A stretch of DNA of 64,000 nt, taken from NCBI GenBank assembly GCA_009914755.4, contig CP068257.2, positions 7,136,001 to 7,200,000 on the forward strand, in the 5' to 3' direction. A model generated the notes under the pieces. The model ran no database searches and had not been told where the DNA came from. It saw only the letters and a list, made by a program, of their open reading frames with translations. Both the position numbers and the translations under genes were made by a program. Below are positions 1 through 64,000 of the stretch, piece after piece (within the stretch, counting starts at the first letter, position 1; each line of letters starts with the position of its first letter). This DNA comes from the human T2T-CHM13v2.0 reference genome, Homo sapiens.

Positions 1-3000
1 GAATGGAATGGAATGGATTTGAATGGAATGGAATGGACTCTAATGGAATGGAATGTGCTCGAATGGAATGGAATGCTTTGGAATGCACTCGAATGGAATA
101 GAATGTATTGGAAGGGACTCAAAAGAAATAGAATGGAATGGACTCGAATGGAATGGAATGGACTCTAATGGAATGGAATGGAATGGAATGGAATGGACTC
201 GAATGGAAAGGAATGGAACGGAGTGGAATGGAATGGAATCGGCTTCAATGGAATAGAATGCAGTGCAATTGAAAGGTCTCTAATGAAAGGGAATGGAAAG
301 GACTCGAATGCAATGGAATGCACTCGAATGGAATGTAATTGATCGGAATAGACTCGAATGTAACGGAATGGAATGGACCCAATTGGAATGGAACGGAATG
401 GAATGGAGAAGAACAGAATGGAATGAAATGGAATGCATTGGAATGGAATGGAATGGAATTGAATGGAATGCAATGGAAGAGATAGGAATGGAATGGAATG
501 GAAGGGACTCCAATAGAATGGAAGGGACTCCAAAGGAATGGAATAGAATGGAATGGAATAGATAGGATTGGAAAGAAATTGAATGGAATGGACTCGAATG
601 GAATGGAATGGAATCGAAAGGAATGTAATGGAAAGAATGGACTCGAATGGAATGCAATGGAATTGACTTAAGTGGAATGGAATGGAATGGACATGAATGG
701 AACGAAATGGAATGGAACAGACTGTAATGGAAAGGAATGGATTGGAAAGGAATGGAATGGAACGGACTCTAATGCAATGGAAAGGACTCGAGTGGAATGG
801 AATGGAATGGACTCGAATGGAATGGAAATGACTCGAGTGGAATGGAACAGAATGCAAAGGACTCGAATGGAATGGAGTGGAATGTATTTGAAAGGAATGG
901 AATGGAATTGAATGGATTCGATTTGAACCGAATGCAATGGCATGGAATGGACTCGAACGGAATGTAATGTAATGGAATGAAATGGGATCGAACGGAATGG
1001 AGTGGAATGGACTCAAATGGAAAGGAATGGAATGGAGTAAAATGGAATGGACACGAAAGGTATGCAATGGAATTGAGTGGACTCAATAGGAATGCAATGG
1101 AAAAGAATGTAATGAAATGGAATGGACTCTAAAGGAAAGTAATGGAATGAAAAGTGCTGAAATGGAATAGAATGGAATGTAAAAAATTGTGACAGAATGG
1201 ACTCGAAGGGAATGCAGTTGAATTGAATGGACCTGAAAGCAATGGAATGGAATGTAACGGATTGGAAGGGAATATAATGGAATGAAATGGAAAAGACTCG
1301 AATGGAATTGAATAGAATGGAATGGACTAGAATGAAATTGTAGAGGAATGGAATGGAATGGAATCGACTAGAGAGGAATGGAATGGACTCGACTGAAATG
1401 GAATGCAGTGGAATGGACTCGAATGGAATGCAATGGAATGGAATAGACTCGAATGGAATGGAATGGAATGGAATGAAATGGAATGGAAGCACATGAAATG
1501 GAATGAAATAGAATGGATTCGAATGGAATGGAATTGAATGGGATGGAATGCAATGGAATCAAATGGAATGGACTTGAAATGAATGGAATTGACTCGAATG
1601 GAATATGGAATGGAATGGAACGGAATGGAATGGAATGGAATTGACTCAAATGGAATGCAATGCAATGGAATGGATTGGAATGGAATGGACTCGAATGAAA
1701 TGGAATGGAAAGGACTCGAATGCAATGGAATGGACTCGAATGAAATGTAATTGATTGGAATGCACTCCAATGGAATGGAATGGAATGGAATGGACTCTAG
1801 TGTAATGCAATGGAAAGGAATCGAATGGAATACAATGGAATGGAATGTATTCGAGAAGAATGGAATGGAATGGATATGAATGAAACAGAATGGAGTGGAA
1901 CGGAGTGGAATGGAATGGAACCGAATGGAATGGAACGGAATGGAATGGAATGGGATGGAACAGAATGGAATGGAATGGAACACAGTCTAATGGAATGGAA
2001 TGGAATGGAATGGAATGGAATGGACAGGAATGGAATGAAATGGAATGGAATGGTATGGACTTGAATGAGATGGAATGGAATGGAATCGAATGGAATAGAA
2101 TGGACTTGAGTGGAAAGGAATGGAATTGGCTCAAATGGAATAGAATTGAATGGACTCGAATTGAATGGAATGGAATGCAATGGACAGGACTGGAATGGAA
2201 TGGAATGGAATGGAATGGAATCGAATGTAATGGAAGGGAATAGAATGGGTTTGAATGGAATGGACCTTTAAAGAATGGAATGGAATGGAATGGAATGAAG
2301 TGGCCTCAAATGCAATGGAATGTATCGGGATGGACACGAATGAAATGGAATGGACTCAAATGGAACGGAATAGAATGGAATCAACTCGAGTGCAATGGAA
2401 TGGAATGGAATGGATCCGAATTGAATGAAACGAAATGGAACGGAATGGAATCGCATGGAATGGAAGAAACTCAAATGGAATAGAATGGAATAGACTCGAA
2501 TTGAATGGAATGCAATGGAATGGACTCGAATGGAATGTGATAGAATGGACTTGAATGGAATTCAATGGACTTGAAAGGAATGGAATGGAATGCAATTGAA
2601 TGGAATCCAATGGAATGCAATGGAATTGACTCGAATGGAATTGAATGGAGTGGCCACGAGTGGACGGGGTGGAATGGAATGTACTGGAATTGAATGGAAT
2701 GCAATGGAATGGCCTCAAGGGGAATGGAATGGAATGGAATTGAATGGACTCGAATCAAATGTAATGGAATGGAATGGAATGGACTCGAGTAGAATGGAAT
2801 GGACAAGAAAGGAATGGATTGGAATGGAATGGAATGGACCTGAATGGAATGGAATGCAAAGGAATCGAATAGGATGGAATGTATTGGAATGGACTCGAAT
2901 GGAATGGATAGGAATGGACCCGAATGGAATTGAGTGGAATGGTCTCGAGTGGAATGGAAAGGAATGGAATGAACTCGAATGCAATGGAATGGAATGGACT

Positions 3001-3940
3001 CGAATGGAATGGAAAGAATGGACCCGAATGGAATGGAATGGAATGGAATGGTATGGTGTGGAATGTAATGGATTTGAATGGAATAGGATAAATGGAATGG
3101 AATGGATTCGAAAAGATTGGAATGGAATGAACTAGAATGGAATGGAATGGACATGAATGGAACGGAATGGAATGGAATGAACTCGAATGGAATACAATGG
3201 AATTTAATGGAATGTACTCTAATGGAATGGAAAGGAATGGACTTGAATGGAATAGAATGGATGAGACTCTAATGGAATGGAATGCAAGGGAATGGACTCA
3301 AATGGAATGGAATGGAATTGACTCAAATGGTATGGAAAGGAATTGAATGCACTCGAAAGGATTGGGATGGAGTACAGTGGAATGGACTCGAATGGAATGG
3401 AATGGAATGAACTCGAATGCAATGTTATGCAATGGAATGGACCCAAATGGAATGGAATGTAATTGACTGGAATGGAATTGAATGGAATGGACCCGAATGG
3501 AATGGATTGGAATGGAATAGAATGGAATGGAATGAAATGGAAAGGAATGGAATGGACTCGAATGGAATGAAATGGAATGGACTCGAATGGAATGCAATGG
3601 TATGGACTGGGCTCAAATGGAATGGAATGGAATGGAATGGAAAAGAATGGAGTGGAATAGAATGGACTGCAATGTAATGAGTTTGGAATGGACTGGAATG
3701 GAATGGAATGGAATGGGATGGAATGGAATGGGATGGAATGGACTCAAATGGAATGGCATGGAATGGAATGGAATGGACACAAATGCCATAGAATGGAATG
3801 GACTCGAATGGAATTTAATGGAATTGACTCAAATGGAATGGAATGCAATTGAATGGTCTCGAAAGGATTGGGAAGGAATAGAGTGGAATGGACTCGAATG
3901 GAGTGGAATAGAAAGAATTTGAATGGAATGGACTGGGATC
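1..3940 (+). repeat. GGAAT-dominant satellite block with GGACTCGAATGG / GGACTCAAATGG / GGACTTGAATGG punctuation
   Basis: Direct reading: runs of ggaatggaatgg interrupted every ~30-80 bp by gactcgaatgg or its variants. Few GGAGT units. Confidence 0.8.
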
Positions 3941-4800
3941 GAATGGAGTGAAATGGGGTAGAAAGGAGTGGAATGGATTTGAGTGGAGTAGGATGGGAAG
4001 GAGCAGAGTGGAGTGGAGTGGAGTGTAATGGGACGGAATGGAATGCAATGGTCTCGAATGGAATCAATTGGAATGTGGTGAAGTGGATTGGAGTGGAGTG
4101 GAATGGAATGCGGTTGAATGGAATTCAATGGAGTGGAGAGGAATGGAGTGGAATGGAATGGGAAAAAATGGAATTGAACGGATTGGAGTGGACTGGAGTG
4201 GAGTGGAGTATAATGCAATGGAATGGGATGGAGTGCAGCGAATTGGAATGAAGTGGAATGCAACTGAATGGAATGGAATGGAGTGATGTGAAGTGGAGTG
4301 GAGTTCAATGGAGAGGAATAAGGAGGAGTGGAGTGGAGTGGAATGGAGTGGAATGCAATTGAATGGAATAGAATGGAGTGATATGAGGTGGAGTGAAGTG
4401 GAGTGGGGTGGCATGGAGTGGAATGGGGAGAAGTGGAGTTGATTGAAGTGGACATGTATGGAATGGAGTGGAGTGGAGTGGAATGATTTGTGGTGGAGTG
4501 TAGTGGATTGGAGTGGAATGGAATATAGTGGAGTGGAATGGAATGTGGTGGAGTGGAGTGGAGTGAATTAGAGTGGAGTGCAGTGGAAGGTAATGGAAAT
4601 GAATGGAAAAAAATGGAATGGAGTGGAGTGGAGTGAAATGGAGTGGAATGGAGTGCAATGGAAAGGAATGGATTGGAATGGAATGGAGTGCAATGGAATG
4701 GACTGTAGTGGAATGGAATGGAGTGGAATAAAATGGAATGGATTGGAATGCAATGAAGTGGAATGGGATGAAATAGAATGGAATGCAATGCAATGAAGTG
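3940..4800 (+). repeat. GGAGT-variant-rich island (GGAGTGGAGTGGAATGG...) embedded in GGAAT satellite
   Basis: The sequence switches to gagtggagtggagtg, gaagtggagtgg and gattggagtgg units from ~3,940, then returns to ggaatgg/gactcgaatgg at ~4,800. Confidence 0.75.
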
Positions 4801-5510
4801 GAATGGAATGAAATGGAATGGAATGGAATGGAATGGACTCGAATGGAATGGACTGGAATGGAATGGACTGGAATGTAATAGATTGGAATGGAATGGACAC
4901 AAATGGAATGGACTCAAATCTAAAGGAATCGATTGGAATGCAACAGAATGCAATCAAATGGAATGTAAAGGAATAGAATGGAATGGAATGGAATGGAATG
5001 GAATGGAATGAACTCGAATGGAATTCACTGGAAAGCAATGGACTGTAATGGAATAGACTGGAATGGAATGGACTCGAATGGAATGGAGTGGAAGGGAATT
5101 GTCTCGAATGGAATGGAATCAAAAGGAATGGAATGGCACAGTCTTAAATTTAATGCAATCGAATGGAATGGAAACGAATGGAAATTAATCAATTGAAATG
5201 GAAATGTATAGAATAGAAAGGAATGGAATGGAATGGAAAGGAGTGGAATGGAATGGAATGAAATGCAATCGAATGGAATGGCATCGAATGGAATGGAATG
5301 GAATAGAAGAGAATGGAATGGAATGGAATGGACTCGAATGTAATTGACTAGAATGGAATGGACTCGAAAGGAATGGACTCGAATGGAATGGAATAGAATG
5401 GAATGGAATCGAAAGGAATGGAATGGAAACGAATGGAAGAAAAGCGAATGGAATTGAATCGAATTGAATTAAATCAAATGCAGTTTAATCAAATGGAATG
5501 GAATTAAATG
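4800..5510 (+). repeat. GGAAT-dominant satellite block (actcgaatgg / aatcgaatgg punctuation)
   Basis: Direct reading. It ends in an AT-rich degenerate stretch (gaattgaattaaatcaaatgcagtttaatcaaatgg) just before GGAGT units resume at ~5,510. Confidence 0.7.
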
Positions 5511-8500
5511 GAAGGTAGTGGATTGGAATGGAATGGAATGGAGTGGAATGGAATGGAATGGACTTGAATGGAATGGTATGGAGTTGAGTGAAGTGGAGTG
5601 CATGGAGTGGAGGGGAAAGGAGTGGAATGGAATGGAATGGGAAGGAATTGAATTGAACGGGGTGGAGTGGATTGGAGGGGACGGCAATATAATGGAATAG
5701 AGTGGAGTGGAGTGGAATGGAATGGAATGCAGTGGAATTGAATGGAGTGGATTGGATTGGAATGGAGTGGAATGCAATGGAATGGAGTGGAGTGGAGTGC
5801 AGCGGAGCGGAGTGGAAAGGAGTGGAATGGAATGCAATGAAATGGAATGGAGTGGAATGGAGTTGAGTGGAATGGATACAATGGATTTGAGAGGAATAGA
5901 GTGGAATGGAATGGAATGGAATGGACTTGAATAGAATGGAGTGGAATGGAATAGAATGGAATCGAACGGAATGGAATGGAAGGGAATGGACTCGAATGGA
6001 ATGGACAGGAATTGAATGGAATTGAAAGGAATGGAATTGTGTGGCATCAAATGAATTCGAATGGAATGCGGTGAAGTGGAGTTGAGTGGAGTGGAATGCA
6101 GTGGAATGGAAAGTGGTGGAAAGGAATTGAATGGAGTGGAGGGGAGATGAATGGAGTGGAATGGAATTGAATGGGAAAAAATGCAATTGAACTGAATGGA
6201 GTACAGTGGATTGGAGTGGAGTGGAGTGGAACAAAATGGAATGGAGTGGAGTGGATTGGAGTGGATTGGAGTGGAATGGAGTGAAATGGAGTGGAGTGGA
6301 ATGTATTGGAATGGAATGGAGTGGAATGGAATGGATTGGAGTGGAGTGGAGTGTAATGGAGTGGAGTGTCATGGAGTGGAGTGGAGAGGAGTGGATTGGA
6401 GTGGAATGGAGTGAAATGAAATGGAAGGGAGTGGAGTGGCATTGAGTGGAGTGGAATGCAATGGAGTGGAGTGGAATAGAAAGGAATGGAATGGAATGCA
6501 ATGTTGTGGAATGGAATTGAATGGAATGGACTCGAATGGAATATAATTCAATGAAATGGAATGCAATGGAATGGAATAGAATTGAAGAGAATGGAATTTA
6601 ATGGCATCGAATGGTATCAAATGACTTGCGACTAAGAGGATTGGAAGGGAATGGAGAGGAGCCGAATGGAATGGAATGAAATGGAATGTATTGGACTGGA
6701 ATGGAGAGGGGTGGCGTGGACTGGAGTGCCGTGGAGTGGAGTAGAATGGAATGGATCGGAGTGGAATGGAATGGAATGGAGTTGAATGAAACGGAATGGA
6801 AGGGAATGGAATGGAATGGAATGCAATGGAATGGAATCGAATGGCATCGAATTTAATCAAATGGAATGCGATGAAGTTGATTGGAGTGCACTACAGTGGA
6901 GTGGAATGGAATGGGGTGCCATGGAAATGAATGGAGTGGAGTGGCACGGAATGGAGTAGAATGGAATGGAATGGGAAGGATTGGAATTGAACGCAGTGGA
7001 GTGCAGTGGAGTGGAACGTAATGGAATGGAATGTAAAGGTCTGGAGTGGAGTGGATTTGAGTTGAATGGAAAGCAGTGGAGTGGAAAGGAGTACAGTGGA
7101 ATTGTTGGAAAGGAATGGAATGGAGTGGAGTGGAGTGGAATGCAGTGGAATTGAGTGGAGTGGAGTGGAGTGGAATGGAATGGTGTGGAGTTGAATATAT
7201 TATAGTGGAGTGGAATGGAGTAGAAAGGAAAGGAGTGGAGTAGAATTGGTGGAATGGAATGGAATACAATAGAGTGGAGTGGAGTTAAGTAGAATGTAAT
7301 GTAGTGGAAGGGAATGGAATGGAAAGCAATGGAATCGAAGAGACTCCAATGGAATGTAATGGAATTGAATGAAATTGAATGTAATGGCATCGAATGGAAT
7401 GCAATCAAATGGAATGGACTCAAATAAAATGGAATCTAATGGAATGGAATTGAAGGGCATCGAATGTAATCGAATTCAATGAGTTAAAGAGGACGGAGGT
7501 GCAGTGTTATGGAGTGGAACGGAATAGAACAGGAAGGAATGGAGTTTACTGGAGAGTGGTGGAGTGGAGTGGAGTGGAATGCAATAGAAGTGAAAGGAAT
7601 GGAGTGGAATGGAATGGATTGGAGTGGCATGGAGTGGAGTGGAGTGGAATGCAGTGGAATGGAGTAGAATGGAGAGGAATGGAATGGAGTGGAATGGAAT
7701 GGCGTGGAGAAGAATGGAGTGAAGTGAAAAGGAGTGGAGTGGAGTGGAATGGAATAGAATGGATTGGAATGGAATGGAATGGATTGCAATGGACCCAAAT
7801 AGAATGGAATCAAATGGAATGGAACCGAATGGAATGGAATCAAAGGGAATCGAATCTAACCGAATGGAATGCAGTGAAGTGCAGTGAAGTGGAATGGAAA
7901 GGATTGGAATGGAATCGAATAGAAAGGGGTGGAATGGAAGTGAATGGAGTGGAGTGGAGTGGACTGGAGACGAATGGAAAGGAAAGGGAAGGAATGGAAT
8001 TGAACGGAGTGGATTGGAGTGGAATGGAATGGAGTGGAATTCAATGGAATGGAATAAAATGGAGTGAAGTGGAGTGGAGTGCATAGGAATGGAATGAAGT
8101 GTAGTGGAGTGAAACGGAGTGCATTGGAGTGGAATGAAATGGAGTGGAGTGGAATGGAACAGAAAGGAATAGAGTGGAGTGGAGTGGAATTGAATACAAT
8201 GGAAAGGAATGGTTTCGAATGGAATGAAATGGAATGGAATTGAAGGGAATTTAAAGGAATGAAGGGAGTGGACGGGAATGGAATGGATTGGAATGGAACG
8301 GAAACAAATGGAGCGGACTGGAAACGAATGGACTGGAATGGAAGGGACTGCAATGGAATGGACTCGATTGGAATTTTATCGATTGGAATGGAATCGAATG
8401 GAAGGTAATAAATGGAATGGAAACGAATGGAATGGAATCGAATGGAATGGAAAAGAAAAGCATCAAAAGGAAACAAATGGAAAGGGGTGAAGTGGAGTGT

Positions 8501-11500
8501 AGTGGAGTCGAAGGGAGTGGAATGGAATGGAATGGGGTGTAATGGAATTTAATGGAGTGGAGTGGAATTGAGTGGTATGGGATGGAATTAAAAAGAATGG
8601 AATGGATTGTAGTGAGGTCGAGTGGAGTGGGATGGAGGAGAGTCGAGTGGAATGGAATGAATTCGAATAGTATAGAATGGAATGGATTCGAATGGAAAAG
8701 ACTCGAATATAATAGAATGAAATGAAATGGACTCGAATGGAATGGAATCTAATTAAAAGGAAACGAAAACAATGGAATCCAATGGAATGGAATTGAGTTG
8801 AACGGAATTGAATGGATAGTATTCAAATGGAATGGAAAGGAATGAAATGGAGGCGAATGGAATGGAATCAAATGTCATAGAATGGAATCTAATGGAATGT
8901 GTTGAAGAGGATTAGTGTGGACTGGAAAGGAGTGGAATGGAATGGGGTGGAATGGAAATTAATTGAGTGTAGTGGATTGGAATGGAGTTGAAAGGAATGG
9001 AATGGGCAAGAATGGAATGCGAAGGAATGGAGTTGAAAGGAGTGGAGTGGAGTCGAGTGGAGTGGTATGGAATGCAATGGAATGGAATAGGAAGGAATGG
9101 AATGGAATGGAATGGAGTGTAGTGGAATGAAATGGAATTTAGTGGAATGGAATGGAGTGGAATGAATGGAACGGAATTGAATGGAATGGAATGGAGTGGA
9201 GTGGAATTTAGTGGACTGGAGTGGAATGAAATGGAATGGAATGGAATGGAAAGGTATGGAATGGAAGGGAATGGAATGGATTTAAATGGAATGGTCTCAA
9301 ATGGAATGAAATTGAAAGGAAAGGAATCGAATGCATTGGAATTAAGTGGAATGGAATCAAATGGAATGGAATCAAAAGTAATAGAAATGAAGAGAATGGA
9401 ATCGAGGGGAAAGGAATAGAATGACTTCGAATGGAATCGTATGGAATGGAGTGAGGTGGAGTGGAGTGGAATGGAGTGCAATGGAGTGGAATGGAATGGA
9501 GCGGAGTGGAATGAAGAGCAATGGAATAGAAAGGAATAGAATGGAATGGAATGGAGTGGAATGGAGTGCAATGGAGTGGAATGGATAGGAATAGAGTGGA
9601 ATGGAATGGAATGGAGTGGAATGGAATTGAATGGAATGGAGTGGAATGGAATGAAGTGGAATGGAATGGAAAGGAACGGAATGGAATGGACTGGAGTGGA
9701 ATGGAGTGGATTAGAGTAGAATGGAATGGAATGGACTCTAATGGAATGGAAAAGAATGGAATGGATTCTAATTGAAAGGCATCGAATGGAAGGGAATCGA
9801 ATGGCATCGAATGGAATAGAATGGAATGTGATGAAGTGTTGTGGGGTGGATTGCAAAGGAGGGGAATGTAATGAGTTGGAATGGAATTGAATGGAGTGGT
9901 GTGGAGCAGAGTGGAATTGAGTGAAATAAAATGGAATGGCGAGGAATGGAAAGGGATGGAATGGAACTGAATGGAGTCGATTGGAAGGGAGTGGAATGGA
10001 GTGGAATGGAATGGAATCGGAAAGAAATTGAATGGATTGGAGTGGAATGGAATGCAAAGGAATGGAATGGAATGGAATCAAATGGAATGGAATGGAGGGG
10101 AGTGGAAGGTAATGGAATGGAATGGATTGGAATGTGGTCGAGTTGAGTGGAGTTCAGTGGAATTGAGTGGAGTGGAATGAAATGGAGTGGAATGGAGTGG
10201 AGTGAAATGGAATGGAGTAGAGTTGAATGGAATCGACTGGACAAGAATGGAATGGAATGGAATGGAATGGAATGGACTTGAATGGAAAGGACTGGAATGG
10301 AATGTACTCCAAAGGAATGCATTTGAATTTAATGGAACCGAATGGAATGGAATCGAATGGAATGGAAGTGAATGGCATCGAACGGAATCGAGTTGAATGC
10401 AGTGAACTGGAGTGGAGAGGAGTGGAATGGATTGGAATTGAGTGGAATGGAAAGGAATGGGAAGGAATGGAATGGAATGGAGTGGAGGGGAGTGGAGTCG
10501 AGTGGAGGGGAGTGGATTCGAGTGGAGCGGATTGAAATGCAATGGAATGCAATGGAAGGGATTAGAGTGGAGTGGAGGGGAATGGAGTGGAGTGGAATGG
10601 AATGGAATAGAATGGAATCGAAAGCAATAAAATCGAATTCAATGGAAGTGAAGGGCATCGAATGCCATCGAATGGAGAGAGGTGAAGTGGAGTGGAGTGT
10701 TACGGAGTGGAAGGGAATGGGGTGGAATGGAAGAGAATGGACTGGAGTGGCGTGGAATGGAGTGTAATGGAATGGAATGGGAAGGAATGGAATTGAATGG
10801 ATAGGAGTGGAGTGGATTGGAATGGAATGGAAAGGAAAATAATGGGGTGGAGTGGAGTGGAGTGGACTAGAGTGCAGTCGAATGGAGTGGAATGGAGAGA
10901 AATTCAATGGAATGGAAAAGAGTAATGGAATGGAATGTAGTGGAGTGTAGTGAAGAGGAAAGGAATGAAATGGACTGGAATAGAATAGAATGGAATGGAA
11001 TGGAACGGAATGGAATGGACACGAGTGGAATGGAACCGAAAGGAATGTACTCGAATGGAATGGAATCGAAAGGATGGGAATAGAAAGGAAATGGATCGAA
11101 TGGAATGGAATTGAATGGAGTGGAATCGAATGGACTGGAAGCAAATGACATCGAATGGAAATGAATGGAATGCGGGGAAGGGGAGTGGAGTGAAGGGGAG
11201 TGGAGTGGAGTGGATTGGAATGGAATGGGGTGGAATGGAATTCAATGGAGTGGAGTGGAGTCAAGTGGAATGGAGTAGAATGGAATAAAATGGAATGGAA
11301 TCCAATGGAATGGACTGGAATTGAGTAGAATGGAATGGAATGGAATGGCATGCAATGGAATGGAAGCTACTGGAATGGCATCAATTAACATCGAATGGAA
11401 TTGAATGAGGTGGAGTGTAGTGGAGTGTAATGGAATGGGGTGGAATGGAATTGAATGGAGACGAGTGGAGTGGAGTGGAATGGAATGGAATGGAATGGAG

Positions 11501-14099
11501 TGGAGTGGAATGGAATGGAGATGAACAAATTGGAGTGCAAAGGAGTGGAATGGAAAGCAATGGAATGGAAAGGAATAGAATGGAATGGAATGGAATGCAA
11601 TGCAGTGGAATAGAATGGAGTGGAGTGGAATGGAATGGAATGGAGTGGAGAGGAATGGAATGGAATGGAGTGGAATGGAATGAAGTGGAATGGAATGGAA
11701 AGGAACAGAATGGAATGGACTGGAGTTGAATGGAGTGGATTGAAGTGGAATGGAATGGACTCGAATGGAATGGAAACGAATGGAATGGATTCTAATGGAA
11801 TGTCATCGAATGGAAGGGAATCGAATGGCATCAAATGGAATAGAAAAGAATGAGGTGAAGTGTTGTGTGGAGTGCAACGGAGTGGAATGGAATGAGAAGG
11901 AATGGAATTGAATGGAGTGGTGTGGAGCAGGGTGGAATGGAGTGGAATGAAAAGTAATGCGAAGGAATGGAATGAGACAGAATGGAACTGAATGGAGTTG
12001 ACAGGAGTGGGGTGGAATAGAGTGGAATGGAATGGAATCAGAAGGAAAGGATTTGAATGGATTGAAGTGGAATGGACTGGAGTGGAATTCAATGCAAAGG
12101 AATGGAGTGGAATGGAATGGAATAAAATGGAATGGAATGGAGTGGAATGGACTGGAGTGGAATGGAATACAAACGAATGGAAAGGAACGGAATTAAATGG
12201 AATGGAATGGAGTGGAATGGAGTGGAATGAAGTGGAATGGAATGGAGAGGATTAGAAGGTAATGGAATGGAATGGAATGAAATGCGGTCGTGTGGAGTGG
12301 AGTTTAGTGTAATAGGGTGGAGTGCAATGAAATGGAGTGGAGTGGAGTGAAATGGAATGGAATAGAGTTTAATGGAATGGAGTGGAGTGGAATGGAATGG
12401 AATGGAATGGAATGGACTTGAACGAAAAGGACTGGAATAGAATGTACTAGAATGGAATGCACTTGAATTGAATGGAATCGAATGGATTGGAATCGAAATG
12501 AATGGAATCGAACGGAATGGAATCGAATGTCGTCGAACGAAATCGAGTTGAATGCAGTGAGCTGGAGTGGAGTGGAGTGGAATGGAGTGGAATTGAAGGG
12601 AATGGAAAGGAATGGGAAGGAATGGAATGGATTGGAGTGGATTGGAGTGGAGTGGAGTTGATTGAAATGCAATGGAATGCAATAGAATGGAGTGGAGTGG
12701 AGTGGAGTGGAGGAGAATGGAGTGGAGAGGAATGGAATGGAATGGAATGGGACGGAATGGAATGGATTGCAATAACATCGAATGCAATGGAAGCGAATGA
12801 CAACGAATGCAATCGAATGGAGTGTGGTGGAGTGGAGGGGAGTGGAGTGGAATGGAGGGGAATGGAATGGAATCAGAAGGAATGGAATGGAATGGAGAGG
12901 AGTGGAGTGGAATAGAATCGAAAGGAAAGGAATAGTGTGGAGTGGAGAGGAGAGGAGTGCAGTCGAATGGAGTGGAATGGGTAGAAATTGAACGGAATGG
13001 AAGTGTAATAGAATGGAATGTAGTGGAGTGTCCTGAAGTGGAATAAAAAGAAATGGACTGGAATAGAATGGAATGGAATGGAATTGAATGGAACTGAATG
13101 GAATAGAATGGAATGGAAAGGAATGGAATGGACTCCAGTGAAATGGACCTGAATGGAATGGATCCGAATGGAATGGAATCGAAAGGAAGGGAATACAAAG
13201 GAATGGGATCGAATGGAATGGAATTGAATGGAATGGAATCGAATGGACTGGAATCGAATGGCTTTGAATGGAATCGAATGGAAAGCGGGAAAGGGTAGTG
13301 GAGTGGAGTGGATTGGAATGGAATGGGGTGGAATGGAATTGAATGGAGTGGAGTGGAGTGGATTCGAGTGGAATGGAGAGGAATGGAATATAATGGAATG
13401 GAATGGAATGTCCTGGAATGGAATAAAATGGAATGAAATGGAATGGAATGGAAGCAAACGGAATGGAATTGAACTACATCAAATGGAATCAAATGGAATG
13501 AGGTGAAGTGCAGAGGAGTGGAGTGAAATGGAATAGGTTGGAATGGAATTGAATGGAGAGGATTGGAGTGGAATGGAATGGAATGGAATGGATAGGGAAG
13601 GAATTTAATTGAACGGAGTGGAGTGGATTGGAGTGGGGTGGAATGCAATGGAACAGTATGGAACGGAGTGGAGTGTATTGGAGTGGAGTGCAGTGGAGTG
13701 CAGTGGAATAAAGTGGAATTGAATGCAATGGAATGGAATGGAGTGGAATATAACGGAATCGATTGGAGTGGATTGGAGTGGAATGGAATGGAATAGACAG
13801 AAATGTAAAAGAATGGAATGGAATAGAATGTACTGGACTCTAATGGAATGGACTGGAAGGGAATGCAATCCAATGGAAGGGAAACGAATGGAATCATTGA
13901 ATGGAGTGGAATCAAATCTAATGGAATGGAATGAAATTGAATGGAATCGAATGGAATGCGAGGAAGTGCAGTGGAGTGGAGTGGAATGGAGTGGAATGGA
14001 ATGGGGTGGAATGGAAATGAATGGAGTGGAGTGGAATGGAATTAAATTGAATGGAATGGAAAGGAATGGAATTGAACGGAGTGGAATGGAGTGGAATTG

Positions 14100-15000
14100 A
14101 ATTCAATGGAATGGAATGGAGTGGAATGGAGTGAAATAGAGTGGATTGGAATGAAGTGGAATGGAGGGGAATGGAATGGAGTGGACTGGAGTGAAGTAGA
14201 GTGGAGTAGAATGGACTGGTATAGAATGGGATGGAGTAGAATGGAAGGATTGGAATGGAGTGGAGTGGAGCGGAGCAGAGTCTAGTGGAATGGAGTTGAA
14301 TGGAATGGGGTGGAACCGAATTGAATAGAGTCGAGTGGAGTAGAATTGAATGGAGTGGAATGGAATGGACTGGGAAGGCATGGAAATGCAAATGTTGGAG
14401 TGGAGTGGAGTGGAATGCAAATAAATGGAATGGAATGGAGTGGAGTGGAGGGAAGTGGAGTGAAGTGGAAAGGAATGGAATGGAGTGCAATGGAGTGGAG
14501 TGGAATGGAATGGAGTGGAGTGGAGCGGAGTGGAGTGAAGTGGAATGGAATGGAAAGGATGGGACTGGAGTGGAGTGGAAAGGAAGGGAATGGATTGGAG
14601 AAAAGTGGAGTGCAGTGGAGTGATGACGGATGTAATGGAATGGATTGGAGTGGAGTGGTTTGGAGTGGAGTGGAGTGGAATGGAGGGTAATGGCATGGAA
14701 TGGATTAGAATGGAATGGAATGGAATGGAAACGAATGGAATGAAATCGAATGTCATCGAATGGAATCGAATGGAATGCGGTGAAATGGATTGGAGTTGAG
14801 TAGAATAGAGTGGAATGGAATGGGGTGGAACGGAATTGAATGGAGAGGAGTGGACTGGAGTGGAATGTCGTGGAATGAAATGGAATTAGAAGGAATCGAA
14901 TTGAACAGAATGGAGTGGAATAGAGTGGAGAGAAGTGGAATGCAATGGAATAGAAAGGAATGGAATGGAATGGAATGGAAGGGAAGGGTATTGAATGGAA
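14100..15000 (+). repeat. Kilobase-scale paralogous segment A (partner at 20,100-21,250)
   Basis: Shared strings: ggagtct(a/g)g(t/a)ggaatggagttgaatggaatgggatggaac(c/a)ga(at)ttgaatagagtcgagtg(g/t)agtagaattgaat(g/a)gagtggaatgg..ggaaggcatggaaatgcaaa. Further downstream: ggagtggtttggagtggagtggagtgg..ggagggtaatgg..ggaaacgaatggaatgaaa(t/g)cgaatg(t/g)catcgaatg..gaatgc(g/t)gt(g/a)aaatggattggagttgagtagaatagagtg(g/a)aatggaatggggtggaa. Same order and spacing in both segments. Confidence 0.65.
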
Positions 15001-18000
15001 TGGAAGGGAATGGACTGGAAAGGAGTGGAGTGGAGTGGATTGGAATGGAATGCAATGGAGTGGAATGGAATGGAATACAATGGAATGGAGGTGAATGAGG
15101 TGGAATGGAATGGAATGGAATGGAATAAAATTGCAAAGAATGGAAAGGACTCAAATGGAATGAATTCAAACGTAATGGACTGTAGTGGAAAGGACTCGAA
15201 AGAATTGGACTTGAATGGAATGGAATGGAATGCAATTCAATTGAATGGAAAGGAGTGGAATTGAATTTAATGGAATGGAGTGGAGTGGGGTGGAATGGAA
15301 TGGAGTGGAGCGGAGAAGAGTGCAGTGGAGTGGAGTGGTGTGGAATGGAATGGAGTGGAATGGAGTGAAGAGGAGTGGATTGGAATGGATTGGAGAGGAA
15401 AGGAATGGATTGGAGGGGAGTGGAGTGGAGGGCAGTGTAGCGGAGTGAAAAGGAATGGAATGGAATGGAATGAAGTGCAGTGGATTGGAATGTATTGGAG
15501 AGGAATGGAATGGAATGGAACGGAATGGAATGGAAGGGAATGGAATCAAATAGAATGGACTGGAATAGAATGGACTCCAATGTAATGGACTAGAATGGAA
15601 TGGACCCGAATGGTAGGGAATAGAATGAAACTGAATCGAATGGAATGGAAACGAATGGCATAGAAAGGAATTGAATGGAATGCAGTGAAGTGGAGTGAAG
15701 TGGAGTGGAACGCAGTGGAATCAAATGGTTTGGAATATAATTGAAAGGAGTGGATTGGAGTGGAATGGAATGCAATGGGAAGGAATGGAATTGAGCAGAG
15801 TAGAGTGGAGTGGAGTGGAAAGGAATGGAATGGAATGGACTTGAATGGAATGGAATCAAATGGAATTGAAATGAATGGAATGGAAGAGAATGGATTGTAA
15901 ACGAATGACATCCAATGGAATCAAAAGGAATGCATTGAAGTGGAGTGGAGTGGAATATACTGGAATGAAATGGGGGGAACGGAATTGAATGGAGTGTAGT
16001 GGAGTGGAGTGGAATGGGTTTAAATGGAAAGGAATGGGAAGGAATGTAATTGAACGTAGTGGAGTGGAGTGGAGTGGAATGGAGTGGAGTGGAGTGCAGT
16101 GTTTAGTGGAGTGGAGAGGAGTACAGTTGAATGAAATGGAATGCAGTGGATTGGAGTTGAGTGGAGTGGAGAGGAATGGAGTGGAATGCAATTATGGGAG
16201 TTGAGTGGAGTAGAAGGGAAAGGAATGTAGTGGAGTGGAATTGAGTGGAGTGGAGTGGAGTGTAATTGAGTGGAGTGGAGTGGAATGGAGTGGAGTGGAA
16301 TGGCATGGAATGGAGTGGATTGGAGTGGAGGGCAATGCAATTGAATGGAATGGAATGGAGTGGAGTGCAGCAGAGTGGAGTGGAGTGGAGTGCATTGTAG
16401 TGGAGTGGAATGAAATGGAATGGAATGGAATGGACTCGAATGGAATGGACTGGATTGGAATGGACTCGAATGGAAAGGACTCGAATGGAATGAAATCGAA
16501 TGGAATGGAATGGAATGAAATGGAATCAAAGGAATGGAATGGTCACGAATGTAATGGACTGGAATGAAATGGACTCGAATGGACTCGAATGGAATGGACT
16601 CGAATGAAATGGAATCCAATTTAAAGGAATCGAGTGGAATGGAATTGAAAGGAATTGAATGGAATCGAATGGAATCAAATGGCATCCAATGGTATCGAAT
16701 GGAATTCGGTTAGTGGAGTGGAGTGGAATGGAGTGGAACGTAATGGGGTGGAATGGAATAAAATGGAGTGGAGTGAAGTGCAGTGGAATGTATTGGAATG
16801 GAATTGAATGGGAAGGAATGCAATTGAATGGAGTGCAGGGGAGTGTATTGGAGTGGAATGTAATGAAATGGAAGGGATTGGAGTGGATTGGAGTGGAGTG
16901 GAATGGAGTGGAGTGCAATGCAATGGATTGGAGTTTAGTGTGGTGGAGTGGAGTGGAGTGGAAAGAAATGGAATGGAATGGAATGGAATTGAATTGAATG
17001 AAACAAAAGGAATGGAATGGAATTGATCGGAATGGAATCAAAATGAATTGAATCAAATGCAAGGGAGCAGAATGGAATGGACTCGAATGGAATGGAATCG
17101 AATGGAATGGAATCAAATGGCATCGAATGGAATCGAATGGAATGCGGTGAATTAGATTGGAGTGTAGTGGAAAGGAGTGGAGCGGAATTGGGTGCAATTG
17201 AATTGAAAGGAGCGTAGTGGAGTGGAGGAGAATGGAGTGTAATGGAATGCAATGGGAAGGAATGGAATTGAATGGAGTGGAGGTGAGTTTAGTGGAGTGA
17301 AGTGGAGTGGAGTGGATTGGAATGAAATGGAATGGAATGGAATAGGATAGAATGTACTCGAATGGAATGGAATCAAATGAAATGGAGTCGAATGGAATTC
17401 AATCGAATGGCATCGAATGGAATCGAATAGAATGAAGTGAAGTGGCGCCCTGGAGAGGATTGGAATGTAGTGGAATGGTATGGGGTGGAATGGAATTAGA
17501 TGGAGTGGAGTAGATTGGAGGGGAATGGAGCGGAATGGAATGGAATGGAATGGGAAGGAATGATATTTAACGGAGTGGAGGGGAGTGGAGTGGAATGTAA
17601 TGTAACGGAATGGAATAGTGTAGAATGGAGAGGAGTGGAGGGCACTGGAGTTGAGTGGAGTGGAATAAAACGAAAAGGAGTGGAGTTGAGTGGACAGGAG
17701 TTGAGTGGAGTGGAATGGAATAAAGTGGAGTAGAGTGGAGTGGAGTAGAAGGGAATGCAATGGAGTGGAGTGGAGTTGCGTGGAGTGGAGGGGATTGGAG
17801 TGGTTTGGAGTGGAGTGGAAATGAATGCAGAGGAATGGAACGGAATGGAGTGGAGTGGAGTGGAGTGGAATGCAAAGAAATAGAATGGAGTGGAGTGCAT
17901 TGCCATGTAGTGGAGTGGAATAGAGTGTAACAGAGTACAGTGGAATGGAATGGAATGGAAAGGAATTGAAGGGAAAGGACTGCAACAGAATGGACTGGAA

Positions 18001-18174
18001 AGGAATGGATTTGAATGGAATGGACTCGAATGGAATGGAATCAAATGGAATGGCATGGAATAAAATGGAATGAAACGGAAAGGAATCAAATGAAATGAAA
18101 TGGAATGGAATGCAATGGAATGGAATAGAAAGGAATGGAATGGAATGGAATGGAATGGAATGGAATGGAATGGA

Positions 18175-18554
18175 ATGGAACAGAACAGAATGGAATGGAA
18201 TGGAATGCAATAAAATCGAATGTAATGGAAGCGAATGGCATGAATACAATCGAAAGGATTGTGGTGGAGAGGAGGGGAGTGGAGTGGAGTGGAATGGAGT
18301 GGAAGGGAATGGGGTGGAATGGAAGTGAATGGAGTGGAATGGATTGGAATGGAATGGAAAGGAACGGAACAGAATGGAATGGAATGGAATGGAATGCAAT
18401 AAAATCGAATGTAATGGAAGCAAATGGCATGAATACAATCGAAAGGATTGTGGTGGAGAGGAGGGGAGTGGAGTGGAGTGGAATGGAGTGGAAGGGAATG
18501 GGGTGGAATGGAAGTGAATGGAGTGGAATGGAATGGAATGGAGTGGAATTGAAT
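18175..18554 (+). repeat. Near-perfect 190-bp tandem duplication (2 copies) inside the composite domain
   Basis: aatgcaataaaatcgaatgtaatggaagc(g/a)aatggcatgaatacaatcgaaaggattgtggtggagaggaggggagtggagtggagtggaatggagtggaagggaatggggtggaatggaagtgaatggagtggaatgg occurs at ~18,204 and again at ~18,394 with a single visible mismatch. ORF 18135..18581 shows the same 63-aa periodic repeat. Confidence 0.85.
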
Positions 18555-20099
18555 GGAATCAGAAGGAATGGAATAGAATAGAGTGCAGTGTAGTGGAGTG
18601 GAACGGAATGGAAAGGTATAGGGTGGAGTGGAGTGGAGTGGATTGGAGTGCAGTCGAATGGAGTGGAATTGGTGGATATTGAACAGAATGGACAAGAGTG
18701 TAATGGAATGGAATGTAGTGGAGTGTAGTGAAGTGGAATAAAATGAAACGGACTGGAATAGAATGGAATGGAATGGAATGGAATGGAACGGAATGGAATG
18801 GACTCCAGTGGAAAGGACCTGAATGGAATGGACTCGAATGGAATGGAATTGAAAGGAAGGGAATGGACTGGAATCCAATGGCATGAATGAAATCGAATAG
18901 AATGCGATGAAATGGATTAGAGTTGAGTAGAATAGAGTGGAATGGAATGGCGTGAAACGGAATTGAATGGAGTGGAGTAGATTGGAGTTGAATGGAGTGG
19001 AATGGAATGGAATTGGAAGGAATGGAATTGAACGGGGTTGAGTGGAATAGAGGGGAATGCAAGGAAGGGGAGTGGAGTGGAGTGGAATGGAATGGGGTGG
19101 AGTGGAATTTAATAGAGTGGAGTGGAGTCGAGTGGAATGGAATATAATGGAATGGAATGGAAGAGAAAGGACTGGAATGGAATAGAATGGAATGGATTGG
19201 AATGGAATGGAATGGAATCGAATGACAATGAATGGAATCGAATGGAATGAGTTGAAGTGGAGTGAAGTCGAGTGGAATGGAATGGGGTGGAATGGAATTC
19301 AATGGAGGGGATTGGAGTGGAGTGGAATGGAATGGAATGGATAGGGAAGGAATGGAATTGAACGGAGTGGAGTGGAATGGAGTGGAGTTGAATGGAGTAT
19401 AATGGAATGGATATGGAAGGAATGGAATTCAACGGAGTGCAGTGGATGGGAGTGGAGTGGAATGCAATGGAATGGTATGGAATGGAGTGGAGTGGAGTGG
19501 AGTGGAGTGCAGTGGAGTGGAGTGCAATAAAGTGGAATGGAATTGAATGGAATGGAATGGAGTGGATTAGACTGAAATGGAGTGGAGTGGATTGCAGTGG
19601 AATGGAAAGGAATAGACACAAATGTAAAAGAATGGAATGGAATGGAATGCACTGGACTAATGGAATGGACTGGCATGGAATGGACTGGAATGCAATGGAA
19701 TCGAATGGAAGGGAAACGAATGGAATCATATTGAATGGGGTGGAATCGAATCTAATGGAATGGAATGGCAATGAATGGAATCGAATGGAATACCGGGGAG
19801 TGGAGAGGAGTGGAGTGGAATGGAGTGGAATGGAATGGTGTGGAATGGAAGTGAATGGAGTGGAGTGGAATCGAGTGGAATGGAGTGCAATGGAAAGGAA
19901 TGGGTAGGAATGGAATGGAATGGGTATGAATGAAATAGAATGGAGTGGAGTGGAAAGGAGTGGTGTGGAATGCAATGGAATGGAATAGAATGGAGTGGGG
20001 TAGAGTGGAATGGAATTGAATGGAGTGGAATGGAAAGGAATGGAATTGAACAGAGTGGAGGGGAGTGGAATTGAATTCAATGGAATAGAATGGAATGGA

Positions 20100-21250
20100 A
20101 TGGAATGGAATGGAATGGAATGGAATGGAGTGAAATGGAGTGGAATAGAGTGGATTGGAGTGAAGTGGAATGGAGAGGAATGGAATGCAAAGGAGTGGAG
20201 TACAGTGAAGCAGAGTGGAGTACAAAGGAGTGAAATAGAATGGAATGCAGTAGAAAGGTAGGAGTGGAATGGAATGGAGTGGAGTAGAGTGGAGTCTGGA
20301 GGAATGGAGTTGAATGGAATGGGATGGAACAGATTTGAATAGAGTCGAGTGTAGTAGAATTGAATAGAGTGGAATGGAGTGGAATGGAATGGATTGGGAA
20401 GGCATGGAAATGCAAAGAGTGGAGTAGAGTGGATTGGAGTGGAATGCAAAGGAATATAATGGATTAGAGTGGAGTGGAGGGAAGTGGAGTAAAGTGGAAT
20501 GGAATGGAATGGAGAAGAGTGGAGTGAAGTGGAGTGAAGTGGAATAGAATTGAATGAAGTGGAATGTAATGGAATGGAATTGATTGGGAAGGCATGGAAA
20601 TGCAAAGAGTGGAGTGGATTGGGGTGGATTGGACTGGAATGCAAAGGAATTGAATGGAATGGAGTGGAGTGGAGTGAAGTGGAGTGAAGTGGAATGGAAT
20701 GGAATGGAGAGGAGTGGAGTGAAGTGGAGTGAAGCGGAATGAAATGGAATGGAGTGCAATGAAGTGCAGTGGAATGGAATGGAATGGAGTGGAGTGGAGC
20801 AGAGTGGAGTGAATTGGAATGGAATGGGTGGGACTGCAGTGGAGTGGAAAGGAATGGAATAGATTGGAGACAACTGGAGTGGAGTAGAGTGATAAGGGAT
20901 GGAATGGAATGGAGTGGAGTGGAGTGGTTTGGAGTGGAGTGGAGTGGAGTTGAACGGAGGGTAATGGAATGGAATGGATTGGAATGGAATGGAATGGAAT
21001 GGAAACGAATGGAATGAAAGCGAATGGCATCGAATGTAATCGAATGGAATGCTGTAAAATGGATTGGAGTTGAGTAGAATAGAGTGAAATGGAATGGGGT
21101 GGAATGGAATGCGGTGGAAATGGGGTGGAACGGAATTGAATGGAGTGGAGTGGATTGGAGTGTAATGGAGAGGAATGGAATGGAATTGGATGGAATGGAA
21201 TTGAACGGAGTGGAGTGGAATAGAGTGGAGTAAAGTGGAATGCAATGGAA
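20100..21250 (+). repeat. Kilobase-scale paralogous segment A' (partner of 14,100-15,000; offset ~6.0-6.3 kb)
   Basis: See the partner feature. Additionally, an internal ~190-bp duplication of ggaatggattgggaaggcatggaaatgcaaagagtggagt.. lies at ~20,385 and ~20,575. Confidence 0.65.
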
Positions 21251-22240
21251 TGGAAAGGAATGTAATGTTAAGTAATTGAATGGAATGGAATGGAATGAAA
21301 TGCAACGGAAAGGAGTGGAGTGGATTGGAATGGAATGCAATGGAGTGGAATGTAATGTAATTGTGTAGAATGGAATAGACTACAACGGATTGGAATCAAA
21401 TGGACTCGAATGGAATAGACCCAAATGGAATGGACTCGAAAGGAATGGCATCGAATATATTGGAATGGAATGGATTCGAATAGAACGGACTCAAAAGGAA
21501 TGGACAGGAATGGAGTGAACTCAAATGGAATGTAGTTGAATGGAAAGGAATCAAATGGAATGGAATCAAATGGAATGGAATAGATTGGAATGAAATTGAC
21601 TGGAATAGAATGCAATCGAAAAGAATGGAATAGAATGAAATGGAATCGAAAGGAATGGAGTCAAATGGAATGAAATGGAATGGAATGGAATTAAATAGAC
21701 TGGAATGGGATACAATCGAAAGGAATGGAATAGAATGGAATGGAATGGAATGGAATGGATGGGAATTGAAGGGCATCGAATGGCATCATATGGAATGCGG
21801 TGAAATGGAGTGGAATGGATAGGAATGGAGTGGAATTGAATGTCTTGGAATGGAATTGAATGGAGTGGGGTGGAATGGAGGGCAAGGGAGTGGAATGCAA
21901 TGGAATAGGAAGGAATGGAATTGAGTGGAGTGGAGTGGTGTGGAGTAGGTTGGAGTGGAGTGGAATTGAACGGAGTGAAGTCGAGTGGAGTGGAGCGGAG
22001 TGCAGCCAAATGCAATGGAATGGACTCGATCTGAATGGACTGGAATGGAATGGACACGAGTGGAATGGAGTCGAATGGAATGTATTCCAATGGAATGGAA
22101 TGTATTCCAAAGGAATGGAATCGAAAGTAATGGAATCGAATGGCATCGAATGGAATCGAATGGAATGCGATGAAGTTGAGTGGAGTGGAGTGGAATGGAA
22201 TGGAAATGAATAGGGTGGAATGGAATTGAATGGAGTTGAG

Positions 22241-22400
22241 TGGAATGGAGTGTAAAGAAAAGGAATGGGAAGGAATGGAAATGAACAGAGTGGAGTGGAG
22301 AGGAGTGAAGTGGAGTGGAGTGGAATGGAGTGTAAAGAAAAGGAATGGGAAGGAATGGAAATGAACAGAGTGGAGTGGAGAGGAGTGAAGTGGAGTGGAG
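22241..22400 (+). repeat. Perfect 80-bp tandem duplication
   Basis: tggaatggagtgtaaagaaaaggaatgggaaggaatggaaatgaacagagtggagtggagaggagtgaagtggagtggag is present at 22,241-22,320 and identically at 22,321-22,400. Confidence 0.85.
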
Positions 22401-24699
22401 TGGAATGCAATGGAATAGAATGGAAAGGATGGAGTGCAGTAGAGTGCATTGAAATGGAATGCAATGGAAAGGAATGGAGTCGAGTACAGGGGAGTGGAGT
22501 GGAGTGGAATGGAATGGAATGGACTCAAATGGAATGGAATTGAATGGAGTAGACATTAAATGGAAAGGACACGAATGGAATGGAATCAAAAGGGATGGAT
22601 TCAAATGGAATGGAATCGAATGACATGGAATGGAATCGAATGGAACGCGATTAGGCTGAGTGGAGTGGAGTGAAATGGAGTGGAATAGAATATTGTGAAT
22701 TGGAATTGAATGGAGTGGAGTGGAGTGGATTGTAATGGAGTGGAATGGAATGGAATGGGAAGGAACGGAATTGAACGGAGTGGAGTGGAGAGGAGTGACG
22801 TGGAGTGGAGTTGAATGCAATGGAATAGAATGGAAAGGAGTGGAGTGGATTGGAGTGGAATGCAATGGAATGGAATGGAGTGGAGTAGAGGGGAGTTGAG
22901 CGGAGTGGAGTGGAATGGAATGAAATGGAATGGAATGTACTCAAATGGAATGGACTCAAATAGAGTGGACGGGAATGGAATGGACTCGAATGGAATGGAT
23001 TCGAACGCAATGGAATCGAATGGGATGGATTCAAATGCAATGGAATCGAATGACATCGAATGGAATAGAATGGAATGCGATCAAGTGGAGAGCAGTGGAG
23101 GGGAATATTGGGGAATGGAATGGTGTGCAAAGGAATTCAATGGAATGGACTGGAGTAGAGTGGAATGGATTGAAATGGAATGGAATGGGAAGGAATGGAA
23201 TTGAACAAAGTGGAGTGAAATGGAGTGGAGAGGAATTGAATGAAATGGAATGGAGTGGAATGGAATGGAGTGATGTGGAATGGAAACGAAAGGAACAGAA
23301 TGGAATGGAATGGAATGGACTCGACTAGAACGGACTGGAATGGAATGCACTTTAATGGAATGGACAGGAATGGAATGGACTCGAATGGAAGGGAATCAAT
23401 TGAAAAGGAATCGAATGGAATGGATTAGAATGGAATGGAATAAATGCAATGGAGTCGAAAGGAATGGAATCAATTGTAAAGGAATTCAATGGCATCAAGT
23501 GTAATCGACCAGAATGTGATGAAGTGCAGTGGAGTGGAATGGAATACAATGCAATGGAATGGAATGGATTGGAGTGGAGAGAACTGGAGTGGAGTGGAGT
23601 GAAGTGGACTGGAGTGTAGTGGAATGCAGTGTATTGCAATGGAGTGGAATGAAGTAGAGTGGAGTGGAATGGAGTGGAATGGACTGGAATTGAGTGGAAT
23701 TGAATGGAATACAATGGATTCAAAAGGATTGGACTCGAATGGAATGGAAGCAAATGGAATGAAATCCAAAGGAATGGAAACGAATGGAATGGAATCTAAA
23801 GGAATGGAATGGAATCGAATGGAATGGAATCAAATGGAATGGAATGGAATGGAATGGAATTAAATGGACTGCAATGGAATTTAATCGAAAGGAATGGAAT
23901 GGAATCGAATGGAAAGGAACTGAAGGGCATTTAATGGCATTGAATGGAATGCGGTGAAGTGGAGTGGAAGGGATTGGAATGGAATGCAATAGAAAAGAAT
24001 GGAATGAAATGGAATGGAATGGAATGGAATTGCATGGCATTGAATGGAATGCAGTGAAGCAGAATGGAAGGGATTGGAATGGAGTGGAATTGAATGGGTT
24101 GGAATGGAATTGAGTGGAGTGTGGTGGAATGGAGGGGAATGGAGTGGAATGCATAGGAATGGGAAGGAATGGAATTGAAAGGAGTGGAGTGGAGTACATT
24201 GGAGTGGAGTGTAATTGAACGGAGTGTGGTCGAGTGGAGTGGAGTGCAGCAAAATTGAATGGAATGGAATGGACTCGATTTGAATGGACTGGAATAGAAT
24301 GGACACGAGTGTAATGGACACGAGTGGAATGGACTCAAATGGAATGCAATCAAATGGAATGGAAGCAAAAGGAATGGAATCGAAAGGAAAGGAATCGCAT
24401 GGCATTGAATGGCATCGAATGGAATGTGATGAAGTTGAGTGGAGTGCAGTAGAATGAAGTAGAATGGAATAGGGTGGATTGGAATTGAATGGAGTGGAGT
24501 GCAACGGAGTGGAATGGAATAGAATGGGAGGAATGGAATTGAACAGAGAGGAGTGGAGAGGATTTAAGTGGAGTGGAGTGGAATGCCATGGAATAGAATG
24601 GAAAGGAGTGGAGTACAGTGGAGTGGATTGGAGTGGAATGCAATGGAATAGAATGGAGTGGAGTAGAGGGGAGTGGAGTGGAGTGCAGAGGAATGGAAT

Positions 24700-27600
24700 G
24701 GAATGGTATGGAATGGACTCAAATGGAATGGAATGGAAACGAATGATATCGAACATAATAGGATGGAATGCAATGGAATAGAATGGAAGGGAATGGATGA
24801 AATGGAATGCAATGGAATGCAATGGAAGGGAATAGATGGAATGGAATGCAATGGAATGGAATCACATGGAATGCAATACAGTGGAGTGGAATGGAATCTA
24901 ATGGAAAAGAATGGAATGGAATGGAATAGAATGGAATGGAATCGAATGGAATAGAATAAATGGAATGGAATGGAATGGACTCAAAAAGAAAGAACTCGAA
25001 TGGAATGGAACCGAATGGAATAGAATGGAATGGACTCAAATGTAATGGACTGAAATGGAATGGACTGCAACGGAATGGAATCGAATGGAAAGGATTCGAA
25101 TGGAATGGAATGGAATGCACTCGAACGCAATGTACTGGAATGGAATTGACTCGAGTGGAATGGACAGCAATGGAATTGACTCTTATGGAAAGGATTGGAA
25201 TGTAATGTAGTTGAATGGAATGGAAACTAATGGAATGGAATGGAATGCAATCGAATGGAATGCAATCGAGTGGAATGGAATCGAATGGAAAGGAATGGAA
25301 TAGATTTTAATGGAATGTACTGGAATGGAATGGAATAGAAAGGAATCGAATGTATTGGAATGGAATGGAGTGGAATGGACTCGAATGTAATGGAATGGAA
25401 TTGAAAGGACTGCAATGAGATGGATTTGAATAGAATGGAATCCAATAGAATGGAATCAAATGGATTTTACTGGAATGGAATGGAATCGAATGCAATCGAC
25501 GCTAAAGGAATGGAATCAAAAGCAATGGAATTGATAATAAGGGAATCGAATGGATTGGAATGGAATAGAATCGAATATAATGGAATGGAACGGAATGAAT
25601 GCAATGCAATGGAATGGAATGGAATCTAATAAAATGGAATGGAATGGAGTGGAATCGATTAGAATGGAATGGTATGGACTCGAATGGAATGGATTGGAAT
25701 GGATTGGAGTGGAATGGAATGGAATGGAATGGACTTGAATGGAATGGGCTCAAATGGAATGGAATCGAATGGAATACAATGGAATGGACTCAAATGTAAT
25801 GGACTGGAATGGAATGGACTCCAATGGAATGAACTTGAACGTAATTGACTCGAATGGAATGGAATCCAGTGAAATGGAATGGAATGGAATGGAACAGAAT
25901 TGAATGGAATGGACTCGAAGGAAATGTACTGGAATGGAAAGGACTCGAATGGAATGGACTCAAATGGTGTTGACTGGAATGGAATGGAATCGAATACAAT
26001 GGACTCCATTGAAATGGACTCGAACGGAATGTAATAGAATGGAATGGAATGCAATGGAATGGAATGGAAAGGAATGGAATCGACTGAAATGGACTAGAAT
26101 GGAATCTACTAGAATGAAACGGACTCCAACGGAATGGATTCGAAGGGAATGCAGTCAAGTAGAATGGAATCAAATGGATTGGAATCTAATTGAATGGAAT
26201 GTAATGGAATCAAATGGAATGGAATGGATTGGAATGGAATGGAATGGACTTGAATGGGCTCAAATTGCATGGAATCGAATGGAATAGAACAGAATGGAAT
26301 GGACTCAAATTTAATGGACTGGAATGGAAAGGACTCCAATGGAATGGACTCAAACATAATTTACTCGAATGGAATGGAATCCAGTGAAATGGAATGGAAT
26401 GGAATGGAACAGAATTGAATGGAATGGACTCAAAAGAAATGTACTGGGATGGAATGGACTCAAATGGAATGGACTCGAATGGCGTGGACTGGAATGGAAT
26501 GGCATCGAATAGAATGGACTCCATTGAAATGGACTCGAATGGAATGCATTAAAATGGAATGAAATCGAATGGAATGGAATGGAAAGCAATGAAATCGACT
26601 GGAATGGACTAGAATGGAATCTACTAGAATCAAATGGACTCCAACGGAATTCGAAGGGAATGCAGTCAAATGGAATGGAATCGAATGGATTGGAATCTAA
26701 TGGAAAGGAATGAAATCGAATGGAATGGAATCAAAAGAAATGGAATGGAATGCAACAGAATAAAATGGTATGGAATCAAGTAGAGGTGAATGGAGTGGAT
26801 TGGAATGAAATGGAATGGACCCGGGTGAAAAGGACTCGGAGTGGACTCCGAGTGGAGTGTACTCGAATAGAAAGGACTCAAAAAGAATGGAACTGAATCG
26901 AATGGAATGGAACCAAATGGATTGGAATGGAATGGAATGGAATTTAATGGAATGGAATGGTATGGAATGGAATGGAAAGGAATGGAATGGAATGGAATGG
27001 AATTGAATGGAATGGAATAGCATGGTATGGACTTGAATAGAATGGAATGGACACGAATGGAATGGATTCAAGTGGAATGGACTCAAATTGAATGGATTCA
27101 AATGGAATGGAATCGAATGGAATGCAATCGAGGGGCATGGATTCTAACGGGTTGGAATCGAATGCAATGGAACGTAATGGAATGGACCCGAAAGGAATGG
27201 ACTCAAAGAAAATGGACTGGAATGGAATGGAATGGAGTGGAATGGAGTGAAATGTAACGGAATACAATCGAATGGAATAGAATTGAATGGAATGGACAGG
27301 AATGGAATGGACTACAATGGAATGGAGTAGAATGGAATTGATTCGATTTGAATACATTCGAATGGGATGGATTTGAATGGAATGGACTTGAATCGAATGC
27401 AATCGAATGGAATGGAACTGAAGGGAATGGAGTCAAATTCAATGGACAGGAGTAGAATGGACTGGAATGTAATGGAAGCGAATGGAATGGACTGGATTGA
27501 TACCGACCCGAATGGAATAGACACAAATGGAATGATATCAAATGGAATGCAATGAAATGCATTTGATTGGAATCGAAAGGAATGGAGACGAATATTATGG

Positions 27601-30600
27601 AATCAAATAGAATGGAGTCGAATATAATGGAATCAAACCGAATGGCATTGAATGCAATGAAAACGAATGGAAAGGAATGGAATGGAATGGAGTCGAATGG
27701 AATGGACTCAAAAGGAAAGGAATTGACTGGAATGGAATGGAATGCATTTGAATGAAATAGAATGGAATGGAGTCGAGTAGAATGGAATTGAATGGAATGG
27801 AATTGAATGCAATGGAATGGAATGTAATGGATTGGAATGGAATGGAGTTAAATGTAATTGACTGGAATAGAATGATCTTGAATGGAATGGAACTGAATGG
27901 AATGGACTTGATTCTAATGGTCTCAAACTGAATTGAATCAAATGGAATGGAATCGAATGAAATGGGATTGAATAGAATGTAATAGAATGGAATGGATTCG
28001 ATTGGTATGGAATCGAATAGAATGGAATTGAATGGAATGGAATCAAAAGAAATTGAATCGAATGGAATAGAATCAATTGGAATGCAATGGAATGGAATGG
28101 AATGGAATGCAATGGAACGGAATGGAATGGAATGCAATGCAGTGGAATAGATTCGAATGGAATGGAAAGGAATTGAATGGCATCTAATGGAATGGAATGA
28201 AATGGAACATAATGGACTCAAATATAATGAACTGGAAAGGAATGGAGTCGAATGGAATGAACTCGAATGGAACGGACTCCATTGGAATGGGCTCCAATGG
28301 AATGCAATCGAATGGAATGGAATCAAAAGGAAAGTACTGGAATGGAATCTACTCGAAAGGAATGGATTCCATTGGAATGGACTGGAATTGAACAGTATCG
28401 TATGGAATGGATTGGAATTGAATAGAATTGAATGGAATGTAATCGAACGGAATGGACTGTAATGGAATTGACTTGATTGGAATGGACTCGACCTTAATGG
28501 AATAGATCAGAAAGGAATCAAAAGAAATGGGATCCAATGGAATGGAATCAAACGGTATAGAAGGGAATGGAATGGACTCGAATGGAATGGAATCAAATGG
28601 AATGGAATGGCCTCAAATGGATTGGAATGGAATGGAATGGAATGGACTTGAAAGGAATTGATTGGAAAGGAATAGAATGGAAGGGAATCAAATGAAATGG
28701 AATGGATTCGAATGGAATGGAAAGGAGTGGAAGGAAATGAAATGAAATGGACTCGAATGTGTTGAACCAGAAAGGAATGGACTCGAATGGACTGGAATCG
28801 AATGGAATGGATTCAAATGGAATGCAATACAATGGACTGGAATGGAATGGAATGGACCGGAATGGAATGGACTCGAATGGAATGGAATGGAATGGAAAGG
28901 AATGAACGCAAATGGAATGGAATCAAATGGAATGGACTCGAATGGAATGGAATCAAATGCAATGGAATAGAATGGAATAAAATGGAATGAAATGGAATCG
29001 AAAGGAAGGCACTAGAATGGAAAAGACTCGAATGGAATGGACGCGAACGAAATGGACTGGAAGGGAATGGACTCGAATGGAATGGACTCTAAAGGAATGG
29101 CATCGAGGGGCATTCAATCAAATGGAATGGATTCAAAAGGAATGGAAAGGAAAGGATTGGAATGGAATGGACTGGAACGGAATGGATTCGAATGGAATGG
29201 AATGGAATGGACCCAAATTGAATGGAAGTGAATTGAATGGACTCGAACGGAAAGGAATCAAATGGAATGGAATGGAATAGAATAGAATGGAGCAAAATGG
29301 ACTCGAAAGGAAGAGACTGGAATGGAACGGACTCTAACGGAATGGACGCAAATGGAATGGACTGGAATGGACTCGAATGGAATGGACTCAAAATGAATGG
29401 CATTGAACGGAATGTAATCGAATGGAATAGAATCAAATTGAATGGTATGGATTGGAATGGACTCGAACGGAATGGACTGGAAAAGTATGAACTCGAATGG
29501 AATGGAATCGAATGGAATGAAAAGAAATGGAATAGAATGGAATGGAATGGACTGCAATGGAATGGCCTCGATTCGAATGGACTCAAATGGAGTGGAATCG
29601 AATGGAATGCAATGGAAAGGAATGGAATGGAATGGACTCGAATAAAATGTACTGGAATGGTAAAGACTTGAATGGAAGGGAATCAAATGAAATGGAATTG
29701 AATGGAATGCAAACGAATAGAATGGAGTCCAATCAAATGGAATGGAATCGAATGGAATGGAATCAAATGGAATGAGATCGAATGGAAAGAAATGGAATGG
29801 AAATAAATGGAATGGAATTCAATGGAATGAAATAGAATTGAATGTTATAGACTGGTATGGAATGGACTAAAAAGAATTGAATCGAACAGAATGGATTCAA
29901 AAGGAATGAACTCGAATTGAATGGATACTAATGGAATGGACTCAAATGGAATGCAATCGAATGGAAGGGAATCACATGGAATTGAAACGAATGGAATGGA
30001 CCACAATGGAATGGACAGCAATGGAATTCAGTGGAATGGAATGGAATCACATGGGATGCAGTGGAATGGAATGGACTGCAATGGAATGGACTTGAAAAGA
30101 AAGGAATCGAATGTAATGAACTCGCATGGAATGGAATGGAATGTAGTAGAATGGAATGGATTCTAATGTAATGAACTGCAATGGGATGTACTTCAATGGA
30201 ATGGACTCGAATGGAATGCAATCGAATTGAATGGAATGGAATGGACTGTATTTGAATGGACTCCAATGGAATGCAATCAAATGAAATGCAATCAAAGGGA
30301 ATGGAATCAAATGGAATGGACAATAGTGGAATGGACTGGACTGGAATGGAATGGAATGGAATGGAACGTACTCGAATGTATTGGACTGGAACATAATGGA
30401 CTCGAATGGAGTGGAATCGAATGGAATGGATTCAAATCGAATGGAATGGAATAGAGTGGAATGGAATGGACTGGAAAGGAATGAATTCGAATGGAATGGA
30501 ATTCAATGAAGTGGAATGGACACAAAGGCAATGAACTCGAATGGAATGGACTTGAATGCAATGGATTCCACTAGAAAGGAATGGAATGGAATAGAATGGA

Positions 30601-33600
30601 GTGAAATGGACTTGAATGGAAGTGAGTGGAATGGAACGGACTCAAATGGAATGGACACGAATGCAATGGACTGGAATGGAATGGACTCGGAAGAAATGGA
30701 CTCCAAAAAAATTGCATCCAATTGAATGTAATCAAATGGAATGGAATCAAATGGAATGCCCTGGATTGGAATGGTATCGAATGGAATGGACTGGGAAGGA
30801 TTGAATTCGAATGTAACTGAATCGAATGGAATGGAGTGAAATGGAATTGAATCAAATGGAGTGGAATAGAAAGGAATGCAATGGAATGGAATTGTCTCGA
30901 ATGGAATGGAACAGAATGGAAAGGAAACTGAATGGAAAGGAATGGAATGGAATGGAATGGAATGGAAATGAATGAAATGGAATGCAGTGGAGTGGAATGG
31001 AATGGACAAGTTGGAATGGATTGGAAAGGAAAGGAATGGAATGGAATATACTCGAATGTAATGTACTGGAATGGAATTGACTCCAATGGAATGGACTCAA
31101 ATGAAGTGGACTGGAAAGGAATGCACCGAATGGAATGGAATTGAATGGAATGGAATGAAATGGAATAGAATGGAATGGAATGGAATGGAATGGAATGGAA
31201 TGGAATCGAACGAAATGCACTGGAATGGATTGGGCTCGATTGTAATGGACTCGAATGGAATGGGATTCAATGGAATGGGATACAATGGAATGGCATTGAA
31301 AGGAATGTAATCAAAAGGAATGGAATCAAACGGAATGGAAATGAACAGAATGGACGGGAATGGAATGGAATCGAAAGGAATGGACTGGAATGGAACGGTC
31401 TCGAATTGAATGTCATCGAATGGAATGGAATTCAGCGGAATGGAATCGAACGAAATTGATTCGAATGGAATGGAGTGGAATGGAATGGACTGGAATATAA
31501 TTGACTGGATTGGATTAGACACGAATAGTAAGGAATTGAAAGGAAAGCAATCTAATGTAATGGAATCGTATAGAATGGAAACCAATAGAATGAACTGGAA
31601 TGGAACGGTCTCAAAAGGAATGGAATCAAATGGAAGGATTGGAATGGAATGGAATAGAATGGAATGGAATGCAATGGAAACGAATGGAATGGAATGGAGT
31701 GGAATGGAATGCAATGGACTTGATGGAATGGACTGGAAAGGAATGGACTCGAAAGTAATGGAATCAAATGGAATGGAATGGAATGGAATGGAATAGAAAG
31801 GAATTGAATGTACTGCAATGGAATAGAAAGGACCCGAATGCAATGGAATCTAATGGAATGGAAAGGACTGGACTGGAATGGAATGGACTTGAATATAATG
31901 GACGGGAATGGAATGGTATCGAGTGGTACGGAATCGAATGGAATGGACTGGAATTGAATGAATTGGAATGGAATGGTCTCGAATTTATTGGGATTGAATG
32001 GAATTGAATTGAATGGAATGGAATCAAATGGAATGGAACCGAGTGGAATGGAACAGAATGTAATTGAGTCGACTAGAATGGAATGGAAAGGACTCAAATG
32101 CAATGGAATCGAATGAAATGGAATGGATTGGACTCGAATGGAATGGACTCTTATATAATGGACGGGAAAGGAATAGTCTCGAGTGGAATGGACTCGAATG
32201 GAATGGACTGGAATTAAATGAATTGGAATGGTATGGTCTCGAATTTAGTGGGATTGAATGGAATCGAATCTAATGGATTGGAATCAAATAGAATGGAACG
32301 GAATGGTGTGGAATTGAATAAAATGGAGCGTAATGTAATCGAATGGAATGAAATGCACTCCAATGGAATGGACTCAAATGCAATGGAATCGAATGGAATT
32401 TAATCGAATATAATGGAATCCAATGAAAAGAATTGGAAAGGAATGGAACGGAATTTACTCAAATGGAATACATTCAAATGGAATGGAATGGAAGGGAGTG
32501 GAAGGAAATGGAATCAAATGAATTCGAATAAAATGCACTGAAAGAATAAAATCGAATGTAATAGAAGGGAATGGAATGGAATGGATTGGAACGGAATCGC
32601 ATGTAATGGACTGGTACGGAATGGACTCGAATGGAATGGACTCTAAAGGAATGGAATGAAATGGAATGGAGTGGAAATGACTGGAATGGAATGGATTGGA
32701 ATGGAATGGACTCAAATGGAATAGAATGGAATGGAATGGAATGGACAGGAATGGTATGGACTCCACTGGAGTGGACTCTAATGGAATGCAATCAAATGGA
32801 AAGGGCTGGAATGCAATGCACTCCAATTAAATGTACTCGAACGGAATGGACTGGAAAGGCATGAACTTGAATAGAATGGGCTCCATTGGAATGCACTCAA
32901 AATGAATGGAAACGAATGGAATGGAATGGAATGGAATGGAAAAGAATTGAATGAAATGGAATGGAATAGAATCAAATAGAACGGACTGGAATGGAATGGA
33001 ATTGAATGGAATGCACTCGAAAGGAATGGAATCAAATCGAATGGAATCGAATGGAGTGGAACAGAATGGAATGGAATGGAATGGAATGGAATAGAATGAG
33101 CTCCAATGGAATAGAATGGAATGGAATGGAAAGTAGTGGACTGGAATGGAATGGACTTCAAAGGAATGGACTAGAATGAAATGGTCTTGAAAGGAATGGA
33201 ATCGAATGGGATGGACTCAAATTGAATGGACTGGAGAGGAACAAACTTGAATGGAATGGAATTGAATGGAATGGGATTGAATGGAATGGAATTCAATGGA
33301 ATGGAGACAAATGGATTGGAGTGGAATGAAATGGAATGGAATGGAATCAAATGGAATGGAATCCAATAGAATACAATGGAATGGAATGGAATGGAATGGA
33401 ATGGAATGGACTTGAAAGTAATATACTGGAATGAAATTGACTCGAACGGAAAGGACTCGAATGCAATGGAATGCAATGCAATCTTATTGAATGGAATGGA
33501 ATCCAATGTAATGGAATGGAATGTACTGGAATTGAATGGACTCCAATGGAATAGAATAAAATCGAATGGAATGGAATGGAATGGAATTGAATCGAATGAA

Positions 33601-36600
33601 ATGGATTCGAAAGGAATGGACTGGATCGGAATGAAATGGAATGGAATGGAACGGACTCGAATGTAATCGAATGGATTGCAATGGACTCAAATGCAATGGA
33701 GTCGAAAAATATGGAATTGAAAGGAATGCAATCAAACCAAATGTAACCCTTTGGAATGGAATGAAATGGACTAGAATGGACTAGAAAGCAATAAACTTGT
33801 ATGCAATGAATTCCAATGGAATGGAAGCGAAAGGAAAGGTAATGAATTGAATGGAAATGAATCGAGTCAACTAGAAAGGAATGGAATGGAATAGAATGGA
33901 ATGGAATGGAATGGAATGGAATGGAATGGAACAGAATGGAACAGAATGGACACGAATGGAATGGACTCGAATGGAATTTAATCAAACGGAATAAAATGGA
34001 ATGGAATGTAGTAGAATGGAATGGAATGGAATGGACACAAATGGAATGGAATGGAATTCAATGGTTTCAAACGGAATGTAAAGTAATGGAATGGAATGGA
34101 ATACAATAGAAAGGAATAGATTCCAATGGAATGGACTGGAATGGAATGGAATCAAAAGGAATGGACTCCTTTGGAAAGGACTCTAATGGCATGCAACTGA
34201 ATGGATTAGACTGGAATGAAACGGACACGAAAGGAATGGACTTGAAGGGAAAGGTCTCGAATGGAATGGAATCAAAAGGTGTGGAATTGAAAATAATGGA
34301 CTCGAATTGAATGGATTGATATGGAAGGCTTTCGAATGGAATGGAATGGAATGGAATGCAATGGAATGAAATGGAATGGACATGCATGGATTGGACTTGA
34401 ATGGAAATTAATCAAACGGAATAGAATGGAATAGAATGGAGTGGAATGGAATAGAATGGAATGGACTGAAATGGAATACAATAGAATGGAATGGAATGGA
34501 TTCGAACTGAATGGAATGTAATGGAATGGATGGAATAGAATAGAAAGGAATAGATTCCAATGGAATGGACAGGAATGGAATGGAATCAAAACGAAAGGAC
34601 TCCTTCGGAACAGACTGTAATGGAATGCAATCAAATGGAATAGACTGGAATGAAATGGACTCGAAAGGAATGGACATGAATTGAAAAGTCTCGAATGGAA
34701 TGGAATCAAAAGGAGTGCAATTGAAAGTAATGAACTCGAATAGAATGGATTGGTATGGAAGAGTTTCGAATGGAATGGAGTGGAATGGAATGGAATGGAA
34801 TGCAATGGAATAGAATGGAATGCAATGAAATGGAATAGAATGGAATGGAATGGAATCGAATCAAATCTAATGGACTGGAATGGAACAGACTCGCATGGAT
34901 TGAACTCGAAAGGAATGGAATCCAATGGATTGGAAAGGAATGCAGTGGAATAGAATGGAATGGAATGGACTCGAAAGTGATGGACTGGAAAGGAATGGAC
35001 TCGAATTTTAATGGACTCTAATGGAATTGACTGGAATGGAATGGACACGAATGGAATAGACTCCACATGAATGGATTCGAATGGAATGCAATCGAAAGGA
35101 AGAGAACTGAATGGAATGGATTCGAATGGAATGGACTAAAATTGAATGGCCTGGAAAGGAAAAAGGAAAACAAAGGAATGGAATGCTCTGGAATTGAATG
35201 GAATCAAATGGCATGTAATGGAATGGAATTGAATGGAAAGGAATGGAATGAAATGGAACGGAATGGAATGGAATGGAATCGAATGGAATGGACTGAAATG
35301 GAATGGTATCAATTCAAATGGACACGAATGGAATGGAAGCGAATGGAAAGTAATCAAAAGGAATGCAATGGAATGGAATGGAAAGGATTCGAAAGAAATG
35401 GAATGGAATCAAATGGAATCGAACGGAATCAAATGGAATGGAATAGCATGGAATGGAATTGAACAGAATGGAATGGAATGGAATGGAATGGAAAGGAATG
35501 GAATGGACTCGAATGTAAATGTATGGAATGCAATAGACTCAAATGGAATGAACAGGAATGTAATGGAGTCACATGGAATGGACTCTAGTGGAATGGAATC
35601 AAATGGAATGGAATTGGATGGAATGGAATTGAATCTAGTTAAATCAAATAGAATGGAATGGAATATAATGTAAAGGAATAAAATGGAATTGAATGGAATG
35701 GAATGGACTCAAATGGAATGCAATGCAATGGAATGCATTGAATGCAATGGATTCAAACAGAATGTAAAGTAAAGCAATGTAAACGAATGGAAAGGAATGG
35801 AATGGAATGAAATGGAATAGAATGGCATGGAATAGAATAGAGTAGATACAAATGGATTGGTCTGGAATGGAATGGAATCGAAAGGATTGGAATGGAATGG
35901 AATAGAATGGAATGTACTCGAATGGAATGGACTGGAAAACAACGGACTCCAATGTAATGTATTCGAATGGAATGGACTGGAAACAATGGAATCCAATGTA
36001 ATGTACTCAAATGGAATGGACTGGAAAGGAATGAACTTGAATGGAATCAACTTCATTGGAATGGACTCGAATGGTATACACTGGAATTTAATGGACTTGA
36101 TTGGAATTTACACAAATGGAATGGAATGAAATTGAATGGAATGGAATGAGATTCAATGGAATGCATCAAAAGGAATGCAGTTGAATGGACAGGAATCGAA
36201 TGTAATGGAACTGAATAGAATGGACTTGAAAGTAAGGGACTGGAATGGAATGGTCTCCAATGGCAAAACATCGAATGGAATGGAACCAAATGGAATGGAA
36301 TGGACTGGAATGGTATAGAATGAACTGGAATATAATTGCATGGATTAGAATTGCCTCGAATGGAATGGAATGGAATGGAATGAAATCTAATGGAATGGAA
36401 TCAAAAAGAATGGAAACGAATGGAATGGACTGGAATAGGACGGTGTGGAATGGAATGGAATGGAATGGAATGGAATGGAATGGAATAGAATGGAAGGGAA
36501 TGGAATGGAACCAAATGGAATGGAATGGAAAGGATTAGAGTCGAATGCAATGGACTGGAACGGAATGGACTCGAATGGAATGGCCTTGAAAAGAAGGGAT

Positions 36601-39600
36601 TCAAATGGAATGGCATAGAATGGAATGGAATAGAATGGAATGGAAAGGAATGGAATTGAATGCGGTCGAATGGAGTGGAATGGAAAGGACTCGAAAGGAA
36701 TGGACTGGAATGGAATGGTTTCGAATAGAATGGAATGGAATGTTATGGACTCGATTTGAAAGGATTGGAATGGAACAGTCTGGAATGGAATGGAATGGAA
36801 TGGAATATAATGGAATGGAAAGGAATTGAATGGAATGGAAGCAAATGGAATGGAATGTAGTGGACTTGAATATAATATACTTGAATGGAATGGACTCGAA
36901 TGGAATGGACTCGAATGCAATGGAATCCGATTGAATGGAATGGAATGGAATGGAATGCACTGGAATGTAGTGGATTGGAATGGAATGGGATCCAATGGAA
37001 TGGACTCGAATGGTATGGATTCGAATGGAATGGAATCATATGGAAGGAAATGGAGTGGCATAGAAAGCAATGGAGTGGACTCGAATGGAATGGACTGGAA
37101 TGGAATGGACTGGAATTGACTCAAAATGAACGGACTCCATTGGAATAGACTCTAATGGAATGCAATCGAATGGAATGAACTGAAATTGAATGGACTCCAA
37201 AAAATGGACTGGAATGGAACAGTCTCGAATGGAATGGAATCAAATGGAGTGGAATTGAAAGAAGTGGACTCAACTTGAATGGATTGGTATGGAAGGGTTT
37301 CGAATGGAATGGAATTGAAAGGAATGTTACGGAATGGTTTGGAATGGAATGGAATGGAATGGAATGGCATGGAATGGAGTTGAATGTAATTGACTGGAAT
37401 GGAATGCATTTGAATGGAATGGACTCGAATAGATTGGACTCAAACGCAGTGGAATGGAATGGAATACAATGGAATGGAATGGAATGGATTTGTATGTAAT
37501 GGACTGGAATGGAATGGACTCGAATTGGAAAAGACTGAAAAGGAATGGACTGGAATGGAACGGACACACATGGAACGGACTCCACTGGAATGGAATCGAA
37601 CGGAACACATTCGAATTGAATAAAATCGAATGGAATGGAATCGAATGGAATGGACTCAATTCAAATGGACTCAAATGGAATGGAATCGAATGGAATGTAT
37701 TCAAATGGAATGCAGTGGACTGGAATGGAATGGATTTGAATAGAATTGACTGGAATGGAATGAAATCGAATGGAATCGAACGGAATGAAATTGCTTGGTG
37801 TGGATTTGAAAGGAATGCAATCGATTGGAATGGAATAGAATGGAATGGAATGGATTGGAGTGGAATGGAATGGAATGGATTGGAATGGAATGGAATGAAA
37901 AGGAATGGAATGGAAAGGACTCGAGTGTAATCAAAAGGAATGCAATGGACTAGAATGGAATGGACTTGAAAACAATGGAATAGAATGTATTGGAAATGAA
38001 CAGAATGGAATCCAATGAAATAGAATAGAATGGATTGGATTGGATTGGAATACACTGGAAAGTAATAAATTCGAACACAATTAACTTAAATGGAATGGAA
38101 GTGAATGGAATGGAATTGATTGGAATGGAATCGAATCGAGTTGAATGGAAAGGAACGGAATGGAATGGAATGCAGACGAATGGAATGGAATCAAACGGAA
38201 TAGAATGGAATGGAATGCAAAGGAATGGAATGGAAAGGAATGGACTCAACTCTAATGGAATGGAATGGAATGCAATAGAATGGATTTGAACACAATGGAA
38301 TGGAATGAAATCGAAAGGAATGGAATGGAGTTGAATGGAATGGAATGGAATGGAATGGATTTCAATTGAATGGACTGGAATGGAATGAAATGGAATGGAA
38401 TGGAATGGAATTCAATGGAATAGAATGGAATTAAATGGACAACAATGGAATGGACTGCAATAGAATGGAGTCGAATGGAATGGACTCAAAAGGAATGGAC
38501 CCGAATGGAATGGAATGGAATCAAACGGAATGGAATGGAATGGATTGGAATAGACTCGAGTGGAATCGATTGGAATGGAATGGAAAGAAAGGAATGGAAT
38601 GGTATGAAATAGAATCGAATGGAATGGAATCGACTGAAATGGAAACGAATGGCATGGAATCAAAAGGAATGGATTGGCATGGAATGGAATCGAATGGAAT
38701 CGAATGGAATCGAAAGAAATGGACAGGAATGCAATCGAAATGAAAGGAATGAAATTGCATGGAATGGAATTGAACGGAATTGAATCAAATGGAATGGAAT
38801 GGAATGGAATGGAATTGAAAATAATGGAATCGAATAGAAAGAAATATGATACAATGGAATGGAATGGCATTGACACGAATGGAATGGATTCGAATGGAAT
38901 AGACTGGAATGGAATGGAATCAAATGGAATGGAATTGAATGGAATGGATTCGAATGGAATGGAATCAAATGGAATAAAATCGAAAAGAAAGTAATGAAAT
39001 GGAATAGAAGGGAACGGAATAGAATGGAATGGATTGGAATGGATTGCAATGGAATGGAATGGAATATAATAGACTGGAAAGGAATGGACTCCAATGGAAC
39101 GGATAAGAATGGAATGAAATCTAATGGAATGGAGTGGAATGGAAAGGACTCGAATGGAATGGAATCTAATGGAATGGAATGCAATTGACTGGAATGGAAT
39201 CAAATCTAATTGAATCACATGTAATGGAATCAAATAGGAGGATATGGAATGGAATGGACTCAAATGTAATGGAATGGAATGGAATGGAATGGAATGGAAT
39301 ATAATGGAATCGAATGAAATGGAAAGGAATGGCATGGAATGGAAAGTAATGGAATGGCATGGAATGAAATGGAATGAAAGGAATCAAATGAAATGCAAAG
39401 GAATGGAATGGAATCGAAAGGAAAGAAATGGCATGAAATGGAATAGAACGGAATGGAATCAAATGGAATAGAATCTAATGGAATCGAAAGGAATGGAATC
39501 AAATGGAATGGAATGGATTCCAATGGAATGGACTGGAAAAGTATGCAATGGAATGGAATGCAAAGGAATGGATTTGAATGGAAAGGAAAGGAACTAAATG

Positions 39601-40050
39601 CAATGGAATCGAATGGAATCGAATGGAATTGAATGGAATGGAATTGAATGGAATGAACTGGAATTGAATGGAAACGAAGGGAAACAAAGGGAATGAAACA
39701 GCATGGAATGGAATCGAAGCCAAAGGAATACCATGGAATGGAATAGAACGGAATGGAATCAAATGGAATAGAGTATGATGGAATGGAAAGGAATGGAATG
39801 GAATGGAATGGATTCCAATGAAATGGAACGGAAAAGAATGTAATTGAATGGAATGGGTTGGAATGCACTCGATAGGAATGGAATGGAATGGAAATGAATG
39901 GAAGATAATTTAATGGAATGGAATGCAATTAAATCGAATGGAAAGGAATGGCGTGGAATGGAATTGAATGGAACTGAATGGAATGGAATGGAACTGAATG
40001 GAATGGAATGGACTCCAATGTAATGGTCTCGAGTGGAATGGACTCGAGTG
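24700..40050 (+). repeat. Diverged GGAAT-dominant satellite domain lacking both GGAGT blocks and CAACCCGAGT; punctuated by GACTCGAATGG, AATCGAATGG, AATCAAATGG and GACTCCAATGG
   Basis: Direct reading. GGAGT runs stop at ~24,700 and no caacccgagt-type motif appears before ~40,080. The domain has a higher density of degenerate units (e.g. 33,720-33,870, 35,150-35,180, 38,040-38,100). Confidence 0.75.
31840..32280 (+). repeat. ~250-bp tandem duplication (2 diverged copies, roughly 85-90% identical by eye)
   Basis: gactggaatggaatggact(tg/ct)(a/t)atataatggacgggaa(t/a)ggaat(gg/ag)t(a/c)tcgagtgg(t/a)a(c/t)gga(at/ct)cgaatggaatggactggaatt(g/a)aatgaattggaatgg(a/t)atggtctcgaattta(t/g)tgggattgaatggaat is seen at ~31,870 and again at ~32,120. 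ORFs 31768..32007 and 32064..32273 encode parallel peptides (..LEYNGREWNGIEWYGIEWNGLELNELEWNGLEFIGIEWN vs ..LLYNGRERNSLEWNGLEWNGLELNELEWYGLEFSGIEWN). Confidence 0.6.
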
Positions 40051-40989
40051 GAATGGAATGGAATGGAAAGGAATGCAATGCAATCAACTGGAATGGAATG
40101 GAATGGAAAGGAATGGAATGAAATCATCCCGAATGGAATGGAATGGAATGGGCAGGAATGGAATGGATTTGAATGGAATGGAATCAAATGGAAAGGAATG
40201 GAATGAAATGGAATGGAATGGATTGGAATGGCATGGAATGGAATCAACCCAAGAGGAAAGGAATGGAATGGAATGGAGTTATCTCGAGTGGAATGGAATG
40301 GAATGGAATCAACACGAGTGGAATGGAATGGAATGGAATGCAATGGTATGGAATCAACCCGAGTGGAATAGTATGGAATGGAATGGAATGGAAAGGAACG
40401 GAATGGAATAAAATGGAATGGAATGGAATGGAATCAACCCGAGTGAAATGGAATTGAATAGAATGGAATGTAAACAACCCGAGTGGAATGGAATGGAATG
40501 TAATGGAATGGAGTGGAATGGAATGCAATGGAATCAACCCGAGTGGAATGTAATGTAATGGAATGGAATGGAATGGAATGGAATCAACCCGAGTGGAACG
40601 GAATGGAATGGAAAGCAAAGGAATGGAATGGAATGGAATGGAATGGAATGGAATGGAATGGAATTCATTGGAATCAACTGGAATGGAATGGAATGGAATC
40701 AATCCGGGTTGAATGGAATGCAATGGAATGGAGGCGAATGGAACGCAGTGGAGTGTAATGGAATCAATTGGAATGGACTGAAATGGAATGGAATGGAATG
40801 GAAAGCAATGGAATGGAATGGAATAAAACCGAGTGGAATGCAATGGAATGGAATTGGATGGAATGGAACGGAGTGGAATCAACCCAAGTGGAATGGATTG
40901 GAATGGATTGGAATGGAATGGAAAGGCATCGAATGCAAAGGAATCAACTAGAATGGAATGGAATGGAATGGAATGGAATCAACCTGAGT

Positions 40990-41240
40990 GGAATGGAATG
41001 GAATGGAATGAATGGAATGAAATGAATGGAAACTAATGGAATTGAATGGAAACAACCCGAGTGGAATGGAATGCGATGGAATGCACTGGAATGGAATGGA
41101 ATGGAATGAAATGGAATGGAATTCAACATAATGGAAACAATCCGAGTGGAATGGATTGGAATGGAAAGGACTGAAATGTAATGGAATGGATTGGAATCAA
41201 ACCGATTCCAATGCAGTGGAATGGAATGGAATGGAATGGA
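40990..41240 (+). repeat. Landmark higher-order-repeat module, copy 1
   Basis: AAACTAATGG .. AACAACCCGAGTGG .. ATTCAACATAATGGAAACAATCCGAGTGG .. GGACTGAAATGTAATGG .. AATCAAACCGATTCCAATGCAGTGG. Other copies lie at ~45,235-45,435, 47,290-47,470, 48,700-48,935, 51,215-51,310, 52,965-53,180, 53,530-53,725, 54,075-54,275, 56,055-56,265, 57,640-57,790 and 59,950-60,085. Confidence 0.7.
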
Positions 41241-44200
41241 ATGGAATGGAATGGAAAGCAATTTGATGGGAAAGAATGGAACGAACTGGAATGGAATGGA
41301 ATGGAATATAATTGAATGGAATAGAATGGAATGGTATGGAATCAACCCGAGTGGAGTGGAATGGAATGGAAAGGAAATGAATGGAATGGAATGGAACAGA
41401 ATGGAATTAACTCCAGGTGAATGGAATTCAATGGCATGGAATGGAATGGAATCAACCCGAGTGGAATGGATTGGAATGGAATGCAATGGAATGCAATGGA
41501 ATGGAATGCATTGGAAACAAATGGAATGGAATGGAATGCACTGGAATCAACTGGAATGGAATGGAATGGAATGGAATAGAATGGAATGGAATGGAATGGA
41601 ATGGAATCAAACCAGGTTGAATGGAATGGAATGGAATGGAATAGAGTGGAATGGAATGCAATGGAGTAGAATGGAATGGTATGGAATAGAATGGAGTCAA
41701 AGTGAATGGAATGGAATGGAATGGAATGGAATCAACTGGAATGGAATGGAATGGAATGGAATGTAAAGGAATGGAATGGAATGGAATGGAATGGAATCAA
41801 CCCGAGTGGAGGGGAATGGAATGGAATGGAAATGAATGGAATGGAATAAAATGGAACGGAATGGAATGAACCCGAGTGGAATGGAATTGAATAGAATGTA
41901 ATGGAATGGAAAGGAACGGAATGGAATGGAATGGAATGGAATGGAATGGAATGGAATGGAATGGAATGAACAAAAGTGGAATGGAATGGAATGGAATGGA
42001 TTGGAATGGAATGGAATGGAATCAACCCGAGTGGAATAGAATGGAATGGAATGGAGTGGAATGGAATGGAATTGAATGGAATATAATGGAGTGGAATGGA
42101 AGGGGAAGGAATGGAATGGAATGGAATGGAATGGGATGGAACAGAATGGAAAGGAATTAACCTGAATGGAAGAAATGGAATCGAATGGAATGGAACAGAA
42201 TGGAAGGGAATCAAACCGAGTGGAATGGAATGGAATGGAATGGAAAGGAATGGAATTCAATGGAATGCAATGGAATGGTATGGAATCAACCCGAGTGGAA
42301 TAGTATGGAATGGAATGGAATGGAACGGAATGGAATGGAATAAAATGGAATGGAATGGAATGGAATCAACCCGAGTGAAATGGAATGGAATAGAATGCAA
42401 TGGAAACAACCCGAGTGGAATGGAATTGAATGCAATGGAATGGAGTGGATTTGAATCAACCAGAGTGGAATGGAATGGAATGGAACGCAATGGAATGGAA
42501 TTGAATGGAATGGAATGCATTGGAATCAACTGGAATGGAATGGAATGGAATGGAATGGAATGGAATTGAATGGAATCAATCCGGGTTGAATGGAACGGAA
42601 TGGAATGGAGTCGAAAGGAACGCAATGCATTGGAATGGAATGGAATGGAATGGAATTGACTCAACCAGAATGGAATGGAATGGAATGCAATGGTATGGAA
42701 TGGAAAGGAATGCTATGGAAACAACCCGAGTGGAATGGAAATGAATGGAATGGAATGGAATGGAATGAACCCAAGTGGAATAGAATGGAATGGAAGGCAA
42801 CGGAGTCAACCCGAGTGGAATAGAATGGAAAGGAATGGAATGCAATGGAATGGAATGGAATGGAATGGAATGGAATGGAATGGAATCCACCAGAGTGGAA
42901 TGGAACGGAATGGCATGGAATGGAATGGAATGGAATGGAATCGAACGGAATGGAAAGGAATGGCATGGAATGGAATGGAATGCAATGGAATTGAATGGAA
43001 AGGAATGGAACGGAACAGAATGGAATGGAATAAAATGGAATGAACCTGAATGGAATGGAAGGAATGAACCCGAACGGAAAGGAATTGAATGGAATGGATT
43101 GGAATGGAATGGAATGGAATCAACCTGAGTGGAACGGAATGGAATGGAATAGAGTGGAATGGAATGGAAATGAATGGAATGGAATTGAATAGAATGGAAT
43201 GGAATGGAATGGAATGGAATGGAATTGAATCAACCGGAATGGAATGGAATGGAATGGAATGGAATGGAATGGAATGCAATGGAATCAAACCGAGTAGAAT
43301 GGAATGGAATGGAATGGAAAGGAAGGGAAAGAAATGGAAAGGAATGGAATGGATTGGTATGGAATCAACATTAGTGGAATGGAATGGAATGGAATGGAAT
43401 GGAATGGAATGGAATGGAACATAATGGAATGGAATAAAACGGAATGGAATGCAATGGAATGAACCCGAATGAAATGGATTGGAAGGGAATGGAAAGGAAT
43501 CAAACCGAGTGGAATGGAATTGAATGGAATGGAATGGAATGGAATGGAATGGAATCACCACCAGTGGAATGGAATGGAACGGAATGAAATCAACCCGAGT
43601 GGAATGGAATGGAATGGAATGGAATGGAATGGAATGGAATGGAATAACACCGAGTGTAATGGAAGGGAATGGAATGGATTGGAATACACGCCAGTGGAAT
43701 GGAAAGGAATGGAATGGAACAGAAGGCAATGGAATCAACTGGAATGGAAAGGAATGGAATGGAATGGAATGGAATCAACACGAGTGGAATGGAATGGAAT
43801 GCAAAGGAAAGGAATGGAATGGAATGGAATGGAATGGAATGGAATCAACCCGAGTGGAATGCTATGTAATGGTATGGAATGGAATGGAATAAAATGGATT
43901 GGAAAGGAATGGCATCAACCCCACTGAAACGGAATGGAATGGAATGAAATGGATTCAACCCGAGTGGAATGGACTGGAATGGAAAGCAATGGAATGGAAT
44001 GGAATGGAATGGAATAGAATCAACCCGAGTGGAATGGAAAGGAATGGAATGCAATGGAATGGAATGGAATGCAATGGACTCAACTGGGATGGAATGGAAT
44101 GGATTTTAATACAATGAACGGTATCAACATGAGTGGAATGGAATGGAATGGAATGGAATGGAAAATAATTGAACGGAATGGAAGCAACCTGAGTGGAATG

Positions 44201-47200
44201 GAATGCAAAGGAATTGAAAGGAATGGAATGGAAAGCAATGGAATTCAAAGGAATGTAATAAACTCGAGTGGAACGGAATGGAGTGGAATGGATTGGAATG
44301 GATTGGAATGGAAAGAAATTCAACGGAATGGATTCAACCAGAATGGAATGGAATGGAATGGAATGGAATGCGACGGAATGGATTGGAACGGAATGAAATG
44401 GAATCCACCCGAGTCGAATGGAATGGAATGGAATGGAATGGAATGGAATAGAATCAACTGGAATTGAACTAATGGAATGGAATGGAATGGAATGGAATCA
44501 ACCCGATAGGAATTGAATCGAATCTAATGGAGTTATACCGAGTGGAATGGAATGGAATGGAATCAACCCGAGAGCAATGGAATGGAATGGAATGGAATGG
44601 AATGGAATGGAATGGAATGGAATGGAATTGAATTAACCAGAGAGGCATGGAATGGAATGGAATGGAATGGTATGGAATGGAATAGAATGGAATGGAATAA
44701 ACTCGAGGGGAAAGGAATGGATTGGAAGGGAATGGAATGGAATGGAAAGGAATGGAATGCAATGGAATAGAATGGTATGGAATGGAGTCAACCAGAGAGG
44801 AATGGAATGAAATGGAATTGAATGGAATGGAATGAAATGCAATCGAATGGAGTCGAATGGAATAAACACCTAAGGAATGGAATGGAACGGAATGGATAGG
44901 AGTGGAATGGAATGGAATGGAATGACCTGGAATGGAATGGAATGGAATGAAATCAAACAGAGTGGAATGGAATGGAATGGAATGGAATCAACTGGTATGG
45001 AATGAAATGGAATGGAATGGAATGGAATGCAATGGAATGGAATGGAATGGAATCAACCCGAGTGGAATGCAATGGAATGGAATGGAATGGAGTGGAATGT
45101 AATAAACCCTAGTGGAATGGATTGGAATGGAGTGGAATGGAATGGGACGGCATCGAATGCAATGAAATCAACTAGAATGGAATGGAATGGCATGGAACAG
45201 AATCAACCTGATTAGAATGGAATGGAATGGAATGGAATGAATGGAATGCAATGAATGGAAACTAATGGAATGGAATGAAAACCACCCGAGTGGAATGGAA
45301 TGCAATGGAATGCAATGGAATGGAATGGAATGGAATGGAATTCAACATAATGGAAACAAACCGAGTGGAATGGAATGGAATGGAAAGGACTGAAATGAAA
45401 TGGAATGGATTGGAACCAACCCGTTTCCAATGCAATGGAATGGAATGGACTGGAATGGACTGGACGGGAATGGAATGGGATGGAAAGGAATGGAATTAAA
45501 TGGAATGGAATGGAATGGAATGGAATATAATTGAATGTAATGGAATGGAATGGAATGGAATCAACCCAAGTGGAGTGGAAGGGACTGGAACGGAAATGAA
45601 TGGAATGGAATGGAATGGAATGGAATTAACTTGAGGTGAATGGAATGGAATGGCATGGAATGGAATGGAATCAACCAGAGTGGAATGGAATGGAATGGAA
45701 TGCAATGGAATGGAATGGAATGGAATGCATTGGAATCAACTGGAATGGAATAGAATGGAATTGAATGGAATGCAATGGAATCAACTGGAATGGAATGGAA
45801 TGGAATCAATCCGCATTGAATGGAATGGAATGGAATGGAGTAGAATGGAACACAATGGAGTAGAATGGAATGGAATGGAACGGAATAGAATGGAGTCAAC
45901 ACGAATGGAATGGAATGGAATGGAATGGTATGGAATGGAATGGAATGGAATGGAACGGAATGCTGTTTAATCAACCCGAGTGGAAGGGAAATGAATGGAA
46001 TGGAATGGAATGGAATGGAATGGATTCAACCCAAGTGGAATGGAATGAAATGGAATGCAACGGAATCAAACCGAGGGGTATGGAATGGAAAAGAATTGAA
46101 TGGATGGTATGGAATGGAAAGGAATGGAATGGAATCAACCTAAGAGGAATAGAATGGTATGGAATGGAATGGAATGGAATGGAATCAACCCGAGTGTAAT
46201 GGAATTGAAAGGAATGGAATGCATTTGGATGCAATGGTATCAAATGGAATGGAATGGAATGGAATGGATTGGAATAGAATGGAATGGATTGGAATGGAAT
46301 GGAATGGTATGGAATCAAACCGAGTGGAATGGTATGGAATATAATGGAATGGAACGGAATGGACAGGAATAAAATGGAAAGGAATGGAATAGAATCAACC
46401 CGACGGAAATAGAATGGAATGGAATGGAATGTAATAAAACCGATTGGTATAGAGTTGAATGGAATGGAATGGAATGGAATGGAATCAACCCGAGTGGAAT
46501 GGAGTGGAATGGAATGGAATGGAATGGAATGGAATGGAATGGAATGGAATGGAATGGAATGGAATGGAATGGAATCAACTGGAATAGAATGGAATGGAAT
46601 GGAATGGAATGGAATGGAAAGGAATGGAATGGAATCATCGTGAATGGAATGGAATGGTATGGGCAGGAACGGAATGGATTTGAATGGAATGGAATCAAAT
46701 GGAAAGGAATGGAATGAAATGGAATGGAATGGAATGGAATGCCATGGAATGGAATGGAATTAACCCAAGAGGAAAGGAATGGAATGGAATGGAGTTAACT
46801 CGAGTGGAATGGAATGGAATGGAATCAACACGATTGGAATGGAATGGAATGGAATGGAATGGAATGGAATTAACCCGAGTGACATGGGATGGAATGGAAT
46901 GGAATGGTGCAGAATGCAATAGAATGCAATGGAATCAACTCGAGGCGAAAGGAATGGAATGGAAAGTAATGAAATGGAATGGATAGGAATGGAATGCAAT
47001 GGAATGCAATGATATGGAATGGAGTCAAACCGAGAGGAATGTAATGGGAAGGAATTGAATGGAATGGTATGGAATGCAATGGAATGGAGTTGAATGTAAC
47101 AAACCCCAGAGGAATGGAATGGAATGGCATGGAATGGAATGGTATGGATAGGAATGGAATGGAATGGAATGGAATGGAATGCACTGGAATGGAACGGAAT

Positions 47201-50200
47201 GGAATGAAATCAAAAAGAGTGGAATGGAATGGAATGGAATAGAATTTAGTGGAATGGATTCAACGGGAATGGAATGAAATGGAATGGAATGGAATGAAAT
47301 GGAATGGAATGGAAACAAACCAACTGGAATGGAATGCAATGGAATGCAATGGAATGCAATGGAATTGAATTCAACGTAATGGAAACAAACCTAGTGGAAC
47401 GGAATGGAATGGAAAGGACTGAAATATAACGGAATGGATTGAAATCAAACCGATTCCAATGCAACGGAATGGAAAGGAATGGAATGGAATGGAAGGGAAT
47501 GGAATGGAATGGAATGGAATGGAACATAATTGAATGGAATGGAAGGGAATGGAATGGAATGGAATGGAATCAACCTGAGTGGAGTGGAATGGAATGGAAT
47601 GGAAAAGAAACGAAAAGAATAAAATGGAACGGAATGGAATGAACCCTAGTGAAATGGAGTTGAATGGAATGGAAAGGAACGGAATGGAATGGAATGGAAT
47701 GGAATGGAATGGAACAGAAGGGAAAGGAATGGAATGAACAAAAGTGGAATGGATTGGAATGGAATGGATTGGAATGGAATGGAATGGAATCAACCCGAGT
47801 GGAATAGAATGGAATGGAATGGAGTGGAATGGAATGGAATTGAATGGAATAGAATGTAGTGGAATGGAAGGGGAAGGAATTGAATGGAATGGAATGGAAT
47901 AGGATGGAACAGAATGGAAAGGAATCAACCTGAATGGAAAGAAATTGAATGGAATGGAATTGAACGGAATGCAATGGAATGAAACCCAGTGGAATGGAAT
48001 GGAATGGAATGGAAAGGAATGGAATTGAATGGAATGGAATGGAATGGAATGGTATGGAATCAACCCGAGTGGAAGAGTATGGAATGGATTGGAATGGAAA
48101 GGAACGGAATGGAATAAAATGGAATGGAATGGAATGGAATCAACCCGAGTGAAATGGAATTGAATAGAATGGAATGTAAACAACCCGAGTGGAATGGAAT
48201 GGAATGGAACGGAATGCAGTGGAATGGAATGGAATGGAATCAACCCGAGTGGAATGTAATGGAATGGAATGGAATGGAATGGAATGGAATCAACCCGAGT
48301 GGAATGGAATGGAATGGAAAGCAATATAATGGAATGGAATGGAATGGAATGGAATGGAATGGAATGGAATGGAATGGAATGGAATTCATTGGAATCAACT
48401 GGAATGGAATGGAATGGAATCAATCCGGGTTGAATGGAATGGAATGGAATAGAGTCGAATGGAACGCAGTGGAGTGGAATGGAATCAACTGGAATGGACT
48501 GAAAAGGAATGGAATTTAACGGAATCAACCCGAGTGGAATGCAATGGAATGGAATTGGATGGAATGGAATGGAGTGGAATCAACCCAAGTGGAATGGATT
48601 GGAATGGAGTGGAATGGATTGGAATGGCATGGAATGCAATGTAATCAACTACAATGGAATGGAATGGAATGGAAAGGAATCAACCTGAGTGGAATGCAGT
48701 GGAATGGAATGAATGGAAAGGAATGCAATGGAAAGAAATGGAATTTAAAGGAAACAACACGAGTGGAATGGAATGCAATGAATTGCAATGGAATGGAATG
48801 GAATGGAATGGAATGGAATGGAATGGAATGGAATTCAACGTAATGGAAACAAACCAAGTGAAAAGGAATGGAATGGAAAGGACTGGAAAGTAATGGAAAG
48901 GATTGGAATCAAACCGATTACAATGCAATGCAATGGAATTGAGTGGAATGGAATGGAAGGGAATGGAATGGAATGGAAAGAAACGGAATGGAATGTAAAG
49001 AAATGGAATTTAATTTAATGGAATGGAATGGAATGGAATGGAATGGCATGGAATGGAATGGAATGGCATGGAATGGAATGGAATGGAAAGGAATTAACCT
49101 GAGTGGAGTGGAATTGAATGGCATGGAAATGAATGGAATGGCATGGAATGGATGGGAACGGAAAGGAATGAACCCGAGTGGAATGGAATGGAATGGAATG
49201 GAATGCAATGGAATGGAATGGAATGGAATGGAACAGAATGGAATGGAATGGAATGGAATGAACACGAGTAGACTGGAATGGAATGGAATGGAATGGATTG
49301 GAATGAAATGGAATGGAGTCAACCCGAGTGGAATAGATTGCAATGGAATGGAGTGGTATGGAAAGGAATTTAATGGAATGGAATGGAGTGGAAAGGAATG
49401 GAATTGAATTGAATCGAAAGGAATGGAGTGTAGTGGAATGGGATGGAATGGAATGCAAAGGAATCAACCCGAATGGAATGGAATGGAATGGAATGCAATG
49501 GAATGGAATGGAAAGGAATGGAATGGAATGGAATGGAATGGAATGGAACAGTTTGGAATCAACCCGAGTGGATTAGTATGGAATGCAATGGAACGGAATG
49601 GAATGGAATAAAATAGAATGGAATCGAATAGAATCAACCCGAGTGAAATGGAATGGAATGGAATGGAATGGAATCATCCCGAGTGGAATGGAGCGGAATG
49701 GAATGCAATGGAATGGAATGGAATGGAAGGCATTGGAATGGAATGGAATGGAATGGAATGGAATGGAATGGAATGGAATGGAATGGAATCAATCCGGGTG
49801 GAATGGAAAGGAATGGAATGGAGTGGAATGGAATGGAACGGAATCAACCCGAATGGAATGGAATGGAATGGAATGGAATGGATCGGAATGGAATGCTATA
49901 GAAACAACCCGAATGTATTGGCAATGAATGGAACGGAATGAAATGGAATGGAATCATCCCAAGTGGAATGGAATGGAATGGAATGCAACGGAATCAACCC
50001 GAGTGGAATGGAAAGCAAAGGAATGGAATGGAATGGAATGGAATGGAAAGGAATGGAATGAAATCAACCCAAGTGGAATGGAATGGAATGGAATGGAATG
50101 GAACCAACCAGAGTAGAATGGAATGGAATGGAATGGAACGGAATGGAATGGGATGGAATGGAAAGGAATGGAATGGAATGGAATGGAAAGGAATCAACCC

Positions 50201-50434
50201 GAGAGGAATGGAATGGAATTGAATGGAATGGAATGGAATGGAATGGAATGGAATGGAAAGCAGTGGCATGGAATGGAATTTAATGGAATCAGCCCGAGTG
50301 GAATGGAATAGAATGGAATGCAATGGAATAGAATGGAAAGGAATGGAACGGAACAAAATGAAATGGAATAAAATGGAATGAACCCGAATGAAATGGAAGT
50401 AATGAACCCGAATGGAATGGAATTGAATGGAATG

Positions 50435-50554
50435 GATTGTAATGGAATGGAATTGAATGGAATCAACCAGAATGGAATGGAATGGAATGGAATGGATTGT
50501 AATGGAATGGAATTGAATGGAATCAACCAGAATGGAATGGAATGGAATGGAATG
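50435..50554 (+). repeat. Perfect 60-bp tandem duplication
   Basis: aatggattgtaatggaatggaattgaatggaatcaaccagaatggaatggaatggaatgg occurs twice back to back. ORF 50378..50692 shows a 20-aa repeat GMDCNGMELNGINQNGMEWN x2. Confidence 0.85.
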
Positions 50555-52949
50555 GATTGGAATGGAATGGAATGGAATGGAGTGAAATGGAATGGAATCA
50601 ACCCGAGTGGAATGGAATGGAATGGAAGGGAATGGAATGGAAGGGAAAGGAATGGAAAGGAATGGAATGGATTGGTATGGCATCAACATTAGCAGAATGG
50701 AATGGAATGGAATGGAAAAGAATGGAATGGAATAAAATGGAAGGGAATGCAATGGAATCAACCCGAATGAAATGGAGTGGAATGGAATGGAATGGAATCA
50801 ACCTGAGTGGAATGGAATTGAATGGAATGGAATGGAATGGAAACAACCCGAGTGGAATGGAATGGAATGGAATGGAATCAACCCGAGTGGAGTGGAATGG
50901 AATGAAACAGAATGGAATGGAATCAACCCCAGTTGAATGGAATGGAATGCAATGGAATGTAATGGAACAGTATGGAATGGAATAGAATGGAATGGAATCA
51001 ACTCGAGGGGAAAGGAATGGAATGGAAAGGAATGGAATGGAATTGATTGGAATGGAATGCAATGGAATGGAATGGTATGGAATGGAGTCAAACCGAGAGG
51101 AATGTAATTGAATGGAATTGAATGGAATGGAATGCAATGCAATGGAATGGAATGGAAACAACCCGAGTGAAATGGAATGCAATGGAGTGCAATGGAATGG
51201 AATGGAATGGAATTCAACGTAATGAAATCAAACCGAGTGGAATGGAATGCAATAGAAACGACTGAAATGTAATGGAATGGATTGGAATCAACCCGATTCC
51301 AATGCAACGGAGTGGAATGGAATGGAAAGGAATGGAATGGAATGGAATCAACCCGAGTGGAGTGTAATGGAATGGAATGGAAATGAATGGAATGGAATGG
51401 AATGGAATGGAACGGAATGGAATGAACCCGAGTGGAATGGAATGTAATGGAATGGAAAGGAACGGAATGGAATGGAATGGTATGGAATGGAATGAACACA
51501 AGTGGAATGGAGTGGAATGGAATGAAATTGAATGGAATGGAATGGAGTGGAATGGAAGGGGAAGGAATTGAATGGAAAGGAATGGAATGGAATGGGATGG
51601 GATGGAATAGAATGGAAAGGAATCAACCCGAATGAAATGGAGTGGAGTGGAATGGAATGGAAACAACCCGAGTGGAATGGAATGGAATGGAAAGGAATGG
51701 AATGGAAGGGAAAGGAATGTAATACAATGGTATGGAACAGAGTCAACCCGAGTGGAATGGAATGGAATGGAATGGATTGGAATGGAATGGAATGGAATGC
51801 AATGGAATGGAAAGAATTAACACGAATGGAATGCATTGGATTGGAATGGAAAGGAATGGAATGGAATGGAATGGAATGGAATGGAATGCAATGGAATGGA
51901 ATCAACACTAGTGGAATGATATGGAATGGAACGGAATGGAATGGAATGGAAAGGAATGGAATGGTATGGAATCAACCCAAGGGGAATGGAATGGACTGTA
52001 AAGGAATGGAACGGAATGGAATGGAATAAAATGTATTGGAATGGTATGGAACCAACCCGAGTGAAGTGGAATGGAATGGAATGTAATGGAATCAACGGGA
52101 ATGGAATGAAAAGGAATGGAATGGAATTCAATGTAATGGAATGGAATTCAATGGAATGGAAACAAATGGAAAGGAATGGAATGGAATGGAATGGAATGGA
52201 ATGGAATGGAATGGATAGGAATGGAATGGAATCAAACTGAGAGGAATGGATTGCAATGGAATGGAATTATCCCGAGTGGAATGGAATGGAATGGAATCAA
52301 CCCGAGTGGAATGGAAGGGAATGGAATGCAATGGAATGGAACAGAATAGAATTAGCCCGAGTGGCATGGAAGGGAATGGAATGGAATGGAATGGAATGGA
52401 ATGGAATGGAATCAACCCGATTGGAATGGAATGGAATGGAATGGAACGGTATGGAATGGAATAGAATGGAATGGAATCAACTCGAGTGGAAAGGAATGGA
52501 ATGGAAAGGAATGGAACGGAATAGAAAGGAATGGAATGCAGTGGAATGCAATGGCATGGAATGGATTCAACATGAGTGGAGTGGAATGGAATGGAATGGA
52601 ATTGAATGGAATGGAATGCAATGGAATGGAGTGGAATGGAATAAACACCAGTGGAATTGAATGGAATGGTATGGAATGGAATGGACAGGAATGGAATGGA
52701 ATGGAATGGAATGGAATGAACAGGAATGGATTGGAATCGAATGAAATCCACCCGAGTGAAATGGAATGGGTTGGGACGGGATGGAATGGAATGGAATGGA
52801 ATGGAATGGAATTAACCCGAGTGGCATGGAATGGAATGGAATGGAATAAACCCTAGTGGAATCGATTGGAATGGAGTGGAATGGAATGGAATGGCATGGA
52901 ATGCAATGGAATCAACTAGAATGGAAAGGAACGAAATCAACCTCAGTGG

Positions 52950-54290
52950 AATGGAATGGAATGGAATTTAATGAATGGAATGGAATAGAATGGAAACTAA
53001 TAGAAAGGAAAGAAAAGAACCCGAGTGGAATGGAATGCAATGGAATGCAGTGCAATGGAATGGAATGGAACGGAATTCAACGTAATGGAAACAAACCGAG
53101 TGGAATGGAATGGAATGGAATGGAAAGGATTGGAATGTAATGGAATGGACTGGAATAAACCTGATTCAAATGCAACGGAATGGAATGGAATGGAATGGAA
53201 TGGAATGAAATGGAAGGGAAAGAAATGGAATGGAAATGAATGGAATGGAATGGTATGGAATGGAATAGAATGGAATGGAATCAACACGAGTGGAAAGGAA
53301 TGGAATGGAAAGCAATGTAATGGAAAGGAAAGGAATGGAATGCAATGGTATGGAATGGTATCAACCCGAGTGGAATGGAATGGAATGTAATGGAAGAGAA
53401 TGGAATGGAAAACAGGAATGGAATGGAATCGAATGAAATCAACCGGAGTGGAATAGAGAGGAATGGAATGGAATGGAATGGAACGGAATGGAATGGATTC
53501 AACCTGAGTGGAATGGAATGGAATGGAATGGAATGAATGGAATGGAATGGAAGGGAAACTAATGGAAAGTAAAGGAAAGAACCCGAGTGGAATGGAATGC
53601 AATGCAATATAATGGAATGGAAAGGAATTCAAAGTAATGGAAACAAACCGAGTGGAATGGAATGGAATGGAAAGGATTGGAATGTAATGGAATGGATTGA
53701 AATCAACCCGATTCCAATGTAACGGAATGGAATGGAATGGAATGGAATGGAAAACAGGAATGGAATAGAAACGAATGAAATCAACCCAAATGGAATAGAA
53801 TGGAATGGAATGGAAAGGAATGGAATGGAATGGAAACAACTGGAATGGATTGGAATGCAATGCAATGGAATGGAATGGAATCAACCCGAGTGGAATGCAA
53901 TGGAATAGAACTGAATGGAATGGAATGGAATGGAATCAAACTAAGTGGAATGGATTGGAATGGAGTGGAATGGAATGGAACGGCATGGAGTGCAATGTAA
54001 TCAACTAGAATGGAATGGAATGGAATGGAATGGAATGGAACGGAGTCAACCTGAGTTTAATGGAGTGGAATGGAATGAATGGAAAGGGATGGAATGGAAA
54101 CTAATGGAAAGGAAAGAAAACAACCCGAGTGGAATGGAATGCAATGAATTGCAATGGAATAGAACGGAATGGAATGGAATTCAATGTAATGCAATCAAAC
54201 CGAGTGTAATGGAATGGAATGGAAAGGACTGGAAAGTAATGGAATGGATTGGAATCAAACCTATTACAATGCAACGGAATGGAATTGAAT
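52950..54290 (+). repeat. Local ~550-bp tandem triplication carrying three copies of a landmark module
   Basis: The module (gaatgaatgg..aaactaatgg..aagaaccc/aacaacccgagtggaatggaatgcaatg..attcaa(c/a/t)gtaatgg(a/c)aa(a/t)caaaccgagtgg..ggattggaatgtaatgg..aaccgattccaatg(c/t)aacgg) sits at ~52,965-53,180, ~53,530-53,725 and ~54,075-54,275. The two intervening spacers also match each other (both contain ggaaaacaggaatggaat..gaatgaaatcaacc). Confidence 0.6.
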
Positions 54291-57200
54291 GGAATGGAAT
54301 GGAAGGGAATGGAATGGAACCTAAAGGAATGGAACGAACTGGAATGGAATGTAAAGAAATTGAATTGAATTGAATTGAATTGAATGGAATGGAATGGAAT
54401 GGAATGGAATTAACCTGAGTGGAGTGGAATTGAATGGAATGGAAATGAATGGAATGGAATGGAATGGAAAGGAACGGAAAGGAATGAACCCGAGTGGAAT
54501 GGAATGGAATGGAATGGAATGGAATGGAATGAAAAGGAATGGACTGGAATGGAATGGAATGGAATGGAATGGAATGGAATGGAATGGAACAGAGTGGAAT
54601 GGAATGGAATGGAATGGAATGGAATGCAATGGAATGGAATGGAACGGAGTGGAATGGAATGGAATGGAATGGAACGGAGTGGAATGGAATGGAATGGAAT
54701 GGAATGGAATGGAATGGAATGGATTGGAATGAAATGGAATGGAATCAACCTGAGTGGAATAGAGTGGAATGGAATGGATTGGTATGGAAAGGAATTGAAT
54801 GAAATGGAATGGAATGGAGTGGAATGGAATGGAATTGAATTGAATCGAAGGGAATGGAGTGTAATGGAATGAGATGGAATGGAATGGAAAGGAGTCAACC
54901 CAAATGGAATGGAATGGAATGGAATGCAATGGAATGGAATGGAATCAACCGTGTGGAATGGAATGGAAAGGAATGGAATGGAATGGAAAGGAACGGAATG
55001 GAATGGTATGGAATCAACCCGAGTGGAATCGTATGGAATGCAATGGAAAGGAATGGAGTGGAATAAAGTGGAATGGAATGGAATGGAATCAACCCGAGTG
55101 AAATGGAACCGAATGGAATCAACACGAGTGAAATGGAATGGAGTGGAATGAAATGGAATCAACCAGAGTGGAATGGAATGGAATGGAATGCAATGGAATG
55201 GAATGGAATGGAATGGAAGGCATTGGAATCAACTGGAATGGAATGGAATGGAATGGAATCAATCCGGGTGGAATGGAATGGAATGGAATGGAATGGAGTG
55301 GAATGGAATGGAATGGAACGGAATGGAATCAATCCTGGTAGAATGGAATGGAATGGAATGGAGTGGAATGCTATGGAACGGAATCAACCCGAATGGAATG
55401 GAATGGAATGGAATGGAATGGGATGGAATGGAATGCAATGGAATGGAATGGATTTAACCCGATTGGAATGGAATGGAATGGAATGGAATGGAATGGAATG
55501 GAATGGACTGGAATGGAATCAACGCGAGTGGAATGGAGTGGAATGGAATGCAATGGAATGGAATGGAATGGAAGGCATTGGAATCAACTGGAATGGAATG
55601 GAATGGGACGGAATCAATCCGGGTGGAATGGAATGGAATAGAATGGAGTGGAATAGAATGGAACGGAATCAACCCAAATGAAATGGAATGGAAAGGAATG
55701 GAATGGAATGGAATGGAATGGAATGGAATGGAATGGAATGGATTGGAATGGAATGGAATGGAATGCAATGGAATGGAATGGAATGGAATTAACACGAGTG
55801 AAATAGAATGGAATGAAATCAACTGGAATGGACTGAAATGTAATGGAATGGAATGGAATCAACCCGAGTGTAATGCAATGGAATGGAATGGAATGGAATG
55901 GAATGGAATGGAGTCAACCCAAGTGGAATGGATTGGAATGGAGTGGAATGGAATGGAACGGCATGGAATGCAAAGGAATCAACTGCAATGGAATGCAAAG
56001 GAATGGAATGGAATTGAATGGAATGGAATGGAATCAACCTGAGTTTAAGGGAGTGGAATGGAATGAATGGAAAGGAACGGAGTGGAAACTAATGGAATGG
56101 AAAGAAAACAACCCGAGTGGAATGGAATGCAATGAATTGCAATGGAATGGAATGGAATGCAATGGAATTCAACGTAATGTAAACAAACCGAGAGTAACGG
56201 AATGGAATGGAAAGACAGGAAAGTAATGGAATGGATTGGAACCAAACTGATTACAATGCAACGGAATGAAATTTAATGGAAGGGAAAGGAAGGGAATGGA
56301 ATGGAATGGAAAGGAATGGAATGAACTGGAATGGAATGTAAAGAAATGGAATTTAATTGAATGGAATGGAATGGAATGGAATGGAATTAACCAGAGTGGC
56401 GTGGAATTGAATGGAATGGAAATGAACGGAATGGAATGGAATGGAAAGGAACGCAAAGGAATGGATTGGAATGAAATGGAATGGAATCATCTCTGGTGGA
56501 ATCGAGTGGAATGGAATGGATTGGTATGGAAAGGAATCGAATGGAATGGAATGGAGGGGAAGGGAGTGGAATTGAATTGAATCGAATGGAATGGAGTGTA
56601 ATGGAATGGGAAGGAATGGAATGTAAAGGAATGCAATGCAATGGAATGGAATGGAATCAACCGTGTGGAATGGAATGGAATGGAATGGACAGGAATGGAA
56701 TGGAATGGAATGGAATGGAATGGAATGGTATGGAATCAACCCGATTGGAATAGTATGGAATGCAATGGAATGGAATGGAAAGGAATAAAATGGAATGGAA
56801 TGGAATGGAATCAACCCGAGTAAAATGGAATGGAATGGAATAGAATGGAATCAACCCAAGTGGAATGGAATGGAATGGAATGGAAAGAATGGAATGGAAT
56901 GGAATGGAATGCAATGGAATGGAATGGAATCAGATGGAATGGAATGGAGACAAGTGCAATGGAATGGAATGGATTGGAATTTAATGTAATGGAATCAACA
57001 CGAGTGGAATAGAATGGAATGGAATCGAGTGGAATGGAATGGAATTGAATGGCATAGAATGGAGTGGAATGGAAGGGAAAGGAAATAAATGGAATGGAAT
57101 GGAATGGAATGGAATGGAATGGAATGGAATGGAATGGAATGGGATGGAATGGGATGGAATAGAATGGAAAGAATCAACCAGAAAGGAAAGGAGTGGAAGG

Positions 57201-60200
57201 GAAAGAATGGAACGGAATGGAATGGAATGGAATGTTATAGAAGGGAATGGAATCAACTCGAGGGGAAAGGAATGGAATGGAAAGGAATGGAATGGAATGG
57301 ATTGGAATGGATTGCAATGAAATGCAATGGTATGGAATGGAGTCAACCCAAGAGCAATGTAATGGAATGGAATAGAATGGAATGGAATGGAATGCAATGG
57401 AATTGAGTTGAATGGAATAAACCCCAGAGGAATGGAATGGAATGACATGGAATGGAATGGTATGGATAGGAATGGAATGGAATGGAATGGAATAAACTGG
57501 AATGGAATGGAATGGAATGAAATCAAAAAAAGTGGACTGGAATGGAATGGAATGGAATTTAATGGAATGGAATCAACTGGAATGGAATGAAATGGAATGG
57601 AATGAAATGGAATGGAATGGAATGGAATGGAAACAACCCAAGTGGAATGGAATGCAATGGAATGCAATGGAATGCAATGGAATCGAATTCAACGTAATGT
57701 AAACAAACCGAGTGGAACGCAATGGAATGGAAAGGACTGAAATGTAATGGAAGTGATTGGAATCAAACCGATACCAATGCAACGGAATGGAAAGGAATGG
57801 TATCGAAAGGAAGGGAATGGAATGGAATGGAAAGGAATGGAATGAACTGGAAAGGAATGGAATGGAATGGAATATAATGGAATGGAATGGAATGGAATCA
57901 ACCCGAATGGAATGGAGTGGAATGGAATGAAATGGAATGGAATGCAATGGCAGGTATCAGAAACAACTGGAATGGAATGGAATGGAATGGAATGGAGTTG
58001 AATGGAAGGGAATGGAATGGAGTAAACCCGAATGGAATGGAATGGAATGGAAAGGAATGGAATGGATTTGAATGGAATGGAATGGAATGGAGTGGAATGG
58101 AATAGAATGGAATGGATTGGAATGGAATGGAATGGAATCATCCCGAGAGGAATGGAATGGAATGGAATGGAGTTTTCCCGAGTGGAATGGAATGGAATGG
58201 AATCAACCCGAATGAAATGGTATGGAATGGAATAGAATGGAATGGAATCAACTCGAGGGGAAAGGAGTGGATTGGAATGGAATTGAATGGAATGGAATAT
58301 AATTGAATGGAATGGAATGAAATGGAATCAACCCAAGTGGAGTGGAATGCAATGGAACGGAAATGAGTGGAATGGAATTGAACGAAATGGAATTAACTCG
58401 AGGTGAATGGAATGGAATGGCATGGAATCGAATGGAATCAACCCGAGAGGAATGGAATGGAATGGAAAGCAATGGAATGAAACGGAAAGGTATGCAATGG
58501 AATCAACTGGAATGGAATGGAATGGAATGGAATGGAATGGAATGCATTGGAATCAACTGGAATGGAATGGAATCAACTGGAATGGAATGGAATGGAATCA
58601 ACTGGAATGGATTGAAATGGAATGGAATGGAATGCATTGGAATGGAATGGAAACAACCGAAGTGGAATGGAATGCAATGGAACGGAAATGAATGGAATGG
58701 AATGGAACGGAATGGAGTTAACTCGAGGTGAATGGAATGGAATGGCATGGAATGGAATGGAATCAAACCGAGTGGAATGGAATGGAATGGAAAGCAATGG
58801 AATGGAATGGAATGGAATGCATTGGAATCAACAGGAATGGAATGGAATGGAATGGAATGGAATGCATTGGAATCAACTGGAATGGAATGGAATGGAATCA
58901 ATCCGGTTGAATGGAGTGGAATGGAATGGAGTGGAATGGAACGCAATGGAGTGGAATGGAATTGAATGGAATAGAATGGAGTCAAACCGAATGGAAGGGA
59001 ATGGAATGGTATGGAATGGAATATAATGGAATGGAATAGAAAGGAATGCTATGGAATCAACCCGAGTAGCATGGAAATGAATGGAATGGAATGGAATGCA
59101 TTCAACCCAAGAGGAATGGAATGGAATGGAATGAAACGGAATCAACCATAGTGGAATGGAATGTAAAGGAATGAAATGGAATCCACCCAAGAGGAATGGA
59201 ATGGAACGGAATGGAATGGAAGGAAAGGAATGAAATGGAATGGAATCAACCCGAGTGGAATGGAATGGAATGGAAAGGAAAGGAATGGAATGGAATGGAA
59301 TGGAATGGAATGGAAGGGTATGGAATCAAACCGAGTGGAATGGTATGGAATGGAATGGAATGGAACGGAATGGACTGGAATAAAATGGAATGGAATGGAA
59401 TGGAATCAACCCGACGGAAATGGAATGGAATGTAATGGAATGGAATAAAACCGAGTGGAATAGAATGGAATGGAATGGAATGGTATGGAATGGAATCAAC
59501 CCGAGTGGAATGGAATGGAATGGAATGGAATGGAATAAACTGGAGTGGAATGGAATTGAATGGCACGGAATGGAATGGAATTAACCCGAGTGGCATGGAA
59601 TGGAATGGTATAGAATGTAATAGAATGGAATGGAATCAACTCGAGTGGAAAGGAATGGAATGAAAAGGAATGGAATGGAATGGAATGGATAGGAATGGAA
59701 TGCATTGGAAAGCAATGGTATGGAATGGATTCAACCCGAGAGGAATGTAATGGAATGGAATGGAATGGAATGCAATGGAATGGAGTTGCATGAAATAAAC
59801 CCCATAGGAATGGAATGGAATGGAACGGCATGGAATGGAATGGTATGGATAGGAATGGATAGGAATGGAATGGAATGGAATGGAATGGAATGGAATGGAA
59901 TGGAATGCAATGGAATGGAATGCAATGGAATGGAATGGAAAAAGCTGAAGTGGAATGGAATGCAATGGAATGCAATGGAATGAAATTCAACGTAATGGAA
60001 ACAAACAGAGTGGAATGGAATGGAATGGAAAGGACTGAAATGTAATGGAAGTGATTGGAATCAAACCGATTCCATTGCAAAGGAATGGAAAGTAATGGAA
60101 TATGATACAAGGGAGTGGAATGGAATGGAAAGGAATGGAATTAACTGGAATGGAATGGAATGGAATGGAATGTAATATAATTGAATGGAATGGAATGGAA

Positions 60201-63200
60201 TGAACCCGAGTGGACTGGAATGGAATGGAATGGAAATGAATCGAATGCAAAAAAATGGAACGGAATGGAATGAACCCAAGTGGAACGGAATTGAATTGAA
60301 TGGAATGGAATGGAAAGGAACAGAACGGAACGAAATGGAATGGAATGGAATGGAATGGAATGCAATGGAATGGAATGAACAAATGTGGAATGGAATGGAA
60401 TGGAATGGATTGGAATGGGATGCAATGGAATCAACCCGAGTGGAACAGAATGGAATGGAAAGGAGTGGAATGGAATGGAATTGAATGGAATAGAATGGAG
60501 TGGAATGGAAGGGGATGTAATAGAATGGAATGGAATGGAATGGGATGGAACAGAATGGAAAGGAGTCAACCTGAATGGAAAGAAATGGTATGGAATGGAA
60601 TGGAAGGGAATGGAATGGAACGGAATGGAATGGAATGGAATGGAAAGGAATGGAATTGAATGGAATGGAATGGAATGGTATGGAGTCAACCCGAGTGGAA
60701 TACTATGGAACGGAATGGAATGGAATGGAATGGAATAAAATGGAATGGAATGGAATGGAATCAACCAGAGTGAAATGGCATGGAATAGAATGGAATGGAA
60801 TCAACCCGAGTGGAATGGAATGGAATGGAATGGAATGGAGTGGAATGGAACGGAATGGAATGGAATGGAATGGAGTGGAATGGAACGGAATGGAATGCAA
60901 TGGAGTGGAATGGAATGGAATGGATTTGAATGGAATAAACCCCAGAGGAATGGAATGGAATGGAACGGCATGGAATGGAATGGTATGGATAGGAATGGAT
61001 AGGAATGAAACGGAATGGAATGGAACGGAATGGAATGGAATGGAATGGAATGGAGTGGAGTGGAATGGAATGGAATGGAACAGAATCAACGCGAGTGGAA
61101 TGGAATGCAATGGAAGGCAATGGAGTGGAATGGAATTCAATGGAAGGCAATGAAATGGAATGGAATGGAATGTATTGGAATCAACTGGAATGGAATGGAA
61201 TGGAATGGAATGGAATGGAATGGAATGGAGTCAATCCGGGTTGAATGGAATGCAATGAAATGATGTTGAATGGAATGCAATGGAGTGGAATGGAATGGAA
61301 TGGAATGGAATGGAATGGAATGGAATGGAATCAACCCGAATGGAATGGAATGGAATGCAATGGAATGGAAGGGAACGGAATGCTATGGAAACAACCCGAG
61401 TGGAATGCAAATGAATGGAATGGAATGGAATCAACCCAAGTGGAAAGGAATGGAATGGAATGCAATGGAATCAAACAGAGTGGAATGGAATGGAAAGGAA
61501 TGGAATGCAATGGAACGGAATTGAAAGGAATGGAATGGAATCAACCCAAGAGGAATGGAATGGAATGGAATGGAATGGAATAGAATGTCATGGAATGGAG
61601 TGGAATGGAATCAACCAGAGTGGAATGGAACGGAATGGAATGGAATGGAATGGGAGGCAATGGAATGGAATGGAATGGAATGGAATGGAAACAACCCGAG
61701 TGGAATGGAATGGAATGGAATGGGATGGACTGGAATGGAATGGAATGGAATGGAATGGAATGGAATGGAATGGAAAGGTATGGCATGGAATGGAATGGAA
61801 TTCAATCAGCCCGAGTGGAATGGAATGGAATGGAATGCAATGGAATGGAATTGAAAGGAATGGAATGGAATCAACCCAAGAGGAATGGAATGGAATGGAA
61901 TGGAATGGAATGTCATGGAATGGAGTGGAATGGAATCAACCAGAGTGGAATGGAACGGAATGGAATGGAATGGAATGGGAGGCAATGGAATGGAATGGAA
62001 TGGAATGGAAACAACCCGAGTGGAATGGAATGGAATGGAATGGGATGGACTGGAATGGAATGGAAGGGAATGGAATGGAATGGAATGGAATGGAATGGAA
62101 TGGAATGGAAAGGAATGGCATGGAATGGAATGGAATGCAATCAGCCAGAGTGGTATGGAATGGAATGGAATGCAATGGAATGGAATGGAAAAGAATGGAA
62201 TGGAACAGAATGGAATGGAATAAAATGGAATGAACCTGAATGGAATGGAAGAAATGAACCTGAATGGAATGGAATTGAATGGAATTGATTGGAATGGAAT
62301 GGAATGGAATCAACCCGAGTGGAATGGAATGGAATGCAATGGAGTGGAATGGAACGCAATTGAATGGAATGGAATAGAACAGAATGCAATGAAATGGAAT
62401 GGAATGGAACGGAATGGAATGGAATGGAGTGGAATGGAGTGAAATGGAATGGAATAAACCCAAATGGAATGGAATGGAATGGAATGGAAGGCAATGAAAT
62501 GGAATGGAATGAAACCGAGTAGAATGGAATGGAAGGGAATGGAAAGGAAGGGAAATGAATGGAAACGAATGGAAAGGATTGGTATGGAATCAACATTAGT
62601 GGAATGGAATGGAATGGACTCGAACAGAATGGAATGGAGTGGAATGGAATGGAATGGAATCAACCCGAGTGGAATGCAATTGAATGGTATGGAATGGAAT
62701 GGAATGGAACCAACGCGAGAGGAATGGAATGGAATGGAATGGAATGGAATCAACCCGAGTGGAATGGAATGGAATGGAATAGAATGGAATGGAATGGAAT
62801 GGAATGGAATGGAAAGGAATGGAATGGAATCAACCCGAATGGAATGGAATGGAAAGGAATGGAATGGAACGGAATGGAATCGAATGGAATGGAATCAACC
62901 CGAGTGGAATGGAATGGAATAGAATGGAATTGAATCAATCTGAGTGGAATGGAATGCAATGCAATGGAATGGAATGGAACGATATGGAATGGAATAGAAT
63001 GGAATGGAGTCACCGTGAGGGGAAAGGAATGGAATGGAAAGGAATGGAATGGAATGGGAAGGAATGGAATGCAATGGAATGCAATGGTATGGAATGGAGT
63101 CAAACCGAGAGGAAAGTAATGGAATGGAATTGAATGGAATGGAATGGAATGCAATGGAACAGAATGGAATGGAATCAACCGTGTGGAATGGAATGGAAAG

Positions 63201-64000
63201 GAATGGAATGGAATGGAAAGGAATGGAATGCAATGGAATGGAATAGAATCAACCCGAGTGGAATGGATAGGAATGGAGTGGAATGGAATGGAACGGCATC
63301 CAATACAATGGAATCAACTAGAATGGAATGGAATGGAATGGAATGGAACGGAATCAACCTGAGTGGAATGGAATGGAATGCAGTGGAATGAATGGAATGC
63401 AATGGAATTGAACTAATGGAATGGAATTGAAACAACCCGAGTGGATTGGAATGCAATGTAATGGAATGGAATAGAATGGAATGGAATCAATCCGGGTTGA
63501 ATGGAATGGAATGGAATGGAGTGGAATAGAATGGAATGGAGTGGAATGGAATGGAATGGAACGGAATATACCCGAATATAATGTAATGGAATGGAAAGAA
63601 ATGGAATCAAGAAGAATGGAATGCAATGGATTGGAATGGAATGAAATGGAATGGAATGGAACGGAATAAACACGAGTGGAATGGAATGGAGTGGAATGGA
63701 ATGGAATGGAAAGGAATGGAATCAACCCTAGTGGAATGCTATGGAATGGAATAGAATGGAATGGAATGGAATGGAATAAAATGGTTTGGAATGGAATGGC
63801 ATCAACCCCAGTGAAATGGAATGGAATGGAATGGAATGGAACCAACCCGAGTGGAATGGAATGGAATGCAATGGAACGGAATGGAATCCACCCAAGTGGA
63901 ATGGAATGCAATGGAATGGAACGGAATGGAATGGAATGGAATGGAATGGAACCAACTGGAATGAAACGAATGGAATGGAATGGAAATGAATGGAATGGAA

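What the first reader, a model, noticed from the sequence alone, without database searches (positions are those of the whole stretch)
5510..24700. Composite GGAAT/GGAGT block architecture with a conserved junction motif
The domain is not homogeneous pentamer. GGAAT-rich sub-blocks (with ACTCGAATGG) alternate with GGAGT-rich sub-blocks (GGAGTGGAGTGG, GAAGTGGAGTGG). The 5' edge of nearly every GGAGT sub-block carries a variant of CATCGAATGGAATCGAATGGAATGCGGTGAAGTGGAGTGG, seen at more than 17 positions. The CATCGAATGGAATCGAATGG part resembles the HSat2-type unit, while the flanks are satellite III-like. Such a regular alternation implies a long higher-order unit that has been amplified. It may define a distinct satellite III subfamily.
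Basis: seen in the sequence. Interest (0 to 1): 0.55.

Follow-up and report, generated by a model that had tools for sequence, protein, structure and literature searches.

The report
Known acrocentric satellite III (HSat3A4) array
This 21-kb stretch is an ordinary piece of an already catalogued human satellite III subfamily (HSat3A4, the GGAAT/GGAGT type of acrocentric short arms), and its recurring "junction" is the conserved core of a very diverged, variable-length repeat unit rather than something new.

Summary
Window ~3,950-24,900 is the only GGAGT-rich part of a 64-kb, single-orientation (GGAAT)n satellite. It consists of about 33 polar units: CGAAT-bearing GGAAT, then the junction, then a GGAGT-rich tract, then plain GGAAT. 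The 40-mer junction occurs 19 times at <=5 mismatches. Shuffles give 0, and the other 43 kb give 0. Position-specific conservation extends about 100 bp to each side.

There is no regular long higher-order repeat. Unit length runs from 215 to 1,993 bp (median ~478). Whole units are barely more alike than random in-phase segments (68.3% against 65.9%). Only local multi-unit duplications exist, at ~2.0-2.25 kb and ~5.7-6.3 kb offsets with 81-90% identity.

It is not a new subfamily. The published diagnostic HSat3A4 24-mer lies 110-125 bp after the junction, both here and in 91 independent satellite contigs retrieved with the junction motif (44 exact hits; 0-1 for each of the other 13 subfamilies). 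GGAAT/GGAGT satellite III on acrocentric arms has been described since 1990-2001. Interleaving of ACTCC runs with the HSat2-ancestral decamer was reported in 2024. The HSat2 resemblance is a single 20-bp decamer dimer, and HSat2 hallmarks are absent.

Verdict: already known, low interest.

The parts
3950..24900 (+). GGAGT-rich composite satellite III domain (HSat3A4-type); edges are gradual
   Evidence: GGAGT counts per kb; all 42 GGAGT blocks lie in 3973-24697; boundary sequence read
4052..4091 (+). junction core copy (6 mismatches to 40-mer)
6045..6084 (+). junction core copy (4 mismatches)
6845..6884 (+). junction core copy (6 mismatches)
7848..7887 (+). junction core copy (7 mismatches)
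8461..8500 (+). junction core copy (7 mismatches)
8876..8915 (+). junction core copy (7 mismatches)
9425..9464 (+). junction core copy (5 mismatches)
9805..9844 (+). junction core copy (5 mismatches)
10376..10415 (+). junction core copy (5 mismatches)
10656..10695 (+). junction core copy (5 mismatches)
11149..11188 (+). junction core copy (4 mismatches)
11384..11423 (+). degenerate junction copy (8-mismatch hit at 11389, apparently with a 5-bp deletion; CATCGAATGG retained)
11829..11868 (+). degenerate junction copy (8 mismatches), paralogue of 9805
12261..12300 (+). junction copy lacking the CATCG half (7 mismatches)
12531..12570 (+). degenerate junction copy (8 mismatches), paralogue of 10376
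12801..12840 (+). junction core copy (6 mismatches)
13262..13301 (+). junction core copy (7 mismatches)
13477..13516 (+). junction core copy (5 mismatches)
13935..13974 (+). junction core copy (5 mismatches)
14754..14793 (+). junction core copy (2 mismatches, joint best)
15659..15698 (+). junction core copy (5 mismatches)
15909..15948 (+). junction core copy (5 mismatches)
17121..17160 (+). junction core copy (3 mismatches)
17411..17450 (+). junction core copy (7 mismatches)
19226..19265 (+). junction core copy (5 mismatches)
19769..19808 (+). junction core copy (7 mismatches)
21028..21067 (+). junction core copy (5 mismatches)
21774..21813 (+). junction core copy (4 mismatches)
22144..22183 (+). 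junction core copy (2 mismatches, joint best)
22624..22663 (+). junction core copy (7 mismatches)
23054..23093 (+). junction core copy (5 mismatches)
23928..23967 (+). junction core copy (4 mismatches)
24403..24442 (+). junction core copy (5 mismatches)
10771..10794 (+). exact match (reverse complement) to the most common HSat3A4-specific 24-mer of Altemose 2014, 115 bp after junction 10656
23179..23202 (+). exact match (reverse complement) to the same HSat3A4 24-mer, 125 bp after junction 23054
9533..11494 (+). first copy of a local ~2.0-2.15-kb five-unit tandem duplication
   Evidence: self-BLAST HSPs at offsets 2029-2150, 81-86% identity; dot plot
11562..13592 (+). second copy of that tandem duplication
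12833..15072 (+). first copy of a dispersed multi-unit duplication
   Evidence: HSPs at offsets 5686-6300, 83-90% identity
18519..21357 (+). second copy of the dispersed duplication
21722..22954 (+). block duplicated at 23976-24732
   Evidence: HSPs at offsets 1779-2254, 83-88% identity
23976..24732 (+). partner of block 21722-22954
18101..18587 (+). 189-bp tandem repeat, 2.6 copies, 91-93% identity, nested in the domain

Best explanation
Window ~3,950-24,900 is a stretch of human satellite III of the already defined subfamily HSat3A4. This is the GGAAT/GGAGT 'group 2' satellite III of acrocentric short arms, the pTRS-47 / pR-1 / pR-2 / pR-4 / pE-2 family. It lies between HSat3A1/A2-like arrays (1-3,950 and 24,900-40,000) and an HSat3B-like array (40,100-64,000).

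Shown: the array is built of about 33 head-to-tail polar units. Each unit reads, 5' to 3':
- a GGAAT tract carrying C-variants at 15-bp spacing (AATCGAATGGAATGG);
- one dimer of the HSat2-ancestral decamer (CATCGAATGGAATCGAATGG);
- the unique string AATGCGGTGAAGTGG;
- a GGAGT-rich tract with a GGGGT marker at about +65 and the HSat3A4 signature 24-mer at about +115-125;
- plainer GGAAT.

Inferred mechanism:
1. A→G transitions in (GGAAT)n created GGAGT. Slippage and unequal exchange spread it into runs.
2. One composite unit of roughly 0.25-0.5 kb was then amplified as a nested tandem repeat.
3. The pentameric tracts inside each unit kept expanding and contracting in pentamer register, which gives the variable unit length.
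4. The non-pentameric junction cannot slip, so it survives as the recognisable landmark. It decays mainly at its three CpGs.
5. Later, local duplications of multi-unit blocks (about 2-2.8 kb) were superimposed.

Nothing here suggests a function beyond that of pericentromeric or acrocentric heterochromatin. GGAGT tracts lack the TEAD core GGAATG, so they lower the TEAD-site density of this array.
For: Identity as HSat3A4:
- The published top HSat3A4 24-mer is exact at 10771 and 23179. It occurs at <=1 mismatch at 11 sites in the domain, against 7 in the other 43 kb.
- Top 24-mers of HSat3A3, 3A5, 3A6, 3B1-B5 and HSat2 give no hit at <=1 mismatch in the domain. Of the other subfamilies only HSat3A2 scores there, with one exact hit at 22061.
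- A collection scan with the junction string returned 91 satellite contigs (229 kb; 31.5% GGAAT, 14.5% GGAGT). Their junction-centred consensus reproduces the window's flanks.
- In those contigs the HSat3A4 24-mer is exact 44 times in 33 contigs. The top 24-mers of the other 13 subfamilies total 0-1 each.
- The 24-mer lies 110-125 bp after the junction start in 8 of 11 window sites, and 100-139 bp after it in 31 of 43 contig sites (27 of them at 110-129).
- Literature: acrocentric satellite III is made of GGAAT and GGAGT in differing proportions, with group 2 = pTRS-47, pE-2, pR-1, pR-2, pR-4 (PMC6862356). All of these clones type as HSat3A4 (PMC4022460 Table S1).
- HSat3A4 has the lowest 24-mer compression (6.0), only 65 specific 24-mers and no ring topology, described as 'short or inconsistent repeat units'. 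This matches the divergence seen here.
- ACTCC (= GGAGT) runs map to chr13, 14, 15, 21 and 22 and are interspersed with AATCGAATGG (PMC11305138).

Anatomy.

Mechanism:
- 17 of 32 unit lengths are multiples of 5 (p=3e-5).
- TG or CA accounts for about half of the non-CG states at the three junction CpGs.
- Local duplications are seen.
- Other loci of the family show their own local periods of 1.3-1.6, 2.0-2.3 and 2.8 kb at 78-90% identity. This agrees with locally evolving nested tandem repeats (bioRxiv 10.1101/2021.07.12.452052).

The sequence is real: contig L044 matches window 20961-22236 at 99.53%.
Against: - Only one of the 65 HSat3A4-specific 24-mers could be tested. The stored copy of the k-mer file is truncated.
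- One exact hit to the top HSat3A2 24-mer also lies in the domain, at 22061.
- qPCR primers published for pTRS-47 and pR-1 do not match the domain or any of the 91 contigs specifically. No link to a particular cloned unit is therefore shown.
- Species and chromosome were not determined directly. Human origin is inferred from the satellite type and from matches in contigs most simply explained as host contamination of metagenome assemblies.
- The order of evolutionary events is inference.
Confidence: 0.85

Rival explanations
1. One reading: a previously undefined satellite III subfamily built on a long, regularly amplified higher-order repeat unit.
For: - Units are homologous and polar.
- Multi-unit duplications exist at ~2.0-2.25 kb and 5.7-6.3 kb.
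- The junction string itself was not found in any paper of the searchable library.
Against: - No array-wide period is seen.
- Unit length varies about 9-fold.
- Whole-unit identity is about 2 points above the in-phase background.
- The HSat3A4 diagnostic 24-mer is part of the same conserved core.
- The composite is described in the literature.
Confidence: 0.04
2. An HSat2/HSat3 hybrid: the junctions are relics of recombination between an HSat2 array and a satellite III array.
For: - CATCGAATGGAATCGAATG is 19 of the 24 bases of the top HSat2A2 24-mer.
- Short-read work finds ACTCC runs interspersed with the HSat2-ancestral decamer.
Against: - Only one decamer dimer is present per unit.
- ATCATCGAATGG and CATCATCGA are absent from all 64 kb.
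- The top HSat2A1, 2A2 and 2B 24-mers have 0 hits at <=1 mismatch in the window, and 0 hits in the 91 contigs.
- CGAATGGAAT-type variants are also common in the neighbouring HSat3A-like arrays. CGAATGGAATCGAATGG occurs 3 times in 24.9-40 kb.
Confidence: 0.03
3. The ~240-bp junction core is kept by selection, for example as a protein-binding site, a transcription start for satellite III RNA or a recombination signal. On this reading it is not merely a non-slippable relic.
For: - It is conserved above background in 33 window copies and 84 unique copies from other loci.
- It is the most C- and CpG-containing spot of the unit.
Against: - The three CpGs are retained in only 36-53% of copies, with TG/CA decay products. 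This is as expected for neutral, methylated DNA.
- Copies average about 5 of 40 mismatches to the consensus.
- No Rfam family matches.
- Folding shows no structure at the junction. The only hairpin comes from two stray ATTCC pentamers.
- Common descent plus inability to slip explains the pattern.
Confidence: 0.05
4. Chance recurrence of a low-complexity string.
For: The background is pentameric, so loose matches (8 or more mismatches) to the 40-mer occur throughout the window.
Against: - 19 hits at <=5 mismatches, against 0 in 200 pentamer shuffles, 0 in 200 decamer shuffles and 0 in the other 43 kb.
- Flanks are conserved.
- The polarity is consistent.
Confidence: 0.01

Closest known systems
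HSat3A4 (Altemose et al. 2014, PMC4022460), annotated on acrocentric chromosomes; 'acrocentric-specific subfamily' in PMC11526998
   Same: - The top diagnostic 24-mer is present exactly, at a fixed place in the unit.
- A-type composition, with no CAACCCGA decamer.
- Very heterogeneous, with no consistent repeat unit.
- Neighbours are other HSat3A and HSat3B arrays, as on acrocentric short arms.
   Different: Nothing that was tested differs. Only 1 of the 65 diagnostic 24-mers could be checked, and the chromosome is not known.
Group 2 acrocentric satellite III clones pTRS-47 (1366 bp), pR-1 (1529), pR-2 (1556), pR-4 (1026), pE-2 (584) (Choo 1990; Bandyopadhyay 2001, as cited in PMC6862356 and PMC4022460 Table S1)
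   Same: - Mixed GGAAT and GGAGT motif composition.
- All of these clones type as HSat3A4.
- Related contigs show 1.3-1.6 kb internal periods similar to the published unit sizes.
   Different: - Published pTRS-47 and pR-1 qPCR primers find no specific site here.
- The local periods in this window are ~2.0-2.25 kb, not 1.0-1.6 kb.
- The clone sequences themselves were not available for alignment.
ACTCC / AATGGAATGGAGTGG / AATCGAATGG interleaved simple satellites (PMC11305138, Genome Biol Evol 2024)
   Same: - Tandem GGAGT (= ACTCC) runs on chr13, 14, 15, 21 and 22, interspersed with the HSat2-ancestral decamer and with AATGGAATGGAGTGG.
- The present domain shows that arrangement base by base.
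   Different: - That study inferred the interleaving statistically from short reads and did not tie it to HSat3A4.
- Here the decamer dimer is seen to sit immediately 5' of each GGAGT tract, within a conserved ~240-bp core.
Nested tandem repeats (NTRs) of HSat2,3 (T2T centromere paper, bioRxiv 10.1101/2021.07.12.452052)
   Same: Longer units are nested on a pentameric base, and the periodicity varies locally along an array.
   Different: No single period dominates here. Copies are 81-90% identical and mostly present as two copies, unlike the tight kilobase-scale units of DYZ1 (HSat3A6) or D15Z1 (HSat3A5).
HSat2
   Same: Shares the 20-bp (CGAATGGAAT)2-type string at each junction.
   Different: - No ATCATCGAATGG.
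- No HSat2-specific 24-mers.
- No 23/26-bp unit structure.
- Not a member.

Membership tests
Human satellite III (HSat3) | Tandem array derived from the pentamer GGAAT/CATTC | tested here: met
   TRF reports period 5 over 3500-25496 with 69% matches. Lag-5 identity is 0.69. There are 50-76 GGAAT per kb.
HSat3A4 | Presence of subfamily-specific 24-mers (65 defined; >1% of reads of the subfamily, <0.1% of any other) | tested here: met
   Only the top 24-mer was available. It is exact at 10771 and 23179, with 11 sites at <=1 mismatch in the domain. It is exact 44 times in 33 of 91 junction-bearing contigs, against 0-1 for each other subfamily. It sits at a fixed offset from the junction. Caveat: one exact HSat3A2 top 24-mer lies at 22061.
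HSat3A4 | Full 24-mer or 5-mer-vector classification as in Altemose 2014 | not testable with these tools
   The stored Dataset S2 is truncated to HSat2A1 and HSat2A2 k-mers.
HSat3A4 | Heterogeneous array without a consistent repeat unit (lowest 24-mer compression, no ring topology) | tested here: met
   Unit length is 215-1993 bp. Whole-unit identity is 68.3% against a 65.9% background.
HSat3A4 | Location on acrocentric chromosomes 13, 14, 15, 21, 22 (minor Y) | not testable with these tools
   No human reference genome is available here. The neighbouring HSat3A1/A2-like and HSat3B-like arrays are compatible with this location, but that is not a test.
Group 2 acrocentric satellite III (pTRS-47, pR-1, pR-2, pR-4, pE-2) | Characteristic proportion of GGAAT and GGAGT motifs | tested here: inconclusive
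   GGAGTG is at 28/kb and GGAATG at 46/kb in the domain. The numerical criteria of Bandyopadhyay 2001 are not in the held library.
Group 2 acrocentric satellite III (pTRS-47, pR-1) | Sequence identity to the cloned units (tested through published qPCR primer sites) | tested here: not met
   pTRS-47-F, pR1-F and pR1-R have no site at <=2 mismatches. Only the generic pentameric reverse primers match. None of these three primers occurs in the 91 contigs. This is therefore not a copy of those particular amplicons.
HSat2 | HSat2-specific 24-mers, the ATCATCGAATGG-type motif and a decamer-based unit | tested here: not met
   0 hits at <=1 mismatch for the top 2A1, 2A2 and 2B 24-mers. ATCATCGAATGG and CATCATCGA are absent.
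HSat3B subfamilies | CAACCCGA[AG]T decamer interspersed in the pentamer array. My association of this decamer with the B group rests on the B1 24-mer in Table 1 and on the classical satellite III definition. | tested here: not met
   The decamer occurs 0.00 times per kb in 3973-24900, against 3.67 per kb in 40001-64000.
Higher-order repeat / nested tandem repeat array | A fixed long period repeated many times with high copy-to-copy identity | tested here: not met
   There is no long-lag peak. TRF finds only period 5 and one 189-bp repeat. The dot plot shows isolated two-copy duplications at 81-90% identity.

The most novel reading that the evidence does not exclude
The ~240-bp junction core is a functional landmark of HSat3A4 arrays rather than a passive relic. 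The core comprises the 15-bp-periodic CGAAT tract, the HSat2-ancestral decamer dimer, GCGGTGAAGTGG, the GGGGT marker and the HSat3A4 24-mer. Possible roles are a phased protein-binding or nucleosome-positioning site, a start site for acrocentric satellite III transcription, or a preferred exchange point that drives unit turnover. Its explicit architecture has not been described in the papers I could search.
Probability: 0.05. Interest if true: 0.45.

Novelty: already known. Interest (0 to 1): 0.12.

Why it matters
It matters little beyond bookkeeping.

Two small points may be useful:
1. The published HSat3A4 diagnostic 24-mer and the junction motif belong to one conserved core at a fixed spacing. 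That gives a simple anchor for decomposing this otherwise very heterogeneous subfamily into units.
2. The window shows at base level the interleaving of GGAGT (ACTCC) runs with the HSat2-ancestral decamer, which a 2024 short-read study inferred only statistically and did not assign to HSat3A4.

HSat3A4-type arrays (pTRS-47) lie near Robertsonian translocation breakpoints, so unit-level anchors could help align such regions between haplotypes.

Tried and rejected
- Plain base autocorrelation to 9 kb showed only the pentamer. Phase is lost through indels, so it is uninformative for long periods.
- An nhmmer profile of the junction ±100 bp hit all 64 kb at similar scores (407 hits). It cannot discriminate on a pentameric background and was abandoned.
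- Raw pairwise column identity around junctions was also uninformative for the same reason. It was replaced by relative entropy against a register-matched background.
- Published pTRS-47, pR-1 and pTRS-63 qPCR primers gave no specific match in the domain or in related contigs.
- The original clone papers (PMC332295, PMC1682629) are not held.
- The full subfamily-specific 24-mer file is truncated in the library.
- A literature search for the junction string found nothing relevant.
- Rfam gave no match.
- Long minus-strand ORFs (up to 743 aa) were rejected as artefacts of stop-free (ATTCC/ACTCC)n.
- DNA folding of a junction region gave z=-3.8. This is caused by two stray ATTCC pentamers pairing with GGAAT, not by the junction.
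- Protein-based tools, structure prediction and the phage, plasmid and E. coli collections were not used. Nothing here is coding or prokaryotic.
Full report
**What is in the window**

All 64 kb is (GGAAT)n-derived satellite in a single orientation. ATTCC is almost absent. No 100-bp window has lag-5 identity below 0.45, so there are no transposon or unique-sequence inserts.

Four compositional domains are visible:
- 1 to ~3,950: GGAAT with ACTCGAATGG-type variants.
- ~3,950-24,900: the only GGAGT-rich domain, with 28 GGAGTG/kb against 2-4/kb elsewhere.
- 24,900 to ~40,000: again GGAAT with CGAAT variants, and a strong 15-bp periodicity.
- ~40,100-64,000: a purer GGAAT array carrying the decamer CAACCCGA[AG]T at 3.7/kb.

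The transitions are gradual, with no unique boundary sequence.

**Checking the observation**

144 of 146 GGAGTGGAGTGG and all 10 GAAGTGGAGTGG lie in 3,950-24,900.
- The 40-mer CATCGAATGGAATCGAATGGAATGCGGTGAAGTGGAGTGG has no exact copy. It has 19 copies at <=5 mismatches and 32 at <=7 inside 4,001-25,000, against 0 and 2 in the other 43 kb. Pentamer- or decamer-shuffled versions of the domain give essentially none.
- A 25-bp-resolution track shows a polar order repeated along the domain: CGAAT/CAAAT-bearing GGAAT, junction, GGAGT-rich tract, plain GGAAT.
- 30 of 33 curated junctions have more GGAGT-type pentamers in the 150 bp downstream than upstream. 32 of 33 have more CGAAT/CAAAT upstream.
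- The curated list is 30 of the 32 hits at <=7 mismatches plus three weaker copies that keep the CATCG hallmark (two scan hits at 8 mismatches, 11829 and 12531, and the hit at 11389, which I re-registered to 11384). Hits at 4262 and 20104 lack the CATCG half and were dropped.
'Nearly every GGAGT sub-block' is too strong, since 19 of 42 blocks by my segmentation start within 75 bp of a junction. Long units hold several GGAGT blocks.

**Are the flanks conserved?**

- Stacking the 33 copies shows a conserved upstream AATCGAATGGAATGGAAxCGAATGG.
- Downstream there is a conserved marker AATGGGGTGGAATGGAATTGAATGGAGTGGAGTGG, 50-91 bp (mode 65) after the junction start.
- Any in-phase stack of a pentameric satellite looks conserved. 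I therefore scored relative entropy per column against a register-matched background. It exceeds random in-phase stacks from about -100 to +100 bp (z of 3-18 in the flanks, >40 in the 40-mer) and then falls to background.

**Is there a long regular higher-order unit?**

No.

- Junction spacing is 215-1,993 bp, with a median of 478.
- TRF finds only period 5 and one 189-bp repeat.
- Long-lag autocorrelation shows nothing.
- Junction-to-junction units of 370-575 bp are 68.3% identical pairwise, against 65.9 ± 0.5% for random in-phase segments of the same lengths.
- Self-BLAST and a 200-bp-window dot plot show only local duplications of multi-unit blocks:
  - 9,533-11,494 against 11,562-13,592 (offset 2.03-2.15 kb, 81-86%).
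  - 12,833-15,072 against 18,519-21,357 (offset 5.7-6.3 kb, 83-90%).
  - 21,722-22,954 against 23,976-24,732 (83-88%).
- 17 of 32 unit lengths are multiples of five (p=3e-5). Most length change has therefore happened in whole pentamers.

**Related sequences from elsewhere**

- A scan of the metagenome collection with AATGGAATGCGRTGAAGT returned 120 loci. 91 are GGAAT satellite contigs (229 kb; 31.5% GGAAT and 14.5% GGAGT). I take them to be host contamination of metagenome assemblies.
- Their 84 unique junction instances give the same consensus as the window. This includes C-variants at 15-bp spacing upstream and the GGAGT run with the GGGGT marker downstream.
- Junction density is 1.65/kb, against 1.52/kb in the window. 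Spacing is equally broad, mostly 150-700 bp.
- One contig (L044, 1,271 bp) matches window 20,961-22,236 at 99.53%. The sequence is therefore real and has been seen independently.
- Longer contigs have their own internal repeats at 1.3-1.6, 2.0-2.3 and ~2.8 kb, with 78-90% identity.

**Identity**

- Altemose et al. [quoted passage not shown]
- In the domain the HSat3A4 24-mer is exact at 10,771 and 23,179. It occurs at <=1 mismatch at 11 sites.
- HSat2 and most other HSat3 24-mers do not occur at <=1 mismatch. There is one exact HSat3A2 hit at 22,061.
- In the 91 junction-bearing contigs the HSat3A4 24-mer is exact 44 times in 33 contigs. The other 13 subfamilies score 0-1.
- The 24-mer sits 110-125 bp after the junction start in 8 of 11 window sites. 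In the contigs it sits 100-139 bp after the junction in 31 of 43 sites, 27 of them at 110-129 bp.
- Table S1 of the same paper assigns the cloned acrocentric satellite III units pTRS-47, pR-1, pR-2, pR-4 and pE-2 to HSat3A4.
- Those clones are the 'group 2' of Bandyopadhyay 2001. That classification is defined by the proportions of the two motifs GGAAT and GGAGT (PMC6862356; also PMC7767330).
- HSat3A4 has the lowest 24-mer compression of all subfamilies and 'short or inconsistent repeat units'. This is as observed here.
- A 2024 short-read study (PMC11305138) found that ACTCC (= GGAGT) runs lie on chr13, 14, 15, 21 and 22. It also found them interspersed with the HSat2-ancestral decamer AATCGAATGG and with AATGGAATGGAGTGG. 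That is the composite seen here base by base.
- Limits: only one of 65 diagnostic k-mers could be tested. Primers published for pTRS-47 and pR-1 do not match. The chromosome could not be determined.

**The HSat2 resemblance**

The left half of the junction is literally a dimer of the ancestral decamer, and it shares 19 bases with the top HSat2A2 24-mer. There is only one dimer per unit. ATCATCGAATGG is absent from the window, and HSat2 24-mers are absent from the window and the contigs. It is a motif resemblance, not membership.

**Mechanism**

Shown:
- polar homologous units;
- pentamer-register length changes;
- local block duplications;
- CpG positions of the junction retained in only 36-53% of copies, with TG/CA making up about half of the variants.

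Inferred:
- A composite unit arose in a (GGAAT)n array after A→G variants spread into GGAGT runs.
- It was amplified by unequal exchange.
- Its pentameric tracts kept expanding and contracting.
- The non-pentameric junction persisted because it cannot slip, and it decayed by CpG deamination.
- This fits the 'nested tandem repeats evolving hyper-locally' picture of the T2T centromere study.

I see no evidence for a specific function. There is no Rfam match. Long ORFs are artefacts. The only predicted DNA hairpin comes from two stray ATTCC pentamers. One consequence is that GGAGT tracts lack the TEAD core GGAATG: 46/kb here against 88/kb in the HSat3B-like array. TEAD binding to HSat3 is reported in PMC11526998.

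**Verdict**

It is wrong on regularity and on novelty. The interval is a typical piece of the known subfamily HSat3A4. Interest is low.

Noticed in passing
window 40100-64000: A different array: purer GGAAT (88 GGAATG/kb) with the decamer CAACCCGA[AG]T at 3.7/kb, which is HSat3B-like. Top 24-mers of HSat3B1 and HSat3B3 occur at <=1 mismatch (5 and 6 sites). The pTRS-63 reverse qPCR primer is exact at 58752, but the forward primer is absent. Large internal duplications are present, e.g. 40321-42131 vs 48027-49838 (83%), 41704-42576 vs 47477-48370 (88.7%) and 46889-47570 vs 57207-57888 (89.8%).
   Followed up: partly
window 1-3950 and 24900-40000: The flanking arrays are rich in ACTCGAATGG and CGAAT. 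The HSat3A1 top 24-mer occurs at <=1 mismatch at 8 sites in these arrays. The 24.9-40 kb part has a clear 15-bp periodicity (lag 15/30/45 peaks). The same 15-bp C-spacing is seen just upstream of each junction in the composite domain.
   Followed up: partly
window 25682-26752: A ~510-bp tandem duplication (25682-26241 vs 26192-26752, 88% identity) in the flanking array.
   Followed up: no
window 18101-18587 and 20355-20761: Short nested tandem repeats of ~189-190 bp inside the composite domain: 2.6 copies at 91-93%, and two copies at 88%.
   Followed up: partly
window 3829-24822, minus strand: There are 37 mechanical ORFs of >=150 aa, all but two on the minus strand and up to 743 aa (19109-21340). 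They exist only because (ATTCC/ACTCC)n has no stop codon in any frame. They are not genes.
   Followed up: yes
window 22084-22116: Two reverse-orientation ATTCC pentamers (22084, 22104) sit inside the GGAAT array and form a small hairpin with neighbouring GGAAT. This alone explains the fold z-score of -3.8 for 22084-22330. The sequence is confirmed by the independent contig L044.
   Followed up: partly
L044 (FLRU01082464.1) vs window 20961-22236: A 1,271-bp metagenome-assembly contig matches the window at 99.53% on the opposite strand. It is evidently the same genomic locus, carried as host contamination. 29 of the 120 loci returned by the motif scan are non-satellite chance matches.
   Followed up: partly
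L001, L023, L046 (metagenome contigs): Three contigs share the same junction spacing pattern (490 bp and 1,348 bp). They probably represent one paralogous locus. The 1,348-bp spacing is close to the published 1,366-bp pTRS-47 unit.
   Followed up: no

What the first reader, a model, noticed from the sequence alone, without database searches (positions are those of the whole stretch)
40990..60085. Recurring landmark module defines an irregular higher-order repeat in the canonical satellite III domain
A ~100-250 bp module containing ATTCAACGTAATGGAAACAAACCGAGTGG .. GGACTGAAATGTAATGG .. AATCAAACCGATTCCAATGCAACGG recurs 11 times. Its ATTCAACGTAATGG core lies at ~41,121, 45,341, 47,379, 48,836, 51,221, 53,086, 53,627, 54,179, 56,168, 57,687 and 59,986. 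Spacings run ~4.2, 2.0, 1.5, 2.4, 1.9, 0.54, 0.55, 2.0, 1.5 and 2.3 kb. The module has two upstream contexts. Type A is preceded by AAACTAATGG..AACAACCCGAGTGGAATGGAATGCAATGAATTGCAATGG. Type B is preceded by AACTCGAGGGGAAAGG..GGAGTCAAACCGAGAGGAATGTAATGG..AAACCCCAGAGGAATGG..GGTATGGATAGGAATGG (46,920-47,470, 57,250-57,790, 59,640-60,085; degenerate copies at 44,700-45,440 and 50,990-51,310). The module contains a locally inverted pentamer (CCGATTCCAATG on the G-rich strand). A second landmark, GGTATGGAATCAACCCGAGTGGAATAGTATGGAATGG..AATAAAATGGAATGG..CAACCCGAGTGAAATGG, recurs at ~40,340, 42,270, 46,300, 48,050, 49,550, 55,000, 56,730, 59,330 and 60,670 (spacings ~1.3-2.6 kb, with larger gaps). Together these suggest an underlying unit of ~1.5-2.4 kb (compare the 1.8-kb class described for D15Z1) with frequent deletion or duplication variants. 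The exact unit cannot be fixed by eye.
Basis: partly seen in the sequence, partly recalled or inferred. Interest (0 to 1): 0.55.

Follow-up and report, generated by a model that had tools for sequence, protein, structure and literature searches.

The report
Irregular nested repeat in satellite III
The recurring landmark motifs are real and mark an old, worn repeat unit of about 1.4-2 kb inside a GGAAT-type satellite III array, an irregular layering already described for these human satellites, so the finding is correct but ordinary.

Summary
None is expected by chance, and the two landmarks alternate along the sequence.

The flanks align too. About 57% of 40-64 kb lies in self-matches stronger than any seen in order-shuffled controls, at 87-97% identity against a background of about 77%. 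The blocks keep a cyclic order relative to one 1,938-bp reference unit (40321-42258).

There is no fixed period. An NTRprism-style spectrum has no peak above 3%. Unit lengths run 1.1-1.9 kb, with gaps of 3-5.5 kb. Length changes are mostly multiples of 5 bp. Small tandem duplications (325 bp, 552 bp x3) and collinear duplications of several kb (offsets about 7.7, 11.3 and 12.6 kb) lie on top of the unit.

The domain carries the CAACCCGAGT 10-mer, which starts abruptly at 40,310 and points to the HSat3B type. It has no KpnI site and no HSat3A5 marker, so the D15Z1 comparison fails.

This is best read as a diverged, poorly homogenised nested tandem repeat made by in-register unequal exchange. 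That is a known feature of HSat3 arrays. Interest is low.

The parts
40310..64000 (+). Satellite III domain with the G-rich GGAAT strand on +. It carries the CAACCCGAGT 10-mer and holds all the landmark modules. It runs to the end of the window.
   Evidence: TRF reports a period of 5 with consensus AATGG. CAACCCGAGT with up to 1 mismatch has 157 hits in the window: one at 2382, and the other 156 from 40310 onward at 7-18 per 2 kb.
40321..42258 (+). Reference unit U1 (1,938 bp), ordered L2 (40345), L3 (40697), L1 (41121), then the next L2 (42277).
   Evidence: 40327-40517 matches 42259-42449 at 95%. The other units map onto it in cyclic order.
41041..41231 (+). L1 module copy 1 (anchor 41121), type A upstream context.
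45260..45450 (+). L1 module copy 2 (anchor 45340). Type A next to the module, with type B motifs further upstream at 44698 and 45104.
47289..47479 (+). L1 module copy 3 (anchor 47369), type B context from 46928.
   Evidence: 46928-47570 matches 57246-57888 at 91%.
48753..48943 (+). L1 module copy 4 (anchor 48833), type A.
   Evidence: 40829-41122 matches 48530-48824 at 92%.
51132..51322 (+). L1 module copy 5 (anchor 51212), degenerate type B context from 50982.
   Evidence: 50982-51148 matches 57237-57403 at 93%.
52875..54530 (+). Three tandem copies of about 552 bp, each with an L1 module (anchors 53075, 53627, 54179). This is an old local triplication.
   Evidence: The spacing is 552 and 552 bp. 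The three-way alignment has a clearly shared core of about 300 bp and 87% mean column identity.
56087..56277 (+). L1 module copy 9 (anchor 56167), type A.
   Evidence: 54012-54400 matches 56000-56387 at 92%.
57607..57797 (+). L1 module copy 10 (anchor 57687), type B.
59905..60095 (+). L1 module copy 11 (anchor 59985), type B motifs at 59637 and 59796.
41187..41215 (+). Inverted repeat inside the L1 module: TGGATTGGAATC, spacer AAACC, GATTCCAATGCA.
   Evidence: The 12-nt arms are 92% complementary with a 5-nt spacer. Across the 11 copies, 8-11 of 12 pairs are kept, and every change breaks a pair with none compensated. Five of the seven ATTCC pentamers in 38-64 kb lie in these modules.
40345..40450 (+). 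L2 landmark copy 1. The other copies start at 42277, 46306, 48051, 49550, 55005, 56727, 59317 and 60677, with a degenerate tenth at about 63717.
40697..40716 (+). It also occurs with up to 1 mismatch at 42574, 48418, 49787, 55257, 55612, 61229 and 63485. In five units it lies 240-370 bp after L2.
44650..51213 (+). Collinear block of several kb, duplicated at 57205-63229 (offset about 12.0-12.7 kb).
   Evidence: The chain scores 3609, against a best shuffle chain of 1713. Strong individual matches are 45546-46012 to 58638-59098 (91%), 46245-46570 to 59256-59581 (92%), 47662-48240 to 60303-60861 (89%) and 50854-51213 to 62871-63229 (88%).
57205..63229 (+). Partner copy of the collinear block at 44650-51213.
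40319..43890 (+). Segment ordered L2-L1-L2 plus a landmark-free stretch. It is collinear with 48027-51468 and with 59291-62911.
   Evidence: The chains score 2259 and 2268, above the shuffle maximum of 1713. 40321-40664 matches 48027-48375 at 96%.
58313..58893 (+). Local tandem duplication of about 325 bp.
   Evidence: 58313-58573 matches 58638-58893 at 92%. The spectrum has a peak at 320-330 bp.
61486..62118 (+). Local tandem duplication of about 325-330 bp.
   Evidence: 61486-61798 matches 61816-62118 at 94.6%.

Best explanation
The region from 40.3 to 64 kb is a stretch of pentameric satellite III (GGAAT)n of the type that carries CAACCCGAGT. It retains the worn imprint of a longer repeat unit, which the T2T centromere papers call a nested tandem repeat.

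A block of about 1.4-1.9 kb of already diverged pentamers, in the order L2, L3, L1 and back to L2, was amplified as a unit. That step is inferred. The copies then drifted apart to 87-97% identity. Three processes reshaped them. In-register insertions and deletions within the pentamer tracts changed their lengths. Small tandem duplications arose (325 bp, and 552 bp three times). Blocks several units long were duplicated at offsets of about 7.7, 11.3 and 12.6 kb.

The likely mechanism is unequal exchange, gene conversion and replication slippage between misaligned but in-register repeats. This is the standard model for satellite arrays and is inferred, not shown here.

The landmarks are neutral, inherited sequence variants that serve as markers of descent. 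They are not functional elements. Homogenisation here has been weak or ancient, so no fixed period survives.
For: - Recurrence is far above chance.
- Homology extends beyond the anchors. There are 26 self-matches of 300 bits or more (maximum 866), against none in 7 token or block shuffles (maximum 283). Six chains exceed the best shuffle chain. Coverage is 57% by single significant matches and about 80% with chains.
- In an anchored rare-12-mer test on a tight diagonal, signal is above the null from -400 to +400 around L1, and in all bins but one from -800 to +600 around L2. Together these spans nearly tile the distance between landmarks.
- Cyclic order relative to U1 is kept along the whole domain.
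- Offset changes between successive blocks of a chain are multiples of 5 bp in 74 of 126 cases, where 20% is expected. A further 42 are within 1 bp of a multiple of 5. This fits in-register exchange or slippage.
- No period dominates. Weak peaks lie at 300-355, 552, about 1100, 1464-1500, 1700-1742, 1950-1988, 2298 and 4063-4219 bp, each under 3% of the spectrum.
- Independent copies in 11 metagenome contigs carry the same module. Where a contig is long enough it shows the same order: L011 has L2, L3, L1 with an L2-to-L1 distance of 767 bp, against 776 bp in the window. L006 has L2, type B context, L1, L2. L010 has the hybrid type B then type A context seen at 44.7-45.4 kb.
- The literature describes multi-kb nested tandem repeats in HSat2 and HSat3. 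[quoted passage not shown] Complete cloned HSat3 units of 0.6-1.75 kb on autosomes are listed in Table S1 of PMC4022460.
Against: - No tool here could place the window in a reference genome, so the chromosome, the subfamily and even the species are not established.
- Many collinear blocks score 150-285 bits, which is within the noise of the shuffles when each is taken alone. The exact unit boundaries, and the super-unit, are therefore not fixed.
- Only about three copies of any candidate super-unit fit in the window.
- The mechanism (unequal exchange and slippage) is inferred from the pattern, not observed.
- Three stretches map poorly to the reference unit (about 43-44.6 kb, 51.5-53.8 kb and 62-63 kb).
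Confidence: 0.85

Rival explanations
1. It is a true higher-order repeat of the D15Z1 (chromosome 15, 1.8-kb KpnI) class, with occasional deletion and duplication variants.
For: Some L2-to-L2 spacings are close to 1.8 kb: 1932, 1745 and 1722 bp. There are weak spectrum peaks at 1700-1742 and 1950-1988 bp.
Against: - There is no KpnI site in the 64 kb.
- The commonest HSat3A5-specific 24-mer has no match at up to 1 mismatch.
- D15Z1 belongs to the HSat3A clade. This domain carries the 10-mer that points to the HSat3B clade.
- No period dominates.
- Copies are only 87-97% identical.
Confidence: 0.03
2. The landmarks are chance recurrences of short variant motifs in a low-complexity pentamer array, with no shared ancestry of the flanks.
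For: Any two in-phase stretches of this array align at about 77% over kilobases. Many weak blocks of 150-285 bits also appear in shuffled controls.
Against: - No matches, or about 0.5, are expected for the anchors.
- The 25-nt distal motif occurs only at the 11 modules.
- Flanks share rare 12-mers above the null for about 400 bp on each side.
- There are 26 matches of 300 bits or more, against none in the shuffles.
- The order is conserved in external contigs.
Confidence: 0.01
3. The pattern is a patchwork of dispersed duplications several kb long within the array, not the remains of a short tandem unit. On this view the 1.5-2 kb spacing is a by-product.
For: The best chain is a 6-kb block duplicated about 12.6 kb away. 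Rare k-mer offsets pile up at 7.6-7.8 kb and 12.6-13.0 kb more than at 1.5-2 kb. 40.3-43.9 kb is collinear with 48.0-51.5 kb and with 59.3-62.9 kb.
Against: - Adjacent units are also homologous. 40327-40517 matches 42259-42449 at 95%, and 54012-54400 matches 56000-56387 at 92%.
- L1 and L2 alternate throughout, with cyclic phase progression. Copying large blocks alone does not produce this.
- The two views are compatible: a short unit first, and larger blocks copied later.
Confidence: 0.1
4. The L1 module, with its 12-nt inverted repeat, is a functional or recombination-prone element. It might be a protein-binding site or a hairpin that stalls replication, and it might drive the local duplications.
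For: The module is the best-conserved part of the unit, with the core at 86% against flanks at about 76% in the all-copy alignment. It sits in the only local triplication. The inverted repeat is unusual on this strand: 5 of the 7 ATTCC pentamers in 38-64 kb lie in modules.
Against: - Hairpin pairing decays from 11 to 8 of 12 pairs, and every change is one-sided with none compensated.
- Nothing in 38-64 kb reaches any Rfam family's gathering threshold.
- The higher core identity is partly a selection effect, because the copies were found by that core.
- The arms are not spaced as a heat-shock element (read from the sequence).
Confidence: 0.03
5. The repeats are an assembly artefact, with collapsed or falsely duplicated satellite reads.
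For: Satellite arrays are hard to assemble. The provenance of the window is unknown.
Against: Copies differ by 3-13% and by many insertions and deletions, whereas false duplications would be nearly identical. Independent contigs from other projects carry related but distinct copies.
Confidence: 0.02

Closest known systems
Nested tandem repeats (NTRs) of human satellites 2 and 3, as defined in the T2T-CHM13 centromere study (10.1101/2021.07.12.452052). The HSat3B3 array on chr20, with variable NTR length, is one example.
   Same: Both have a pentamer base repeat with a longer unit of kb scale layered on it. In both, the unit length varies along the array. Both sit next to a different HSat3 subfamily in one 'super-array': here an HSat3A-like stretch at 1-38 kb beside the CAACCCGAGT domain.
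   Different: The window covers only 24 kb, so I cannot say whether a regular core exists elsewhere in the same array. Copies here are unusually diverged at 87-97%. The subfamily is not assigned.
Cloned acrocentric HSat3B2 units: pTRS-63 (1404 bp, chr14) and HUMASAT3 (1483 bp, chr13/14/21), from Table S1 of PMC4022460.
   Same: They are HSat3B-clade satellite with a complete repeat unit of about 1.4-1.5 kb. This is close to several unit lengths here (1360, 1464-1499 bp).
   Different: The commonest HSat3B2 24-mer has no exact match and only one match at 1 mismatch. Membership is therefore untested.
D15Z1 / HSat3A5 (1.8 or 3.6 kb KpnI repeat, chr15)
   Same: It is a pentameric satellite III with a unit of kb scale.
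   Different: It belongs to a different clade (HSat3A). The window has no KpnI sites, no marker 24-mer and no regular period.
DYZ1 / HSat3A6 (3.56-kb unit, Yq12)
   Same: It is a nested unit built from diverged pentamers.
   Different: DYZ1 is a regular repeat giving a ring-like read topology. Its marker 24-mer is absent here, there is no HaeIII site in the domain, and there is no peak near 3.6 kb.
Alpha-satellite higher-order repeats
   Same: Both have a hierarchical organisation, with structural variants produced by unequal exchange.
   Different: Alpha-satellite higher-order repeats are made of discrete 171-bp monomers. Here the base unit is 5 bp, the longer unit has no discrete monomers, and the copies show no fixed period.

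Membership tests
Human satellite III (HSat3), pentameric | Base repeat (GGAAT)n / (ATTCC)n with strong strand asymmetry | tested here: met
   TRF reports period 5, consensus AATGG and 5,187 copies over 38089-64000. GC skew is +0.62 to +0.69 across 38-64 kb. There are 2,668 GGAAT against 7 ATTCC.
Human satellite III (HSat3), pentameric | Interspersed 10-mer CAACCCGA(A/G)T, the complement of A(T/C)TCGGGTTG (the classical description, recalled from my own knowledge of Prosser et al. 1986) | tested here: met
   CAACCCGAGT has 67 exact copies in 38-64 kb and none in 0-38 kb. With up to 1 mismatch there are 156 copies from 40310 onward, at a median spacing of 95 bp.
HSat3B clade (Altemose 2014) | Carries the sequence of the HSat3 oligonucleotide probe of Tagarro et al., which the paper says is found only in HSat3B. 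That the probe contains ACTCGGGTTG is my recollection, not checked here. | tested here: inconclusive
   The motif is present on the complementary strand throughout 40.3-64 kb. The probe sequence itself was not available to me.
HSat3B clade (Altemose 2014) | [quoted passage not shown] | tested here: inconclusive
   Only the single commonest 24-mer of each subfamily could be tested. None of the B1-B5 markers matches exactly. At 1 mismatch, 38-64 kb has 5 matches to the B1 marker, 6 to B3 and 1 to B2. The held copy of the full list is cut off within the HSat2 entries.
D15Z1 / HSat3A5 | Subfamily-specific 24-mer TATTCTATATGATTCCATTCCATT | tested here: not met
   There are no matches at up to 1 mismatch on either strand in the whole window.
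D15Z1 / HSat3A5 | KpnI sites spaced 1.8 or 3.6 kb apart | tested here: not met
   GGTACC does not occur in the 64 kb.
DYZ1 / HSat3A6 | 3.56-kb unit (HaeIII) and its marker 24-mer | tested here: not met
   There are no marker matches at up to 1 mismatch, no GGCC in 40.3-64 kb and no peak near 3.6 kb.
Nested tandem repeat (NTR) / higher-order unit | Copies of a long unit resemble each other more than the background similarity of the base repeat | tested here: met
   Specific blocks are 87-97% identical (length-weighted mean 91%), against a background of about 75-77%. They exceed the shuffle controls.
Nested tandem repeat (NTR) / higher-order unit | Blocks recur head to tail in the same cyclic order | tested here: met
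   The phase map against U1 wraps 11 times along 40.3-63.9 kb. L2, L3 and L1 keep the same order. External contigs L011, L006 and L010 show the same order.
Nested tandem repeat (NTR) / higher-order unit | A predominant, measurable period | tested here: not met
   An NTRprism-style spectrum (k = 6-12) has no peak at 300 bp or longer that holds more than 3% of the signal. The strongest peaks are local ones at 300-355 bp. Landmark spacings run from 0.55 to 5.5 kb.

The most novel reading that the evidence does not exclude
The domain could be a three-level nested repeat: a 5-bp repeat inside units of about 1.5-1.9 kb of at least two kinds (type A and type B), inside a super-unit of about 7.7-12.6 kb. 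In addition, the palindrome-bearing L1 module could be a preferred breakpoint for the exchanges that created the local and large duplications. If both were true, the landmark code would give a readable history of how one satellite III array grew at its border with a different subfamily.
Probability: 0.07. Interest if true: 0.3.

Novelty: already known. Interest (0 to 1): 0.12.

Why it matters
The finding matters mainly as a correct description. It shows that this part of the window is an old, weakly homogenised edge or flank of a satellite III array, and not a young regular array.

The landmark motifs L1, L2 and L3, and the EcoRI site carried by 10 of the 11 L1 modules, could serve as local markers. 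They could help with read mapping, with checking an assembly, or with comparing haplotypes.

It does not open a new biological question. Irregular nested repeats of variable length are already documented for HSat3 arrays in complete human assemblies.

Tried and rejected
- TRF with periods up to 500 bp returned only the 5-bp repeat over 38-64 kb and cannot see the long unit.
- Ordinary blastn scoring (+1/-3) is swamped by 77% in-phase alignments of 2-3 kb at any offset. I switched to +1/-4 scoring with shuffle controls.
- An exact-offset k-mer spectrum and a binned offset histogram gave no single period.
- Subfamily assignment from the published 24-mers failed. Table 1 gives only one 24-mer per subfamily and none matched exactly in 38-64 kb. 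The held copy of the full list is cut off after the HSat2A2 entries.
- The scan of bacterial and archaeal genomes for the module found nothing.
- The metagenome scan gave 11 contigs. None is the same locus, and the best match is 93-96%. No contig is long enough to show a period; L005 (3.7 kb) has only an 83.5% self-match at about 1.73 kb.
- The Rfam search of 38-64 kb gave no match.
- I considered and rejected a heat-shock-element reading of the inverted pentamer, because the GAA and TTC are 9 nt apart, not 2.
- My first attempt to score the hairpin used fuzzy-match start positions and was out of register. It was redone.
- I did not use the protein tools. The long open reading frames in GGAAT repeats are mechanical.

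Full report
**What the window is**

The whole 64 kb is a GGAAT-type pentameric satellite with the G-rich strand on + (composition; TRF period 5 over 38-64 kb). It has three domains.
- 1-24 kb is GGAGT-rich with GC 0.43-0.45. It holds two exact HSat3A4 marker 24-mers and one exact HSat3A2 marker.
- 24-38 kb is rich in TCGAATGGAAT and ACTCGAATGG motifs.
- The third domain is defined by the CAACCCGAGT 10-mer. This motif is absent before 40,310, apart from one near-match at 2382, and then occurs 7-18 times per 2 kb to the end of the window.

**Checking the observation**

L1 (ATTCAACGTAATGG, up to 2 mismatches) lies at 41121, 45340, 47369, 48833, 51212, 53075, 53627, 54179, 56167, 57687 and 59985. 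The distal 25-mer of the module occurs exactly 11 times in the window, always about 72 nt downstream of an L1 anchor.

L2 lies at the nine stated sites. Its first companion motif follows in register in all nine copies, and the second in seven of the nine. A tenth, degenerate copy lies at about 63717.

L1 and L2 alternate along the sequence, apart from one run of four L1 copies.

I found a third landmark, L3 (AATCAATCCGGGTTGAATGG). It has eight copies at up to 1 mismatch, and in five units it lies 240-370 bp after L2.

The two upstream contexts are real.
- Type A copies (41121, 45340, 48833, 54179, 56167) are 83-88% identical over -400 to -80.
- Type B copies 47369 and 57687 are 92% identical.
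- Eleven random in-phase control windows average 75%, with a maximum of 80%.

**Do the segments between anchors align?**

The difficulty is that any two in-phase stretches of the array align at about 77% for kilobases. I therefore used a scoring scheme that penalises that background. I compared the results with shuffles that keep all the motifs but destroy their order.
- The real sequence has 26 self-matches of 300 bits or more (maximum 866). Seven shuffles have none (maximum 283).
- Chaining collinear matches gives six chains above the best shuffle chain of 1713. The top chain scores 3609.
- Individually significant matches cover 57% of 40-64 kb. Adding the significant chains raises this to about 80%. 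The length-weighted identity is 91%, with a range of 87-97%.
- Around the anchors, shared rare 12-mers on a tight diagonal exceed the null from -400 to +400 for L1. For L2 they exceed it in all bins but one from -800 to +600.

The segments between anchors therefore do align, and the refutation condition is not met.

**Is there a unit?**

I took 40321-42258 (1,938 bp) as the reference unit, because 40327-40517 repeats at 42259-42449 with 95% identity. The rest of the domain maps onto it in cyclic order.
- 47338-49717 reads through phases 770 to 1938 to 0 to 935, then 1573 to 1938 to 200.
- 59951-60861 reads through phases 766 to 916, then 1386 to 1938 to 200.
- In both cases a piece of 450-640 bp is missing relative to the reference.

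Phase 0 recurs at about 40321, 42259, 46850, 48030, 49490, 54985, 56665, 58180, 59265, 60640 and 63650. This gives spacings of 1.1-1.9 kb plus three long gaps of 4.6, 5.5 and 3.0 kb.

Offset changes between successive blocks of a chain are multiples of 5 bp in 74 of 126 cases, and within 1 bp of a multiple in 42 more. Length variation therefore arises mostly in the pentamer register.

**Is there a fixed period?**

No. An NTRprism-style spectrum, built as described in the T2T supplement with k = 6-12, has no peak at 300 bp or longer holding more than 3% of the signal. The weak peaks lie at 300-355, 552, about 1100, 1464-1500, 1700-1742, 1950-1988, 2298 and 4063-4219 bp.

The short peaks come from local tandem duplications:
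- 58313-58573 and 58638-58893, at 92%;
- 61486-61798 and 61816-62118, at 94.6%;
- three copies of about 552 bp, each with an L1 module, at 52.9-54.5 kb.

**Larger structure**

Collinearity extends over several units.
- 44650-51213 matches 57205-63229.
- 40319-43890 matches both 48027-51468 and 59291-62911. Each of these three consists of L2-L1-L2 followed by a landmark-free stretch.

These relationships explain the pile-ups of rare k-mer offsets at 7.6-7.8 and 12.6-13.0 kb. They may reflect a super-unit, or simply later block duplications. With about three copies in the window I cannot tell which. Many links in the chains are individually at noise level.

**The 'inverted pentamer'**

It is the right arm of a 12-nt inverted repeat, TGGATTGGAATC-AAACC-GATTCCAATGCA. 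Five of the seven ATTCC pentamers in 38-64 kb lie in L1 modules. Across the 11 copies, 8-11 of the 12 pairs survive, and every change is one-sided with none compensated. So there is no sign that pairing is maintained.

One possible origin is a short template-switch (fold-back) mutation that turned GATTGGAATG-like sequence into its complement. This is my inference only.

**Copies elsewhere**

A scan of public metagenome contigs for the L1 core found 11 contigs. The scan of bacterial and archaeal genomes found none.
- Seven contigs (L001, L002, L003, L005, L007, L008, L009) share stretches that are mostly 92-99.6% identical to one another, but they are only 82-88% identical to the window. They therefore come from a different, probably more abundant, array that carries the same module.
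- L011 is 93% identical to 39193-41256 and 96% identical to 48027-49106.
- Where the contigs are long enough, they show the same landmark order. L011 has L2, L3, L1 with an L2-to-L1 distance of 767 bp, against 776 bp in the window. L006 has L2, type B context, L1, L2. L010 has the hybrid type B plus type A context seen at 44.7-45.4 kb.

The block order is therefore inherited within this satellite family, not peculiar to the window.

**Comparison with what is known**

The T2T centromere study names such layered units in HSat2 and HSat3 'nested tandem repeats'. [quoted passage not shown] The study also reports wide variation in the predominant unit length across an HSat3B3 array that abuts an HSat3A1 array.

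Altemose et al. 2014 list complete cloned HSat3 units of 584-1748 bp on autosomes. These include pTRS-63 (1404 bp) and HUMASAT3 (1483 bp) in HSat3B2. D15Z1 is listed as HSat3A5 with a 1.8 or 3.6 kb unit. [quoted passage not shown]

The DYZ1 and 9q12 (HSat3B5) markers are also absent at up to 1 mismatch.

The subfamily remains unassigned. The closest near-matches, at 1 mismatch, are to the HSat3B1 and HSat3B3 markers.

**Mechanism**

Shown here:
- recurrence of the landmarks;
- homology of the flanks;
- cyclic order of the blocks;
- length changes in the pentamer register;
- local duplications and duplications of several kb;
- divergence of 3-13% between copies.

Inferred: the unit was amplified and later reshaped by unequal exchange, gene conversion or slippage between misaligned in-register repeats, with little recent homogenisation. 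On this view the landmarks are neutral markers of descent.

Nothing in 38-64 kb reaches any Rfam family's gathering threshold, and nothing suggests a function specific to the module.

**Verdict**

The phenomenon is already known for HSat3 arrays, so interest is low.

Noticed in passing
window 38089-40310: The CAACCCGAGT 10-mer is absent up to 40,310 and then abundant. So 38.1-40.3 kb is a transitional stretch, not part of the 'canonical' domain. Even so, 39996-40391 recurs at 46507-46907 (89-93%), and the metagenome contig L011 spans the junction (93% to 39193-41256).
   Followed up: partly
window 40697, 42574, 48418, 63485 (exact); 49787, 55257, 55612, 61229 (1 mismatch): AATCAATCCGGGTTGAATGG contains the near-palindrome CAATCCGGGTTG, which looks like the satellite III 10-mer fused to its own reverse complement. 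It works as a third landmark between L2 and L1.
   Followed up: partly
window 41119, 45338, 47367, 48831, 51210, 53073, 53625, 54177, 56165, 57685: Ten of the 11 L1 modules carry an EcoRI site (GAATTC) at the anchor. An EcoRI digest of this domain would give an irregular set of fragments of 0.3-3.4 kb, not a ladder. There are no KpnI sites in the window and no HaeIII sites in 40.3-64 kb.
   Followed up: yes
window 63410-63505: A type A upstream context (AACTAATGG..AAACAACCCGAGTGG..ATGCAATG) is present without the L1 core. It is followed directly by an L3 motif. This is a unit variant that has lost the module.
   Followed up: no
window 1-24000: This is a different satellite III type. It is GGAGT-rich (656 GGAGT), with GC 0.43-0.45 and GC skew about 0.8. 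It has two exact HSat3A4 marker 24-mers and one HSat3A2 marker. There are local 189-bp tandem copies (18101-18548 at 93%; 20355-20761). There are duplications at offsets of about 2.03, 5.8 and 6.27 kb, for example 14424-14836 to 20693-21110 at 90%.
   Followed up: no
window 24000-38000: This third type is rich in TCGAATGGAAT and GGACT variants. It has a local repeat of 510-515 bp (25682-26241 to 26192-26752 at 88%) and a repeat of about 430 bp (33904-34377 to 34334-34811 at 87%).
   Followed up: no
loci L001, L002, L003, L005, L007, L008, L009: These seven metagenome contigs come from different projects. They share stretches mostly 92-99.6% identical to one another and carry the L1 module, but are only 82-88% identical to the window. 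A more abundant sister array with the same module therefore exists elsewhere. The source organism and sample were not checked.
   Followed up: partly
window 40300-64000: Common variants of the 10-mer are CAACCTGAG, CAACCCAAG, CAACACGAG and CAACCAGAG, with four copies each among the tokens. The first two are the changes expected from CpG decay.
   Followed up: no
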